NCBI GenBank assembly: GCA_036785375.1
Contig: JAWMAR010000030.1
Coordinates: 6,820,001-6,884,000 of the forward strand
Length of the DNA: 64,000 nt
Direction of reading: 5' to 3'
Origin: Leucoraja ocellata
Taxonomy: Eukaryota
In this document: positions 1 through 64,000 of the stretch, one piece after another
Numbering within the stretch: the stretch's first letter is position 1
Layout: every line of letters starts with the position of its first letter
Program-made: the position numbers and the translations under genes
The notes under the pieces: generated by a model
Told to the model about the DNA's origin: nothing
Seen by the model: the letters and a program-made list of their open reading frames with translations, nothing else
Database searches by the model: none

Positions 1-106
1 GTTCCTTTACAAGTATTTGGTTCTTTTGAAGTTATTGTTGAATCTTCTTCACTACACACACAGAGCATTGTAGATCAACAATGAAGCTGGAATTATGGAA
101 AGGTAA

Positions 107-360
107 TTCAGCGTGCAATGCTGGTTACAAGATGGATGTGGCGGCTTTAGAAAAGGTGCAGAGGAGGTTTATCAGAATGATGCCTGGATTAGGAGCTATT
201 AACTACAGTGAGACGTTGGACAGACTTGGATTATTTCTCTGGAATGTCAGATGTTGCAGGGAGACCATTTTTCGATATGCAGGAAATGGAGAGATACGGG
301 TTATGTACAGGTAGATAAGAGATGGTCTTGGCATCATGTTTGCCACACAGACTTTGTTTG
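107..360 (+). mobile_element. CR1/HER1-type LINE ORF2 3' fragment
   Basis: Translation DVAALEKVQRRFIRMMPGL...YSETLDRLGLF is typical of the CR1 RT C-terminus. Confidence 0.85.
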
Positions 361-424
361 CTAAGTGTAATTTTTATAAAAGCATTAAAGTAATTTATCT
401 ATTACTAAGCATACAGGTTGGCCT

Positions 425-792
425 TTCCAATGCAGCTATGTGGCGTTGAGAGCGTGTTTCGTCATCAGAGGCACCCCTCCTCCCCCATCACATCCCCTCC
501 CCAGGGAACGAAGGCAGAAGAGGGCCAGGCTTTGAGAAAGACCACGGTTTGCGGGGACCCAGCCATAATGGAGGCGATGGCTGCAACAGGTCTTTGTGCC
601 CATCTGCAGCTAGGACTGTAAATTGGTGCTGAAATGGCGCCTCTAGCTTATGGACACGGTGGGCTGTTCTGTGCATTCCGTACTGACTGGGATGGTTGTA
701 CTTATGTACGTTATAGTCTTGCTGATCTGTACGCAAAAAAAATTATTTCACTGTACCAGGCAAACTTGACAGAGAAACCATTGACCATTGAC
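425..792 (+). mobile_element. Non-autonomous retroelement with Rex1/Babar-like 3' tail
   Basis: Ends ...atttcactgtaccaggcaaacttgacagagaaaccattgaccattgac (short tandem tail). Similar tails occur at 5810, 14440 and 16775. Confidence 0.5.
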
Positions 793-1532
793 GGTGCAAC
801 TAGTGGTACCCGTAATCTCTGGCAACACGCAAGGGTATGGAACATCTGGCACACAGGGCCCATCACAAATCAAACCAAAATCACGAGGAACAAGAGGAAT
901 ATTCACAGCAATTTAAACTGGAGTGTTAGTAACAGTGTGAAATAAAGAGACAACTTGTAAAATACCTCAGCGTGAATTAAATTAAATTAAATCACCGGTT
1001 GCCTGTTGGTCTCCATTTAAATTATTACTTCCTTACAGGGGAAAGCGCAAGACTACACAGCTGCTGAAAGTAGGATAAATGTATACGGAGGTGCCACTTG
1101 ATGAGGGTTATAACCTGAGATCCACCTGTGCCTTGAAGAGGTTGTAAAACATCATACTGCATTCTTGGAGAAGAGCAGACAAGATCTTCCCAAATCACTG
1201 GTCAAAATCTACCCCTCCACCCACAAGAGTGAGTATTTGACCATGATCAAATTGCTGGTAGAGGGATCTTGCAATGCAGAAATCCTATGAAATGATTTTG
1301 AAAACATCTCAAAGGTGTTTCGTTTTGATACTGAACTGTTTTGGGACATCCTGAGTTCAATAAAATGCTGTGGTAGCTCTATATAATCAATTGACGTAAG
1401 TATTGGATCCTGTTGTGGAAATGTTGAATTTGATTTGCAGAGGCAGATTGCTCTTCAGTTTAACAGAACATTTGAAGAATGCCATCTCCAACAACCGAAT
1501 TAATCCTCATTACTACTCCTCTGGCAGCGTAA

Positions 1533-1751
1533 AGGGCCTGTCCCACTTGGGCGTCATTTGCACGTCACACAGATGGCTGGCAAAGATTTTGTACATCTCA
1601 AACTCTTGGGGCGCAGCTCGCGACCGCGCGTCACTGCCTACGTCACCACGTACCATGCGCAAATCACGTGAGCGGCACGACACGTGCGTCGTGACGCGTA
1701 AATGATGTTGCGTAAATTACGCTCAAATGACGCCCAAGTGGGACAGGCCCT
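1533..1751. mobile_element. MITE (PIF/Harbinger-like, non-autonomous)
   Basis: TIR AGGGCCTGTCCCACTTGGGCGTCATTTG at the left and its reverse complement ending at 1751. Flanks are TAA / TCA. Confidence 0.85.
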
Positions 1752-2039
1752 TCACACTGTCTCATTACCGCCGCTCCTGCACTGTAGCACTCTTTCTCAT
1801 TACCATACCCCAATGTTGTAATGCTCCCTCATTGCTGCTTCTCCATCAGTGCAACACTCCTTCATTACTGCATCTCCTGTAATATGGTCTTCCCACACTA
1901 CTGCCTTTCCAGCAGGCTGGTTCCCCCACATAACTGCACTAGACAGAAATGGAGTACTCCCTCATTGCTGACCCTCCAGCACTGCAGTAATATGCCCTCA
2001 TTACTAGTCCAGTGGTACAACGCTCCCTAGTCACCATGA

Positions 2040-2318
2040 TGAGAGAAGGGACTGCAGATGCTGGAATCCACAGCAACAATACACGATATTTGCCAAATGT
2101 CACCATAGGAAGGTATCCTCTTTTTTTACTGGAAGAACACAGTAGGTCAAGCAGCATCTGTGGAGGCAGAAAACTGTGTGTCGATCATTCTAGACCCTGC
2201 ATCCAGACCCTGGATAAGGAAGCGATGCAGGGTCTCAACCTGAAACTTCAACATACATTTTGTGCCTCCAATATGCAGCTTGATCTGCTGAATTCTTCCA
2301 GCATTCTATGTTTTGCTT
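2040..2318. mobile_element. Inverted (head-to-head) pair of degenerate Penelope pLTR-derived repeats
   Basis: actgcagatgctggaatc...gcagcatctgtgga on the left, mirrored by gcagggtctcaacctgaaac...ctgctgaattcttccagcatt on the right. Confidence 0.6.
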
Positions 2319-3238
2319 TTACTGCTTCTCCAGCAGTGTGGTTCTCCCTCATTACTAACCCCCACTCATTGTGGCCTCTTCAAAAGTACAATGCTCCCTT
2401 AATATCACCTCTCCAGCTATACAACACTCATTGAGTATTGTAAAATTGTAAATTGTCCCTAGTGTGTGTAGGATGGCGTTATCCCGCGGGGGTCGCTGGT
2501 TGGCACGGACTCGGCGGGCCAAATGGCCAGTTTCCACACTATATCTTGAAACTAAATTAAGATCTATGCTTCCATCAACAGTTCGGGCACCACTAAATGG
2601 GCGAGGTCTGAACACAACTCACGTGGAAAGAATAGGAAAAACCGAGAGCTGCAGACATCGACAGAACAGTTGATGTTTCTTTAACTCTCCATCCCACTCC
2701 CTCTCGGTCGGGCTGTGATCTCCTGCCCTGTTCCAACAGGGTAAACTTGAGAAACGGCGCCTCAACCTCTGTTTAGTCACCTTGTTGCCTTTGTCACTAA
2801 ATGCGGTGAGGCTTCTCCAACGCCATCTTCAGGACCCACAAAACTGCCTCGCTTGTAATCACATTCTCCTGTCACTCTTGACTGACTAATTATGCAGTAC
2901 TTAATGAAAAGTTGCAGAGAGCACTATATAACTCCTTAATTATAGTGCCACCCCACCACTTCATTCATTTTCAATCTGTGGCTCAAATTCCCACTCCACC
3001 ACTGAACTACCAATCTGTGCCTGACTCGTAAAAAAAGAGTCTAGTTAAATTTCCCCGTCCTTAAGGCATCAGAGTGTCTGCATCTCAGGCTCCAGCTCAG
3101 CAGCTCGGACCCAAAGTTCCTACAGCCACAGGCAGATGTGATCTCTATGAAACATCATTTGCCCTGTTCTGTCCTTCTTAATTTTATAATATGTAAATTA
3201 CATTTTTTTTTTAATGTAAACTTGTATCATTGCTCTTA

Positions 3239-3502
3239 AGGGCCTGTCCCACTTACGCGACCTTTACAGGCGACTGCCGGCACCCGTGATAGGTCAACAA
3301 AATTCTCAACATGTTGAAAATTCAGCGGCGACCAGAAAGACGCTACGACTCTTTGGAGACATCTCACGACCAAAGGAGACCTCGTATGGTCGTGAGAGGT
3401 CGCCAGGGGTCGCCCGTATGGTCATGAGAGGTCTCCTATGGTCGTGAGAGATCTCCAAAGAGTGGTAGCGTCTTTCTGGTCACCGCTGAATTTTCAACAT
3501 GT
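3239..3502. mobile_element. Foldback MITE of the same TIR family, right end truncated
   Basis: TTA followed by AGGGCCTGTCCCACTT. A ~50-bp internal inverted repeat (3308-3359 vs 3452-3502). Abuts a SINE at 3503. Confidence 0.8.
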
Positions 3503-3703
3503 GCTGTCTATGTGGAGTTTGCACGTTCCCTGTGTGACTGTGTGGGTTTCCTCCGGGTGTTTCAGTTTCCTCCTGCACCCCAAATGTGTAGGGAGTGGAT
3601 GAGAATGTGGAGAAACAGAAAACTAGTATGAATGGTGATTATCAGCTTGGACTCGGTGAGGCAAAGGGCCTGTTTCCATGCTGTATCTCTGAACTAAACT
3701 AAC
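3503..3703 (+). mobile_element. HE1/V-SINE-type SINE fragment
   Basis: V-domain gtggagtttgcacgttc...gtgggtttcctccgggtg and tail aagggcctgtttccatgctgtatctctgaactaaactaa. Confidence 0.8.
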
Positions 3704-4713
3704 CTGATGCAAGCCTAACATTTATGCATTACCATGGAGTACTTACAAACATCACCCAAATGCTGTGCACATGTATTTCTAATTACTTAATTGCACTCCA
3801 AATCTTTATTCCTACATTAATAAAACATTTGGGAAAGTAGGCGTAATGGATCTCACTGCAACAAAAAGGGCCTGTTTTATTTACACACATTTAGATTTAT
3901 GTAATTCAAGCTGATAAATTGCTAAGAATGATGGATGATGCATCAAGCTAACTGTGTTATTATATCATCGGGTACCCTATCAATATTGTACTTTTCCAAA
4001 GTATATTTACTAACCCCGCAGTGATTGCGGTTCCTACTTTGTGGTAAATTACAACTAGGTCTCTGAAAGTTCAATCTCTATATCTATTGTGGATATAATG
4101 CACCGAGGAATTGCCAAATGTCATGGTCGATGCTTAATGGAGAATCAGGCCATTTCTGTAATGCCACCTGTGGGACTCCTGTTCAGACTCTCTCCCCCTG
4201 AAGACACTGATCATATTAGGCAAGAGCCATGCAAGACAAGATGTTACAGTCAATGGACAAATGCTCAAGTTCATAATGTGTCACATGTGCTTTAGAAGAT
4301 AAACGTATAAAAAAACGATCTGCAGGTAAACTGGTTCATTAAATAAAGGTACCAGCTCCCCATATCTATCTATCTTTCTCTCACCCTCTCTCTCACACAC
4401 ACACAAAAACACATAAACACATAAACACGCACAGATAGGCAAACAGACAAATACACAAAATTATGAAATGTTCCTGTTTCATTCCTAGTCTACAACATTT
4501 CATCTGATTCTCTGATTCCTGCAATATTACACTATCCGGTGATCAGATCACAGTTGGGGGGATAATGAACGATTCTCCCTCAGGAATATGGACATGCGGT
4601 TACTGTAAGCTTAATAATCCTTTACATCCAGCAGTGGACAAAAGCTACAGTGCTGCACTCCAGCAACGCATGATCACAATTATTGATTACTTACCCTGGG
4701 CTTTAACCAATAT

Positions 4714-5006
4714 GTTTAGTTCAGTTTAGATATACTGCACGGAAACAGGCCCTTCAGCCCACTGGGTCTGCACCGACCAGCGATCCCCGCACATTAACAC
4801 TACCCTACACACACTAGGGACAATTTACACTTATACCAAGCCAAGTAACCTACAAACCTGTACGCCTTAGGAGTGTGGGAGGAAACCGAAGATCTCAACA
4901 AAAACCCATCCAGTCACTGGGAGAATGCAAAAACTGTACAGACAGCACCCGTAGTCGGGATCGAACCCGGGTCGCTGGTACTGTGAGCACTACCGCTGTG
5001 CCACCC
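4714..5006 (-). mobile_element. HE1-type tRNA-derived SINE
   Basis: On minus: A-box-like ggtggcacagcgg, B-box ggttcgatccc, V-domain and ctaaactgaactaaac tail. Confidence 0.85.
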
Positions 5007-5670
5007 TTGTCTCATCAATACCTTGCCCGTGTCTTGCCTCATCTGTGAGATCTTGGTGAGCTTACAAATCTTTTTAGGCACCAATTTATCCACCTTTTAT
5101 AATAGAAACGGAACCCAGGAGTTTGTCTCTCCCTGACGTTTAACCCATATTTCCAGACCAGTTAATATTGGGGTTGTATGAGACTAGTAGCAGGTGCCTG
5201 TTGCTGTAACTATTCAATCAAGAATAAATACGGGTTTATACAGCATACAGAGCATGGAAAGATGTCTCCATGCAATTCATCCAGCTTCCATCGGGAAGAG
5301 CACAAGTCAATCTTGTTTTTTCCCTTTGGATGTCAATGGGTTTACAGGCAGCTGTCAAGTTCATTAAACATCTCCGATTGTTCGCAATGGATCAATACAG
5401 AGATGAATCTGAGTTACCCTGCTGGCTTCACCTCTGTCTAGGTGCTCTTTGAGATACCTGAAGAACATTGTTCACGGAAACTGCTGAGAGTAGCTTTTGT
5501 CTTGAGCATTGGATTTATTATGTACGAGCACTGCACCAACCAAGAGCTCGAAAGCGAAAAGTAAATAATTCCTGAAGTGGGCTTCACCTTGACTGCTGCA
5601 AATAAAAATTAATTTCTTACTTTGGAGTTGGGTCAGAACTTGTTCTAACCATTTTCCCTTAACTCTAAAG

Positions 5671-6715
5671 TACGGCACGATGGCGCAGTGATAGAGTTGT
5701 GACCTTACCGCGCCAGAGACCCAGGTTCGATCCTGGCTACGGGCACTTGTCTCTACAGAGTTTGTACGTTCTCCCAGTGACCTCCGTGGGTTTTCTCCGA
5801 GAATTTTGGTTCAAGGTTTCAAGGTCAGTTTATTGTGACATGTACCAATTAATGTGCAGTTAAATTCGAATTACCATATAGCCATACTTAAACAAAAGCA
5901 ACAAGACACACAACTACATAAAAGTTAACATAAGCAACCACCACAGTGGATTCCCCACATTCCTCACTGTGATGGAAGGCAATAAGGTCCAATCTCCTTC
6001 CTCTTTATTTTCCCACGGTCAGGGCAGCCAAACCATCCGCAGTCAGGGGCATCGAAGCCCCCGCAGCCGGGCAGTCAAAGCCCCCGTGTTGGGGCGATCA
6101 AAACTCCCACGTCGGGGCGGTCGAAACTCCTGCGGCTTGGAGTTCCCGATGTCAGTCTCTAACCAGAGACCGCGGGCTCCGCGATGTTAAAGTCCGCTGG
6201 CACCCACGGTTGGACCCCGATAGTCGACCCCCGACAGGGATCGCGAACTCCGTGATGCTAAGTCCACAGGCGCCCGCGATGGAGCTCCCTGTCGATCTCC
6301 AGCAAAAGCCGCCAACGCCACGATGTTAGGCCGCAGTGTGAACGGAGATATGATACGGAAAAAATGGCATCTACATCCAGGTAACCACATCCAGGTAAGA
6401 GATTAGAATAACTTTCCCCCAACAACCCCCCCCCCCCCCCCCCCAACCCCCACGTACACTAAAGAACACAAACAAAAATTAATACATACAAAACAGACAC
6501 AAAGAATGAAAGGACAGACAGATTGTTGGCGAGGCAGCCACTGCTTGCACCACCTGGTATTTCCTCCCACATCAAAGTTTGTAGGTTAATTAGCTTGGAA
6601 TAAATTGTCCCCTAGTGTTGGATAATGTTAACGTGCGTGGATCGTTGGTCGGTGCAGACCCGGTGGGCCGAAGGGCCTGTTTACGTGCAATATCTCTAAA
6701 TTAAGCTAAACTAGA
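5671..6715 (+). mobile_element. HE1-type SINE (5671-5809 + 6559-6715) split by a ~750-bp nested insertion
   Basis: The SINE head (tggcgcagtgat, ggttcgatcc) stops at 5809 and resumes in register at ttcctcccacatcaaag (6560). Confidence 0.8.
5810..6558 (-). mobile_element. CpG-rich non-autonomous retroelement with Rex1-like tail
   Basis: Minus-strand end ...ggtacatgtcacaataaactgaccttgaaaccttga. Homologous to 14095-14450 (+). Confidence 0.65.
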
Positions 6716-7059
6716 CTGCAGCCCAAGTGATCATTCAGAATTTCACATATCCTACACTCCAGGATCGGTACATAACATCATAACCAACAACAAATGAACA
6801 GTGGAACATGACAAGAAAGCCGATGAGCATTTAGAGTCTAGATCTAATGAGGACAAGAGACAGAAACGAGTTATCGGTCAGTTAATTTGCCAAGCAGGGA
6901 CACAGGGTGATGATGATCTGTGATCAAAATCCATGCGCGCACACTTTACTCCCCTCCTTCATACCTTTGATTTAACAGAAATGTCCGAATCTCAAATCTG
7001 AAATGTAAAGGTGATTCAGTATCAAAAGCCGTTTTTAGAACATGTTTCCAAATTTCTGT

Positions 7060-7550
7060 ATTTAGTTTTTAGTTTTAGAAGCATAGAAAAATAGAAAATA
7101 GGTGCAGGAGTAGGCCATTCGGCCCTTCGAGCCTGCACCGCCATTCAATATGATCATGGCTGATCATCCAACTCAGTATCCTGTTCCTGCCTTCTCTCCA
7201 TACCCCCTGACCCCTTTAGCCATAAGGGCCATATCTAACTCCCTCTTAAATATAGCCAATGAACTGGCCTCAACTACCTTCTGCGGCAGAGAATTCCAGC
7301 AGAAACGGGCCCTTCGGCCCACCGAGTCCACGCCGACCAGCGATCCCCACACATTAACACTATCCTACACACACTAGGGACAATTTGCATTTTTAAACCA
7401 AGCTTATTAATCTACAAACCTGCACGTCTTTGGAGTGTTAGGAGGAAACGGGGAGAATGCACAAACACCGTACAGACAGCACATGTAGTCAGGATCGAAC
7501 CCTGGTCGCTGGCTCTGTAAGGCAGCAACTCTACTACTGTGCCACTGTGC
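7060..7550 (-). mobile_element. HE1 SINE with a HER1/CR1 LINE 3'-tail fragment (7076-7297) inserted near its tail
   Basis: The LINE tail catagaaaataggtgcaggagtaggccattcggcc is joined to the SINE body agaaacgggcccttcggcccaccgag. Confidence 0.8.
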
Positions 7551-9164
7551 ATGTAGAAGGCCTTCCTCTTTTCGTTCCTGTAATCATCCCTTAATGTTTA
7601 GGCTGTACCTTCTAGTTCTAGACCCCCCATATAGAAGAGATAGTTTTGCTCCATTGATTTTACCAGAACAGAGAAGAATTAGGGAGGGTTGACCGAGGCA
7701 CATAATATTAGGAGAGGCGTAGAATAAGTGAACAGGAATGACCTATTCCCCTTGCCAGAGAGGACAAAGTTAGGAGACATCAACATAAAATGATTGGGAG
7801 AAGGATTAAAGGGGAGGTGATTAGAATTTCTTCATTGTGGGGATTCAGAATTTATAAGCCAAGAGGCAATAACTCTCGCTATATTTTAGAAATACTTTGT
7901 TGATAAAAACCAAAAAAGCCTCAAACCTAAAAGTCTTCGGATAGAAACCTGAGAAATAAAATTAATGGTGTATTTTCTGCTAACATGGACACTATGAATT
8001 GGTTTGGCCTCCTTGCCAGCAGTCAATTTTTATGAGTGTGTGTATATGTTTTTTTTATAGGTTGTTGATTTGATATTCTGTGTCAGTCCCTATTACTTCT
8101 TGCAGTTTTATTATCTGCTTCGATACCATCCACTGTTCTATGCATCTTTTCCAATCGCCTGGATCCATACTGGCTTTTTCTTCAAGATTGCTTTTACATG
8201 GGTATATGGGATTAGCTGCCAGAGGAGGTACTTTGGCAGGTCCTATACCAACATCCACACTTGGGCAGGTAGATGGATAGGAGAGGTTTGGAGGGATATG
8301 GACCAAATGCAGGCAAATGGGAGCAGCTTAGATGGAGCACATTGCACAGCATGGATGAGTAGGGCTGAAGGGCCTGTCTCTGTGCTGTATTATTCCAATT
8401 GTCCCTTTACCTCCTCAGTATTCCTAGCTAACTAGAGCCCCTACTCCTCTGCATCAGTCGAATCTATCACCATTTTACAGTGACTTTGCCCATTAGTAGG
8501 CTTGGCTAGTTTGCCTTGTTCAGTCTCTGACTCTGCCATTGTCTCCTCAGTCTGCCTTTGTGGGGTTTTTTGGGAGCCTAATGTCTGAGTGATATTAATA
8601 ATGGAAAATTGGAGATGAATGTGCTTTAATTTTAGACAAGCAGCAGACTTATGATGACCTCACATTGTTGACAGGAAATGAAAGCTATCGAACGTTCCCT
8701 CAGTTGCCTTTGCTTGCTGAATAATAACGATATCCATGTTTATTGGTGCCTTTTCCACAAGAGTGATGAACATTTCAGATATTCTTCAAAACTCAGTCGA
8801 GGCAGCACCTCAGACCTTAGATCACTGGAACCAAAATTCAGGTATTTCAAAATTCAGAAAATCGCCAAAAATATGCATGTGGAACGCATAATTAAATAAT
8901 AATTTTACACTCATAATTTTGATCACCTCTCATTATCATTAAAATTTACAGTGTTTATATAGTCTGAGTCAAGGTGAGTGTGGTGCTGCTGCAAGCAAGA
9001 TTTTTCATTGAAGGAAAACCTTACAGTGTTCATACACATGACAATATACTCAACTTGTCTTGACTAAATCTTGCCTTAATCATGTATTATCTTTCCGCTA
9101 ACTGGTTAGCATGCAACAAACGCTTATCGCTGTACCCCGGTACATGTGACACTAAACGAAAATC

Positions 9165-9478
9165 CACGGTGGCGCAGCGGTAGAGTTACTGCCTTACAGC
9201 ACCTACATTGCCAGAGATTCGGGTTTGATTCTGGCTACAGATGCTTGTTCATATGGAGTTTGTACATTCTCCACATGTCCGTGTGCGGGTTTTCTCCGAG
9301 AACTTCGATTTCCTCCCACGGTCAGAAGACATACAGGTTTGTACGTTAATTGGCTTTGGTATATTGTGTAGGATAGTGTTAATGCGCGGGGATCGTTGGT
9401 TGGTGCGGACTCGATGGGCTGAAGGGCCTGCTTTCGCACTGTATCTCCAAACTAAACTAAACTGAATAAACTAAACTG
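9165..9478 (+). mobile_element. Near full-length HE1-type SINE
   Basis: A-box tggcgcagcgg, B-box-like ggtttgattct, V-domain and (ctaaa)n tail. Confidence 0.88.
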
Positions 9479-10968
9479 ATATCTGATTCTCTTCGTAAAC
9501 TCAGTTTTGTCTTCTTCGCAACTTGCTTACCCACCTATCGTTGTATAGTCAGCCAATTGCTCAAGCCACAAACTAATTCACCCTCCCGACTGCCTTATCT
9601 TCACTACAGAGAGCCCATCCCTTTGAGGTCGAAGCCTGACTTGCAGCTGATCTGTCTCTGTCAATCTGTCCCTATCAGTTTACTCCATGGCTTCTGTGCT
9701 CCACTCTCACGTACATGACCTTGGGAGGCAAAATCTGCATTATCACCCTTATCTCTACACTGCACCATCTTCCGTGCTGTTTCCCAAGTCTCAGGACTAC
9801 CTGTCCGCAAGGAACATAAATTACGTTTAAACTTTGCTATCTGTCAGATTCACTTTTATCTTGTTGCAGTTCAATGGAACATGCAATCACCGATCTACAA
9901 TTTTAAGTTACATTTCACATCGCTCTGCACACCTGGATTTAGTTTTCTCTGTCCTCTTCCCTCACCCTCACCATCCATTTGATTGTCTGATCTTTATCCT
10001 GTTTGTTAGCTGTGTCCATGAATTGGCCCTGAGAAACAGGCACAAGCACAAAATGCTGGAGTAACTCAGTGGAAATAAGAAGTCGGAACAAGAGTATACC
10101 CTATGGCCATTCAAGAAGGTCTTAGCTCAGTTTGCTTGCATAGCCTTGTAAACGGTGATGTCTCGACGGTACAAAAACCCTTCCATCTCAGCCTAGGATG
10201 AGTGGCATGGTGATCCAGCAGTTAGTGCTGCTGTGTTAGAGTTTCAGGGACCCAGCTTTGACTGTGACCATGTGTTGCCTCTGTGAAGTTTGCATTTCTC
10301 ACTGTGTTCACATTGGTTTCCATTGTATGCTCCAGTTTCCTTCACATCCCAAAATATGTCTTGGTAAGTTAACTGGCACTGCAAATTACCCCTTAGCGAT
10401 CAAAAGAATCAAAGGGGATTCAGTAGGCATGTGTGAAAGAAAATAAGTTGCAGGGAAATAGAGAGGGGGAACGGACTGTTCCTCGTGAGCTAGTACATTA
10501 TTGATGGGCTGAACAGCCTCTTATGATATAAAAATAATGTACAAATATATTCAATGACCCTCCATCCACAGAGGTTTGATATTTAACTTGTTCTGTAGCT
10601 CTTTGGAAACATTCCTGTTTGCTGTTATAATTCCGTGATTTGATTGAGTGAATCAGCCCCTTCAGCCCACCACCTCACTGGCAACCTTTTTGCCCGTTTA
10701 CACTAATCTTGGTGACTGTCGGACCACAGGAGCTCAGGGAAAGAATGGTAAAGCCCACTAAAGTCATGACATTTGATTAGCCTATTTCACAGCCTATTTT
10801 AAAAATCTATTAAACAGCCATTGGTTTCTCTGTGTTTCTTCTATTGCACTGTATCTTTGTGCATCTAGTCCATGAAATTCTGCGCTCAAAGGACAGCAGC
10901 AAGTGCTGGAGGGCGATACTTTTTTGTAGATAAAAAGGTACCATATAAACAAACAAAATAATAATATT

Positions 10969-11381
10969 TAGAAACATAGAAAATAGGTGCAGGAGTAGGC
11001 CATTCGGCCCTTCGTTCCTGCACCGCCATTCAATATGATCATGGCTGATCATCCAACTCAGTATCCTGTACCTGCCTTCTCTCCATACCCCCTGATCCCT
11101 TTAGCCACAAGGGCCACATCTAACTCCCTCTTAAATATAGCCAATGAACTGGCCTCAACTACCTTCAGTGGCAGAGAGTTCCAGAGATTCACCACTCTCT
11201 GTGTGAAAAATGTTTTTCTCATCTCAGTCCTAAAAGACTTCCTTCCCCCTTATCCTTAAACTGTGACCCCTTGTTCTGGACTTCCCCAACATCGGGAACA
11301 ATCTTCCTGCACCTAGCCTGTCCAACCCCTTAAGAATTTTGTAAGTTTCTATAAGATCCCCCCACAATCTTCTAAATTCTA
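10969..11381 (-). mobile_element. Young HER1/CR1 LINE 3' end
   Basis: Translation EFRRLWGDLIETYKILKGLDRLGAGRLFPMLGKSRTRGHSLRIRG, plus the conserved 3' UTR and (tttctatg)n tail. Confidence 0.92.
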
Positions 11382-11766
11382 TTGAGTTCAGAGTTAAAAC
11401 AAGTTCTGGGTTAAACCAAAACCATTGACAATCTAGCACATGTAGGATGGTGACAGTGGGTCAGCAGATTGTCCAGACCATGTTGATGGCCCAACACGTT
11501 GTGAGTGCAGTTTTGCTAAATGTTATACAATACCATAATAAATGTACCCATTAGAGATAATCTGACAAACAGGACTCTGGTAGTCGATTAGGGGCTCAGG
11601 AACCAGGGCTCCGAAGAGGTTGTTGGGAGAACGGGAACTGGGAGCTTAGGGAGAACTGAGTTGGGGAATTGGGTCCGAGTGGGTGGAATGGGAGCACGGA
11701 GAATTGGACTCTAGTGGCTTGAATGAAGGAGCGGGAACCAAGACCCTTACACGTCCTGCTGACAAG

Positions 11767-12140
11767 AGGGGTGGCACAGTGTAGAGTTGCTGTCTTACAG
11801 CGCCAGAGACCCAGGTTTGATCGTGCTGTCTGTATGGAGTTTGTATGTTCTCCCTGTGACCGCGTGGGTTCTCTCCGGGTGCTTGCTGCGGTTTCCTCCC
11901 ACACTCCACTGATGTACAGGTTTGTAGGGTAATTGGCTTCGGTAAATTGTAAATTGTCCCTCGTGTGTAGGATAATGCTAGTGTACGAGGTGATCGATGG
12001 TCAGAGATCGATGGCATTTCGTTGTCTCTGTACTGTACACTGACAATGACAATTAAAATTGAATCTGAATCTGAATCTGAGTGGACTCGGTGTGCCGAAG
12101 GGACTGTTACCGTGTGGTATCTCTAAAGTCTAAAGTCAGA
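11767..12140 (+). mobile_element. HE1-type SINE with a nested short Rex1-like tail (12011-12080)
   Basis: The SINE body is interrupted by atggcatttcgttgtc...aattgaatctgaatctgaatctga and resumes at gtggactcggtgtgccgaaggg. Confidence 0.8.
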
Positions 12141-14094
12141 GGGACTTTATCTGTTGAAGCAGGTGTTGAAAGATAGGATTTCCGAGCAATCGAGACAGGA
12201 TTGTCAGAGTTTTACTGTAGTCTATGCATTTGAGTGGCAAAGTTACTGCTGTGCTTACTGCTTCAACCGTACAGGAGGTTATTTGCTTGCCATTGGTTTA
12301 CTCTGCTTGGATTTATTATAAGACTCAAAAGATCTTTGATAAATCCGCAAATAAAATTGCGGATCACGGCTCGGTATAAAACCTCCTGCTGCGTTCTGCT
12401 GCGGTATAAAAGATTTGAGATATACTTCACACAAAGCAAAGTAGGTCTTCCTTCCCGTCCAAAGGTGTCTGAAATCTGGCAGGCCATCAGGAACAGAGAG
12501 GGGCTGCTGTGAAGAACACATTCAGGCTCTTGAAGCTTCTGTTCGGGACTGATTTCCATTTTCCGCTGTGTTTCCTGTGGAGTTTCATCATTAAATCGGG
12601 ATTAGAACCCAGGGACAATGTGTGCAGCAAAAAAAATGCCAAGATCATTTGACCAGAGAAGGATCTGAATCAACTGTCGGACTAAATGCAGAAGAAACAA
12701 TTCAATTGGGAAAAAAAAACTTGAGATTGAAGCAGATTGCATCAGTTGCTCATTAGTCATCTCAAAAGTTTTCAATAACTGTAAGCGGTGCACCTTCTGG
12801 TTACATGGGAATTAATACACAGTGTGATCTGGTCAATTAAACCAGGAGAAGATGGGCAGCAGAATACGGGGATTATAAGAGACAATACAATACAATACAA
12901 CTTTATTTATCCCAAAGAGAAATTGGTCAATTGCATTGGTCAAGTTATATCAAGTGTACATACCAGAGAGGGCCAGTCAGATATAATGATCAGATAGAGT
13001 GTTGATCTAATAGGCTGCTTTGTCTTGTCCTGGATTCAGAAAGAATGAACAAGATAGACTACCCCATCCTACCCCTTCACCATTTTATATCCTTTTCTCC
13101 CTCATGTTGGTTGTCCAAGTTCCTCTTAAATGATTCCATCTATTCACATCAACACAGTCTGCATCAATGTGTTTTTCAGTCAAAGCACACGCTACACTTC
13201 TCCCGAATTCTCCATTAGGTTTATTAGTGACTGTTTGATACATATGCCTCCCGGTTCAGTCTCTCCCACACACGCCAAGACATTCTGTGCGATTGAATTC
13301 TTATTAAAAACCCAGTTGCTCAGTCCAGTCAGGAACGTTGCCTCCAGCACTGCGGGTCCACAGATGTGATAGGCATGCAGGCCAGCGTGTGGTGCAGCTG
13401 GTAGGTTGTGATCCAACTACCAGCAGATCATCTCCAAACTCTGCCACCCAGCCCCATAAAATCGCAAACGGCAGTGGTTAATTAAACGCCAAACAAGAGA
13501 AGGAGCCTCCATGAAGTCTGATCTCCAGTAATGATGCAGTCAGCCACATGTCTCGAGAACAAGAATGAAAAGCAGGAGAAATGCTCCTAACATGCAGTGA
13601 ACCTGGTTAGACAATATTCGGAGGCCAGAACTGTTCACTGTAATCCATGTGATAGAGGGCATTATAATTCCAGTGGTTTACAGCTGGAAGCAGCAGGTAA
13701 CTGGTCCAGTCCTGCCATCTCCTGCAGCTCCCACTGTCGGGTTCAAGTACAGGTGTAGTACACAGCCACCCTGCTTAAAGTAAAACAAATTCAATCCAGT
13801 TATTGCTGACACATTAGTCTAGTAGAACATAGAACAGTACAGCACAGGAGCTGGCCCTTTGGCCCAGCATGTTTGTAGCAAACATGATGCCAAGTTAAAC
13901 TGGTCTCATCTGACTGTACATGATCCATGTCCCTCTATACCTGCACTGCCACGTGTCTAGTAAAACCAATGCCATATCTGCCTCCATCACCATGCGTTCC
14001 AGGCACCCACCACTCTCTGTGTAACACTCCCCCTGTATTAATCCATTAATCTTTGCCCCTCTCTCCTTATAGCTGTGCCCTCTAGTGTTGGAGT

Positions 14095-14450
14095 AAAGGC
14101 TCTGACTACGTCGGGAACTCCAAGCCGCGGGGGTTTCGACCGCCGAGACACGTGAGTTTCGGTAGCCCCGACGCAGGAGTTTCGATCACCCTGACACGGG
14201 GGCTTCAGTCGCTGGCTGCAGGAGCTTCGATCGTCCAAATGGATGGTTCGACTGCCCCGAGAATTAAGAGGAGGAAGATTGGACTTCCATCACAGTGAGG
14301 AATGTGGGGAATCTGCTGTGGTGGATGTTTATGTTGACTTTTATGTATTTGTGTATCACGTTGCTTTTTTTCGTATGACTGCATGGTAATTCACATATCA
14401 CTGTACCTTAATTGGTACATATGACAGTAAAAGACCTTTGAAACCTTTTG
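14095..14450 (+). mobile_element. Rex1-tailed non-autonomous retroelement, abutting a CR1 fragment (13824-14090, minus)
   Basis: Shares cacagtgaggaatgtggggaatc...ggtacatatgacagtaaaagacctttgaaacc with 5810-6558. Confidence 0.65.
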
Positions 14451-15454
14451 ATAGTTGTGCAAGGTTCAGACAATGAAGTGTTCTCGGCTGCATACACCAA
14501 GAACTAATTAATAATCAGGCTGATAAATATTCAGTAAGTATTATTTACACCAACACCAGTGTATTTCAATTATCATCCTCAACCAGAGAGAGTGCAACCA
14601 TCTTCTCTTCATTGCAATGTCATTTCCATTATTGAGATCCATCATCTATCTCCTGGCCATAGATGTTGGCCAGAAACTGACTGAGACAGACATATAGACT
14701 CTCAACTCTCTGGTTACCAGAACAGGTTAAAGGCTGGAGTTCCTGTGACAAGGATCTCACTTGACATGCTAAAGCCTTTCCATCTTCTACAACTCATAAA
14801 TTTGATGGAATATTCACCATTTGGCTGGGTAACTTCAGCTGCTAAACTCATAAATCTCAGGAGTAGACAAAGCAGCCTGTTTGATCAGCACCCTATCCAG
14901 GTTCATGGTGAGTTTGAGCCATTGGGGACGAGTGCGAGAAGATTTGAGTCAGTGACCTACTGACTGCTGGTGTTTGTAAGATCAGGTAATAAATAGTGTG
15001 TTTAACATGCTCATTTCATACTAGCTTGACTCCAGCATTTTGTATCTAATATACAGTTTGATTAGCAATGAAAATGGTTCATGACTTGCTGTTAAAATTT
15101 GTTACGCTTGTAAACATTTACTGACAGTGAATTCCATCGGCCACATGTTATGTTCATTCAAGCTTTGTATTAATTTTTCTCTGCAGTTTCCAAGTCTTAG
15201 AACTATAATGTTTCCTGATCATGTACCACACATCCGTCAGTCCCTCCTTCCACCAGACCTGCCCTCTGCACTGGGTTTGTGGAGCACTATCTTTACATAT
15301 TCTGTTGTATTCTGTGTACTGCTGCAAGTAAGAATGTCATTGCTCTCTCTCGAACATACGACACTCTCGACTCTCTCTTAACTTGCATCCGCCTGCAATG
15401 ATCACTGATGTGCTCAGGACCAGTAATCCTGATGCTCTTGTTCCTCTTTCATTT

Positions 15455-15880
15455 AATTTAGTTTAGTGATACAGCTTGTCTTTGGGATGTGAGAGTAAAC
15501 CAGAGCACCTGGAGGAGACCCACAGGGAGAATGGGCAAATTTCACACGGACTGCACCCAAGGTCAGGATCTTTAGACTTTACTCGTGAGAGATGCAGTTC
15601 AGAACCAGGCCCTCAGGCTCACCGAGTCCCTGCCAATCAACGATCACCCCATACACTAACACTACCCTACACACTAGGGACCATTTTACAATTTTTTAAC
15701 CAAACACAATTAAACCACAAAACTGTAAGTCTGTGGGGTGTGGGAAGAAACAGCACCCGGCGAAAAAACCCACGTGGTCACAAGGAGAGAGTGCAAACTC
15801 TGTACAGACAGCATCCTTAGTCAGGATCAAACCCGGGTCTCTGGCGCTGTAAGGCAGCTTCTCTACCACTGTGTCACCGT
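15455..15880 (-). mobile_element. Two nested or adjacent HE1-type SINE copies
   Basis: Two successive V-domain and tail matches on minus. Confidence 0.75.
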
Positions 15881-16771
15881 GGATCCACAGCCCTTCCTCC
15901 TGTGCCACTGTGTAGTTACAGCCCAGTGATTGTTACAGCCCAGATCACCCACTCCACCCAGAATAGCCTTTCTGTTCAGTGCTGCTATTTCAACCCCTGG
16001 ATTATCTTAATCTTAATTCTCAGTATTTTACTGTATATCTGGAAAGATTTATTCCTGTAGTGCGTAACATGTAAAGACTTTTTAAAAACTCCTCTAATTT
16101 TCTTCTTCGCAATGCGTTTCGCCCTCACTTACATCATCAGCATGTAGATTACTTTGCTTATTCTTTTAGTGTCTCATCGATCTAATCCCCAAAATCAGCA
16201 TGCTCATCATTCTGTCTTCGAACGTTCTTCATCCATAGTCAATGATCATTTCTTAAATTATTTTCCTCACATATCAATTCACTTAAACTTTCACTGTATT
16301 CTCTTCAACTTGTCGGGGGAAAAAACTGCAGACCTAATCATTAGTTGTGCAGAATCACTGAAGTTGTCCTTGCTATCTATCACAAACCGTTTTCGGTTTT
16401 TCAATTGCTAAATTGAATTGGGTTATTTGCCAAATGCAGCAGATCATGTATCATATTCATTGCTAATCCAACTCTACATTTGACAAGGCAAATATGAACT
16501 GGGACTGTTCAACACCTTAATGTTTTTAATCTAATTTACTCCAGCAATCAATAAATTATCAGTCTAAATCTTCTGCAGAAACTCCCACTGCTCCACTGCA
16601 GGATGCACACATCCTACCCACAGAATTTGCTCTTACCTGGAGCTAACCCCACCTTAAATTTGTGCCGTAAAATGGCTTCCATTTTCTGTATGGTCCAGCA
16701 TAATGCAGCATAGGGTTTTCCTGATTGCAAATGGCAAGCGTCACCCATAGGATTGCTTAGATAGCCAGTGA

Positions 16772-17075
16772 TAGTCAATAGTCAATAGTCAGATTTATTC
16801 ATCATATACACAATGAAGTGCAGTGAAATGAACTTGCCAGCAGCGGTACAATAAAAAAAGAACACACAATACAAAATAAAAAATTGAACACAAAACATCC
16901 ACCACAGGATTCATCACTGTGGTGGAAGGCACAAAGTTTAGTCAGTCCTCCTCCATTTTTCCCCGTGGTCGGGATCATAAACCTCCGCAGTTGCCGCTGC
17001 GGGCGGCCAGATGTACAGGCAAGGTGTACAGGCCTGTACATGAAGCCATGATCCAGGCTTGGCCGCTGTCTCATG
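16772..17075 (-). mobile_element. Rex1-tailed non-autonomous retroelement fragment
   Basis: (agtcaat)n tail and the shared caccacag..ttcatcactgtggtggaaggcacaaagt motif also present at ~5940-5990. Confidence 0.6.
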
Positions 17076-19094
17076 GAGCTTAAAACATTCAGTAAAAAAG
17101 TACAAATTAATTAAAAATGCCAAATAATTCAATTCCTGAAAAAGTAAATGGTAACCTAGCCTGGGTCCCATCCCCATGAAACAAACACAAATGGATAGCC
17201 TGCTACAAACCTGGAGAAATAATCGTGACACAAGGAATTACAGATGCTGGTTTACCAAAAACAAGACACAAATTGCTGAAGTTAGCAGGTCAGGAAGGAC
17301 GAAAATAGGCAAGTCAGGTCAGGACCTCTCTTCATGTCATCCAGAGATGCTGCCTGACCCACTATGTTACTCCAGCACTTGGTCTTTTATCGTTATAAAA
17401 TAATTGTATTTGAGCAGAAAAGCAAGGGTTTGGAACCGATGTTGAAGTATCTGCATTAAAATATACCATCTAGAGTGGCAAATTTTGTAGTTTTAAAGGA
17501 CAGGCAGAAAATTAAATAAAAAGTAGACATTACTGATCAAATTAAGGTGGGAAAGACAAAATAATCTTAAAAGGATATTCTTTTTTAAAAGTACTAACAT
17601 TTTTAAAATAGAACTCCACGTTTATAAAATATTCAGAGCCAGTAATGTTGTACAATAGTAATTATAAATAATCGTAAAGTTAAAAATAAGTTTTTAACCA
17701 CCATATTTTCAGTTGTTTTTAGTGGGTTTATTATTGGTAAATGTCCCAGGTTCACCATTAAGATGGTTCCTTGTTAGGTCCATGGGGAAAGAGCAAAGTT
17801 CACACCGAGAAGGAAAGAGTTAGCATCACTTCAAAGTTTCTGAGTTTAGCTGTTGAAGGTATCCCATTGATAATTCCCACTGCCATGGAAAGTGTACAAA
17901 TTAATCTCTGCACAATTTATTCTAAAATCTTCTTGCCTTCGAGACTGAAATTCACCAGAATTTCAAAAGTTCATCAGTTGTAGGAGTAGTATTAGGCCCA
18001 TCAAGTCTACTCCGTCATTCAATCATGGCTGATCTATCTTTCCCTCTCAACCCCATTCTCCTGCCTTCTTCCCATAACCTCCGACACTCTCACTAAAACA
18101 AAAGTGTTAATTTTACCAGAATAATTTCCGATGGAAAGAAGAAGAAGAAAGAAGTGAAAAAGAAGAACAAAAACTTCAGAGTTATTTAAAACTTTGGAAT
18201 CATTGAAGGAAATAGATAATAAGATCTGGTGAGGGGTGGACCGGCCGTAACTATGCAGCTTAGGTCTATTTACAATCCAATATCTTCACATTTGTTGAGA
18301 TTTAAATTGGCCCCTGATCTGACACATTCAATTTGAAACGCTGTTGAAATTCCCACATTCCCCACCCAACCCTGCTCCGTGTTTCTTTGCAGTTGTAGAA
18401 TGAGAACACTTATTTTGTTTTAGTATGTTTTGCTTTTAAAGGAGACTGTGGGAATTGCGAGCAATGTGTGAGTTTACCCATTCTCTGGTGGAATCCAGCC
18501 ACACTCTGAAGCCATTCATCAGGAGAGACTAATTGCCTCTTATATTCCTTCAAATCTCCCCATAGAATACAAAACACTGGGCCATGTAAACCCCCAGTTT
18601 ATTCTTCATGCTCAGACTAATTGCATCTTCAAACCACAGTTACGAGGAGCTTATGATTTATATCCCAGGTTAGCGTTCCCACAACTCTTCTCCATTACTC
18701 CAGTTCACTGGCGGTGGCGTGCCCCCACCATCCATTCCAAAGCTGAATTTCGCAGCTGAGAATGATTGTCGGCGACTTGCCGAACCTGCATGTTTCACAG
18801 CAAAATAATTAGCTCACCACGCAAAAGTTAACAACAAATAAATCCATTTGTCTGCCTCAGCGTAGAACAGTATCTGATGCATGGATGTAACTCTCAGTAA
18901 ACCAAACTCACAACCTGTATCAATTGCAGAAAGATAAGAGAGTAATTTCTGCAAGTTCAGAAATCAGATCCTTGTTTGTGGATAAGCTCAGTTTCATTTC
19001 CATATTCTCTCCCCCAGTTGTTTTCCATTTAGAATCTCTCTTGTGATCCAAAACAATTAGGCTTTCCAGGGCTAGTTTGCCAGACAAAGCAAAG

Positions 19095-19184
19095 TGGCAG
19101 CCCAGCCCTATGTGAGGAGATTGCACCAAGAAACTGCCTTGCAGTTTCTTGGTGCAATCTCCTCACATAGGGGCTGGGCTGCCA
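19095..19184. repeat. Near-perfect palindrome (43/44-bp arms, 3-nt loop)
   Basis: TGGCAGCCCAGCCCTATGTGAGGAGATTGCACCAAGAAACTGC-CTT-GCAGTTTCTTGGTGCAATCTCCTCACATAGGGGCTGGGCTGCCA, with one extra G in the right arm. Confidence 0.97.
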
Positions 19185-19544
19185 GATTCAGCAGAGAAGC
19201 TGAGTGAACAACTGGCATTTGTGAGCTGTGTGCAGCAATTCGCAGTCTGCCCTTTCCACATGTAATCTCGGGCAAGCCTGAACTTGAAACACAACCAACT
19301 CAAGCAGCTGAATAAAGCAAGTTATTAAAGGCCAACAGGCAAGATTATATTTTTTATTAATTAAGCTATTCAGCTGCATTCCTTTCGATGATAGCGAGAC
19401 ACGTTTTCTAATTTCGAATCCGCATTTGTTGCATTTTATTATAATATTGTCTTAAAATATAGAAATGTAGTACAAAGCATTACTATTTTAAAAGGTAAGG
19501 ATTAGCATGACATTTAGATCAAGATTTATGCATACAACAATAGT

Positions 19545-19910
19545 TCATAAGTTTATGTTCATGTGATAGGAGCAGAATTAGGCCATTTGGCCCATCAAGT
19601 CTAATCTGCCATTCAACCATGACTGACTCACCCTTCCCCCTCAACCCCATTCTCCTGCCTTTCCCGATAAACCCTGACACCCATACCAATCACAAGTCTC
19701 TCTATCTCTGCCTTAAAATTATCCATTGACTTGGCCTCCACAGCCCTCTGTTGCAAAGAATCCCACAGATTCACCACCCTCTCACTACAGAAATTTCTCC
19801 TCATCTCTTTCCTAAAGGAACATCCTTTTATTCTGAGTATGACCTCAGGTCCTAGAGTCCCTCACTGGTGGAAACATCCTCTCCACATCCACTCTATCCA
19901 GGCCTTTCGA
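19545..19910 (-). mobile_element. CR1-type LINE 3' fragment
   Basis: gataggagcagaattaggccatttggccc tail and ORF2 C-terminal remnant. Confidence 0.8.
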
Positions 19911-20169
19911 TGTTCACAACAATAGTTTAGTCCACATAATTGTTTTGAATCCATTTTCACGCCGCCAGCATATTCATGCAATCAGCACCCTCACTCCCCC
20001 TGGAAGCCAGATGGATGAGAGCACACTGCATACTTTTTACTCTGAATTATTTGTCCTGCTGCTCCACTAAATAGTTGGAGGGCAATAAGCGTACTGCAGA
20101 AATGTACATTGAATCATCGACGGTCACTTTCTGCAGTGTAGTCACAGCTTGATCATCTTACACAGGACG

Positions 20170-20890
20170 TAGATGAGATCAGCACAGAAACAGGCACTTT
20201 GGCCCACAATGTTAAATGGATCTCATCTACTTCCACATATCGCTCCATTCCCTGCATTTCCAGAAGCCTCTTAAACATCACGATCGTATCTGCCTCCGTC
20301 ACCACCACAAGGTGTTCCAGGTCCCCACCACTCTGCATATAAAACTGGCCCTGCACATCTCCTTTAAATTTTAGATAGAAACAAAATGCTGGAGTAACTT
20401 AGCGGGACAGGCAGCATCTCTGGATAGAAGGAATGGGCAACTTTTCGGGTCGAGACCCTTCTTCAGACATTAAACGTTCCCCCTCTTCCCATATAGCCAT
20501 GCTCTCCAGTGTTGGACATTTCCAGCCTGAGAGATAGGTTCTGCCTGTCTACCCCATCTATGCCTCTTTATAATGTTATATACTTCTATCACGTCTCCTC
20601 TCAATCTCTGGCATTCCAGAGAAAACAATCCAAGTCTATCCAGCCTCTCCCTGTAGCTGAAACCCTTGAATCCAGACAGCATTCTGGGATGCTGCCTGTC
20701 CCGCTGAGTTACTCCAGCATTTTGTGTCTATCTTCGAGTTTCTATCTTCCTTCCTACTGCATTCTGGTAAACCTCCTCTGCATATTCTCGAAAGCCTCCA
20801 TATCTCTCCTGTAAAAGGGGCGATCAGAGCAGCATGCAATACTCCAAATGCAGCCTAACCAAAGTCCTATAGTCCTAACCAAAGTCCCTT
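20170..20890 (-). mobile_element. CR1-type LINE fragment with two nested Penelope-derived short repeats
   Basis: Translation FKGFSYRERLDRLGLFSLECQRLRGDVIEVYNII. Insertions at 20373-20468 and ~20688-20737. Confidence 0.85.
20373..20468 (-). mobile_element. Penelope pLTR-derived short repeat with minimal hammerhead motif
   Basis: Minus strand: GTCTGAAGAAGGGTCTCGACCCGAAAAGTTGCCC..., i.e. CUGAAGA, stem II GGGU/ACCC and an intact GAAA. Confidence 0.75.
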
Positions 20891-21082
20891 CTGCAACAAG
20901 TGTAAAGGCACATTAATGTTGAGTTGGATCTGAAAGTGCTACATTTCCAAAACCTTTAGGATGTATAAAATGATGCTCACCGCTGTCATTTAGAATATTT
21001 AATGCCAGAATATTTCTCAATTAGAATATGTCCCTGCCCTTCCATAACTGTGATGACTTCACCGGAAAATCATAGGGAATAA

Positions 21083-21500
21083 ATCAAGTCAAGTCCAATT
21101 TATTGGCAAATGCCCAAGTACAGAGGCTGTGGAGGACGTCAATGGTTATTTTTACGGTGCAGATTGATAGATTCTTCATTAGTATGGGACATATGGATTA
21201 TGGGAGAGGGCAGGAGAATGGGGTTTGGAGGAAGAGATAGGTCAGCCATGATTGAATGGGCCAAATGGCCTAATTCTGCTCCTACAACTTATACACCTAT
21301 GATACAATGGAAATCTTGCTTGTAGCAGAATCACAGGCACAGAAACTCGGACAACATACAACATAGAAATTATACAGAAATTATACATAAGCTGCACATA
21401 GAATTTCTGAAGTTACGAGATAAGGTGAAAGTTGTGCGGGTTGGTTCAAGAACCTGATGGTCACAGCCTGAACCTGGTGGTGTGTGACATGAGGCATTGT
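21083..21500 (-). mobile_element. Rex1-like 3' end interrupted by a plus-strand CR1 tail (21121-21295)
   Basis: aagtcaagtccaatttattggc tail. The CR1 3' UTR cagaggctgtggagg...aattctgctcct is nested inside. Confidence 0.55.
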
Positions 21501-22059
21501 GTACAGTCCCTCATACAAGCAGAGAACATTGAGGGAACTCGGGAAGATTGGTCAGTACAAGCCAGTGGTGAGATGCCACAGAGTAACCAATGTAGCATCA
21601 AAAACAGTAGGGTATAACTTAGTTTTAAGTATCTAAAGTGAATGAGACTGCCAACGTATTGATGGCTTCTGAACACTTTATCAATAATATTCATTTATTT
21701 ATATCCAGATTACAGTGCCAAAACAATATGATTTCACTCAATAGTTTCAGATAATTCCAAATATTCAGAGATTCCTTATAGGATGCAGCACAAAGTGGGA
21801 ACTGTACATTTTGAATCAAACAGGCACACCACGTTCAAATTTAAAATAGTTTGGAATCACACCTCATCTAATTAACGAGCTGTTGGCAGGAATAACAAGC
21901 AACAGGATTCCAAAACAAGGAAAAGGAAATCTGGTGAGTGGGGAGTGTTGGATTCAAGTCATCCAAAAAAGCCAGTCCGATGCTAGGGGGCGACTGTCTC
22001 TTACTGTAGCTGGCGGTTTGCAGGCTCCCTTGTTTAACTTTGAAGAATCAAACTTTTGT

Positions 22060-23290
22060 GAGAAATGCAGAGCAAAATACTGCAGCTGAAATGTTAAAGC
22101 AAATACATTAACTGGCAGAAGCACTCAGCAGGTCATGTTGCATCTGGGAGGAGCGGGGCGGGAGGAGTTGCAGACAATATAGCTATGAATGTCTGTGGGT
22201 GTGTTTGCTCATCTATCTTGTGAACGAAGACAGCGTTGATGAGAAGAGAAAGGAAGAGTCAGATATGCTTCATGCTAAAGTTTGTAAAATGGGCAACAAG
22301 GTTAATATTATAGTCTTTTGAGCAGAGGAAGCAACACCAATATAGTTGTCAATGGATAGACAACATGTTGAGGGAGAGGGCCAAAACAGGATGGAAATAG
22401 AACTGTCTCACAGAGCTGAGGAAGAGACAGGAATAGATCAGACCCATGGGAGTTTCCATTGATATACCTGACTCCGAGAATGTGAGTGGAATTGAAGGAA
22501 AAGTTTTTCCATACAAAGAGTTTACTCAGGTGAAACAGAGACATGGTGGAAAGAGAAGTTTGCTTCCATTCAGCAAGAAAGTGAAGGGACCTCAGGTGAT
22601 CCTGGTGGGAGATGAAGTTCCTGAAGGGTTGCATGTCCTGGTGAAAATGAAACTGTTGGTAGGAAAATGTCAAAGTGCTGGAGGATGTCATTGGATAGGA
22701 AAGGTTTGGAGGGATATGGGCCAAATGCAGGCAAATGGGACTAGTGTAGATGGGGCACCTTGGTCAGTATTGAGTTGGGTGAGGGGGCACTTCTCCATGC
22801 TGTATCACTCTATAAGGTACACAGATGTAAGTGGAAAAAAAATAGACAGGCGGGAAGGAATAAAAGCTGAAAAAATACATTCTATGGAGTAAAAGGAGGC
22901 TGGGATAATGAGTCTCCTGGGTCAGCCTGACTTGTGGATTGTGGGACGGAGATAGAAGGGTTGGAGGACTATGAGGCTTAGAGAGGACCTTCTGAGGAAA
23001 TGAGGTTGGTGACCCTCTGGGAGACAATGCCTGATGCTCCATTGTGGGGTCATGGGCCTGTGGGAGATGTGAGGAGGACTTAGAGAATGGGCTTCCAGCT
23101 TCTATGCAAAATGCTACAACACTGCCCTCATAAGGTTTAATGAAGATGTCAGAGTTAGTTGAGGTTTGGAGGAGACTAGGATCCAGTCAGTGTGAGTAAT
23201 AGAAAAGATGAGACAATCTATGTGTCGGTGGTTAACAATGTTTGGATCAGAAGATGAGGAGCCAGAAGAAGGAGTTTGATTGGATTGCTA
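22060..23290 (-). pseudogene. Decayed Penelope-like element (PLE): reverse transcriptase remnant plus 3' pLTR remnant, interrupted by a CR1 tail (22690-22815)
   Basis: Minus translations IHKSG*PRRLIIPA, DMQPFRNFISHQDHLRSLHFL...KNFSFNSTHILGV, ETVLFPSCFGPLPQ and IDNYIGVASS align with recalled PLE RT motifs (KIHK..GRPIVS; MDVQSLYTSIPHQDGL; NNFSFNSTHFLQ..G.AMG; RYIDD). A degenerate pLTR at 22060-22150 lies 3' of the RT. Confidence 0.8.
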
Positions 23291-24464
23291 TTGTTGGAAA
23301 CTGTATAAAGGTTCTACAAAATTGTTGACTTGTTTTGTAACTCTTTCTGGAAATCATTACCATTATAGTGGATTTAAATTATGTACAAGGTTTGAGACTT
23401 TGTTTTAATTTCTGCCAAGGATTACAAGGGTATTACAATCAAGTAAAACATTAGTTGCCAGTAGTGTTGCTAAAACCCTTTGCCGTACGATTATTCTTGC
23501 CATGCATGCACATAAACCACAATACTTATTTTTGCTTCCTCTTTTCCCACTGTGCAGTCTCCTACAGTAACATAGCTGTTCAGAAGCCTTTATGGATTAT
23601 GTATACCGTGTTCTATGACTTTTGATAATTGCTGAACCAGCTACAACTGTTGTTGAGTATTAATCCCCATCAATAAAGAATGTTTGTTTAACATTTATCC
23701 CTGTACTGTACTTGCTTTTCAGAACTGATAAAATATTGAAGAGCCAAAAGATGCTAAAGATCACAATCATATTTTCTTGGTGAAACACCAATTTATTTCT
23801 ACTACTTTCAATGTACTACAATGAACTCACAGTTCAGTGTTGTCTCATCCAGAAAGACCACATGCCAACTGGAACGCTCTGTTCAGTCTGCATGACCTTG
23901 AGATTTCGATTGTTTCTCATTTTATTTCTCATCCGCTCTAACTTCAACCTCCACCGTCGTTTCTTGATCCCAGCAATACATGTAGTCTTTGGCTCCAGAA
24001 GAAACGTGGTTGTGGCTGAAAAGCAAATTGATATAAACAAAAGCACAAAAAGAAAAAAAAAAGCACAAAACGTTGATTAGTTGATAATGAAATCCAAAGA
24101 AACATGCTCCACCATCTGTTGAGTTCAGTAGTGCGTTACTACATTATTACCACAAAATAAAGGGCCCAGCTCACAACCACTGCTGCCCCCGTCCCTGTCT
24201 CTCTCTCCCACAACCTCCTCAAACTCAGTCCCTCCTTCTCACTGCCCCACTCCTTCCAATCCTCCCTTCCAGATCCCCAATCTCCATCATTCACTTCTAA
24301 CCCTTTTCTCTCCCTTTCACATGTACATTACCGCACCCCCCCCCCCAAATTAATCCCCACCCACTCTCTCACCTCCTACCATTTCCAAGCTCAAGAATCT
24401 ACACTCATCATCTCTGACTAGGCACAGCAAGGTGTTCAGCACCCAACACACAGTTCAATGAACG

Positions 24465-24710
24465 AAAAGCACAACGCTTGAACTCAGTGGGTCAAGCAGC
24501 ATCTGAGGGGGCAAAGGGTGTATGTCCATGTTTCAGGTTGAGACCCTGTGTCAGAACTTGGAACGAAGAGGGAAGATTGCCAGTATAAAGCAGTACAAAG
24601 AGGGAGGAGGTGGGTGGGATAGAAATTGCTAGGTGATAAATGGAACCAGATGGGCAGGGGATAAATGGGCAGATGGAGCCAGGTGGGGGAGGGAAGTGAG
24701 ACAGAGATAG
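24465..24710 (-). mobile_element. Penelope 3' end / pLTR fragment
   Basis: Pyrimidine-rich PLE 3' region followed by a degenerate CTGACACAGGGTCTCAACCTGAAAC and atgctgcttgacccactgagtt on minus. Confidence 0.65.
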
Positions 24711-24924
24711 TTGGGTCAGAGACTGGTCGGTTATAACTCAATGATTTCAGGGACACAGCAGGTGCACAATTTCTAACTTCAATTTTCTAGCATCTGTTGT
24801 ATATTTCTTTTGTAACTCCAGTTAATCTTCAAGCCTCTTCCATTGAAACCTGCTCCAGATCAAACTGTATTTTATTTGGCCTATTACCATTGCAATATTA
24901 TCACCTTTATCAATGAATCTCTCC

Positions 24925-25760
24925 TCGTTTGTCATTCCCTCTCAACCACTTTCTCCTGCCTTCACCCCGTAACCCCTGACAACCACACTAATCAAAAATA
25001 TGTCAATCTCCGCCTAAAAAATATCATTGACTAGGCCTCCACAACCTTCTGTGGCAATAAACTCTACAGACTCAGTAAAGAAATTCCTCCTCATCACCTT
25101 TCACAAGGTACGTCCTTTTATTCTGAGGCTACATTCTCTGGTCCTAGACTCTTCCTCTAGTGGAAACATCCTCTCCACATTGAAACATAGAAAATAGGGG
25201 CAGGAGTAGGCCATTCGGCCCTTCGAGCCTGCACCGCCATTCAATATGATCAACTCAGTATCCCGTACCTGCCCTCTCTCCATACCCCCTGATCCCCTTA
25301 GCCACAAGGGCCACATCTAACTCCCTCTTAAATATAGCCAATGAACTGGCCTCAACTGCCTTCTATGGCAAAGAATTCCAGAGATTCACCACTCTCTGTG
25401 TGAAAAATGTTTTCCTCATCTCGGTCCTAAAAGATTTCCCCCTTATCCTTAAACTGTGACCCCTTGTTCTGGACTTCCCCAACATCGGGAACAATCTTCC
25501 TGCATCTAGCCTGTCCAACCCCTTAAGAATTTTGTAAGTAACCATAACAATAACATCCACTCCATACAAGTCTTTCACTATTCAGTAAGTGACAATGTTA
25601 CCCATTCATCGTTCTAAACTCCAGTGAGTGCAGGCCCATCATATGTTAACCCAATCATTCCTGGGATCATTCTCGTAAATCTCCTTTGTATCCTCTCCAA
25701 TGCCGGCACATCCTTCCTCAGATTATGGGGCCTAAAACTGCTCACAGTACTCCAAATGCG
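24925..25760 (-). mobile_element. Older CR1 fragment with a younger HER1/CR1 3' end (25183-25540) nested inside
   Basis: ORFs TYKILKGLDRLDAGRLFPMLGKSRTRGHSLRIRGKSFRTEMRKTFFTQRVVNLWNSLP and VERMFPLEEESRTRECSLRIKGR. Confidence 0.88.
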
Positions 25761-25807
25761 TTCATTGGAGTTTAATCGAGGGCAGTTTAAGACTTTAAAT
25801 ACATTAT

Positions 25808-26116
25808 TTTTAGTTTAGTTTAGAGATACGGCATGGAAACAGGCCCTTCGGCCCACCGGGTCCGTGCCGACCAACAATCCACGCACATTAACACTATCCT
25901 ACTAGGGACAATTTCTACATTTACCAAGCCAATTAGCCTACAAACCTGTACGTCTTTGGAATGTGGGAGGAGACCGAAGATCTTGGAGAAAACCCACGCA
26001 GGTCACAGGGAGAACGTACAAAGATCGTACAGACAGCACCTGTAATCGGGATCGAACGCGGATCTCCGGTGCTGCATTCACAGTAAGGCCGCAACTGTAC
26101 TGCTGCTGCCAGTGTC
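25808..26116 (-). mobile_element. HE1-type SINE
   Basis: (tttag)n tail, V-domain and B-box-like gttcgatccc on minus. Confidence 0.85.
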
Positions 26117-27597
26117 ATTTGTTTAAGAAACTGAATATGTTTGAAACACAAGTCTTTTCTGTCTGATCCAATGACTCCTTCACCCATTTAGTGGCTCATC
26201 ACAGATACTAGCGGCAAAATAATTGCCTCACTCCTGTCCTGATGTATACTACAGTCACCAGAAACACCTTTCACTGCCTCAGGGTTTGCTCTCAGCAATT
26301 TACTGGCGATAATATTTACTTGAACTGTCATCATTCTGGTAAAGTAGGAATCTGAGAAGAGCAGCATCTTAAATATTACATTATTTTTCGCACAAATCAT
26401 CTTTGAAGTTGGCAAATATTGAAAGACACTATGTTATAAACTGAAATTTATTCCCAGACCTGGCAATAATGTATTTTTTCAAATCCTTTGACCTCGTTGA
26501 AGAATGTTAAGAATTTAGAATGTTTTTCAAATATTTATTTATTCCCCCGTTTTTACCTGGATTATTATTTTATTTCTGAAATTAATAACTCCCTATGATA
26601 TCAAGTGTAGCTTTCATACAATGGATAATACAGTGCCACTTTATCTATAATTACTCTGCATGCTTCATCTGGAATTGATGTGTCGAAATGTTCTAATGCA
26701 GACAGTAGCAACCGTTGACATCTATCATTACAGTATTAACTGACTTCTCATTGGTAAGGGTTTTACTCAAGTGTTTATCATACATTTGGCTTTACTAATA
26801 AATGAAGAGGATGCATGTTCTTGAAATCTTTTGCATTCCTTTTATAGGTCTGCATTTTCACTGATCCTTGCAGCTTTTCTCCTTATGCAAATTTGTAACC
26901 ATCTTTGCAATGTCTGAATGAATCCTTTTCCAGAATGTTTGGGCTTTTCTACATAAAGGTACTGTACATTACTGAAGGGACAGATTTTGTGCAGTACATT
27001 GTCTGTAATTGAGAGTCTACACATTCTCTATCGAGATAATGGCTGATGGACTGGAATTCATCAGTAGCTCTTTGTGCCTGGCAACAGGCTCATCATTTGA
27101 CTGAAATAATGGAAACTGCAATAATAAAAGCTTTAATGATTTCCTTTTCAATCGGCTACTTGTTTCCCCAATTCTATTCTACTTGACAAACAAATACTGT
27201 CGTTCTGCTCATTGTTAAAAATTGAGAATAATGTACAGAGATTGTTGAATGCCATCATAAGAGTAGTTTATGCTAATATTATTGCAGAATACCAGATATC
27301 AAAGGCTAATACAGCCGCCCGATAAAACAACACATTCCGAGAGAGAGCTTACAAGGAGAACATGATGATGGTGAAGCTCCGGGTTAGTTTAGATGTGGTG
27401 GGCTGAATAACCTTCTTCTTGATCAGGAAGAGATAGGAGGAACTTGAATTTATTTAACACCTTTAATAGAGCAAAATTCCTCACAGCGATTCATCAGGAC
27501 TTTAAAACAAATTTTAATATGAGGAGAGACTTGAGCAGACATCTAAACACTTGGACAAAGAGAGGGAGAGATAATAAGAGATCTTCTCGAGGAAGAT

Positions 27598-28094
27598 AGA
27601 CAATGGACAATCAGTGCAGGAGTAGGCCATTCGTCCCTTCAAGCCAGCACTGCCATTCAATGTGATCATGGCTGATCATCCCCAATCAGTACCCCATTCC
27701 TGCCTTCTCCCCATATCCCCTGACTCCACTATCTTTAAGAGCCCCATCTAGCTCTCTCTTGAAAGTATCCAGAGAACCGGCCTCCACCGCCCTCTGTGGA
27801 TGAGAATTCCACACTCACAACTCTCTGTGAGAAAAAGTGTTTCCTCATTTCCGTTCTGAATGGCTTACCCTTTATTAAACTGTGGCCCCTGGTTCTGGAC
27901 TCCCCCAACATCGGGAATGTGTTTCCTGCCTCTAGCGTGTCCAAACCCTTAACAATCTTATATGTTTCAATAAGATCCCCTCTCATCCTTCTAAACTCCA
28001 GAGTGTACAAGCCCAGTGCTCCATTCTCTCTGCATATGACAGTCCTGCCATCCCGGGAATTAACCTTGTAAACATTCGCTGCACTCCCTCAATG
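27598..28094 (-). mobile_element. HER1/CR1 LINE 3' end
   Basis: IEGVQRMFTRLIPGMAGLSYAERM / YTLEFRRMRGDLIETYKIVKGLD. Confidence 0.92.
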
Positions 28095-30659
28095 GAGATG
28101 GATGTGAAAATGATAAAGACAATTGAAAGTTGAATTTTAGAACAGCAGGTTTTGGTAGCGAAGAGCATGATTCCATTGTTATAGTGATTACAATGGGAAA
28201 TAATCAAGTGGAGGGGAGATACAGTATTTCCCAGGATTTGTAGCTCCAATGGATAAGAACACCATGGCAGACGCAGTTCCAATTTCCAGTTCAACTGATG
28301 TGCACCAATTTCAGATATGCTGCTTTCCAAGTACCTGACTGCCGTGCTGGACTGAATTATATTTTAAAGTGCATGGTGCATGCAACAACGAGTTGCGTTG
28401 CTCGCTTTCTCATGAGCTATACTGAATTTCTTGAACTGCTCAGACGGGGACGAATGTAATGAATGAAACTCAAGTTAGATGCAGCGAAGAAAGGCTCAGT
28501 GGCCTGGTAAATGCTCATTTCATCAGCTGCTATTAAATCATGTGAGCACATAGCCTTGAGGTGCTCCTGTACTGATTGTTATTGAGGAAGAAGTGTATCT
28601 GCCAATTCTAACATACTGTGGTCTGCTGATGAGGATGTCGGGGATCCAGTTGCAGAGAGATTAGCAGAGACACAGTTCCCTGCTCATCTTTCACATTCAG
28701 TACCTGGGTTCTTCAGCTCCTTGTTTTTGCAAGTGCTCTTCAGCTTGCATTGTTTTTGCCCTATTACATGCTATTTATTAATTTGTTCTCTACGTTTGAT
28801 TCATCGGGCAAAGCTGCCTTTAGTAGTTACCCCTATTTGTAAGCTACTTTCTAATATTTGTTGCTGTTGGGGATTTTTTTGGTGGTTATTGTTGATCATT
28901 CTTCTATCCAGTGGCCTGAGAAGAAATCTACTTATTGTTTGACTGCATGGGACAAATGAACTCCAGGTCCATCAACGAGCAAAACCACAATACATGATAT
29001 AGTCAGGCCTATTTAATTTGAACAATACCCCAGTTCCCTTTACAGCCTCAGCTGTAAATGGTGATGATATTAATGGTGTTACTCTTTTTTTGCATTTCCA
29101 TTTTAAGCCATTCGGAACCTTATCATGACCTTAGACCTCACCAAAACCTGAATTGGCCAGTGTTTTCCTAGTTCACCGTCACCAGCCTTATTCTACAACC
29201 AATAATTAAATACTTCTATTCACCCGCAGTTGAGGTTTAATTTTAGAGTTATCCTGGAATGCCGCCGGTCTATCCCTAATCTCATTAATCCTTCTAACTG
29301 TGTAGCACAACTGTGTGGGGTCACAACTCGGGTTCATTTGCAGGAGGCCTTAAACTGTTCTCTGTCAAAGAGGAAATAGAACATACTCTGCCCAATGTTC
29401 TTGATGCGATCATTACATTTCATTTTGTGACTCTTGTCCTTTGTTCCTCTTGTGGCACATCCCCACACTATAAATAAAATGGCACCCCAGGGTTCTTAAT
29501 TGGCTATGAAATGCTTTAGGGAATTACTATATATACGTGCAACCCCATTTTAGTTTCTGAACCTACACTGCGCTGTGCAAGTGCATCGAATCTATTCATT
29601 GCTAATCAGCGCTGTGGGCAAATTCAGTGGTATTAAAGATTACGAGGCCACATGACCTCTCAAGTCAGAATCTCCATTCAATAGGGTGATGGCTGCTTTG
29701 ATTATAGCCTCAACACTTTTCTGCCTGCTTCTCACAATAAACCAAAAATCTATCTCAGCCTTGGATATCTTCAATGATTCAGCCTTTACAGGTTTTGCGT
29801 TAAGAGAATTATTTTGTGCATTTCTCCTGAATCTGCTTTCACACATAATGACCTTCCTCTGATTATAGTTTTTCTTCTACATTTTGGCTTTTGGTTGACC
29901 AAGTCCTGCTTGGTTTTCCACTCCACTGCCAAATTAGTTCTTAGCCTTGCAAGGATTTTGGACCTGCTCCGTTCAGGTGCAATCATTCAGCTTCTAAAGG
30001 ATCCAATTCTTCAGGAAAGGTCACAGTGATGCCAAAATCTAATGCCCTCCTTATTGCATGCAGTACCTTTTCAATGATGCATCCCTGTGACCTATCATTC
30101 TAGTCCCTCAGCTTCCTGCACTCTGAGAAATAAAGTCCTAGGTTGCCCAATCGCTCCGTTTGGCTCAGGCCCACGACACCTACCTGCACATTGGTGGGTT
30201 TATGTACGAGTTTTAATTCAGAAAGTGGAATTTAAACTGGAACACTGACCTCATCTGCTAATTTCAAACCACCTTGCATTAATTCCTTTCACTTCCCGTC
30301 TGATAACATATTGGTTCGTATTGAAGATTGCGTTGCTAGTTTTGAATAGTTTGAATTATTATGGAGCTTGGGATGAAATTGGAGAAGGCACTGAGTGGGC
30401 AGGGGAATGGTAAGTAAAATGTTTGAACAATATATATCTTACAAAGCTAGTCAGAATTAACAATCAGTTTAGGTGCTTTCTGTTGAAGATTCACAGGATC
30501 AGTGGCCACCTTTGACTGTCTTCACTTTAACCTGGTAACGCTGCGTCTATCATTTTATGTGGTAGATGTATTAAATAAGGGCAGCATGTGTTGCTGAAAA
30601 CACTTTTGGTTTTCATCTTTTCGCACAACAAAGGTAGCTATTGAAACAATACTGTCAGT

Positions 30660-30892
30660 CCCAGAGTGGTGAATCTCTGGAACTCTCTGCCACAGAGGGT
30701 AGTTGAGGCCAGTTTGTTGGCTATATTTAAGAGGGAGTTAGATGTTGCCCTTGTGGCCAAGGGGATCAGGGGGTATGGAGAGAGGCAGGTACGGGATACT
30801 GAGTTGGATGATCAGCCATGATCATATTGAATGGCGGTGCAGGCTTAAAGGGCCGAATGGCCTACTCCTGCACCTAATTTCTATGTTTCTAT
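30660..30892 (+). mobile_element. HER1/CR1 LINE 3' tail
   Basis: cagagtggtgaatctctggaactctctgcc...cctactcctgcacctaatttctatgtttctatg. Confidence 0.88.
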
Positions 30893-31659
30893 GTCCCATT
30901 GCTCCATATTTTTCATATAACCTATTCTCCCTCTCACTTGCCTACACTGATGTTCCTACCACACTGTTACTAATTAGCAACCAACCCGCACTTCTTTGGG
31001 TTGTGAGGGGAAGCTGGAGGATCCAGAGAAAACACATGGTCACAGGGAGAATGTTATCCAGTTTGTGTGGAATTTGCACAAAGTCAGAATTCAACAACAT
31101 CTACTGTGTTGTCCTCTCGTAGATGGGCTGAGGATAAAGTTTTTATCCACTATGTTAAGGTTGGAACATTTATGGTAAAGACAGATCTACATTTGCAAAT
31201 ATTAATTCACTGCCATAAATCAATGATTCACTGCCTGTGGTCATTGTTGTTGTCTCAGCTCATGTAAGAGATCCAGCCAGATGTAGGTGCAACACCATTT
31301 GCCAGTCTGAACGGGGTCATTGCCAGAAATTGTCCATCGATCTAGTTTGACAGCTTTGGATGGACCATGAGATGATGGGAAGGGTTGGGTGGGGAAGAGA
31401 GGGACTCATTGTTCATTTTACCAGGTGCAGAGTGAAGAAACAAATGCATTTTATTTCTTGTGCTTGGTTAAGAATGTTGGCGAGCATTCCACATGTGAGC
31501 GAGATGAATGGGAATTTGTGAGTGAGTCGGAAGCGAGCCGGAAGAAAAATTGAAATTACATTGCTTCAAATGTATCCATGAATAGAATCAGTTGCAGTGG
31601 AGATTTCTGAGTCCCGACTGTTCACACTAATCATGTAATAAGTGCAGAAAACAATAAAT

Positions 31660-34600
31660 TGCTTGGGCAATAGAAATGTAATTTTATTTTAAACTTTCTC
31701 CAATTAATGCATCAAGCTGAGAGCAACATGCTGAGAAGTAGCTCAGGTAAACAAACTAAATAGATAGACAAAACCTCCATGCTGCTGATTCCATATCTTT
31801 CAATGTCATACGGAATTCAATTTGAATACATTTAAACATCTAAATCTTTCCATCACCCACAGTGTATTTTCTTGAATTGTGTATTCTTCATAATACAATT
31901 AAGGAACGCTTGCTTTAAAGAATATGATGGTTGCAGTTCCTATTTGGATACATAACCGTGTTGTTAAAGGAAACCTTGCATTTGCATGACATATTATGTC
32001 TCCTGGAATACACTGCAAAGAACTTTGCAGTCTCTGAAGGTACTGTTTGTGGCCAGCAAAATGTCGCAACTTTGGGGGAGAATGTTTTCTCAGTACACGG
32101 TATAAGTCAAGTAGTGCCGCACCTATAAATGGAGCACTGCCTTGGTTCATTTGTACAGGTGTCAGGAATGCAGTCATTTAGGGATGATTCCCAGATGAAT
32201 CAAACTTGGCAGCAAAGTTTAGGGAATGATAAAGTGCACACATAAAATGCTGCAAATCATGTCAGTGCCTGGTCAGAAAGAAACTGTCTCTCTTCATTTG
32301 GGGATTAACAGTTTGTCATTTTAGCAAATGCTATGGAAGGCTTTATTTAGTAGTTTTGCTACAAACAGCAAAGTTGTTTTCCTGAGGCTTAGTCATATTG
32401 TCATCTTAACAAATTCTTAGTTGGTTTTAAATCATGGCTTTGAAATGGAGACCAAGGTGGCTTGAGTTTGCCGTATATTAAGCATTCACACAAATTAAGA
32501 CTAGTAGGAGCACATGAGTAACAACCTTTTTATTCATGTCCCCAGCCCAAGATTAGACCTGGATTTCAGTTTCCATTCCAGGGAAGACTGAACATGTCAA
32601 AATGTGCAACACAGTTGACAAACTAAATATTGCCAGATTCCTGACTAGAACAGGAGCCACCAGCTGGGAGTTTTTATTATAACAGTGAGGCACAATATTA
32701 CTGTGCAATGCAAACAGCACTTACCACCTAAAGCAACAAGAACGATTGCAGCAAACTGTTAAATCCTACTTCTGACTTGGTGCCGCGTACTCAGTATAGG
32801 CACAACTCTCCGACACATAGATCATTTAAAGTGCAACTGCTCATTAATTTAATCTATTATGTAGCTCCACAGATTTAGTCAATAATTAACTTTGCATATA
32901 CATTAAGTGAACTGTCTGAACCTCATTTCATCATTACAACTGCAAATATTGCACTTAGACACAGCAGCCCGCTTGATACAGAATTGATTATAATTAGCAA
33001 CTTATAAATCAACAAGGACCTGGGCAAAATGCAATTGAACAATTCACGAACACCCGTAATGATTATGTATATATGTTATGAACGAACTTGCATTTATGAT
33101 GTATTAAATATCTGAGGTTACTGCAATACTACAAGGAACAGGAGGAGTGATTATAGTGTGATAGGTTTACACAGGCAGTTCCCGCTACAAATATGGATAT
33201 TGGAATTTGTATGGAAATACAATGTTATGAACTGAATATGAAACAATATGATCCATATGAAGTAAATGAGGACCAGGTTTCTGACAATGCATCCCTAACT
33301 AAGTAAATCTCCTCTAAACTCCCTGTGTCAAATGTTATAAGACATTGAGTCATGTTAATATTAACTTGGGAATGTAACAATTTGACAGCATTGTGCATTG
33401 ACCACTGTTGTTTACACACACCGAGAACATCGGTGCAGTTCCATGTGATAAATGATGACATTTTAACAAGATCTCTATTGCTGTACCTCCCAGTTTCATT
33501 TTACATTTGCTTCATACATTTAGATAAACACTAAATTGGAGGAGAATCCAGGGATTCTATAATAAATGCTGAAAAATGCAGAAGCTCATGCTGATACAGG
33601 CTGAATGGGCTACTTCCAGGAATAGAAATATCTGACTTTAAATTCAGATATTTGTACTTTGGAATACTGTTATAAACAAAAATGAACAATGTGCTGGCTA
33701 TGCAGAGTTTGTACATTCTCTCTGCTTCACATGGGTTCTTCCAATGGTCTGGTTTCAACTTACATTTCACAAAAGGTGAAGTGGCTACTGTAAATGACTC
33801 TGTATACGGGTTGGTGGACATTAGAGAGAGAAAAGATTACGGGGAAATAAGTGGGCGAATAGTAATGATAGGATTGCATGGACGACGGGCCAAATGGCTT
33901 CCTCTGCCTCGTTGTGCAAAATTATTTTAAACATATCAAAACGTGGTCCAAACCAGCAAAATATTTATGCATGACAAAATGTGGGGAGGGACAGGAAAGA
34001 GTTTGTTTAAATTCAAAGTCAAGTATTGCTTCAATGAGTCAGACTCAGGAACCGACATATTGGGATGGGGGAGGTTGGTCGAGATTTCCTGCCTCCAATT
34101 TGTCAGTGTCTAACCAGAGGGAGCAAAAGACAGTGACCATGTTACAATAATAGGGGTAGCTTCCCTCCATTTGCATGGACCAAATTTTCACAAGGATTTG
34201 ACAATAAAAGCCAAGAGAAATCTCACTCAACTCTCCTCCACCTCATCTCACCTCGGAACCTGAAGTACGTGATGGACTTGTACATTCAGATGGACAGCTA
34301 CTTGGAATAATTTTATGTGGAATTCTCTGTGACAGCCCCTGAACAATATGTAAAATCTAGCCTAAAGGTAACTCCAGATTCTGCCTTTCTATCCTGCACT
34401 GGTAAATGTATTTAACTGTTTGAGGCTGAGGTCAAAGGTTTCATCTTATTTCTGGCAGTGAGGGTGATATAAACATTCCAAGTGTATGCCAGCTGTAGCA
34501 ATTGCATGCACGCAATCTGGAATGATAAAGTTAACTCTTATTGAAAAGTGATGACCAGTTGCCATCTCAGGGGGTAGTCATAGCATCAACTTAAATTTGG

Positions 34601-35933
34601 CATTTTACACTCAACAGTTGACGGCAATCTCACCTCTTGCTAAAATCACTGTTGTATTGTTTGACAGTTGGAATTAAGCACTTCCCTACCAACGCAATAG
34701 GACTACATCAAAGATGCAGGTTGTGCCCAAGGTGATTCATGCCGAGGCACAGGAATACAGCCCAAAATCCGATGTTGTTTGCCCAGTATATCGGTGACCT
34801 CAAAAAAGCACTAAGGAATTGTGAAATTCCCACACCATCTGTCTATGTAGCCTCTCCAAGGGAGGATGTCAAATTACTGGAGAGATCTGTTCTGTGGGTT
34901 TATGCCTACTGGGGTCTAGTTTGTAAGACTACCTAAAAGATGCAATGAAGATCAGTTAAACCCGCAAAGGAAGAAGAGTAGCCCATGAATCTGAGATGAA
35001 AGGTCATGACTGTGATTCATGGCACAGTTATTTGAAATATTTGGCATTTAGCCATCTATCTGTTGGTGGGGCAATTGTACATAATCAAATACACTGGAAA
35101 ATGTGCATGAGTGATGCATGGAAAGGAACACAACATCCCTTTCCACCAAATGGCCTTAACATTGAATGTTGCCCAGCGCCAGTTGAATTGAAAAGATTGA
35201 TACTCTCTTCTGGTTGCCTTTAGAGGATTAGGCAAGCTGACGGAAATATCTTCTGAAATATTTGATACATTAGACTTGACGCCCATTCTTTCTGGTAAAA
35301 GTCTTGTAAGTATGATTCCCATTCCAGGCAATTTAATGCTGTATTTTTTTATTACTTATATTAGAATCTAAACCTCCAGAAGTTTAACTTAAATATATTT
35401 TTAATCTAATAGTTTAAACAAACAAAAATATTCAACTCCGATGGATCAGCTAAGATTAAAATTACCACTTTCCTGGTAAGTTGCCTTCTCTTATCGTCTT
35501 TCCAATCATAACATGTTTAATCAGATTAGCTGAAATAAAAGACAACAAAGTACTAATACAGTTTTTGCTTAAAATAAATCCTGCTCTTCATGCCTCTGTC
35601 AAGGTTTACAACTTAGTGATTCATGTCCAAGTCATTACAGATTCAAAAACTGTTCCACAATTAGTTTTCTTGTCCTGTCCCACCCTGGCAAAATCTGACC
35701 AAAATGTTTGATGTTCTGGATTCTCCAAAAGCAAAAGGCCACACACTGCAATTATAGTGTCTCAAGAGTCTGTGAATGCCGGTCTTTGCCATTGCATCAG
35801 TATGGTCAGCAGGAGCTGTCATTTAGAATGGGGGAAGTTAATTGGGCCAAGTTAACAGTTGCCATATCCAGACTTGGTGAAATCTCATCTGGCAGGCAGA
35901 CTTGTACTATGAGTGTTTCACATCAGGCTTCAG
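31660..35933 (-). other. CCSER2: Probable CCSER2 3' UTR (~4.3 kb)
   Basis: Repeat-poor, AT-rich block directly downstream of the stop. It carries miRNA seed matches and ends at an AATAAA followed by a U-rich element. The end point is inferred. Confidence 0.55.
31683..31688 (-). promoter_or_regulatory. Candidate polyadenylation signal (AATAAA) for CCSER2
   Basis: TTTATT on plus. On minus it is followed ~25 nt later by ATTTATTGTTTTC (U/GU-rich downstream element). Alternative AATAAA sites lie at 31450, 32342 and 32529. Confidence 0.45.
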
Positions 35934-36866
35934 TTAGCCCTGAAAATTGCAACTTGTGGGAGTGGATGCATGCGTCTTTGGTTTAGGAAGGCGAGAATGC
36001 CGAACAGATGATGCAAGTTTGTCTGCCTGGGATTCATCACCCTGATCTTTTGCAGAACAATCTTCTCTGTGCTTCTTCTGTTGCTTGTCTGATGGTAGGA
36101 TCTGAGATGATGGTTCGTCTTGGTATTTGGTGGACTCAACCTGTTGGATCTCCTTGTGAAGAGACCCAGGACTGGCTGAAAATGCTGAAGACTTAATGCT
36201 CAGAAGTGGTGATGATAGGGAAGGTGATAGTTTGGATTTTCTTTTTTGTTGTTCATCTTTTTGTGTAGAAATATTTGTGGGTATTGATAATTGGAGGTGT
36301 TGTTCTGATTCCTTTTGATTATTTATAGATGGTTGAACTGAACTGTCTACAGGGCTAAGTGCTGCCTGAGAGATTGCAAGCACATTTTTTCTAGGCTTCG
36401 AGACCAGAGGAGACTTCACAATTGAAGTCTGGATTTTGGATTTAATATTCAAATCCTTGGAAGGCTGTTTGAAAGCAAACCTGGGACGATAGTCTTTATT
36501 CAAGGCTTCTTCTGTAAATAATGAGCAGCCGGGCAAATTGACCGGCTGGACTGAAACCTGACTATGCCCATGTTCCCTAGGCAGCGCAGCTGGACTCTGC
36601 TTGGTCTTGTTAGAGACTGGGGGTTTCTGGGCAGATCTGTCATTAGAGTCTTCATTCTTCTGTTGGGTCGACAGAGTGAAGCCTTTATCAGAATCCAACT
36701 GTGAGCAAATAACATTTTTTCCTTCTTGGTTAGTTTGAGGGCAGTTCTCATTAGATCCATTCTTCTGATTCCTACTGAGGTCCTCGGTATGGACTGGTTT
36801 TGCTAATTTTCCCATGCTGCGATCTTTGGTGCTGCATGTGTAGCTGGAAGGCTGTAGTACTGGAGG
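35934..36866 (-). CDS. CCSER2: CCSER2 (coiled-coil serine-rich protein 2 / FAM190B) terminal exon, long C-terminal reading frame (phase 0)
   Basis: Splice acceptor ...gtttctttcaacag| at 36867-36880 (minus). The frame reads PPVLQPSSYTCSTKDRSMGKLAKPVHTED...SSVRHSRLPKPKTHASTPTSCNFQG* and contains the 293-aa ORF 35934..36815. It matches the recalled human long-isoform ends PQVLQPSS...QGKLIKP and ...RYSRLPKPKIH. Ser/Gln/Pro/Lys-rich, disordered composition. Confidence 0.9.
   Translation of the reverse strand, partial: PPVLQPSSYTCSTKDRSMGKLAKPVHTEDLSRNQKNGSNENCPQTNQEGKNVICSQLDSDKGFTLSTQQKNEDSNDRSAQKPPVSNKTKQSPAALPREHGHSQVSVQPVNLPGCSLFTEEALNKDYRPRFAFKQPSKDLNIKSKIQTSIVKSPLVSKPRKNVLAISQAALSPVDSSVQPSINNQKESEQHLQLSIPTNISTQKDEQQKRKSKLSPSLSSPLLSIKSSAFSASPGSLHKEIQQVESTKYQDEPSSQILPSDKQQKKHREDCSAKDQGDESQADKLASSVRHSRLPKPKTHASTPTSCNFQG
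36772..36866 (-). CDS. CCSER2: CCSER2 terminal exon, alternative short reading frame (phase 1)
   Basis: Same acceptor in a shifted frame: xSSTTAFQLHMQHQRSQHGKISKTSPYRGPQ* (TAG at 36772-36774). Closely matches the recalled human short-isoform end TSSTTAFQQPSQTHRSHPGKTNKATTYRGPQ*. Confidence 0.85.
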
Positions 36867-38371
36867 CTGTTGAAAGAAACAGAACGTTTCAGATTATGTT
36901 ACATTTAATATGATATAGCTAAGAGACCGGCAGAGTACATGCTTGTTTGCTTTGAGCACCTGGACATCATGCGGGAGAAACATTGAGGGTTGAAGACAAG
37001 CAGACAGCACAGCAGCCATTCTTTGGAAACACAATCTTTCAGAAGATCACGAAGGGGGTGTTCAGAACAAATGGGTTTGATAATTGTAAAATGAAAACCA
37101 TACAGAGTGCAAATAAATAAATTGTTAAGAACAACGGGTAGTATACAAACCTTTCTGTATGCCTGTCCAGATCATTCATTGCAAATTAACATGGCTCAAA
37201 AGGTTCAAAAGATAACTGAGTATTAAAATACTTATTTTTGAATTACTGCTGGACTAGCAATCCAGGGAGAATTAAATTCACACCACTGGAATTTATGTAT
37301 TTGGATTTTTTAAAAATCTAGAAATGGGAAAGCAATTATCAGTAAAGGTGAAACTTCAGCGTAGTGTCAACCACCATATATTATGCTGGATAACATGCAT
37401 TTGCCAAAACATACAGAAGACTTTGAATTGGCCAAGCAAACCCTTCTGTTATATCAAAAGGAAAGGCTACTGACATTTCTTCAGGGTAACCAAATGAGCA
37501 ATATAACTGCAAGCCTTGACAGTAACATTAAGTAATGCCAGTGAATCTTTTGTGGCATTGCTCATGACAAGTCAGACAATTTTATATAATTCCAAGATCT
37601 CCAAGACACACAGTGATATGTGCCATCCTGCTGTTAATGCAATGTGTTTAATTAGACTACCATTTAAAGGCCACAAAATCTAATTGGTATAAATGTGCAT
37701 ATTTTCTGAGATCAATTAGAGGCTAATTTATATCATTAAGGGAATTTGCTGATTAGCAGGTGCTTGGAAATTCACAGCTCCGGGTTAACAAACCCATAGT
37801 CAAAAAATGTCCACCCCCCTTTGTGTCCCTACCTTTGACACTTAAATTAAAACCTTGGGTTAAAACACATTTGTTATGTGGAAATTCATTTAAATTTCCA
37901 GGTCATTAATATCTGATTATCCTGGCATTTGCACATAAACAATTCATAATAATTACACATGAGCAGACTGGAGGGCAGGCCAGGTTCAGAGCGCATCTGC
38001 AATAAAAAGGACCATCATTTTACCATGCCGGTGAATTTTATTGTAGCATTTATAAAAATGCCATTTTGTGTACTGATTCTGTGTAAGAATAATATAATGG
38101 TGGACACCAATAATTCTGGAAATCTATCAACCCATACTTTCTTAACTTGTCTTTCTTTGCTATTGAATGAAACCCATAATTTGTAATTCTAATCAACAAG
38201 TGATTTACAGAGCCCCTTCCACAAGTATATGACTACAGGATAATCTTCCTTGATTGAAGACCTGTTTTGAATTTTGGGCGGCTGAAAATTGAACTGTTAC
38301 TCTTCCTTTTCCCCTGATAGGTTAGCTAACAGAATACCATATAATTTGAATAACTGTCATTTTTGGTTCAT

Positions 38372-38860
38372 AAAATCATAAGACATAGGAACAGAATTTG
38401 GCCATTTGGCCCATCAAGTCTGCTCTGCCATTTCATCGTAACTGCTCAATTTATCCTTCTCAACCCCATTCTCCGTCCTTTATCTCGTAACCTTTGATGT
38501 CCATACCAATCATGAACCTATCAATCTTGGATTTAAAAATACCCAATGACTTGGCCACACATCTGTTCATGGCACTGATTTCCACAAATTCCTCCTCATC
38601 TTCATTCTAATATCACATTATTTTATCCTGTGCCCTCTAGTCCTAATCTCTCCCACCACTGGAAACATCCTCTCCACATACACTCAATCTAGGCCTTTCA
38701 ATATGCAGCAGGTTTCAATGAGATCCTTCTAAACTCCAGCGAGTACAGGCCCAGATCCATCAAACGCTCCTCATACATTAACACAATCAACCTGGGACCA
38801 TTCCTGTTAACCTCCTCTGGAATCCCAGCACATCCTTCCTCAGATATGGGTTCCAAATTC
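38372..38860 (-). mobile_element. CR1 LINE 3' fragment
   Basis: cataagacataggaacagaatttggcc tail and decayed ORF2 end. Confidence 0.78.
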
Positions 38861-40015
38861 AGGTTCAGATTATGGCCTTGTATTTAATTTCACTTTAGCT
38901 TTTTAAACTGTTCATGTGACTGTAACACGATAGTCCAAATGTAAAAATATTTACTTATTTACAAATTAATTTTGTAGTCTTGCACTTATTTTCCTTAGCC
39001 TATTTTCATAAGGCATTCCGCCCATTCTGGATATCAAGCCTGCTAAATCTCCGAACTTGCTCCAACACATTTATATCTTTCCATAAATAAGGACATCGAT
39101 ATGATACACAATACTCTGGATGCAAACTCACCAATGCCCTTTACAACTGAAGCATTATCCAACTACTTTTGCATTTGATTCCCCTTGCAAAGTAAAACAT
39201 TGTTAGTTTTCCTAATCACTTGCTGTACCCGCAAACTAGTCTTCTGAGTCACCCAGATCTCTCTGTATCTCAGAGCTCTGCAATCTCTTATTTATCTCTT
39301 CTACCAAATTGTTGTCCTCTCAATTAACCTGTCTCTGTTTCTTTCAACCTCACATCCTCTTTGCAATTTACTCTTTTATCTATTTTTGTGTCAACAGCAA
39401 ATGAGTCATTTATTGAAAGAGGTTGAGACTCCAGCAGTGATGTCCATTTTAAACCATTTGTTACATCTTCCAACCTGAAGTGAGCCATTTATGACCACCC
39501 TCTCTTATTAGCAAGCCAATATTTTATCCATGCCAATGTGGTATTTCTATACCATGAGCTTTTATTATATCTTTTAATAACCTTTAAATTCTTAATCACA
39601 TGCCTCTAGGTATATTCAATGGTTACCCTTCATCCACCGCACATTACGTCTTCATATAACTTCAATAAATTGGTCAAACAAGGTTACTCATTCACAAAAT
39701 GATGCTGCCTTCTCCTGCTTGTATTGTTCGTTGGGCCTTTATTCAGCCTCTACTTTCTTTTCAAATAACATTCGCTATTTTCTAGTGTGCTGTAATCATA
39801 CCCGGATTTTGAAAAAGTAAAACCCATCCATCAATCCTCTCACCAGCCATTTCCAGTGACCCTGGAATTTAGTGCACCAGTGCCTATGGATGTCAGCAAT
39901 TTCCAAGGGGTGGGAGATTGTTACCTTCATGTGTTTCAACGAATGCAATCAACCTGCTTTGATTTAAAAATATATATTTTGTTCAATCTTCCAATCTACC
40001 ATTCTACTTTGTACA

Positions 40016-40236
40016 CAAACATAGAAAAACAGGTGCAGGAGTAGGCCATTCGGCCCTTCAAGCCAGCACCGCCATTCAATATGATCATGGCTGATCATCT
40101 TAAATCAGTACCCCGTTCCTGCTTTCCCCCCATATCCCTTGATTCCTTTAGCCCTAAGTGCTAAATCTAACTCTCTCTTGAATACATCCAGTGAATTGGC
40201 CTCCACTGTGAATTCCACAGATTCACATCTCTCTGG
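40016..40236 (-). mobile_element. HER1/CR1 3' tail
   Basis: aaacatagaaaaacaggtgcaggagtaggccattcggccc. Confidence 0.85.
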
Positions 40237-40837
40237 ACACTTTTTCTTTTGGCTTGACACTATATATTATTTTATTTTTGAGCCTCCTACAATGTTTCCA
40301 GCTGCTAGCTGAAGTAAAGAGTATAATTGTGTATGGAAACAAAATCATTCTCACTGCACTCCTAATATAATCTTGAGAAAGGGACGAGGAAACAGAAGGG
40401 GTACCTGCTATCTTTCAGAATCAATACATAATCAATAAATACTGAAAATTATATCCCTCTTCAACATTTACAAGTTTCTTTGTTATGGTATTTATGCTTG
40501 CTGGCAGGTCAACAGTTGGAAAATAAATCATGTTTGGAAAGGAATTACCAAGTTTGAGAATGATCTCGAAGGAGTCTATCTTATCCATGTATCCCCTCCA
40601 TTAATGGACCATGGGGACTAGTTGGGAGTGTAAGGAGGGTTTCTTAAGAGTGACAGAGTACAAGCAGAATTTCTGGAGCACCAGTGCTGAGCTGGAGCCA
40701 ATAAGCAGTAGGTGTTGATACTGATCAATGCACCTCTACATCAAGCACGTGTCTACCACCATAAATTAGTGTCCTCTGAAAATTACTGCCCAGGTACAGT
40801 GATGCATTAACTAGAGATAATATTACCTGTCTAGGTC

Positions 40838-41620
40838 AATAGACAATAGGTGCAGGAGTAGGCCATTTGGCCCTTCGAGCCAGCACCGCCATTCAATGTG
40901 ATCATGGCTGATCATCCACAATCAGTACCCCATTCCTGCCTTCTCCCCATATCTCCTCACTCCGCTATCTTTAAGACCCCTATCTAGCTCTCTCTTGAAA
41001 GTATCCAGAGAACCGGCCTCCACCGGCCTCTGAGGCAGAGAATTCCACACTCACAACTCTCTATGTGAACCTGTCCAAGTCACCTTCCATTCTCATAACA
41101 TCCTCCTCACAGTTCACACTGCCACCCAGCTTTGTATCATCTGCAAATTTGCTAATGTTACTTGTAATCCCTTCATCTAAATCTTTAATATATATTGTAA
41201 ATAGCTGCGGTCCCAGCACCGAACCTTTGTGATACCCCACTAGTCACTGCCTGCCATTCTGAAAGGGACCCGTTAATTGCTGCTCTTGTTTCTTGTCTGC
41301 CAACCACTTCTCTATCCATGTCAGCACTCTACCCCAATACCATGTGCCCTAATTTTGCTCACTAATCTCCTATGTGGGACCTTATCAAATGCTTTCTGAA
41401 AGTCCAGCTACACTGCATCCACTGGCTCTCCCTTGCCCATTTTCCTAGTTACATCCTCAAAAAATTCCCCAAGAGTAGTCAAGCATGATTTCCCACTCAT
41501 AAATCCATGCTGACTTGGACCGATCCTGTTACTGCTAGCCAAATGTGCTGCTATTTCATCTTTTATGATTGACTCCAGCATCTTCCCCACCACCGATGAC
41601 AGGCTAACTGGTCTATAGTT
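40838..41620 (-). mobile_element. Internally deleted CR1 LINE (RT domain plus 3' tail)
   Basis: NYRPVSL..VVGKMLESIIKDEIAAHL...SQHGFMSGKSCLT.L.EFFEDVT (CR1 RT motifs) joined to the 3' tail at ~41070. Confidence 0.92.
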
Positions 41621-43949
41621 CTTTAGTAACTTGTCAGTTTCTTTGTTGAACTAAATTAAGGCGCATGTTGCAATCTCTCTCCCGCATTTCTTACAAAATG
41701 TTAAACTACCTAAGATGAAGGATTAATTGGCAGAAATACATTGTATCAAGCACTGCTAGTGGAGGGAGAATTCAATAGCCAAAATTATTGTTTTTTTCCA
41801 CCAATGTATATAAAGCAATCATGGTGTATGTTTTAGCAGTTTCTGCAAGTGTTGCAACATCATAACAGGAATGACTTCCACAAATATGGCTGCTGCACAG
41901 ACAGTTCATTTCCTCTGAACTGCTTTCCTCCTGGAAATCACCTCTATCCACTATCTGCCTCTTCACACAGTACATTTACAATGAGAATACTACACAAAGT
42001 GTAATCATGCACAAACTACACGTGATTTGAAAAAGTCGCGGGATATATGATTTCATAGTAAAATTCAATTGCATTGCCCCTGCTGATGCCCAATCTTATG
42101 TCAATGCCTTAAGATTCCTCTAACTGTCACACTGAATATCTTTCCTTCATCAGTTCTATGTATTATTCTCCATGAAATATCTTGCCTCGCTGCTTACAGA
42201 AGGTTCCTAAAACTGACCACAGCCCATTAACTTGTAGCAGTTTCTTCTCCCAGGAAAATTGTGCTAAATGTAATTCTATGCAAGGATTTTCAATCTCTGA
42301 TGATTTGTGCTGATCCTAAACTAATGTTGAAACAAGTGTGAGTTACCCTGAAATAATGTGAAAATCTCATCCATGATGTCTGAAAACCGGTATTAAACCA
42401 AGAAAGGTCTGCGTCTCAAAGCACATCGAGTACTTTATCTAGTAGCACAATGGTCAAAACCCAAAGGACATTGATATAATATAATTGGAAGAAGCCTACG
42501 GGAGGAAAATAATTTACTCAGCAAGCTATACTGATTTGGAACACACTCTCTGAAAGGGCAATAGAACCAGATTTAATAGAAATACTCAAAAAGAAATAAA
42601 GAGGGAAGTGTGTAACATGGAGAGTTCTTTCAATGAGCTGTCCGAGTAATAATTAAAGACGCAATGGACCAAATAGTTTCCTTCTGTCCATATAATCCCT
42701 GATCAGATGGGTTATCTCTTTCAATAACCATTATTTGTGGTACACATGACAGTCATTTTCTGCCAGTTTCTGGAGAATTATTCATTGCCATTTTACACAT
42801 CAGAATTAACAAGCATAACTTCAGGTTTGAAGAAAACCATTAAGGCATCTTGACGGAAATTAATTGATTGCCCTGATACATGCTGTCCTCAGAACAATGA
42901 GGAAGATGCTGTCCCAAACTGCTGTGGAAAGAGGGGGGGGGAATCAGAATTCTGGATGGCTTAGAAACTGCAAATCAAATTATTCGATTTGTGTTAACAT
43001 TTCCTATTGCAAGTATTTTACATGATATCTATTGTGTTGGAATTTAGAGACAGTTTCAATCTGTTAGCCAGTGGTCTCACTCATTTCACACTGTGATCAA
43101 AGAACTCTCATGCTGTAAGCATTCGTTCTGCTCAGCAGTGTGATTTATAATGAAAATATGTATGTGAAATATTGGCAAAGCTCACAGATGATGGGAGGTT
43201 TGAAGAAATTTCCAATAATGTGATTCTTCTCTTCCAGTTAAGTGGGCTGAAATGTTTACTTGGTGGTAAAACGTGTGTTGTTTTGTTTGCAATAACTGGA
43301 GTTTGGGATAGGGTAGTGGTCTAGGTAACACAGGTAGGCAGTACCTTTAGCTCAGATGAATATGTTGAACTATCTTCCAAACTTAATGCGTGATAATTCT
43401 ACATGGTTCTATGCCTCACTTCTCCAAAGCATATCGCAGTGTTGAGTTAAAAGTTAAATATGACCACATTGTTAAAAAATATCCATAACCATCACCATGG
43501 GAGAATTAACTTGTTTACACAAAATCCCAAAGATGTTTCTCATACTTCAAATGTTGCGTTGTAAAGGTTACGCATTAAACTCTACTCATCTATCTGAATT
43601 TCTATCATATATATAATGTAATAAATGTTCAAGTGAATAATGGGGGAAGACACACAAAGGATCTAAGCTTGATGAGTTCACAAGTTCTGATCTTTCACCA
43701 AGTGGAAGAGATTTGAAAATCAATGCATGATAACGTGATGGAGGGAACAGCCCTAGTTGCATTTAAAAAATGAAGACTTGTTGTACTGTAACCTATAAGG
43801 TCTGGGAAGTAAGATTAGGTGATAACACCTTTTTAGGCAGTATGCATATGATGAACCCTATGACGAACCCTCTTTGAAAATGTTTCTTCAATCACAGCTC
43901 TGCAACAGCATATGATGCTACCTCCCCATCTGTTTCCCAAACCCTCAGT

Positions 43950-44260
43950 CATAGAGTATTTCAGTGTGGAAACAGGCCCTTCGGCCCAACTTGCCCACAC
44001 CAGCCAACAGGTCCCATCTACACTAGTCTCTCCTGCCTGTGTTTGGCCCATATCCCTCTAAACCTGTTCTATCCATGTACCAGTCTAAACATTTCTAAAA
44101 TGTTGCAATAATGCCTGGCACAACTACCTCCTCCAGCAGCTCGTTCCATACAACCACCACCCCTGGTGTGTGAATAAGTTACCCCTCAGGTTCCTATTAA
44201 ATCTTTCCCCCCTCACCTTAAACATATGTCCTCTGGTTCTTGATTCCCCTACTCTGATTC
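43950..44260 (-). mobile_element. CR1 LINE 3' end (subfamily sharing the HE1 SINE tail)
   Basis: gtgtggaaacaggcccttcggccc tail shared with the HE1 SINEs. Confidence 0.8.
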
Positions 44261-45273
44261 ATTATGTTCCTCTACTTTCCCTTCTCCCCACTCTCCATTT
44301 GGCAAAACTGTGATGATTGTGCTCATGCTAGGAGTAATGCAGAAATTAAAGGTATGACTATTGCTAAAACCAAACATTTGTGGATAGTTAATCTACCAAT
44401 AACGATGTAAAAAACAATAACACTCCACAACCTTATAGTTTATGGGGATATTCTACTTGTCAAGTAATTTCCTCTGATCAGCAGTAGGAATTTAAGCCTT
44501 TGGTGCTTATAAAGCAGACGGTTTAATAATAGCAGTCATAGCAGATGCCAGATTAAGGCCTGTGAGAGTTTCTACATTGTGTAAAATATAAAGGATTGCT
44601 TATGGCATTCTCACTTTGGAACTGAATTCTGACAAGTCTCAATTTTTGAAATGCTGATCTAACAGATTCTTAAATGTTTTTGTTCTGTTTATACTTAAAC
44701 CACCAGAAAGGGACATGGCTGAAATGCGTGTGTGTATCTTACACTAATGGTTTTACTTTATATTTATTCAGTTTTCCTTTTACTCGCGAATATTCGACTG
44801 TCTGGTTCAAATCAAAGAGGATTTAACTTGCTGCTGAGCAATCAAAAAACCCAACCTATTCCACTATGTTCGTTCAAACCAATATCTTTTGAAGCTTATC
44901 TCACACCTCTCTGTCCAAATACTTCTCCCTGGCCAACTGACTAGTGTGCAGCAGCTGTGCATGGTTAATGTGTGAAAGCACAAGGAGCTGAAAGGTAATG
45001 TAAGTATTTTCCAGAATTGCCTGGGTGCAATAAAACTAACGGAAACAGACTCTTGAAACATTTGAGGATAAAATTAATCGTAATTACTAACTTGTTATAA
45101 CTGTCACTGTGCCTGTTGTCTTATTGAATAACGTTAGTTATATGAAGATTTCACAAAGCACTGTCCACAGTATTTAGGTGAGAGAAGCAAGATTCAATAG
45201 GAATCTGAGTGGCAACATTTTCACTCAGAGGGTAGTGGGTACACGGAACAATCTGACAGTGACGGTAGTTGAG

Positions 45274-45398
45274 TAGTGTAGGGGGGAACTGTAGATGCAG
45301 ATTTACACTGATAATGCTGGAGTAACACAGCAGGACAGGCAGCATCTCTGGATAGAAGGGAATGGATGACTTTTTGGGTCGAGACCCTTCTTCAGATT
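45274..45398 (-). mobile_element. Penelope-derived hammerhead-motif repeat inserted in a plus-strand CR1 fragment, 10-bp TSD
   Basis: Flanked by GGTAGTTGAG at 45264-45273 and 45399-45408. Minus strand begins ATCTGAAGAAGGGTCTCGACCCAAAAAGTCATCC. Confidence 0.8.
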
Positions 45399-46411
45399 GG
45401 TAGTTGAGGCACTATAATAGAATTTATAAGACTCTTGGATAGGTATATTGATAGGAAAGGTTTAGAAGGACGGAGCAAACATGGGAAAATGGGACTAGTT
45501 TATAAGGATATAAAATGGGTATATTTCTAAGTTTAATAAGCTTACATTTTGATTTGTCTATATGATTTTATTCAACGAAGTTCACGCCTGCCAGTGGAGG
45601 AACTGCCAGGGAGCTATTTTAACAAGGTTTGCACTGGGGTGGGAGCTCAGAGGAGACAATGTAAACTTCCATTTACATACTGAAATTGAAGCAGCAGCCA
45701 GCTGCACTCCATCTATCCTGAACCTGTTCCAGCAAATTAACAGCCTGTTGAGCCCCCACTGCTTGATGGCAAGAATTTCTTGCATTGAGAAAATGAATCC
45801 ACTCAGCAAACAGATGTCTGCCTTTTATCAGCCATATTGGAAGGACTGGATATAATGCATTATAAATTATCTAACATTACCTGAGTGTGCTTTAATAGGT
45901 ACATTATGTCCCTTAGATGGTTTTAATATCATTCTGCCAGTGTGCTGACAATGTCACTAATGAAAGTGCAAACCAATGAGCAATTCTCTTAGATCATCAA
46001 TTTTGTATCTACAATTTGAAAACGTTTTCTTAAATTTGCTAACTCAAAGCATGGAAATGCTCAAAGCAAGGCTAATTTTATATTCGTACCATGACGGAAA
46101 TATGTTTTACTTTTCCTTTCACTGATGTATTTTGGCTTTAGATTAATGCTTTTGGTATTAAAACAAATTGGAACATGTTGGAAATGTTCATTAGTGTTTG
46201 AATAAAAGCAGATAATTTTGCGAGATCTTTGAAAATGGTTTCTGAAGTTTTCCCAACAATTATGACTAATTTATAGAATATTTTATCCATTTTTGATTAA
46301 CGCTTCACTGAAAATCAGTATGGATTGAATATAAAATGAAAATGTGTTTTCAAGCTCTATTTGATGATATTTCCAGTTGTCCAATTCTGATTTCATGGCT
46401 ACAGTTGGTTA

Positions 46412-46605
46412 NNNNNNNNNNNNNNNNNNNNNNNNNNNNNNNNNNNNNNNNNNNNNNNNNNNNNNNNNNNNNNNNNNNNNNNNNNNNNNNNNNNNNNNNN
46501 NNNNNNNNNNNNNNNNNNNNNNNNNNNNNNNNNNNNNNNNNNNNNNNNNNNNNNNNNNNNNNNNNNNNNNNNNNNNNNNNNNNNNNNNNNNNNNNNNNNN
46601 NNNNN
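46412..46605. other. Assembly gap (194 N)
   Basis: Run of N followed by a G-tract. Confidence 1.
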
Positions 46606-46984
46606 GGGCGGACTGGTGGAGGGTGGGGGGTGGGGGGTGGGGGGTGGGGAGGGGAGGGGGCAGGGACAGACCTGAAAGCATCTGTGCCATCCGACCCTTT
46701 TCATTTCTACATGATCAGAATTGGTGAAGGAAACATCTTAACATTCTCATACCTTGTGCACACTTACAAATGCTGCATCTCATATTAACTTATGATTTGC
46801 ATATGGCATTAATATTCTAATTTAAAATATTAACAGAATGCAATTTGTACAGAAAAACTATCAAATAAAATGAGAAGTGGAGAAACTGTGCTAAGGCAGT
46901 GGAGAAAATAGTGAAGCATATTGGTTACAATATTAAATAAAAAGGAATTAGGTAGCAATGCAGAGATTAGACTAAATGCATACA

Positions 46985-47790
46985 TAAAATACAGAACAGT
47001 ACCAGCACAGGATCAGGACTGACAGTCAACAATATCTGTGCTGAGTATGATGCCAATTTAAGCTAATCTTACCTGCCAGCATATGGTTTACATCTCCCCA
47101 TCCCCTGCCTGTTTATATGTCTGTCTAAATGCTTCTTAAATATTGCAATCATTTCATGTTTCACTACCTCTCCTGGCAGCGGATTCCAGGCACCTACTAT
47201 TCTGTGTGTAAAAAACAAACCTTGCAAATTTTTAAAATTCACGCATCTAACCTTAAATGGATGCCTTTTGGTATTTGACATTTCCAAAGACTGACTATCT
47301 CATAATTTTATATACTCCCAGTCCTTCAGCCTCTGATGGTCTAAAGAAAACAATTCAAAACTTTAGCACTCTCGCCAAAATCTCCCAGGTTCCAAGTAAA
47401 GGAGCAACCAGAACTACACACAATATTTAACCAAGTTTTATACAGCTGTAACATTACTTCTCCACTTAAAGCTCAATGTCCTGACTAATAATGGAATGTG
47501 TGCCATATGCCTACTTTGCTACCCCACCTAATTACCGCTTTTAAGGAGCCACAAATTGCACTTAAGATCTCTCCGTACATGAATGTTCCTGAGTGTCCTG
47601 CCATTTACTGTATACTTTCCTCTTACATTTGAACATTTGAAGTGCACACTTGCATAGATTCAAGTCCACCTGCCATTTCAACTCACGTACTTTCAACTGA
47701 TCTACAGTCTTCTGTATCCTTTGACAGTCTTCCCCACTATCCACAATTTTGTAAATTTTCTTGGTGTTTGCAAACTTATTAACCAGTCCA
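46985..47790 (-). mobile_element. Old CR1 LINE fragment
   Basis: FFTHRIVGAWNPLPGEVV...FKKHLDRH and DSGEDCQRIQKTVDQL...WQVDLNLCKC. Confidence 0.8.
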
Positions 47791-48169
47791 ATTATTACTT
47801 TATCCTTATCATTTACGCATCAAGGGGTGACTCTATCAATGCAAAGCAGGGGTGGGTTACACACACAGACCAGAATGTTTCCAAATTGGGAGTAGATGAT
47901 GGAAATCAATAACACACTTGCTATGTAACACTGTTTGGTAATATGTTATTTTAAAGCAATCTGCCTGTTGTTTTGCCTCTTGGGGATGCTCACAATTCCC
48001 TTCAGATATGGGTGCTCACATTTATAATCACTTTCAATGTACTCTGACATAAGACATACCTGTTGGCATGAGAAAGATACCAGTGTGACTGTGATGAATG
48101 GCCACGTTTGATAAGCAGCATTTTTACGATAGATAGTGAGACACATCTTTTGTGGACAGCAAGATCATA

Positions 48170-48525
48170 CGACATACCTGTAGGAGCAGAGTTTGACCAT
48201 TCAGTCCATCTAATCTGCTCCGCCATTTGATAAAGGCTAAACTATTTTTCCTTCTCAACACCATTCTCCTGCCTTCTCCCTGTAACCTTTAACGCACTTA
48301 TTAATCAAGAACATATCAATCTCGGCTTTATAAATGCCCAATGGCTTGGTCTCCACGTGACACCGTCTGTGGCAATGAATTCCACAGATTCACCACTAAA
48401 GAAATTCCTCCTCATCTCCATTCCAAAGGTACGTCCTTTTATTCTGAGACTGTGTCCTCTGGTCCTAGACTCTCCTACTGCTGGAAACATCCTCTCCACA
48501 TCCACTCTATCGATGCCTTTCATTA
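48170..48525 (-). mobile_element. CR1 LINE 3' end
   Basis: MKGIDRVDVERMFPAVGESRTRGHSLRIKGRTFGMEMRRNFF. Confidence 0.88.
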
Positions 48526-49274
48526 TTTATCAAACTTGACTTAAAAAACATTTTGATATCAACCTGTATTGACTGCTATGCAAATAATGGAAAGTACCTT
48601 CAATAAGAAATACCAAAACATCCTTACACTATTTAGGCAGTTACAAAAGAGCAACTCATGATTAAACAGTGCCAAGTTCTGCAATGATTAGGACCTGTTG
48701 AATATATTGCCCAAAATGTCTTTTGACTTAATCGTAAGACTGGTTCTTGAAAAAAGTATTTTAGAATTTCTTTTTAACTTCTTGAATACCCCACAGAAGA
48801 TTTGCTTTTGTTAATTATATTAACCACTTTTCAAGTCAAATGTAGCCACAGGCAGATATTATGAAATGTACCAAATTTGATTTTACACTGAAATCGATCA
48901 AATTTATAAGCTACTGGTTTTCCAATTAGGAGGTGCTTGTTTCCCATTATTTTACTGGTAAAATGGAAATTTTGCCTATACCAGTTTAAAGGCACAGATT
49001 CAAAACCGGCAATTCACAATGGTGCCCTATTCTAGATTCTTAAAATTCACAAATTTATTGGTTATGTTTTTCCCTTTTGCTGTTGCTATGCCCTTTCCTT
49101 CTCATCATCTGTATACTTTAAAAGAGAATCTAATGGATAAAGGACAGTGAATCACAGTCGCTCAGCTGAGGAAATGAGATGTCATCATTATCAGTGTCAT
49201 CTATTAGCATCTTACAGTCCTTAATTGAGTGGACATTAACACGGTCTTAATTCAGTGCAAAATATGTCTAGGTT

Positions 49275-49581
49275 TTTAATTTTAGAGATACAGTGCATAA
49301 ACATGCCATTCGGCCCACCGAGACTGCGCTGACCAGCAGTCCCCGCACATTAACACTATCCTACACAGACCAGGGACTATTTATAATTATACCAAGCCAA
49401 TTAATCCACAAACTTGTACGTCTTTGGAGTGTGGGAGGAAACCGGAGATCCCGGAGAAAACCCATGCAGTTCATGGGAGAATGTACAAACTCTGTACGGA
49501 CAAGCACCCGTGGTCAGGATCGAACCCAGGTCTCTGGCGCTGTAAATCAGCAACTCTACTGCTGAGTCACCATGCCGCCCT
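49275..49581 (-). mobile_element. HE1-type SINE
   Basis: A-box and B-box (ggttcgatcc), V-domain and tail on minus. Confidence 0.85.
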
Positions 49582-49607
49582 AGTGGGTACAACTATAAAA
49601 AATTCAA

Positions 49608-49731
49608 TGTGTAGGAAGGAACTGCAGATGCTGGTTTATAAATACAAATTGCTGGAGTAACTCAGCGGGACAGGCAGCATCACTGGAGAAAAGGAATGTA
49701 TGTCGTTTTGGGTCGAGCCCCTTCTTCGGTC
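49608..49731 (-). mobile_element. Penelope-derived hammerhead-motif repeat (degenerate core)
   Basis: Minus: GACCGAAGAAGGGGCTCGACCCAAAACGAC...GATGCTGCCTGTCCCGCTGAGTTACTCCAGC...GCAGTTCCTTCCTACACA. Confidence 0.78.
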
Positions 49732-52154
49732 TCATTTGCTCTCAAATCTATCTCATTTGCTTGTCTTCACACTGTTGCAAAGCCATTTTTCACAGTGATG
49801 TTAAGATCTGGTTATACAATGTTACGTTATGGACCTGCTGAGCCATGTTATTGCCCACAGACAATTGCAGCGTATATATGCAAGTGTATGTTATACATGA
49901 GCACACAGAAATCAGCCAGAATTTCATCAATCACTGACCACACAAGTTTACGCATGCATGGTTTTACCACTCGTGCAGCATGCAATCAGCGGGGATTATT
50001 TTGTGTTATACCATACCACACTTTATCATAGAAGTAATGGACAACATCCTCAATTCCTTGCACCAGCCAATGAAAAGGGAGAGACAAAGAAAGACAAGGA
50101 CATGGGCAGTGACATCACAAACAATGAACTGCATTTATTAGAGTATTTGACAATGCCTCAGTTGAAAGGAAATTTAACTTTATAACTAGAGGGTTTCAAT
50201 TTTGTAAGCAACATTTTCATCAAGGATGTACATTATAAACAGACCACAGAGGCTGTACTGTCTAGTATATACCGGTGTATAAGTTCTCCATGCAATGAAG
50301 TGTTGAGTGTACAGATGTTTCCATGTATTGTACAGCTGAGTACACAGAACTCTTTGTTTGACAGTTAAATAGGCACAATATAGTATTTAAAGTTTCTGTA
50401 CAAGGGTTTCTTCCTACAGTAATATAACACTTTACATATACACTACTGTTTCCTAATTTATTGCTTAATTTACAAGCTCCCCTGTGTAATCTACTACTTA
50501 TACTGAACTTTCCATCTGTATCGTGTTCTATTGATATAAAGTCTCCTGGCAATGTATTTAATGCACCATCCTCCTGTAATCATTCTTAATTCAGTAAATA
50601 GCTTCACTGCAGAATGTAATAACAGTTCCACACTGTCCAGGAGATTGCAATATGATCATGGTGTCATTATTATTACCTGTAATTTACAATAAACATTGTT
50701 AACAATGCAATTAATGTCATTAGTCTTCTACCTTCAACCATTGTGTTGGTGCATCCAATATGTTACCATCTCATTAAACTGTGCCTTAAGGATATTTTTT
50801 TTTTAAGATGACATTAAATTCATTATTGAAATTAGTGATCTTATTTCAAATGAAACATTGAGGTGGTAACAGCCAATTACAAATATGGTCCACTATAACA
50901 ATGACCAATATCACAAACTTGATAACTCTAAAATTGAGATAGAGGTCGCAAAACGTTATGACGACTGTTCTCACGCCACCAAGTTTGTGTATTCCTCTAA
51001 ACAGCATTTCTTCACAGAAGTTCATTTTAATATCTAGTTGACTTCTCTTAAATTAACAATTGATCATCGATTATTTTCATTCTCTTCCCATTTTTTTTTT
51101 GTACAAATTGTAGCCACAAGGTTGTGGGTACTTGGACTACAATGCAAGTAAATTGTACCGAATGACTGGCTAAAGACATGTTGTGTTTGAAGAAAACCCT
51201 CATTTTGAATTTCCACTTCAATTGGCATATAAAGCCCAGAAACATTCTCTATTGGCTTCCTAGTAATAATTTCTGTTACCGATATAATCTTTGTTTATGT
51301 ATCAAGTCACTGTAGTCATCTCGCAAAGGGTTATCTTTACAACAAGCTGAAGATAAAATATTGAACCAAAAACAAGGCAAAATCATCTACCAATCTTTCA
51401 CTTCAACTAAATATTATCATATCCCTCAAGAGGCAATCAAGCATTTCACACTTCAATTGTTTTCAAGTGCTAGATAGCCAAATCTGGTGGCTGCTTTGTT
51501 CCCAGCAAGCCACAATGAATTGGAAGAGAAAACAACAATTAGAACACAGTTTTTTAAAATAGTTTTTATGGTTTCTGATCAGCTTATCCTAATCTGCTTA
51601 ATTTTGCCACATCAAGATAATGCCAGAAAGACGAGGATTTTAACAGCAGATATTGTCCAGTGCCTTCCCTTCTCAAAATTAATCTAATTGACAGGTATGA
51701 GTTTTGTTTATACTGATGCTACATTTAAATGGATAGCTCCAGTAAGTTGGATAAAACAGAGAAATGAGGGAATATCTGATTACCAAAGCGGTACCACCAG
51801 GCACAAGGCAAGCTATCACTTTGTAGCTGCTGATCACTGGATAACAGGTAAACACAACAGAGAAACTGCATGACTGCAGACAGATTTTGCCACCATTTTG
51901 TAAAAATGAACAAGGTGACATTGGAAACACCACAGAGAAGATTCATAAGGATGTCTGCAGTGTAAAGAGAACATTGCTGCTAGAACAGCCTATAAATAAT
52001 GTTTTTTAAACTCCAGAAAGTAGATGGCTGAGTCTAGCTGATTGGATAGAGGTCTTAAAATATCTCCACGCAAAACAAAATTATCAATGATTGCAACTTC
52101 GCCAAAGTTATTTGTTCCTATGAAAGTCCAAGCATTTTTATCTTCAGCACAATG

Positions 52155-52360
52155 GAGATACAAGAAACCGCAGATGTTGGAATCTTGAGCAAAACAGAAA
52201 TGCTGGAGGAATTCAGCGATCAGGCAGCATGTGGAGGGAATGGACAGACAATGTTTCGTGTTGGGTCTGAAGAAAGATCCTAATCTTAAATGTCGCTTGT
52301 CCATTCCCTCCACAGTTGTTGCCTGGCAAGCTGAGTTCATCCAGCATTTTGTATTTTGCT
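52155..52360. mobile_element. Inverted pair of Penelope pLTR-derived repeats
   Basis: Left arm aatgctggaggaattcagc...gtggagggaatggaca mirrors the right arm tgtccattccctccac...gctgagttcatccagcatt. The right arm starts GGGTCTGAAGAAAG. Confidence 0.72.
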
Positions 52361-52778
52361 CTATTCAGCACTTCAGGCTGGATTTACATATTGATTATTA
52401 CCTCAATTCTGAGCAAATGGCACTGTTCAACTGCTAGCCTTGCCATGTTAGCCATGCAGAAAATAGGTGTCAGAAAGTAATACTTTTTGGTGAATAAGAT
52501 TGTGCTGGAAACGGAAAAGTTAAAACTTATTTAAAAAATATGAAATGTGAAGTTACATTACTGTTCAGAATCTGTGTTTCTGTCATAAATATAAACGCTT
52601 AAAGAGTGCTAAGATATGTATGGCCTCAGAGGGAGGAAAATGCATTTTGTGATAGCGATAAATTCGCTTTCAGTTAATTGAAGTGCAGTGACCAATATGT
52701 TTGTGTGGAAATCCGCGGAAAGTCTGTGCGAGATCCTGATCACTGATCTTCACCATAATAATGTAAAGGCAACCAATC

Positions 52779-52831
52779 TTTTTTTTTTTTTTAAACTTTT
52801 TTTTCATTTTAAATAAATCAACACTAAAAAG
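52779..52831 (-). mobile_element. 53-bp poly(A)-tailed retro-insertion with 14-bp TSD
   Basis: AAAGGCAACCAATC at 52765-52778 and 52832-52845 flank a T-run-headed insert. Confidence 0.7.
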
Positions 52832-53085
52832 AAAGGCAACCAATCAACCAAACAAAAACAAACCAAAACCGTTCTGCCTGTATGAATTGACAAAATCTCC
52901 ATCTATTTGGGTATTTAAAAACCTTGTTTATATGCACTCACCCTGTATTTTGTTTCCATTTTATTTCTGTCAACATTTAACAATGGAACTGCAATCGTAA
53001 GATAAAAGTGCAAGGTCCCGGCCTTCAGCTGATGCTTTCAAAGTCGACTACCATTTTGTTTATTGACAACTAACGGCGATTACAT

Positions 53086-53220
53086 TGTGTACGAAGGAAC
53101 TGCAGATGTTGGTTTATACCGAAGATTGACATAAAATGCTGGAGTAACTCAGCGGGTCCGGCAACATCTCTGGATAAAAGGAATAAGTGACCATTCAGGT
53201 CGGAATCTTTCTTCAGACCC
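53086..53220 (-). mobile_element. Penelope-derived hammerhead-motif repeat (degenerate core)
   Basis: Minus: GGGTCTGAAGAAAGATTCCGACCTGAATGGTCACTT...GCAGTTCCTTCGTACACA. Confidence 0.78.
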
Positions 53221-54836
53221 ATTGCGATAATCTCTACAATGGAGTGTTATGTGACATCATAATGATCAAAGAAGAAATGAGTTCATTTCATCACTTTACA
53301 CGGGTCTTCCCTCAATCTCATTCTATTAATTCGCCAGAGGCTGGTGACTTATTCTGAGCATTAATCACTGTTTAGTAACAGCATTTCTTCATGACATTTT
53401 CTTGCATTTACTTTAACTTATTAAAAACAGATTTCACCACTGGCCAGTTCTCTAACGTACAGTTTAATGCTAACGGATTAATATTTTATATACTTTTATA
53501 AAGCAGCTTACTACTTCTTTCTTTAGCTTGTGCACCTCTGATTTTTCCTTCCAATTCATCCTTTAGGTGTCAGACTAATACTTGAGTGCCATCAACAATG
53601 ATTATAAGTTTGTCTGGAGATGAGCAATAATAACGTTTTTACCTGGCCCTGAAGGAGCGCTAAACATTTGGAAGTGCTGTCTTTTACAACACAACTTTCT
53701 TCAGAACGCATTGAAAATCCTGCGGCACTATTTGAGGATTAATCAACCACAAATACTATTTACTTCACACACTGCTAATTCTCATCCCATCAATATCAAT
53801 AAAGGAGGTTACTTAGGTGTGTATCCCACAACGTTTTAATCAGAACCTGTTTGGTGCAAGTAGGTCACTGATTCCCTAGTGGTTACACTGCATTTATTGC
53901 TTCCAAATTTTTTTCATTCACTGGATTTGTGAAAACGATTACAACTGTGAAATACTTGCCTTCATCTCCATGTCCTGATTCTATTTCATTTCCTATACAC
54001 TCACATTGTAAATGCTTTTTCCAAGTGTAAATCTCTACCATCTGCAAGGATAAAGTTTCAGCTGTGTTTTACTGAAGTGCAGGACTAAACCCACCGGAAA
54101 GATTTAATGGCACTTCCCGTCTCTATTATTCTTGATACTTTAAGCTACAACAATTTTTTGGGATTTTAGCAGTTAGTATATGGCAGCAGATGGATATATT
54201 TCTTGATTTTAAATAAATTAAGGGAGGCAAAATGTTAACCATTGTTTTTTTGAACAGCAAACCAGGCACAAGGAGGCTAGTTCCTTCTAATTCTTATGTC
54301 TGATTAAAAATGGGCCTGATAATTGTGTGATTAAAGCCCGATTACTTTTCCTTTTTCTCCCTTAATCAACTTCTTATGCAATTTAGTTTCATGTATCAAA
54401 GTCATTCTTGAAGGACAAATAAAAATAATACTGGGGCTTTCACTACTAAGGTATGGATGATTATTATATGAAATGAAATTAAAAATTCTCTACATCCTTT
54501 ATCAAAACTGAAATACAATTACATTCAATAAAACGTCAGATGTGGAAAATCTGAAATAAAAACAAAGACAAACTGGAAATGTTCAATAGGTCAGGGAGCA
54601 TCTATGTAAAGCAAGTTAAAATTGTGTGAAATACTGACTATTTAGCATTAGGGGGGGCAGCGTAAACACCTGTTATATTTCCTAAAGGAACACCTTGTAT
54701 CTTGTATTATGCCTCCTGTTAAGAATCAATTGCTATCTCTTTTTAGCCTTCAACAAGGGGTTGGGGTGAGAGCAGGCCAGCACTTCCCACTGATGGCCTA
54801 GAAGGTGGGACTGCTTTATACCCTTCTCCACACTTA

Positions 54837-55142
54837 AGGGCCTGTCCCACTGTACTAGGTAATTCAAGAGTTCTCCCGAGTTTCTCCTGATTCGAACTTG
54901 GATAATTAGATTAATAGACGTTCGTAGGTACTCGGGGCTCTCGTGGACATTTTTCACAGTGCTGAAAAAACTTCACGAGTTACCGCGCTTCCCCGAGTAC
55001 CTGCCGTTAGCGTTACGAGCCGCTACAAGACATCTACGAGCTCCGACGTAGCCACTACGTACATTCTACGTACTTATCACGAGTTTGATTTTTTTAAACT
55101 CGGGAGAGCTCTTGAATTACCTCGTACAGTGGGACAGGCTCT
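54837..55142. mobile_element. MITE (PIF/Harbinger-like) with ~47-bp TIRs and TTA target-site duplication
   Basis: TTA|AGGGCCTGTCCCACTGTACTAGGTAATTCAAGAG ... CTCTTGAATTACCTCGTACAGTGGGACAGGCTCT|TTA. Confidence 0.9.
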
Positions 55143-55519
55143 TTAGGTGAGTGACATGCAGTTCAACAAATGGACACTTCCAGCCCTGGCAGCAGAACAC
55201 ACTGGCTTGCGGACTACCTTTTCAATGAAAGGCTAAAAGCTTTTTAATCAGTATGCCATCAGAAAAGCTCTGAGCCTTAACATTATCCTTTTATATTTTA
55301 ATTACTTCCATTCATCTGATAATATCTTTATAACTCATCTGAGTCCATTGATTGAATTCTGCATTGTAACAGGTACTAGTTTAATGGCACTCTTTTTGTA
55401 ATCAATTAAAAATCAGGCATTGTCTTTATGTGAAATATTACTAGTTTGGATAGACCATGATTCAAAATGAAGTAATTAACACATTTTAGAGATATGGAGA
55501 AGGGCAGGAAAATCTAGAC

Positions 55520-55895
55520 CTTAAGACCATTAGAAATGGGAACAACAGCCACTTGGCCCCTTGAGCCTGAACTGCTAATCATTTAGCTCATTGATGATCC
55601 AACTTCCTTCTCCACTTTCCAATCCTATCCATAACACAAGGTTCCCTCACAGCTAAAATTCATTCAATGTATTCAGAGATTCTGCCTCCATATGGTTCTG
55701 GGACTAGGAATTCTTAAAGACTACAACCCCCCGAGAGAATAAATTCTTCCTCATATCAGTCTTAAATGGATGTGCCGATTTTTACACCATGCCCTCCCAA
55801 GAGGGGGACAATCCTCTAAGCATTAATGTTGTTCAGGGCTAAATATCTGACATGTCTCAATTAGATCACCTTTCACTCTTCCAAACTCCAGTGAA
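55520..55895 (-). mobile_element. Old CR1 LINE 3' fragment
   Basis: Decayed tail agaccattagaaatgggaacaacagccacttggcccc and ORF2-end similarity. Confidence 0.6.
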
Positions 55896-58800
55896 TATAA
55901 TATATATATCTGTTTGGAAAAAAATGCTCTGTTGGCATTCAGGATTTTAAAAACATTAATTTGCCTTTCAATAGTTTAACAATTTAACATGAGTGGACAT
56001 TACATTTTTTGATGAGATTAGCTAACCAAAGTTTAACTTTGCTGAAATTGGAAATTTCTGTAGAATTAAATTAGATTTTCAGTCACCTATGCAATTCAGA
56101 GATTATAACAACAAACTATTTATTATTTGTTGGATAGAAAAAAAAGGTTAACATAAATTTATATGAATATATATATATATCTATCTGCATGGCTACATAT
56201 CAGCTAGTTGCCTTGAAGTTTGATACATCAAAATTTTGCTTAGATGTCAGTCAAGTTGCTTCATGAGTTTTCTTTTTGCAGTGAAGATTTCTACTAGTTT
56301 GGTTTTATTCTTGAGATTTTTTTTTCTTTGGAAGGAAGTGATTCATAGTAATGTAAATGTCAATAATTCATGTGATAGGGACCATTGTACATTTAAACAT
56401 CATATTAAATGGAATTGTCGCCAGCTCTCTTAAGGCAATGTAATTCATGTGGCCCAGCCAGGATTACCATATTCCAAAAGCAAAATGATGAGCAGAGCAA
56501 TGAAAGGTCATTGACCTGAAGCAGTTTCTCTGTGTCTGCATATGCCACAAGTGCACTGAATTTGTAAGCTTGCAAGTGCGATTCCAAAAATAGGTGCAAG
56601 TGTAGGAAAAGACACTTGCAATGACAAAGAGCCAATTCTCCTGCTGGTTATGCCTACAGTATATTCATATAAACCATTAATTCATAGAATCTGGATATCA
56701 AAAGATTTAGACACTCAGCAAGTTTCGCAGCATTTGAGAAAAGAAAAGCAGTCATCATTTTAAATCGAGCCCTTGAAAACATTCACTCTGTTTTATTGTG
56801 CCTGACTTGCTAGCATTTCATAATTTTATGTCAGATTTCTGCTATCTTCAGTTTTTATTTTTGAAAATTGGTGCCCATGTTTAGAGCATATAAGCATTTC
56901 ACAAATTATAATCATACATTCAGCTGAAAGCCACACACCAGATTAGTTAAGTAAACCACTATTCCCTTCCCTGATGTTGTTATATCATTGTGTAAATGAT
57001 CTATACTTACTCAGTCCCAAATGCTTTATCATCTACAACTATAAATTACCATGCGTATTAAATTTGGGTTAGATTGTATATGCTATTTTTTGGATTCTAA
57101 AGCATATTGTCCTATCTGATTATATTGCAAATAACAGACAACCCCTTGGGCATAGTTTAGAAAACTCCTTACTATAACACGTGGCAGCATTTCCCAAACC
57201 CATCACCTCTACTGTCAAGAAGGAAAGGACAGCAATTGCTTGGAAATATCACCACCGGCATATTATTCTACTAATCATACAGAGCATCATTCTGGTTTGG
57301 AATTATAGCACCGTTTCTCGTCCCAATTAAGTCAAAATCTGACAAAAAAACAACCCAGTGGGAATATTTTCACGGCAGCCCCTGCCCAATAGCTCAGTCC
57401 CTGTTTTACAAAGGCATTGGAATGAGAAACATCCATATCCCAAGAAAAAGCAATAAATGAACGATTTAGCACCCTATACACAACTATAAAGGCAAGAGAA
57501 AATTCCTGTATTAATCACTTAACATACTGATTGTTCCAAAGTATTTATGACCAGTACAAAACCAGTAACAAATGATCTGAAATATATGTTCTTAAATATT
57601 CAGAGTATGCTGGTAAAAATAGGCATTAAACATTAAAAAAAACAGTTGTGTGCGTGTGGTTAAAAGAAAAACTTGCTTGGCATCCTTCACATTAACCCAA
57701 AGTTAGATAGTTTCAATTCCATCGTTCCATCAATCCAACATAGAAAACCTTTGTTGCACTAACCCTCATACTGATGTTGAGCTCTTGAATTCCAAATACA
57801 AATTACTTCTTTGATTAACTACAAATACTTAATGATTACAGGTTACTCATTGGGAACTGACAAAACCAAATTCCACTTGCTACACCAGATGCAGCATTGT
57901 AACATGGATCACTGCCATGAAATAAATTGAAATGTTAGAACTCAATATAGTTTGGAAAGTTGATTCCGCATTGTGAACATCTTCACGACCGATTATGACA
58001 GTCGGTTATGAACAATGCAATTCATCACCATGTATTAGGCAGGCGGCTGCGAAGGTCTAACTTGCGTGGAGCTGTAATCAAATGTTTTTATATTTGTTGT
58101 TAAAAATGGATATTACAAGAAGCACAACAATCCTCCCCAGTCTCCAATGTTCCCTGAGAAGGTGATGGCTTAAGTTCTAGGATCTCTGGAGGCTTTTTGT
58201 GGAAAGTACACCCAATATACTATTGGATGTGGAGTTCCTGTATTTAAACTGAAATAATTAGATGGAAATGCTTTTGATCACATGCTTCTCTCAAGTACCA
58301 CCAGCTTTATAAAATGCATTCACAGATTCTTCAAACTTGCGAACTAATGCCAATTTAAGTAGTCAGAATAATAGACCACTGAAGAAGACCCTTCAATCCA
58401 TCATGTCAATTCATCGAGGACCCATCTATACTAATCATATTTATTAGCATTTAATTTGTAGCGTTGTATGCCTTGTTGATTCACGTGCTCATCCTGATTG
58501 AAGGAGTCCAAGAAATTGGTGAAAATGAGTAAGGCAATTAGTGAGATTGAGTAAGGCAGAGTCCAGTAATTAGTGTTATTCCCTGCACTTTTCTTGAAGT
58601 TGTTCATACTCACTATATCTCTGGATGGACAAAGTTCAGTGATTCAGGGAGCAGCTCTTTGGCCACAGGGAGGAGATCGTTGAGGTGGATCCTGGCGATG
58701 ACCTTTCAAGTGGCAGATAGCAGGGAGGCTCCTCGACAGTTACTGCATTAAGACTGATCTACTTACATGAAAAGACATCCATGTTCATCTCTCAGGATTA

Positions 58801-59929
58801 TCCTCTTCGCTGATGAGTGATCGCTACATTAAGTGAAGCTTTTTCACTGAAACAAATGAGTGGAAGGTCTCATACTTAACATCCACAAGACACTCTATCA
58901 ACATGCCCCTATTGCTCCACACTACCTTGCAGATGATGGGACTTGGAAAATTGACTTTCCTCTTCTCAGGAGTCACCTCTCAACAGAAGCAGACACCGAT
59001 GATGGAATTCACAGCTGCTTTGATGTGTTGCCACAGACTTTGGTCACACAGGAAAGAGTTATTGAGCGATTGAGCGGTTATTGAGGTGTGATAAATGTCA
59101 TGTAAGCTGCAGTGTTCTCTCCCTTACTATGTGGATCTTCTATGACTCCCATTATGGCCTTATCAGTCTTCTTGGAACACACAGAACAAGAGTAAATGTC
59201 AATCCAGTAGAACAACGTGAGAAAAAGATTCCCAACCAAAAATCTACTGCTTGTTAAATCAGAGCTCATGAATCATGAAACGACAGTGGCAACACTGGCA
59301 TTACTCATGTAATGGGTGACATTGTGACCTCTATTAAGTATGCCAAGTCCCTATCAGAATAAACCTTCTGTGACAAACACAGGGTTTCTACAATTAGCTA
59401 TACCATATATGCTGTTTACAGTTCCACTCCTACTATAGGTGCACAAAATGTCGACATCCTGCCATTAGATTTGTACATCTCATTGTGCACCGTTAGATAT
59501 TCTACCCATTAATTATAGTGCCTCTCCTGTTAGACACACTGTCAGTCAGTGTCTTTCCTATAAGATACATTGCCAATCACACCGTCTTTCCCATTGGCAA
59601 GTGTCTTTCAATCAAAGCTTCTCTTATTAGCTAAAGCTACTTTTAATCACGGAATGTCTATTCTTCCACAGATAAAAGTCAAGATAAGTGACACAGAGTG
59701 CAGAAAGAATAACTCACTTGCACCTTTCTTTTTTTTTTGAGTAAGATGCCCAGTGAGTTTTCACAGAAGAATTAGGAGACAAAGACCAACAATGAGTAAA
59801 GAAGATACTGCAGGGATGAAGATGAAGAGATAAAAAGGAGGGAGAGGATGACAAAGCTAAGAGTTTTGCACTGTAAGCATGGTAGGCGGCAAATTGACAA
59901 GATGGGAATGTATGGTTCTGGGGCTGGAG

Positions 59930-60402
59930 ACAATAAATCAATGAATGAATGAATAAGTTTATACCAGAGCAAAAGGAGGCTACAGATTTTTGGTTATTGA
60001 GTAGAGCAACTACTCGTAGAAAAAAGCTGTTTTTATGTCTGGTTGTGGCAGCTTTGACAGTCCGGAGTCTCATTCCAGAGGGAAACGATTCAAATAGTTT
60101 GTGGCCAAGGTGAGAGGGGTCAGAGATGATCTTGACCACTTGCTTCCTGGTCCTTGCAGTGTACAGTTCGTCAATGGAGGGAAGGTTGCAGCCAATAACC
60201 TTCTCAGCTGATCGGATGATTCGCTGCAGCCTCCGTGTGTCGTGCTTGGTGGCTGAGCCAAACCAGGCCATGATGGAGAAGGTGAGGACAGACTCTACGA
60301 TGGCCCTACAGAAATCGACCATCATTGCCTGTGGTAGGTTGTGCTTCCTCAGCTGCCGCAGGAAATACATCCTCTGTTGTGCCTTTTTGACTGTCGAAGG
60401 AA
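59930..60402 (-). mobile_element. Rex1/Babar non-LTR retrotransposon, RT C-terminal fragment plus 3' tail
   Basis: KKAQQRMYFLRQLRKHNLPQAMMVDFCRAIVESVLTFSIMAWFG...LQRIIRSAEKVIG.NLPSI...DPSHLGHKLF..FPSG.RLR...TTRHKNSFF, the typical Rex1 C-terminal region, followed by a (ttca)n tail. Confidence 0.9.
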
Positions 60403-60871
60403 TCCGAAGATGAATTTTGTACAGAGATGGTTGTATCACATAATCATAGAAAAGTACAGCATGGAAACCGACCCTTACAATCCACAGCCCACTTGTCCAT
60501 GCCATGTCCCTCTACTGCTTACCTATCCAAAGAGCAGAGAAACAAAAGCAGATGTATGCCCTCCAGCTGACTCAAACCTGGAACTGTGTTGCATGATAAA
60601 TAGGAAACAAATTGGATGTGTTTATTGAAAGTGGGGACTAGGAGGCCAAACAAGAACAAGTTAGACTAGTCGTGACTGGGGATAACTAGATGGAGAGGTA
60701 GATGATGAAGGACATTTCTGATAAAGGATATGGACTAATAACTAACTTCAGGATACAGCAGTAAGATCTCACAGTACTACTTGGTTAGAGAGAGTTGCCC
60801 AGGGTGGACGTGCATTCACAGTGGATGATAGATTCTATAGCACCTAGCTACAGAACAAATAAATTATAACA

Positions 60872-60977
60872 GGTACACAAAAATGCTGGAGAAACTCAGC
60901 GGGTGCAGCAGCATCTATGGAGCGAAGGAAATAGGCGACGTTTTGGGTCGAAACCCTTCTTCAGACTGAGACAGACT
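60872..60977 (-). mobile_element. Penelope-derived hammerhead-motif repeat with 15-bp TSD
   Basis: AAATAAATTATAACA at 60857-60871 and 60978-60992. Minus core CAGTCTGAAGAAGGGTTTCGACCCAAAACGTCGCC. Confidence 0.85.
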
Positions 60978-63299
60978 AAATAAATTATAACAATCTTTTA
61001 CAATCTAAGATGTTATTAAAAATCTTATAAATACTGCAGTTATAAGAGCAGATCAGAGTATATATATCTACAACCTACTTAACACAGTTTAACAGTGGCT
61101 AAGAGGAAAGGACTGCAGAAATTGAAGATGTTGGACCATGAACAATAGCCAATAAGTTGTGGCTTCATCAGTGACATCCAGATACCTAAATGTGATTATA
61201 TCTTCTTTAAAAAAAACAAGACCTTTGTGAGGTGATGTAAGAAAGAAAAGAGGAATTTGAAGTAAATGTTGCACGGCTAGTGACCAGAGGAATCTTTGGA
61301 CTAGTGGACTCGGAGAAGTTTGTGGACTTGAAGAATGGTATTATTGTTAGCTATGAAGAAAACCATAAACTCAACAGTTCTCAGATGATATTTAAGGAAC
61401 AGATGGCATCTGAAGGAAATAAATAAAGAAGGATGCTCACCAGGAAGACTCCACATCGGTAATCAGTTTTGATAGTAAACATTAAGCTTCAGTGGCGTTT
61501 AATGGGGATTAGCCATAAATGGACAATGTTAATTATGTGAAAGATTTGCTCATGTTGTGCCCCTTGCCATATTAAAAGTTATATGGTGTTCATTGCATGG
61601 GAGATGTTCAGATTGAGAGATTAACTCTGGATATATCAATGGAGGAAGGAAGACTGCACAGATAATTTAGCTGCAGAAATATATGTTTACAAATGGTTAG
61701 AAAGCTGCGAGGTTGCAGTGCTGTTGCCAGCAACAAAGAGCAAGTCTTGTTCCATGAATAGAGGGGCAAGGAAAGGAGGCTGGAGGTTTGGTAGGGCAAT
61801 AGTGATGGTAAGAAAAAAAACTGAAAACATGACTGTATACCAAGGGAATGAAATAAACGGGCCACATGGGGTAGTCGTCAAGAGGATTGCAATTAAAGAA
61901 CAATGGGAATGGAACAAAATAGTGAAGTGAGAGCAGTCCCAGTAGAAAAGGAGGCCAAAGAATGATTTCCTGTCAATCATAGAGCACTGACCCCCATTGC
62001 AAATACATTGTCTGTCAAATACAGCATCAAGCTTATTATAAACAGAAAGCCCATCAATCATAGACACACAATCCCATTGCAAACACAGTGCCCATCAATC
62101 ATGGAATGCCAATGTTGTTACAAAAATATAACCATTTAATCATAGAATAACTTTGCTAGTACAAGTTGTTTGTCAATTTACCATTATTACTGGGTTAGTG
62201 ACAATTCGTTTTCTCAGATGGCAAATTATTCTAAAACTAGAAAAGACTAGAAAAGGAGTATTCACTGTGATGGGTCTTCAACAATATTTTAGATTTTTGT
62301 TTTCTTGAATGATCTGCTAATTTCAAATCTCTCAATTCTCTTCATTACTACAAATTCTATCAAGAAACATTCTAACTATTATTTTGACAGCCTACTCTTT
62401 TCTTGACAATTGCTTGGGTTTTTTATTCAGCTACAAACATAAGCATCCACTGTCGATGTGATTGGAAAATAAAAACTCAAATATTTCCTGGGTTTAGTAG
62501 CTTTAAGAATTAAGTGTTTTTTAGAATAGTGTGGACTGAATTGAGAGTGGTAACCATAATAAGATATAACCATTTTGGATTCAGCTGCATTTGTTCACTG
62601 AAAACGTGCAAATATTTTAACAGGAAATAAAATGCTGTTGGATATAGAATTCTACATTAAGATGCAGTTCCACATAACTATTTAGGGCCCTTAAAGATTA
62701 TCCTTCAGGATTGCTGAACCAAATGATTGAAGGCCTTGTATCGCAAAAACAAAAATGCATCGTGATCATTTATTGAATTATCTCACTTTGGAATAACAGT
62801 ATCAGCGAGGAGATTTTAGTGTTTAAAAAGCGAGTTAAAATGTCTGTAATTTTCTTCAGGACTTGCAGTGGAACTATACGTGTGCAGACACACGTCTACA
62901 AGCAAGCAAAGCTCCACAGGAAGCTAATTAACAAGTTGTTTCATCCTGTGGGCCCAATTAAATTCAATATAAATTTAAACTGCAAATCTAATATAACATG
63001 CCTTGACCTGAAATGCAGTGCAGTATTCTTTACTGGAATGGCAATTCAAATCTCATCAAAATTCCAAATAATGTCTGAGTGTGATAGTGAGTTGGTCCCG
63101 AATTACAAATTGCTTTCTTCCATGGAGTTGCACATGCATTGCTCAGTTCAAGAATATTTACTTTGCAGATTAACCTTATATTCATAGAGCAGATTGTCTC
63201 ATCCATAGATTATTCTACATAATTACTATCCACTGACAGTACCACTGAATAGTTACCACTGTTAAATAGGCAAAAACAACCACCAATTTCCACTGATCA

Positions 63300-63540
63300 A
63301 GTTCCCATTAGTTTTAATCTGTTTTTCATTATGATAGCAAGGACAACAGAAGGGTTCCCTGGTGTAGTTTTAAGTAGTTTTAAGGAATTCGATACATTCC
63401 CTTTGCATTATTTGAAAGCTTGACTCTTGAACAATGCAGTGCTCCTTCAGTTGGCACTAAAATATTCTGCACAAAAAAATCAGTGGTGCCTGAATTCATG
63501 ATTCTGACAGGAAATAGAGTATTACCACCTACTTACAGCA
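63300..63540 (-). mobile_element. Ancient DeuSINE-like (SacSINE1/AmnSINE1-type) remnant
   Basis: cagtgctccttcagttggcact...tgattctgacaggaaatagagtattaccac resembles the recalled reverse-strand Deu domain. Very degenerate. Confidence 0.4.
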
Positions 63541-64000
63541 GGGGTAAAATTGTTATAGACAACATAAAGAAATTATAAAATAAATCAAAAACTGTAGATG
63601 CTGGAAATCAGAAAATAAGCTGAAAATGGTAGAAATAAATCAGCAACATTGGTGGAAAGACAACATTTTAAACCAGAGGATTCTCACTCCCAACTGTTTG
63701 CTGAATTTGAATCTATAGTGAAATGAAACGAGGAGAGAAAATCTCGGAGAGCTGGAATTACTTCATGTATAAAAACTTGGAAAGAGATTTATGTTCTTGA
63801 GAACAACCCTCCAACAAAATTTGTCAATTATTTTATATGTCAATAAGTCACTTATGAAATATTTCAAAATACTCTTAATATATAATGTGAACATTTAAAT
63901 GTTCAAAATGAAAAGGTGTTGGGAAATTCAAAGTAAAACCAGAAAACGCTAGAAACACTCAACAGGTCAGGCAAATGGTTGAATAAATAAAGAAGCGTCT

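Follow-up and report, generated by a model that had tools for sequence, protein, structure and literature searches.

Short repeats of about 95-135 bp that open with a hammerhead-like motif are dispersed through a 64,000-nt stretch of Leucoraja ocellata DNA (the window). The question raised by this locus is whether they are a separate, retrozyme-like element, as the first-pass annotation proposed, or remains of a larger retroelement. Combining the window with RNA and contigs from related organisms, we find a minimal type I hammerhead motif in the repeats and consider them most likely to be 5'-truncated 3' ends (a pseudo-LTR with an optional tail) of a Neptune-type Penelope-like element (PLE), ends that were inserted either alone or in inverted pairs and are in decay. 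The kind is already known: minimal hammerheads (min-HHRs) in dispersed truncated Penelope copies, thousands per genome, were described in 2014 (PMC4209133).

Copies in the window and their insertion sites

The five copies on which the family was first defined (a to e; Table 1) were placed correctly; all lie on the minus strand and share 78-90% pairwise likeness. With a profile built from them, 13 places in the 64 kb score at E < 1e-6 and 22 at E <= 1, and we count 17 pieces as family members, i.e. these five and about 12 others. Four further places had been listed as degenerate or inverted. Three of them (2040, 17230 and 52155) are head-to-head inverted pairs, and the fourth (24465) is a longer copy that extends about 160 nt further 5'.

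Target site duplications (TSDs) of 7-15 bp bound 5 of the 14 units examined. The two clean TSDs reported for copies b and e are exact, and a flanking repeat of at least 10 occurs at only 2 of 1,500 random loci. These exact duplications support the view that the repeats moved as discrete insertions.

Table 1. Members of the repeat family and the neighbouring reverse transcriptase (RT) remnant in the window; signed positions are relative to C3 of the hammerhead
Feature	Position	Strand	Description	TSD
Inverted pair	2039..2325	.	older, head-to-head; both arms start near core	abutting TSD looked for, none found
3' fragment	10045..10072	-	short, start +62	
3' fragment	15029..15049	+	short, start +72	
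Inverted pair	17225..17400	.	head-to-head; left arm with tail from core, right arm from +43	7 bp exact (9/10), 17217 and 17398
Copy a	20373..20468	-	hammerhead and body, short 3' end (+94); C3 at 20466	looked for, none found
Copy without hammerhead	20688..20758	+	start +49; 46/46 identity to majority letters	9 bp, 20679-20687 and 20759-20767, on either side of the copy
RT remnant	22070..23200	-	decayed, frameshifted, Neptune-like by eye (~22230-23200), then family body at 22070-22150	
Longer copy	24460..24720	-	older; decayed hammerhead (24520-24555) and ~160 nt pyrimidine-rich upstream sequence	
Copy b	45274..45398	-	hammerhead with G12A, body, tail (3' end +122); start -3	10 bp exact, 45264-45273 and 45399-45408
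Copy c	49608..49731	-	decayed hammerhead with G12A, U16.1A and a broken stem II; body, tail	looked for, none found
Inverted pair	52152..52364	.	head-to-head; left arm with tail from +17, right arm from ~-4	8 bp, 52143 and 52364
Copy d	53086..53220	-	decayed hammerhead, body, longest tail (3' end +131); start ~-4	looked for, none found
Decayed copy	56709..56774	-	heavily decayed, start near core (E 0.02)	
Copy e	60872..60977	-	UUCG-loop subfamily, G12A, short 3' end (+93); start -13	15 bp exact, 60857-60871 and 60978-60992

A minimal type I hammerhead in the majority letters

The consensus first read from the window, CTGAAGA-A-GGGT(C/T)TCG-ACCC-GAAA-CGTC-(A/G)CC, is the majority sequence in the related organisms' RNA reads (13,281) and contigs (56,565-97,990 per run); the RNA run, from a related organism, is polyA-selected and apparently unstranded, and 6% of it was read. 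The majority letters restore an intact minimal type I hammerhead: (i) CUGAAGA followed by one extra base, A, before helix II, (ii) a helix II of 4 bp closed by G10.1-C11.1, and (iii) GAAA-CG-UC with the palindromic 15.2-16.2 and an NUH triplet. Among about 6,500 RNA reads of the related organism, C17 is found in 83% and C15.2 in 79%, G12A in 18% and G16.2A in 11%. The proposed layout is supported by its agreement with the published Penelope min-HHR consensus (PMC4209133), sharing CUGANGA, the extra base between 9 and 10.1, G10.1-C11.1, GAAA, the palindromic 15.2-16.2 without loop 3, NUH and, less clearly, a short helix I, and it is that of the Takifugu and Ixodes rows; the part of the published alignment compared holds no cartilaginous-fish row. 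Unlike in the Schistosoma and fugu examples of that paper, where helix II has 7-8 bp, it has 4 bp here, and helix I has only 2 bp in the young subfamily. Helix I reaches up to 4 bp in copies starting GGGU and is paired in 61% of cells; published hammerhead rows have a helix I as short as 2 bp (PMC4209133).

The first-pass annotation held that no copy has a fully intact core. This is contradicted by copy a, which keeps CUGANGA, GAAA and a GUU site and has lost only the 15.2 base of the palindrome; it matches the majority letters at 90 of 96 positions and its predicted cut lies between 20439 and 20438.

That the likeness is incidental, with the 3' end of a short retroposon containing CUGANGA and GAAA by chance, is improbable in the extreme. 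Order and spacing follow the published consensus element by element (PMC4209133), a strict descriptor finds copy a as its sole match in the window and none in 12 shuffles, stem II is paired in 30 of 32 cells across 8 copies compared with 22-48% for slid partners over both helices, and the Penelope hallmarks described below are independent of the motif, even though none of the 7 matches that Rfam covariance models give in the window at E <= 5 is a hammerhead, the stem II covariation looked for does not rise above shuffles (84 of 500 reach the score), stem I is so short in the young subfamily, and predicted folds do not form the ribozyme. The monomer of the majority letters is predicted to fold with its core base-paired, in a structure 5.6 kcal/mol lower than the best one compatible with the hammerhead, and folding z-scores are below -3 in one of the five copies and near 0 in the rest. 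We suggest from these predictions that the ribozyme would be silent as a monomer and that any cutting would need a dimer or the protein of the element. It does not set the ends of the unit. Animal DNA is not expected in viral, metagenome and prokaryotic collections, and the consensus patterns had no match there.

The 5' edge and the two 3' ends

The 17 pieces start between about -160 and +72, with the starts clustered at the core and 6-10 of them at the motif's front edge. The claim, made for the five single copies, of a shared start about 2-12 nt before CUGA holds as a marked preference (2-13 nt before) and fails as a rule, since 5 of the 17 pieces start downstream of the core start (+17 to +72). 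Under random truncation, 7-8 of 17 starts in a 15-nt slot of 90 have a P of 0.015-0.003, for a null of our own choosing and with five of the copies chosen in the first-pass annotation. In contigs and reads of related organisms, loose ends more than 3-4 letters upstream of 20468 agree at just 0.33-0.37, and hence most copies stop at the same edge; several subfamilies have this 5' edge in common. Plain random truncation does not predict such a shared front edge.

What lies upstream of the five young copies is visible only as a blurred 30-letter loose end. In the related organism's RNA this loose end has a common G-run, from which it follows that some copies run on into shared sequence. The upstream segment of about 160 nt in the longer copy is joined to the body in other contigs as well; among the 15 rows listed, this junction occurs in 14 of 575, 8 of 629 and 2 of 386 contigs. 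The segment is far thinner than the body, with a summed depth of 363-1,350 against about 25,000-35,000 in X10, a contrast confounded by the divergence of the old copy.

These observations bear on the idea of a self-standing, SINE-like non-autonomous element, in which one or a few masters of about 135 nt, derived from the pseudo-LTR, were copied in trans by the Penelope protein. Such masters would account for both a fixed 5' edge and the great surplus of short copies, and the sharpness of the edge in contigs and reads, its recurrence across subfamilies, the starts of the TSD-bounded copies at -3 and -13 and the thin upstream segment all fit. We nevertheless regard this idea as unlikely: longer and shorter forms occur, the G-run indicates that some copies continue into shared sequence, the depth contrast is confounded as stated, and neither ARAGORN nor Rfam gives a tRNA-like head. 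Each short copy is indeed non-coding, which is a trivial point, and a role of the short copies as masters is hypothetical.

Three other sources of the ends were rejected or found unsupported. Cleavage does not account for the 5' edge: the cut site is at +28, inside the unit, and copies start 28-40 nt upstream of it. A splice acceptor (AG after a pyrimidine tract, directly before helix I, cf. the D. virilis intron) was rejected, since the AG and a few bases upstream of it are retained in copy e and in the loose-end consensus. For the 20424-20468 joint, an origin by simple fold-back priming is unsupported, as a subfamily also diverges at 20424.

The 3' ends fall into two classes 28-38 nt apart, at +93/+94 (copies a and e) and at +122 to +131 (b, c and d), and the optional tail is also present as a loose end in reads.

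Relation to retrozymes

Non-LTR retrozymes are defined by tandem hammerhead units together with linear and circular monomer RNAs (Cervera 2020, PMC7229834; Li 2026, bioRxiv 10.64898/2026.07.22.740005). A retrozyme origin would mean that tandem arrays are transcribed, that dimeric hammerheads cut out monomers, and that these are circularised and reinserted, the dispersed copies being monomer offspring. The family resembles retrozymes in being non-coding and pLTR-related, in its type I hammerhead, whose core is intact at the family level, in its solo monomers and in TSDs of more than 4 bp, which are not specific to retrozymes; retrozymes and solo monomers have been reported in one chondrichthyan (Li 2026).

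Tandems of the unit are absent from the 64-kb window and rare in the contigs of related organisms. Among the joints listed, go-back joints do occur in three rows, in 25 of 76,463, 17 of 97,990 and 13 of 56,565 contigs (0.02-0.03%), in an assembly type that collapses arrays; their depth is that of single copies (472 over 14 contigs), and no RNA reads fall on those listed, in RNA whose polyA selection loses circles. The hammerhead is minimal rather than canonical, and neither end of the unit lies at the cut site. Nor does the polyA RNA of the related organism hold any place, the cut site included, where many molecules begin or end, and its depth passes the site without a step (6,488 vs 6,584 reads). 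An apparent depth drop at 20437/20438 was rejected as a cleavage signal; it reflects clipping at copy a's own mismatches, and 944 loose ends continue through the site. The family, moreover, also comes shorter (without a hammerhead and with its own TSD), longer, inverted, and at the end of the RT remnant. We therefore judge the retrozyme-like reading to be very improbable and return to a PLE as parent.

A probable Neptune-type Penelope parent

The putative RT remnant at 22-23 kb ends in the family body and has nine colinear RT motif matches by eye, at 22.2-23.2 kb, to Neptune1_Ap/Ac (PMC8557442); the DNA match to the family body is weak (E 0.0095, 29/36). The remnant contains an unrelated repeat (22692-22805) and lacks a C-terminal GIY-YIG endonuclease and the hammerhead part. 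Searches of Pfam (six read-through frames), homologue searches, Atlas and PDB returned no match confirming an RT, and three matches in a representative database are tandem-repeat proteins and were rejected. A tie between the family and this element is suggested by the by-eye protein match and the weak DNA match. The longer copy and the RT remnant are of a subfamily older than that of the five young copies.

The Penelope origin proposed earlier is further supported by the form of the insertions together with the min-HHR layout. EN+ PLEs of the Neptune clade show high 5' truncation and solo pLTRs (Craig 2021, PMC8557442; Arkhipova 2013, PMC3846280), an optional 30-40-bp tail and an adjacent inverted 5'-truncated copy (PMC8557442), and inverted truncated PLE copies have 8-10-bp TSDs (PMC3846280). 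Here we find the optional tail of 28-38 nt, three inverted pairs, two of them with TSDs, and variable 5' truncation; opposite-strand joints are the best supported among the contig joints listed (34, 34 and 20 contigs). Similarly, min-HHR motifs of metazoan PLEs have been described as dispersed by the thousands, most of them being single copies of truncated PLEs, and truncation of PLEs is also taken to account for motif pairs on opposite strands, 100-700 bp apart (Cervera and De la Pena 2014, PMC4209133). In contrast to the EN+ Neptune insertions, truncation clusters at the front edge of the hammerhead, and the window is without an endonuclease or a full-length copy; the portion of PMC4209133 used here describes no edge at helix I.

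A model for copying

PAc, a Poseidon element of Anolis carolinensis, uses uncleaved RNA as template; its RT starts at two internal sites, shown in vitro, that lie about 110-150 nt downstream of the hammerhead and delimit the tail (Frangieh 2024, PMC11167929). PAc belongs to another clade and its ORF starts inside stem II; it resembles the present family in the distance from the hammerhead of the RT start sites, which we infer here, and in the lack of RNA-seq ends at the cut site, and the part of that study considered makes no statement on a fixed 5' edge.

By combining these data, we suggest that (i) the element's RT-endonuclease would nick AT-rich DNA, (ii) copying would begin internally on uncleaved RNA, either about 93 nt downstream of C3, which yields the short 3' ends, or about 120-130 nt downstream, which yields the tailed ones, and (iii) reverse transcription would continue across cut site and core and very commonly stop 2-6 nt before CUGA. 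The edge could plausibly be the 5' end of RNA begun at a pseudo-LTR promoter, with the short copies as run-off products; in the polyA RNA of the related organism no transcription start was seen at the edge. A stall at the fold, or at the pyrimidine/poly-C tract upstream, is a somewhat less probable alternative. Extending the run-off reading, we propose with some hesitation that the tens of thousands of short copies are "strong-stop"-like Penelope products running from the internal tail sites to the RNA 5' end at hammerhead helix I, and that each pseudo-LTR promoter may also launch a SINE-like mini-element without ribozyme cleavage.

In the literature searched, mainly papers outside subscription journals and no repeat databases, none treats this family of cartilaginous fish or describes a 5' edge set at helix I. 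The value of the family is mechanistic and lies in the questions of how copying of Penelope elements is completed and what purpose their hammerhead has; with its many copies, two classes of 3' end, sharp 5' edge and common inversions, the family would allow these steps to be counted on a single genome. If the run-off reading is true, the hammerhead would ride along as a passenger, kept in check by an alternative hairpin with its base at the same edge, and the genome would be a base-precise, high-count record of Penelope RNA starts, copying starts and inverted-pair formation.

Results

The first-pass annotation had called five copies of the family, and all five (copies a-e in the table) lie where it placed them, on the minus strand, and are 78-90% alike. 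The target site duplications (TSDs) that it reported for copies b and e are exact, and a repeat of 10 or more was found at only 2 of 1,500 random loci in comparable flanks. A profile of the five copies matched 13 places in the window at E < 1e-6 and 22 at E <= 1; with the five weakest matches left out, 17 pieces were counted as family members. To judge by the character of its repeats, the host is probably a skate or ray. Three head-to-head inverted pairs are present, two of them with TSDs. Outside the oldest pair, 20-30 bases from its drawn ends, lies a 12-bp direct repeat, and the true unit may here be larger.

Features of the window (offsets in nt from the start of the hammerhead core, C3)
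Feature	Position	Strand	Remarks
Copy a	20373-20468	-	3' end at +93/+94; no TSD found in flanks
Copy b	45274-45398	-	3' end within +122 to +131; 10-bp TSD, 45264/45399
Copy c	49608-49731	-	3' end within +122 to +131; no TSD found in flanks
Copy d	53086-53220	-	3' end within +122 to +131; no TSD found in flanks
Copy e	60872-60977	-	3' end at +93/+94; 15-bp TSD, 60857/60978
Piece without hammerhead	20688		46/46 identity to majority letters; 9-bp TSD
Longer copy	24460		Extends ~160 nt further 5'
Inverted pair (oldest)	2039-2325
12-bp direct repeat	1995-2006, 2346-2357
Inverted pair	17225-17400
Inverted pair	52152-52364		Right arm at 52265
Predicted hairpin	20425-20468	-	Young subfamily
Subfamily differences	20420-20437		Aligned reads
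Reverse transcriptase (RT) remnant	22.2-23.2 kb	-	Three frames
Different high-copy repeat	22692-22805		Inserted in RT remnant; also 8274-8390, 44013-44075, 45450-45502
319-codon open frame	35934-36893	-	Ser/Pro/Lys-rich, stop-terminated, no Pfam match; looks like long last exon of minus-strand host gene
265-codon open frame	59714-60511	-	Pfam ALKBH8_N match (E 9.5e-14); probably C-terminal part of a young LINE (presumably L2/Rex-type), not a host gene
86-nt inverted repeat	19097-19182		Near-perfect; weak mir-135 score (Rfam, 32.9 bits, cut-off 59.2); a small foldback DNA element is likelier
Assembly gap	~46410-46604		194 N; adjoins G-rich tandem repeat

The hammerhead motif at the front of the family is real and had been read correctly. 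Four public runs from related organisms, three of contigs and one of RNA, were aligned to copy a at 80% likeness, and matched it in 76,463, 97,990 and 56,565 contigs, counts that are not copy numbers, and in 13,281 of 7.3 million RNA reads. Read in order, the majority letters are CUGAAGA and one additional A, stem II (4 bp, closed by a loop of four bases), GAAA, CG and UC. This motif equals the consensus that Cervera and De la Pena published (PMC4209133), and their Takifugu and Ixodes sequences have identical core letters. In ~6,500 RNA reads C17 is kept at 83% and C15.2 at 79%, with G12A at 18%, C11.1U at 12% and G16.2A at 11%; among the 40 of 48 differences listed, the common variants are located at CpG pairs, as expected of post-insertion decay. 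At least three subfamilies can be told apart by the bases just past the cut site and by the loop of stem II (CUCG, UUCG or CCCG), and have the core and the 5' edge in common.

A strict descriptor matched the window once, in copy a at 20466, and gave no match in 12 shuffles; contrary to the earlier reading that no copy has an intact core, every core position is preserved in copy a, whose cleavage site is GUU, and the one base it has lost is 15.2 of the palindrome. A search that tolerated a single mismatch gave seven sites, four of which are family copies (shuffle mean 2). Several observations speak against the motif: an Rfam check of the window gave no hammerhead match, stem I has a length of 2 bp, and the covariation of stem II, which is paired in 30 of 32 cells across eight copies, is not above that of shuffles. 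Another is the predicted fold of the majority-letter monomer, in which the core is taken up in pairing with pyrimidines on its downstream side; this fold lies 5.6 kcal/mol below the most stable one that is compatible with the hammerhead. For the young subfamily the prediction is a hairpin between the 11 leading bases, where the core starts, and a pyrimidine run that follows them by 35-45 nt; the base of this hairpin coincides with the common 5' edge. According to published accounts, monomers of minimal type I hammerheads are inactive and dimers weak, and the anole one requires the element's own protein (PMC11167929).

As described in PMC8557442 and PMC3846280, truncated Penelope insertions are marked by (i) strong 5' truncation, (ii) an optional 30-40-bp tail, and (iii) an adjacent inverted truncated copy, with TSDs of ~8-10 bp; each of the marks listed is present in the family. 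In each of the three contig runs, the joint with the most support links opposite strands. The ~160-nt upstream segment of the longer copy is joined to the family body in at least 14 of 575, 8 of 629 and 2 of 386 contigs (among the 15 of 24 matches listed) and was reached by none of 54 RNA reads. Nine fragments of the RT remnant match Neptune1_Ap and Neptune1_Ac RT in order, by eye, including the DKG box, the KIHK/RP region, the LYT, FSF, AMG and IDD motifs and the ISE region; the remnant then breaks off and the family body follows at its end (profile E 0.0095). Searches of Pfam, homologues, Atlas, PDB and representative sequences gave no confirmation of the remnant. Because the RT remnant and the longer copy both predate the five young copies, the parent of the young subfamily is not seen.

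Discussion

The family had been called retrozyme-like, a label that our data do not bear out. What defines non-LTR retrozymes, in PMC7229834 and bioRxiv 2026.07.22.740005, is a tandem arrangement of units together with the release of monomer RNAs at the cut site. The 64-kb window holds no tandem of the family unit. Joints going back from unit start to unit end are few, in at least 25, 17 and 13 contigs among the joints listed, with 124 entries beyond the listing; counting was incomplete for two runs, and contigs collapse arrays. Their depth is that of a single copy (472 over 14 contigs), and those listed are found in no RNA read. The copies begin 2-13 nt before C3 and the cut site is at +28; therefore cleavage cannot have produced their 5' ends. 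The cut site is flanked by RNA depths of 6,488 and 6,584, and the RNA run has no place with many molecule ends, an absence that is a weak point because a polyA library would lose circles. RNA mates are spread equally over both strands, as would be seen with an unstranded library or with read-through inside transcripts of the host.

A unit boundary at the front of the motif had also been proposed. The tendency is real, but five pieces start downstream (+17 to +72) and one copy is longer. Six pieces (a-e and the right arm at 52265) have clean starts at this edge, and up to four more are loose. With 7-8 of 17 starts in the slot, P is 0.015-0.003 under a null of our choosing (uniform over 90 nt, 15-nt slot), five of these starts having been picked in the first-pass annotation. 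Loose ends past 20468 have 3-4 common letters and then an agreement of 0.33-0.37 in reads and contigs, compared with 0.52-0.58 where copies continue into shared sequence; contigs over-count unique flanks, and the RNA reads give the same edge pattern. In these reads a G-run marks the minority of copies that continue upstream.

Cleavage and splicing were both rejected as causes of this edge. In the anole element, copying of uncleaved RNA begins at two internal sites that lie downstream, ~110-150 nt from the hammerhead region (PMC11167929), and transcription of D. virilis Penelope begins inside the pseudo-LTR, shortly upstream of the hammerhead. Because of these two precedents we tentatively favor a model in which the RNA would begin at the edge and copying would run off its 5' end to give short copies; no transcription start site is visible at the edge in the RNA run. 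A stall of copying at the fold or at the pyrimidine tract is a somewhat less likely cause, and an origin of the edge from short master elements is improbable.

Our literature search returned no paper on this family or its 5' edge; further sources are PMC2377424 and PMC6765202. The family is best classed with the truncated ends of Penelope elements, its minimal hammerhead being in decay, rather than with the retrozymes, and is a further instance of the known truncated ends of Penelope-like elements that carry a minimal hammerhead.

Follow-up and report, generated by a model that had tools for sequence, protein, structure and literature searches.

The terminal coding exon of CCSER2 in Leucoraja ocellata is open in three reading frames from a single splice acceptor, and we consider it very probable that this is a triple-coding last exon whose frame is chosen by two upstream cassette exons (A and B), swapping the C-terminus of the protein. 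The exon lies in a 64,000-nt stretch of genomic DNA, which we call the window (Table 1). The accessible text of Tress et al. (bioRxiv 10.64898/2026.05.28.727796) reports on the same gene and exon from a human-centered analysis based on dN/dS and peptides: the last exon of human CCSER2 (GCAP14/FAM190B) is triple-coding and yields three C-termini, all three frames are conserved to the earliest jawed vertebrates, low dN/dS indicates selection in each of them, and peptides support each of them in human. The multi-frame exon is real, but its gene, phenomenon, and conservation depth have already been described. What our analysis adds is small: it locates cassette exon B in L. ocellata and points to candidate neural splicing signals next to it.

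Table 1. Features of the CCSER2 terminal exon and of cassette exon B, in window coordinates
Feature	Position	Strand	Details
CCSER2 terminal coding exon, long frame (phase 0)	35934–36866	-	310 codons, then TAA at 35936–35934
Short frame (phase 1), dual-coding stretch	36772–36866	-	95 nt, TAG at 36774–36772
Third frame (phase 2), triple-coding stretch	36803–36866	-	20 codons, TAG at 36805–36803
Terminal-exon 3′ splice site, common to all frames	36867–36911	-	Pyrimidine tract and CAG
Candidate polyadenylation signal	35348–35353	-	First AATAAA past the long-frame stop; predicted from sequence only
SRLP, sole [ST]x[IL]P (EB-binding-type) motif of the long tail	35985–35996	-	VRHSRLPKPK, basic context
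Cassette exon B, 40 nt (3n+1)	50017–50056	-	aag/GAATTG...GTGTG/gtatgg; xIEDVVHYFYDKVx
Exon B 3′ splice site	50057–50106	-	Long pyrimidine tract set back from AG; TGC at −6 to −4
Two TGCATG motifs (Rbfox-type)	49953–49984	-	49979–49984 and 49953–49958; start 33 and 59 nt past the exon B donor

Three frames in the terminal exon

The exon begins at an acceptor at position 36866 on the minus strand (...tttcaacag/CCTCCA). Phase 0 from this point begins PPVLQPSSYTCSTKDRSMGKLAKP and stays open for 310 codons; phase 1 reads xSSTTAFQLHMQHQRSQHGKISKTSPYRGPQ and meets a TAG after 30 codons; and phase 2 reads LQYYSLPATHAAPKIAAWEN (xLQYYSLP...WEN) and then meets a TAG. An earlier note on this DNA had called the exon dual-coding, with a 310-codon phase 0 and a 95-nt phase 1 encoding this same peptide. 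Both frames are exactly as it gave them, but the description was incomplete: it missed the third frame, of 20 codons with a stop after WEN, which would make the exon triple-coding.

The exon belongs to a CCSER2 orthologue, as judged by its best matches, which are CCSER2 proteins, and by conservation of the exon start and of the terminal SRLPKPK. The long frame matched six proteins, five named CCSER2, all from cartilaginous fishes, and a sixth that was 99% identical. Its identity to CCSER2 is 70% in Hemitrygon, 56 to 59% in three sharks, and 46% in Callorhinchus. Pfam and PDB searches with the long tail returned no match. By tblastn with the long isoform, the terminal exon alone was placed in the 64-kb window and no upstream constitutive exon gave a credible match, so the preceding intron is longer than 27 kb.

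Past the long-frame stop and the candidate polyadenylation signal, more AATAAA hexamers occur at 32678, 32534, 32347, 31688, and 31455. Taken together, the AATAAA and ATTAAA hexamers in 31455 to 35521 (minus strand) lie approximately 0.4 to 0.6 kb and 3.1 to 4.5 kb beyond the long stop, and possibly mark alternative 3′ ends. Elsewhere in the window, a 265-aa stop-to-stop frame at 59714 to 60511 (minus strand) matched Pfam PF09004 (ALKBH8_N, E = 1e-13); it is presumably what is left of an intronic LINE-type retroelement. Pfam searches with 65 of the 74 stop-to-stop frames of at least 85 aa gave no match, Pfam analysis of the stop-to-stop frames revealed no neighboring gene in the window, and Rfam and tRNA scans of the window DNA gave no match. 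Positions 1 to 35000, where the scanned frames and DNA matched nothing in Pfam or Rfam and no tRNA, appear to be repeat-rich non-coding DNA.

Conservation of the short frames

Our first homologue search listed 120 of 297 matches, from which we dropped 13 unnamed records to leave 107. Thirteen of these 107 named relatives are shorter than 900 aa: three have YRGPQ ends, with cassette A only (Narcine, Heptranchias, and Heterodontus), six have third-frame ends (Pristis, Stegostoma, Chiloscyllium, two birds, and Latimeria), and four are long-tailed. Within the cartilaginous fishes, the named isoforms with both cassettes are those of Pristis, Stegostoma, and Chiloscyllium. In these sequence comparisons, all three window frames match annotated CCSER2 isoform ends of sharks and rays, although most of the isoforms in the databases are predicted models and many of the records are from species closely related to one another. 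A second search gave 53 matches, or 49 once four unnamed records were dropped. No teleost record was among the matches listed (120 of 297 in the first search, 53 in the second), nor was a named human record; primate records, including orangutan, carry this YRGPQ tail of 31 residues at their ends.

In 48 of the 49 named matches, exactly 31 residues follow RRQ and the protein ends in YRGPQ; the other match is the third-frame form of Pristis. The YRGPQ frame of the window is identical to that of Narcine at 28 of 30 residues, to those of two sharks at 24 to 25, and to those of 45 amniote records (mammal, bird, and turtle, many of them close relatives) at 16 to 19, and 15 of the 30 positions are invariant across the 48 records. 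Compared with named isoform ends, the third frame is identical at 19 of 20 residues in Pristis, 13 in two sharks, and 10 in Upupa. Its stop falls at codon 21 in the window, three chondrichthyans, and Upupa, and is placed there by reconstruction in all five amniote same-species pairs; in Leptosomus and Latimeria it comes one codon later. To the earlier note, both of its frames and the YRGPQ stop position looked preserved, which is borne out from sharks and rays to amniotes. It had named conservation of the stop position and of short-frame similarity beforehand as one test of this idea, and both are kept in chondrichthyans and amniotes.

It is conceivable that the long frame alone is functional, the other frames being passively open and the short isoforms representing splicing noise or annotation artifacts. 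Most of the records are predicted models, and Tress et al. (10.64898/2026.05.28.727796) caution that short overlaps can persist passively. In our null model, eight non-window long tails were back-translated with random synonymous codons (20,000 draws), only the long frame being constrained and silent sites being taken as saturated. Mean identity of the draws to the window short frame was 6.4 to 7.6 of 30 residues, compared with 16 to 19 in the 45 amniote short isoforms, and the probability of at least 16 identities was at most 1e-4. An open frame of 30 codons with a stop at codon 31 had a probability of 0.02 to 0.06, and YRGPQ a probability of <0.008. Together with the separate 40-nt exon, which lies 13 kb upstream and is conserved to birds, and the human peptides for all three frames (10.64898/2026.05.28.727796), these passive odds largely refute the idea that only the long frame matters, and we regard it as very unlikely. 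The short frame is constrained beyond the long frame by this protein-level proxy, which does not separate constraint on the peptide from constraint on the nucleotides.

Long and short isoforms from the same species could be encoded by one DNA sequence in five of five pairs, compared with six of 20 mismatched pairs, and all six of those were among two horseshoe bats and pig. The amniote pairs imply a TGA stop at the position of the window's TAG. YRGPQ followed by a stop can be encoded at codons 26 to 31 of 93 of the 96 named long tails, the exceptions being tenrec, which has an insertion of one codon, mole, and Myotis. In two frogs, YRGPQ-stop is encodable in one and xRGPQ-stop in the other. 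When we scanned 10,618 positions in 10 proteins, YRGPQ-stop was encodable at the 10 homologous sites only. The accessible text of Tress et al. (bioRxiv 10.64898/2026.05.28.727796) states that one frame was lost in bats; the two horseshoe bats retain both short stops. Compared with 91 amniote tails, the long frame has an identity of 0.51 at codons 1 to 31, an overlap stretch nearly without gaps, of 0.13 to 0.15 at codons 32 to 284, and of 0.65 at codons 285 to 300; residues 1 to 31 and 285 to 300 are the conserved islands of the long tail.

Exon starts often bear splicing enhancers. Such enhancers could explain the constraint observed here if the short frames serve truncation only, that is, if early stops and splice signals are selected and the short peptides are idle. 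The short tails have just 20 to 30 residues and no known domain, and the back-translation null gives the same answer for either level of constraint. Against truncation alone, all 48 records have an unchanged YRGPQ, encoded 75 to 92 nt from the exon start, although the overlying long-frame residues (codons 25 to 33) vary, as would be expected of substitutions that leave the short-frame peptide unaltered. In addition, the protein sequences of cassettes A and B show conservation between rays and birds, and dN/dS is low in three frames according to Tress et al. (10.64898/2026.05.28.727796). We consider a role in truncation alone possible but rather unlikely.

Cassette exons and the proposed choice of frame

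From the comparison of long and short relatives, cassette A is predicted to add 28 codons and a single extra base (about 85 nt) in eight of the 10 records printed; the remaining two have shorter in-frame versions. In the long isoforms of sharks and rays, six residues separate TQT from PPVLQ. Neither cassette A nor the last constitutive exon was found in the 64-kb window by tblastn and motif scan, and cassette A and the upstream constitutive exons probably lie beyond window position 64000. A 194-base N gap at 46412 to 46605 adjoins a G-rich repeat in the intron and could hide a small exon.

Exon B was found by tblastn with the Pristis isoform end, which matched positions 50060 to 50019 (E = 2e-4), 13 kb upstream of the terminal exon. 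An acceptor precedes 50056 and a GTATGG donor follows 50017, so that the exon has AG/GT ends, and its phase fits: translation that enters it in phase 1 and continues into the terminal exon would yield xIEDVVHYFYDKVC-LQYYSL...WEN-stop. Its peptide is identical at 12 of 13 residues in Pristis, 11 in two sharks, and 8 in two birds, and the upstream segment of the Latimeria model differs from it. The suggestion that a frame-shifting cassette exon makes the choice, also from the earlier note, agrees with the annotated isoforms of relatives; it has to be widened to a second frame-shifting cassette, exon B.

We propose that two upstream cassettes of 3n+1 nucleotides, spliced alternatively, would set the frame of the three-way open terminal exon in L. 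ocellata. Because each cassette is 3n+1, inclusion of none, of A, or of A and B would give phases 0, 1, and 2. Skipping of both would produce the long tail that ends with the SRLP motif, inclusion of A would produce the 31-residue YRGPQ end, and inclusion of A and B, with exon B shifting phase 1 to phase 2, would produce the WEN end. The short messages would be expected to escape nonsense-mediated decay, because all the stops are in the last exon. Exon B is stop-free in phase 0 too, and B without A would enter the YRGPQ frame through a different linker. We rejected this exon-B-only route, which is used by none of the 49 named short isoforms; a run of 13 stop-free codons is unremarkable.

The frame could instead be picked by alternative acceptors within the terminal exon, where AG dinucleotides occur 7, 15, 23, and 35 nt in; the first of these, at 36859 (minus strand), would as an acceptor put a phase-0 donor directly into the third frame. 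However, all 49 named short isoforms have the cassette A sequence (RRQ) ahead of the shifted frame, and homology to named isoforms begins in each frame at the main acceptor, 36866. We regard a choice among internal acceptors, as opposed to cassettes, as extremely unlikely.

The surroundings of exon B, the cassette that would select the third frame, contain candidate splicing signals. Under the Rbfox rule, TGCATG downstream of an exon is linked to neural inclusion. The Poisson probability of at least two TGCATG in 100 nt, as found downstream of exon B, is 0.0006 (calculated post hoc). Among the intron's 103 donor-like sites, such a pair follows two, both possibly belonging to exon B, and TGCATG is not enriched across the whole window (52 compared with 56 expected). 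A UGC that follows the pyrimidine tract and precedes the AG is described as a feature of SRRM3/4-dependent microexons (10.1101/2024.09.17.613571). The TGC at −6 to −4 of exon B matches this feature, although a three-base motif is weak evidence. At 40 nt, exon B is too long for a classical SRRM3/4 neural microexon (3 to 27 nt), an assignment we rejected, and it fits only a wider published definition that extends to 51 nt. The UGC and TGCATG signals, recognized post hoc around an exon longer than a classical microexon, suggest that exon B may be included in neural tissue.

Probable consequences for the CCSER2 C-terminus

The long tail is of low complexity and rich in S, P, Q, and K (16% S, 8% P, 11% K, and 2.8% aromatic residues). 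As far as its sequence is concerned, it has what defines an SxIP-type tail, namely [ST]x[IL]P within surroundings that are basic, rich in serine and proline, and low in aromatic residues. The likeness to SxIP-type plus-end-tracking proteins lies in this SxLP motif, in its basic serine/proline-rich tail, and in the conserved terminal SRLPKPK; EB binding has been shown only for human long forms, and the ray protein would join them by resemblance. A single SxLP motif occurs in the ray tail, compared with three or four there in the five amniote long forms that we scanned. Within the triple-coding stretch, at tail residues 8 to 11, an additional SxLP (SSLP or SNLP) is present in amniote long isoforms, where the window has SYTC (36834 to 36845, minus strand).

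In human, Ccser2 is a plus-end-tracking protein that binds EB1 via C-terminal SxIP regions (PMC10486078), and its NDEL1 site comprises residues 657 to 687 (10.1101/2024.06.13.598865), upstream of the frame switch. Named short forms keep an SxLP at residue 13 and lose the C-terminal SxLP motifs. The switch had been pictured as toggling a tail of about 300 aa with an EB-type motif; the tail does contain one SRLP, but the N-terminal SxLP stays, so only some motifs are lost. The outcome would be a C-terminal swap, in which the short proteins would retain the N-terminal SxLP and the NDEL1-binding coiled coil and, without the C-terminal EB-type motif, would be expected to track plus ends more weakly with NDEL1 binding retained. 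Mutation of Ccser2 motifs 1 and 4 led to fewer comets (10.1101/2024.06.13.598865). Because cell shape was still rescued in part by a mutant that had none of the four SxLP motifs (Zang et al., 10.1101/2024.06.13.598865), SxLP loss may matter little.

The mouse Gcap14 isoforms tested have 1038 and 485 aa (PMC9974511) and do not match the short-tailed CCSER2 forms of approximately 830 to 850 aa. We rejected mouse isoform ‘A85’ as the form with the 85-nt cassette, as it is the 485-aa protein; for that reason, the accessible text of PMC9974511 provides no evidence for plus-end tracking by short-tailed forms. Our literature search, which covered sources other than subscription journals and bioRxiv supplements, found nothing on the function or regulation of short-tailed CCSER2 isoforms, and Tress et al. 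(10.64898/2026.05.28.727796) state that the isoform functions are unknown. They also cite brain-specific CCSER2 transcripts of Goubert et al. Table S1 of Goubert et al. (PMC13160074) lists human DCR 361, in which Q9H7U1-1 and -4 use one frame and -3 another, all as no_NMD; this region has two frames only, compared with three in the ray exon. CCSER2 is not named in the main text of Goubert et al. (PMC13160074) or in the accessible text of PMC13247117.

The other ancient triple-coding exons listed by Tress et al. are those of ADGRL2, ADGRL3, ATP2B1, DCLK1, MAP4, and SYNCRIP, alongside which are SH2B1 and the dual-coding end of NDEL1 (10.64898/2026.05.28.727796). In all of these, as in CCSER2, upstream non-triplet splicing picks the frame of the 3′ exon and swaps the C-terminus, although the sequences of the triple-coding exons are unrelated to that of CCSER2. 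NDEL1, with its own conserved dual-coding end, is the binding partner of CCSER2. As in the exons of Tress et al., the same nucleotides are used in different frames by distinct isoforms (named shark and ray ends, co-encodable pairs), and premature stops are absent and the stop position is kept across clades (chondrichthyans and amniotes).

It is rare for an exon to be conserved in three frames throughout the jawed vertebrates, with seven genes reported (10.64898/2026.05.28.727796). The window adds an independent case from a cartilaginous fish, in which the 40-nt exon that would pick the third frame has been located. CCSER2 governs the site of dynein activation through NDEL1. We offer, as a speculation that we think unlikely, that the cassettes form a two-step phase ratchet that predates the shark-mammal split: A would exchange the EB-binding tail for the invariant YRGPQ end, with a binding or turnover role of its own, and neuronal factors, invoked because of the Rbfox sites downstream and the SRRM4-type UGC upstream of exon B, would add B to give a neuron-specific end. 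If this is true, splicing would shift an NDEL1-releasing, dynein-activating module off plus ends in a tissue-specific manner.
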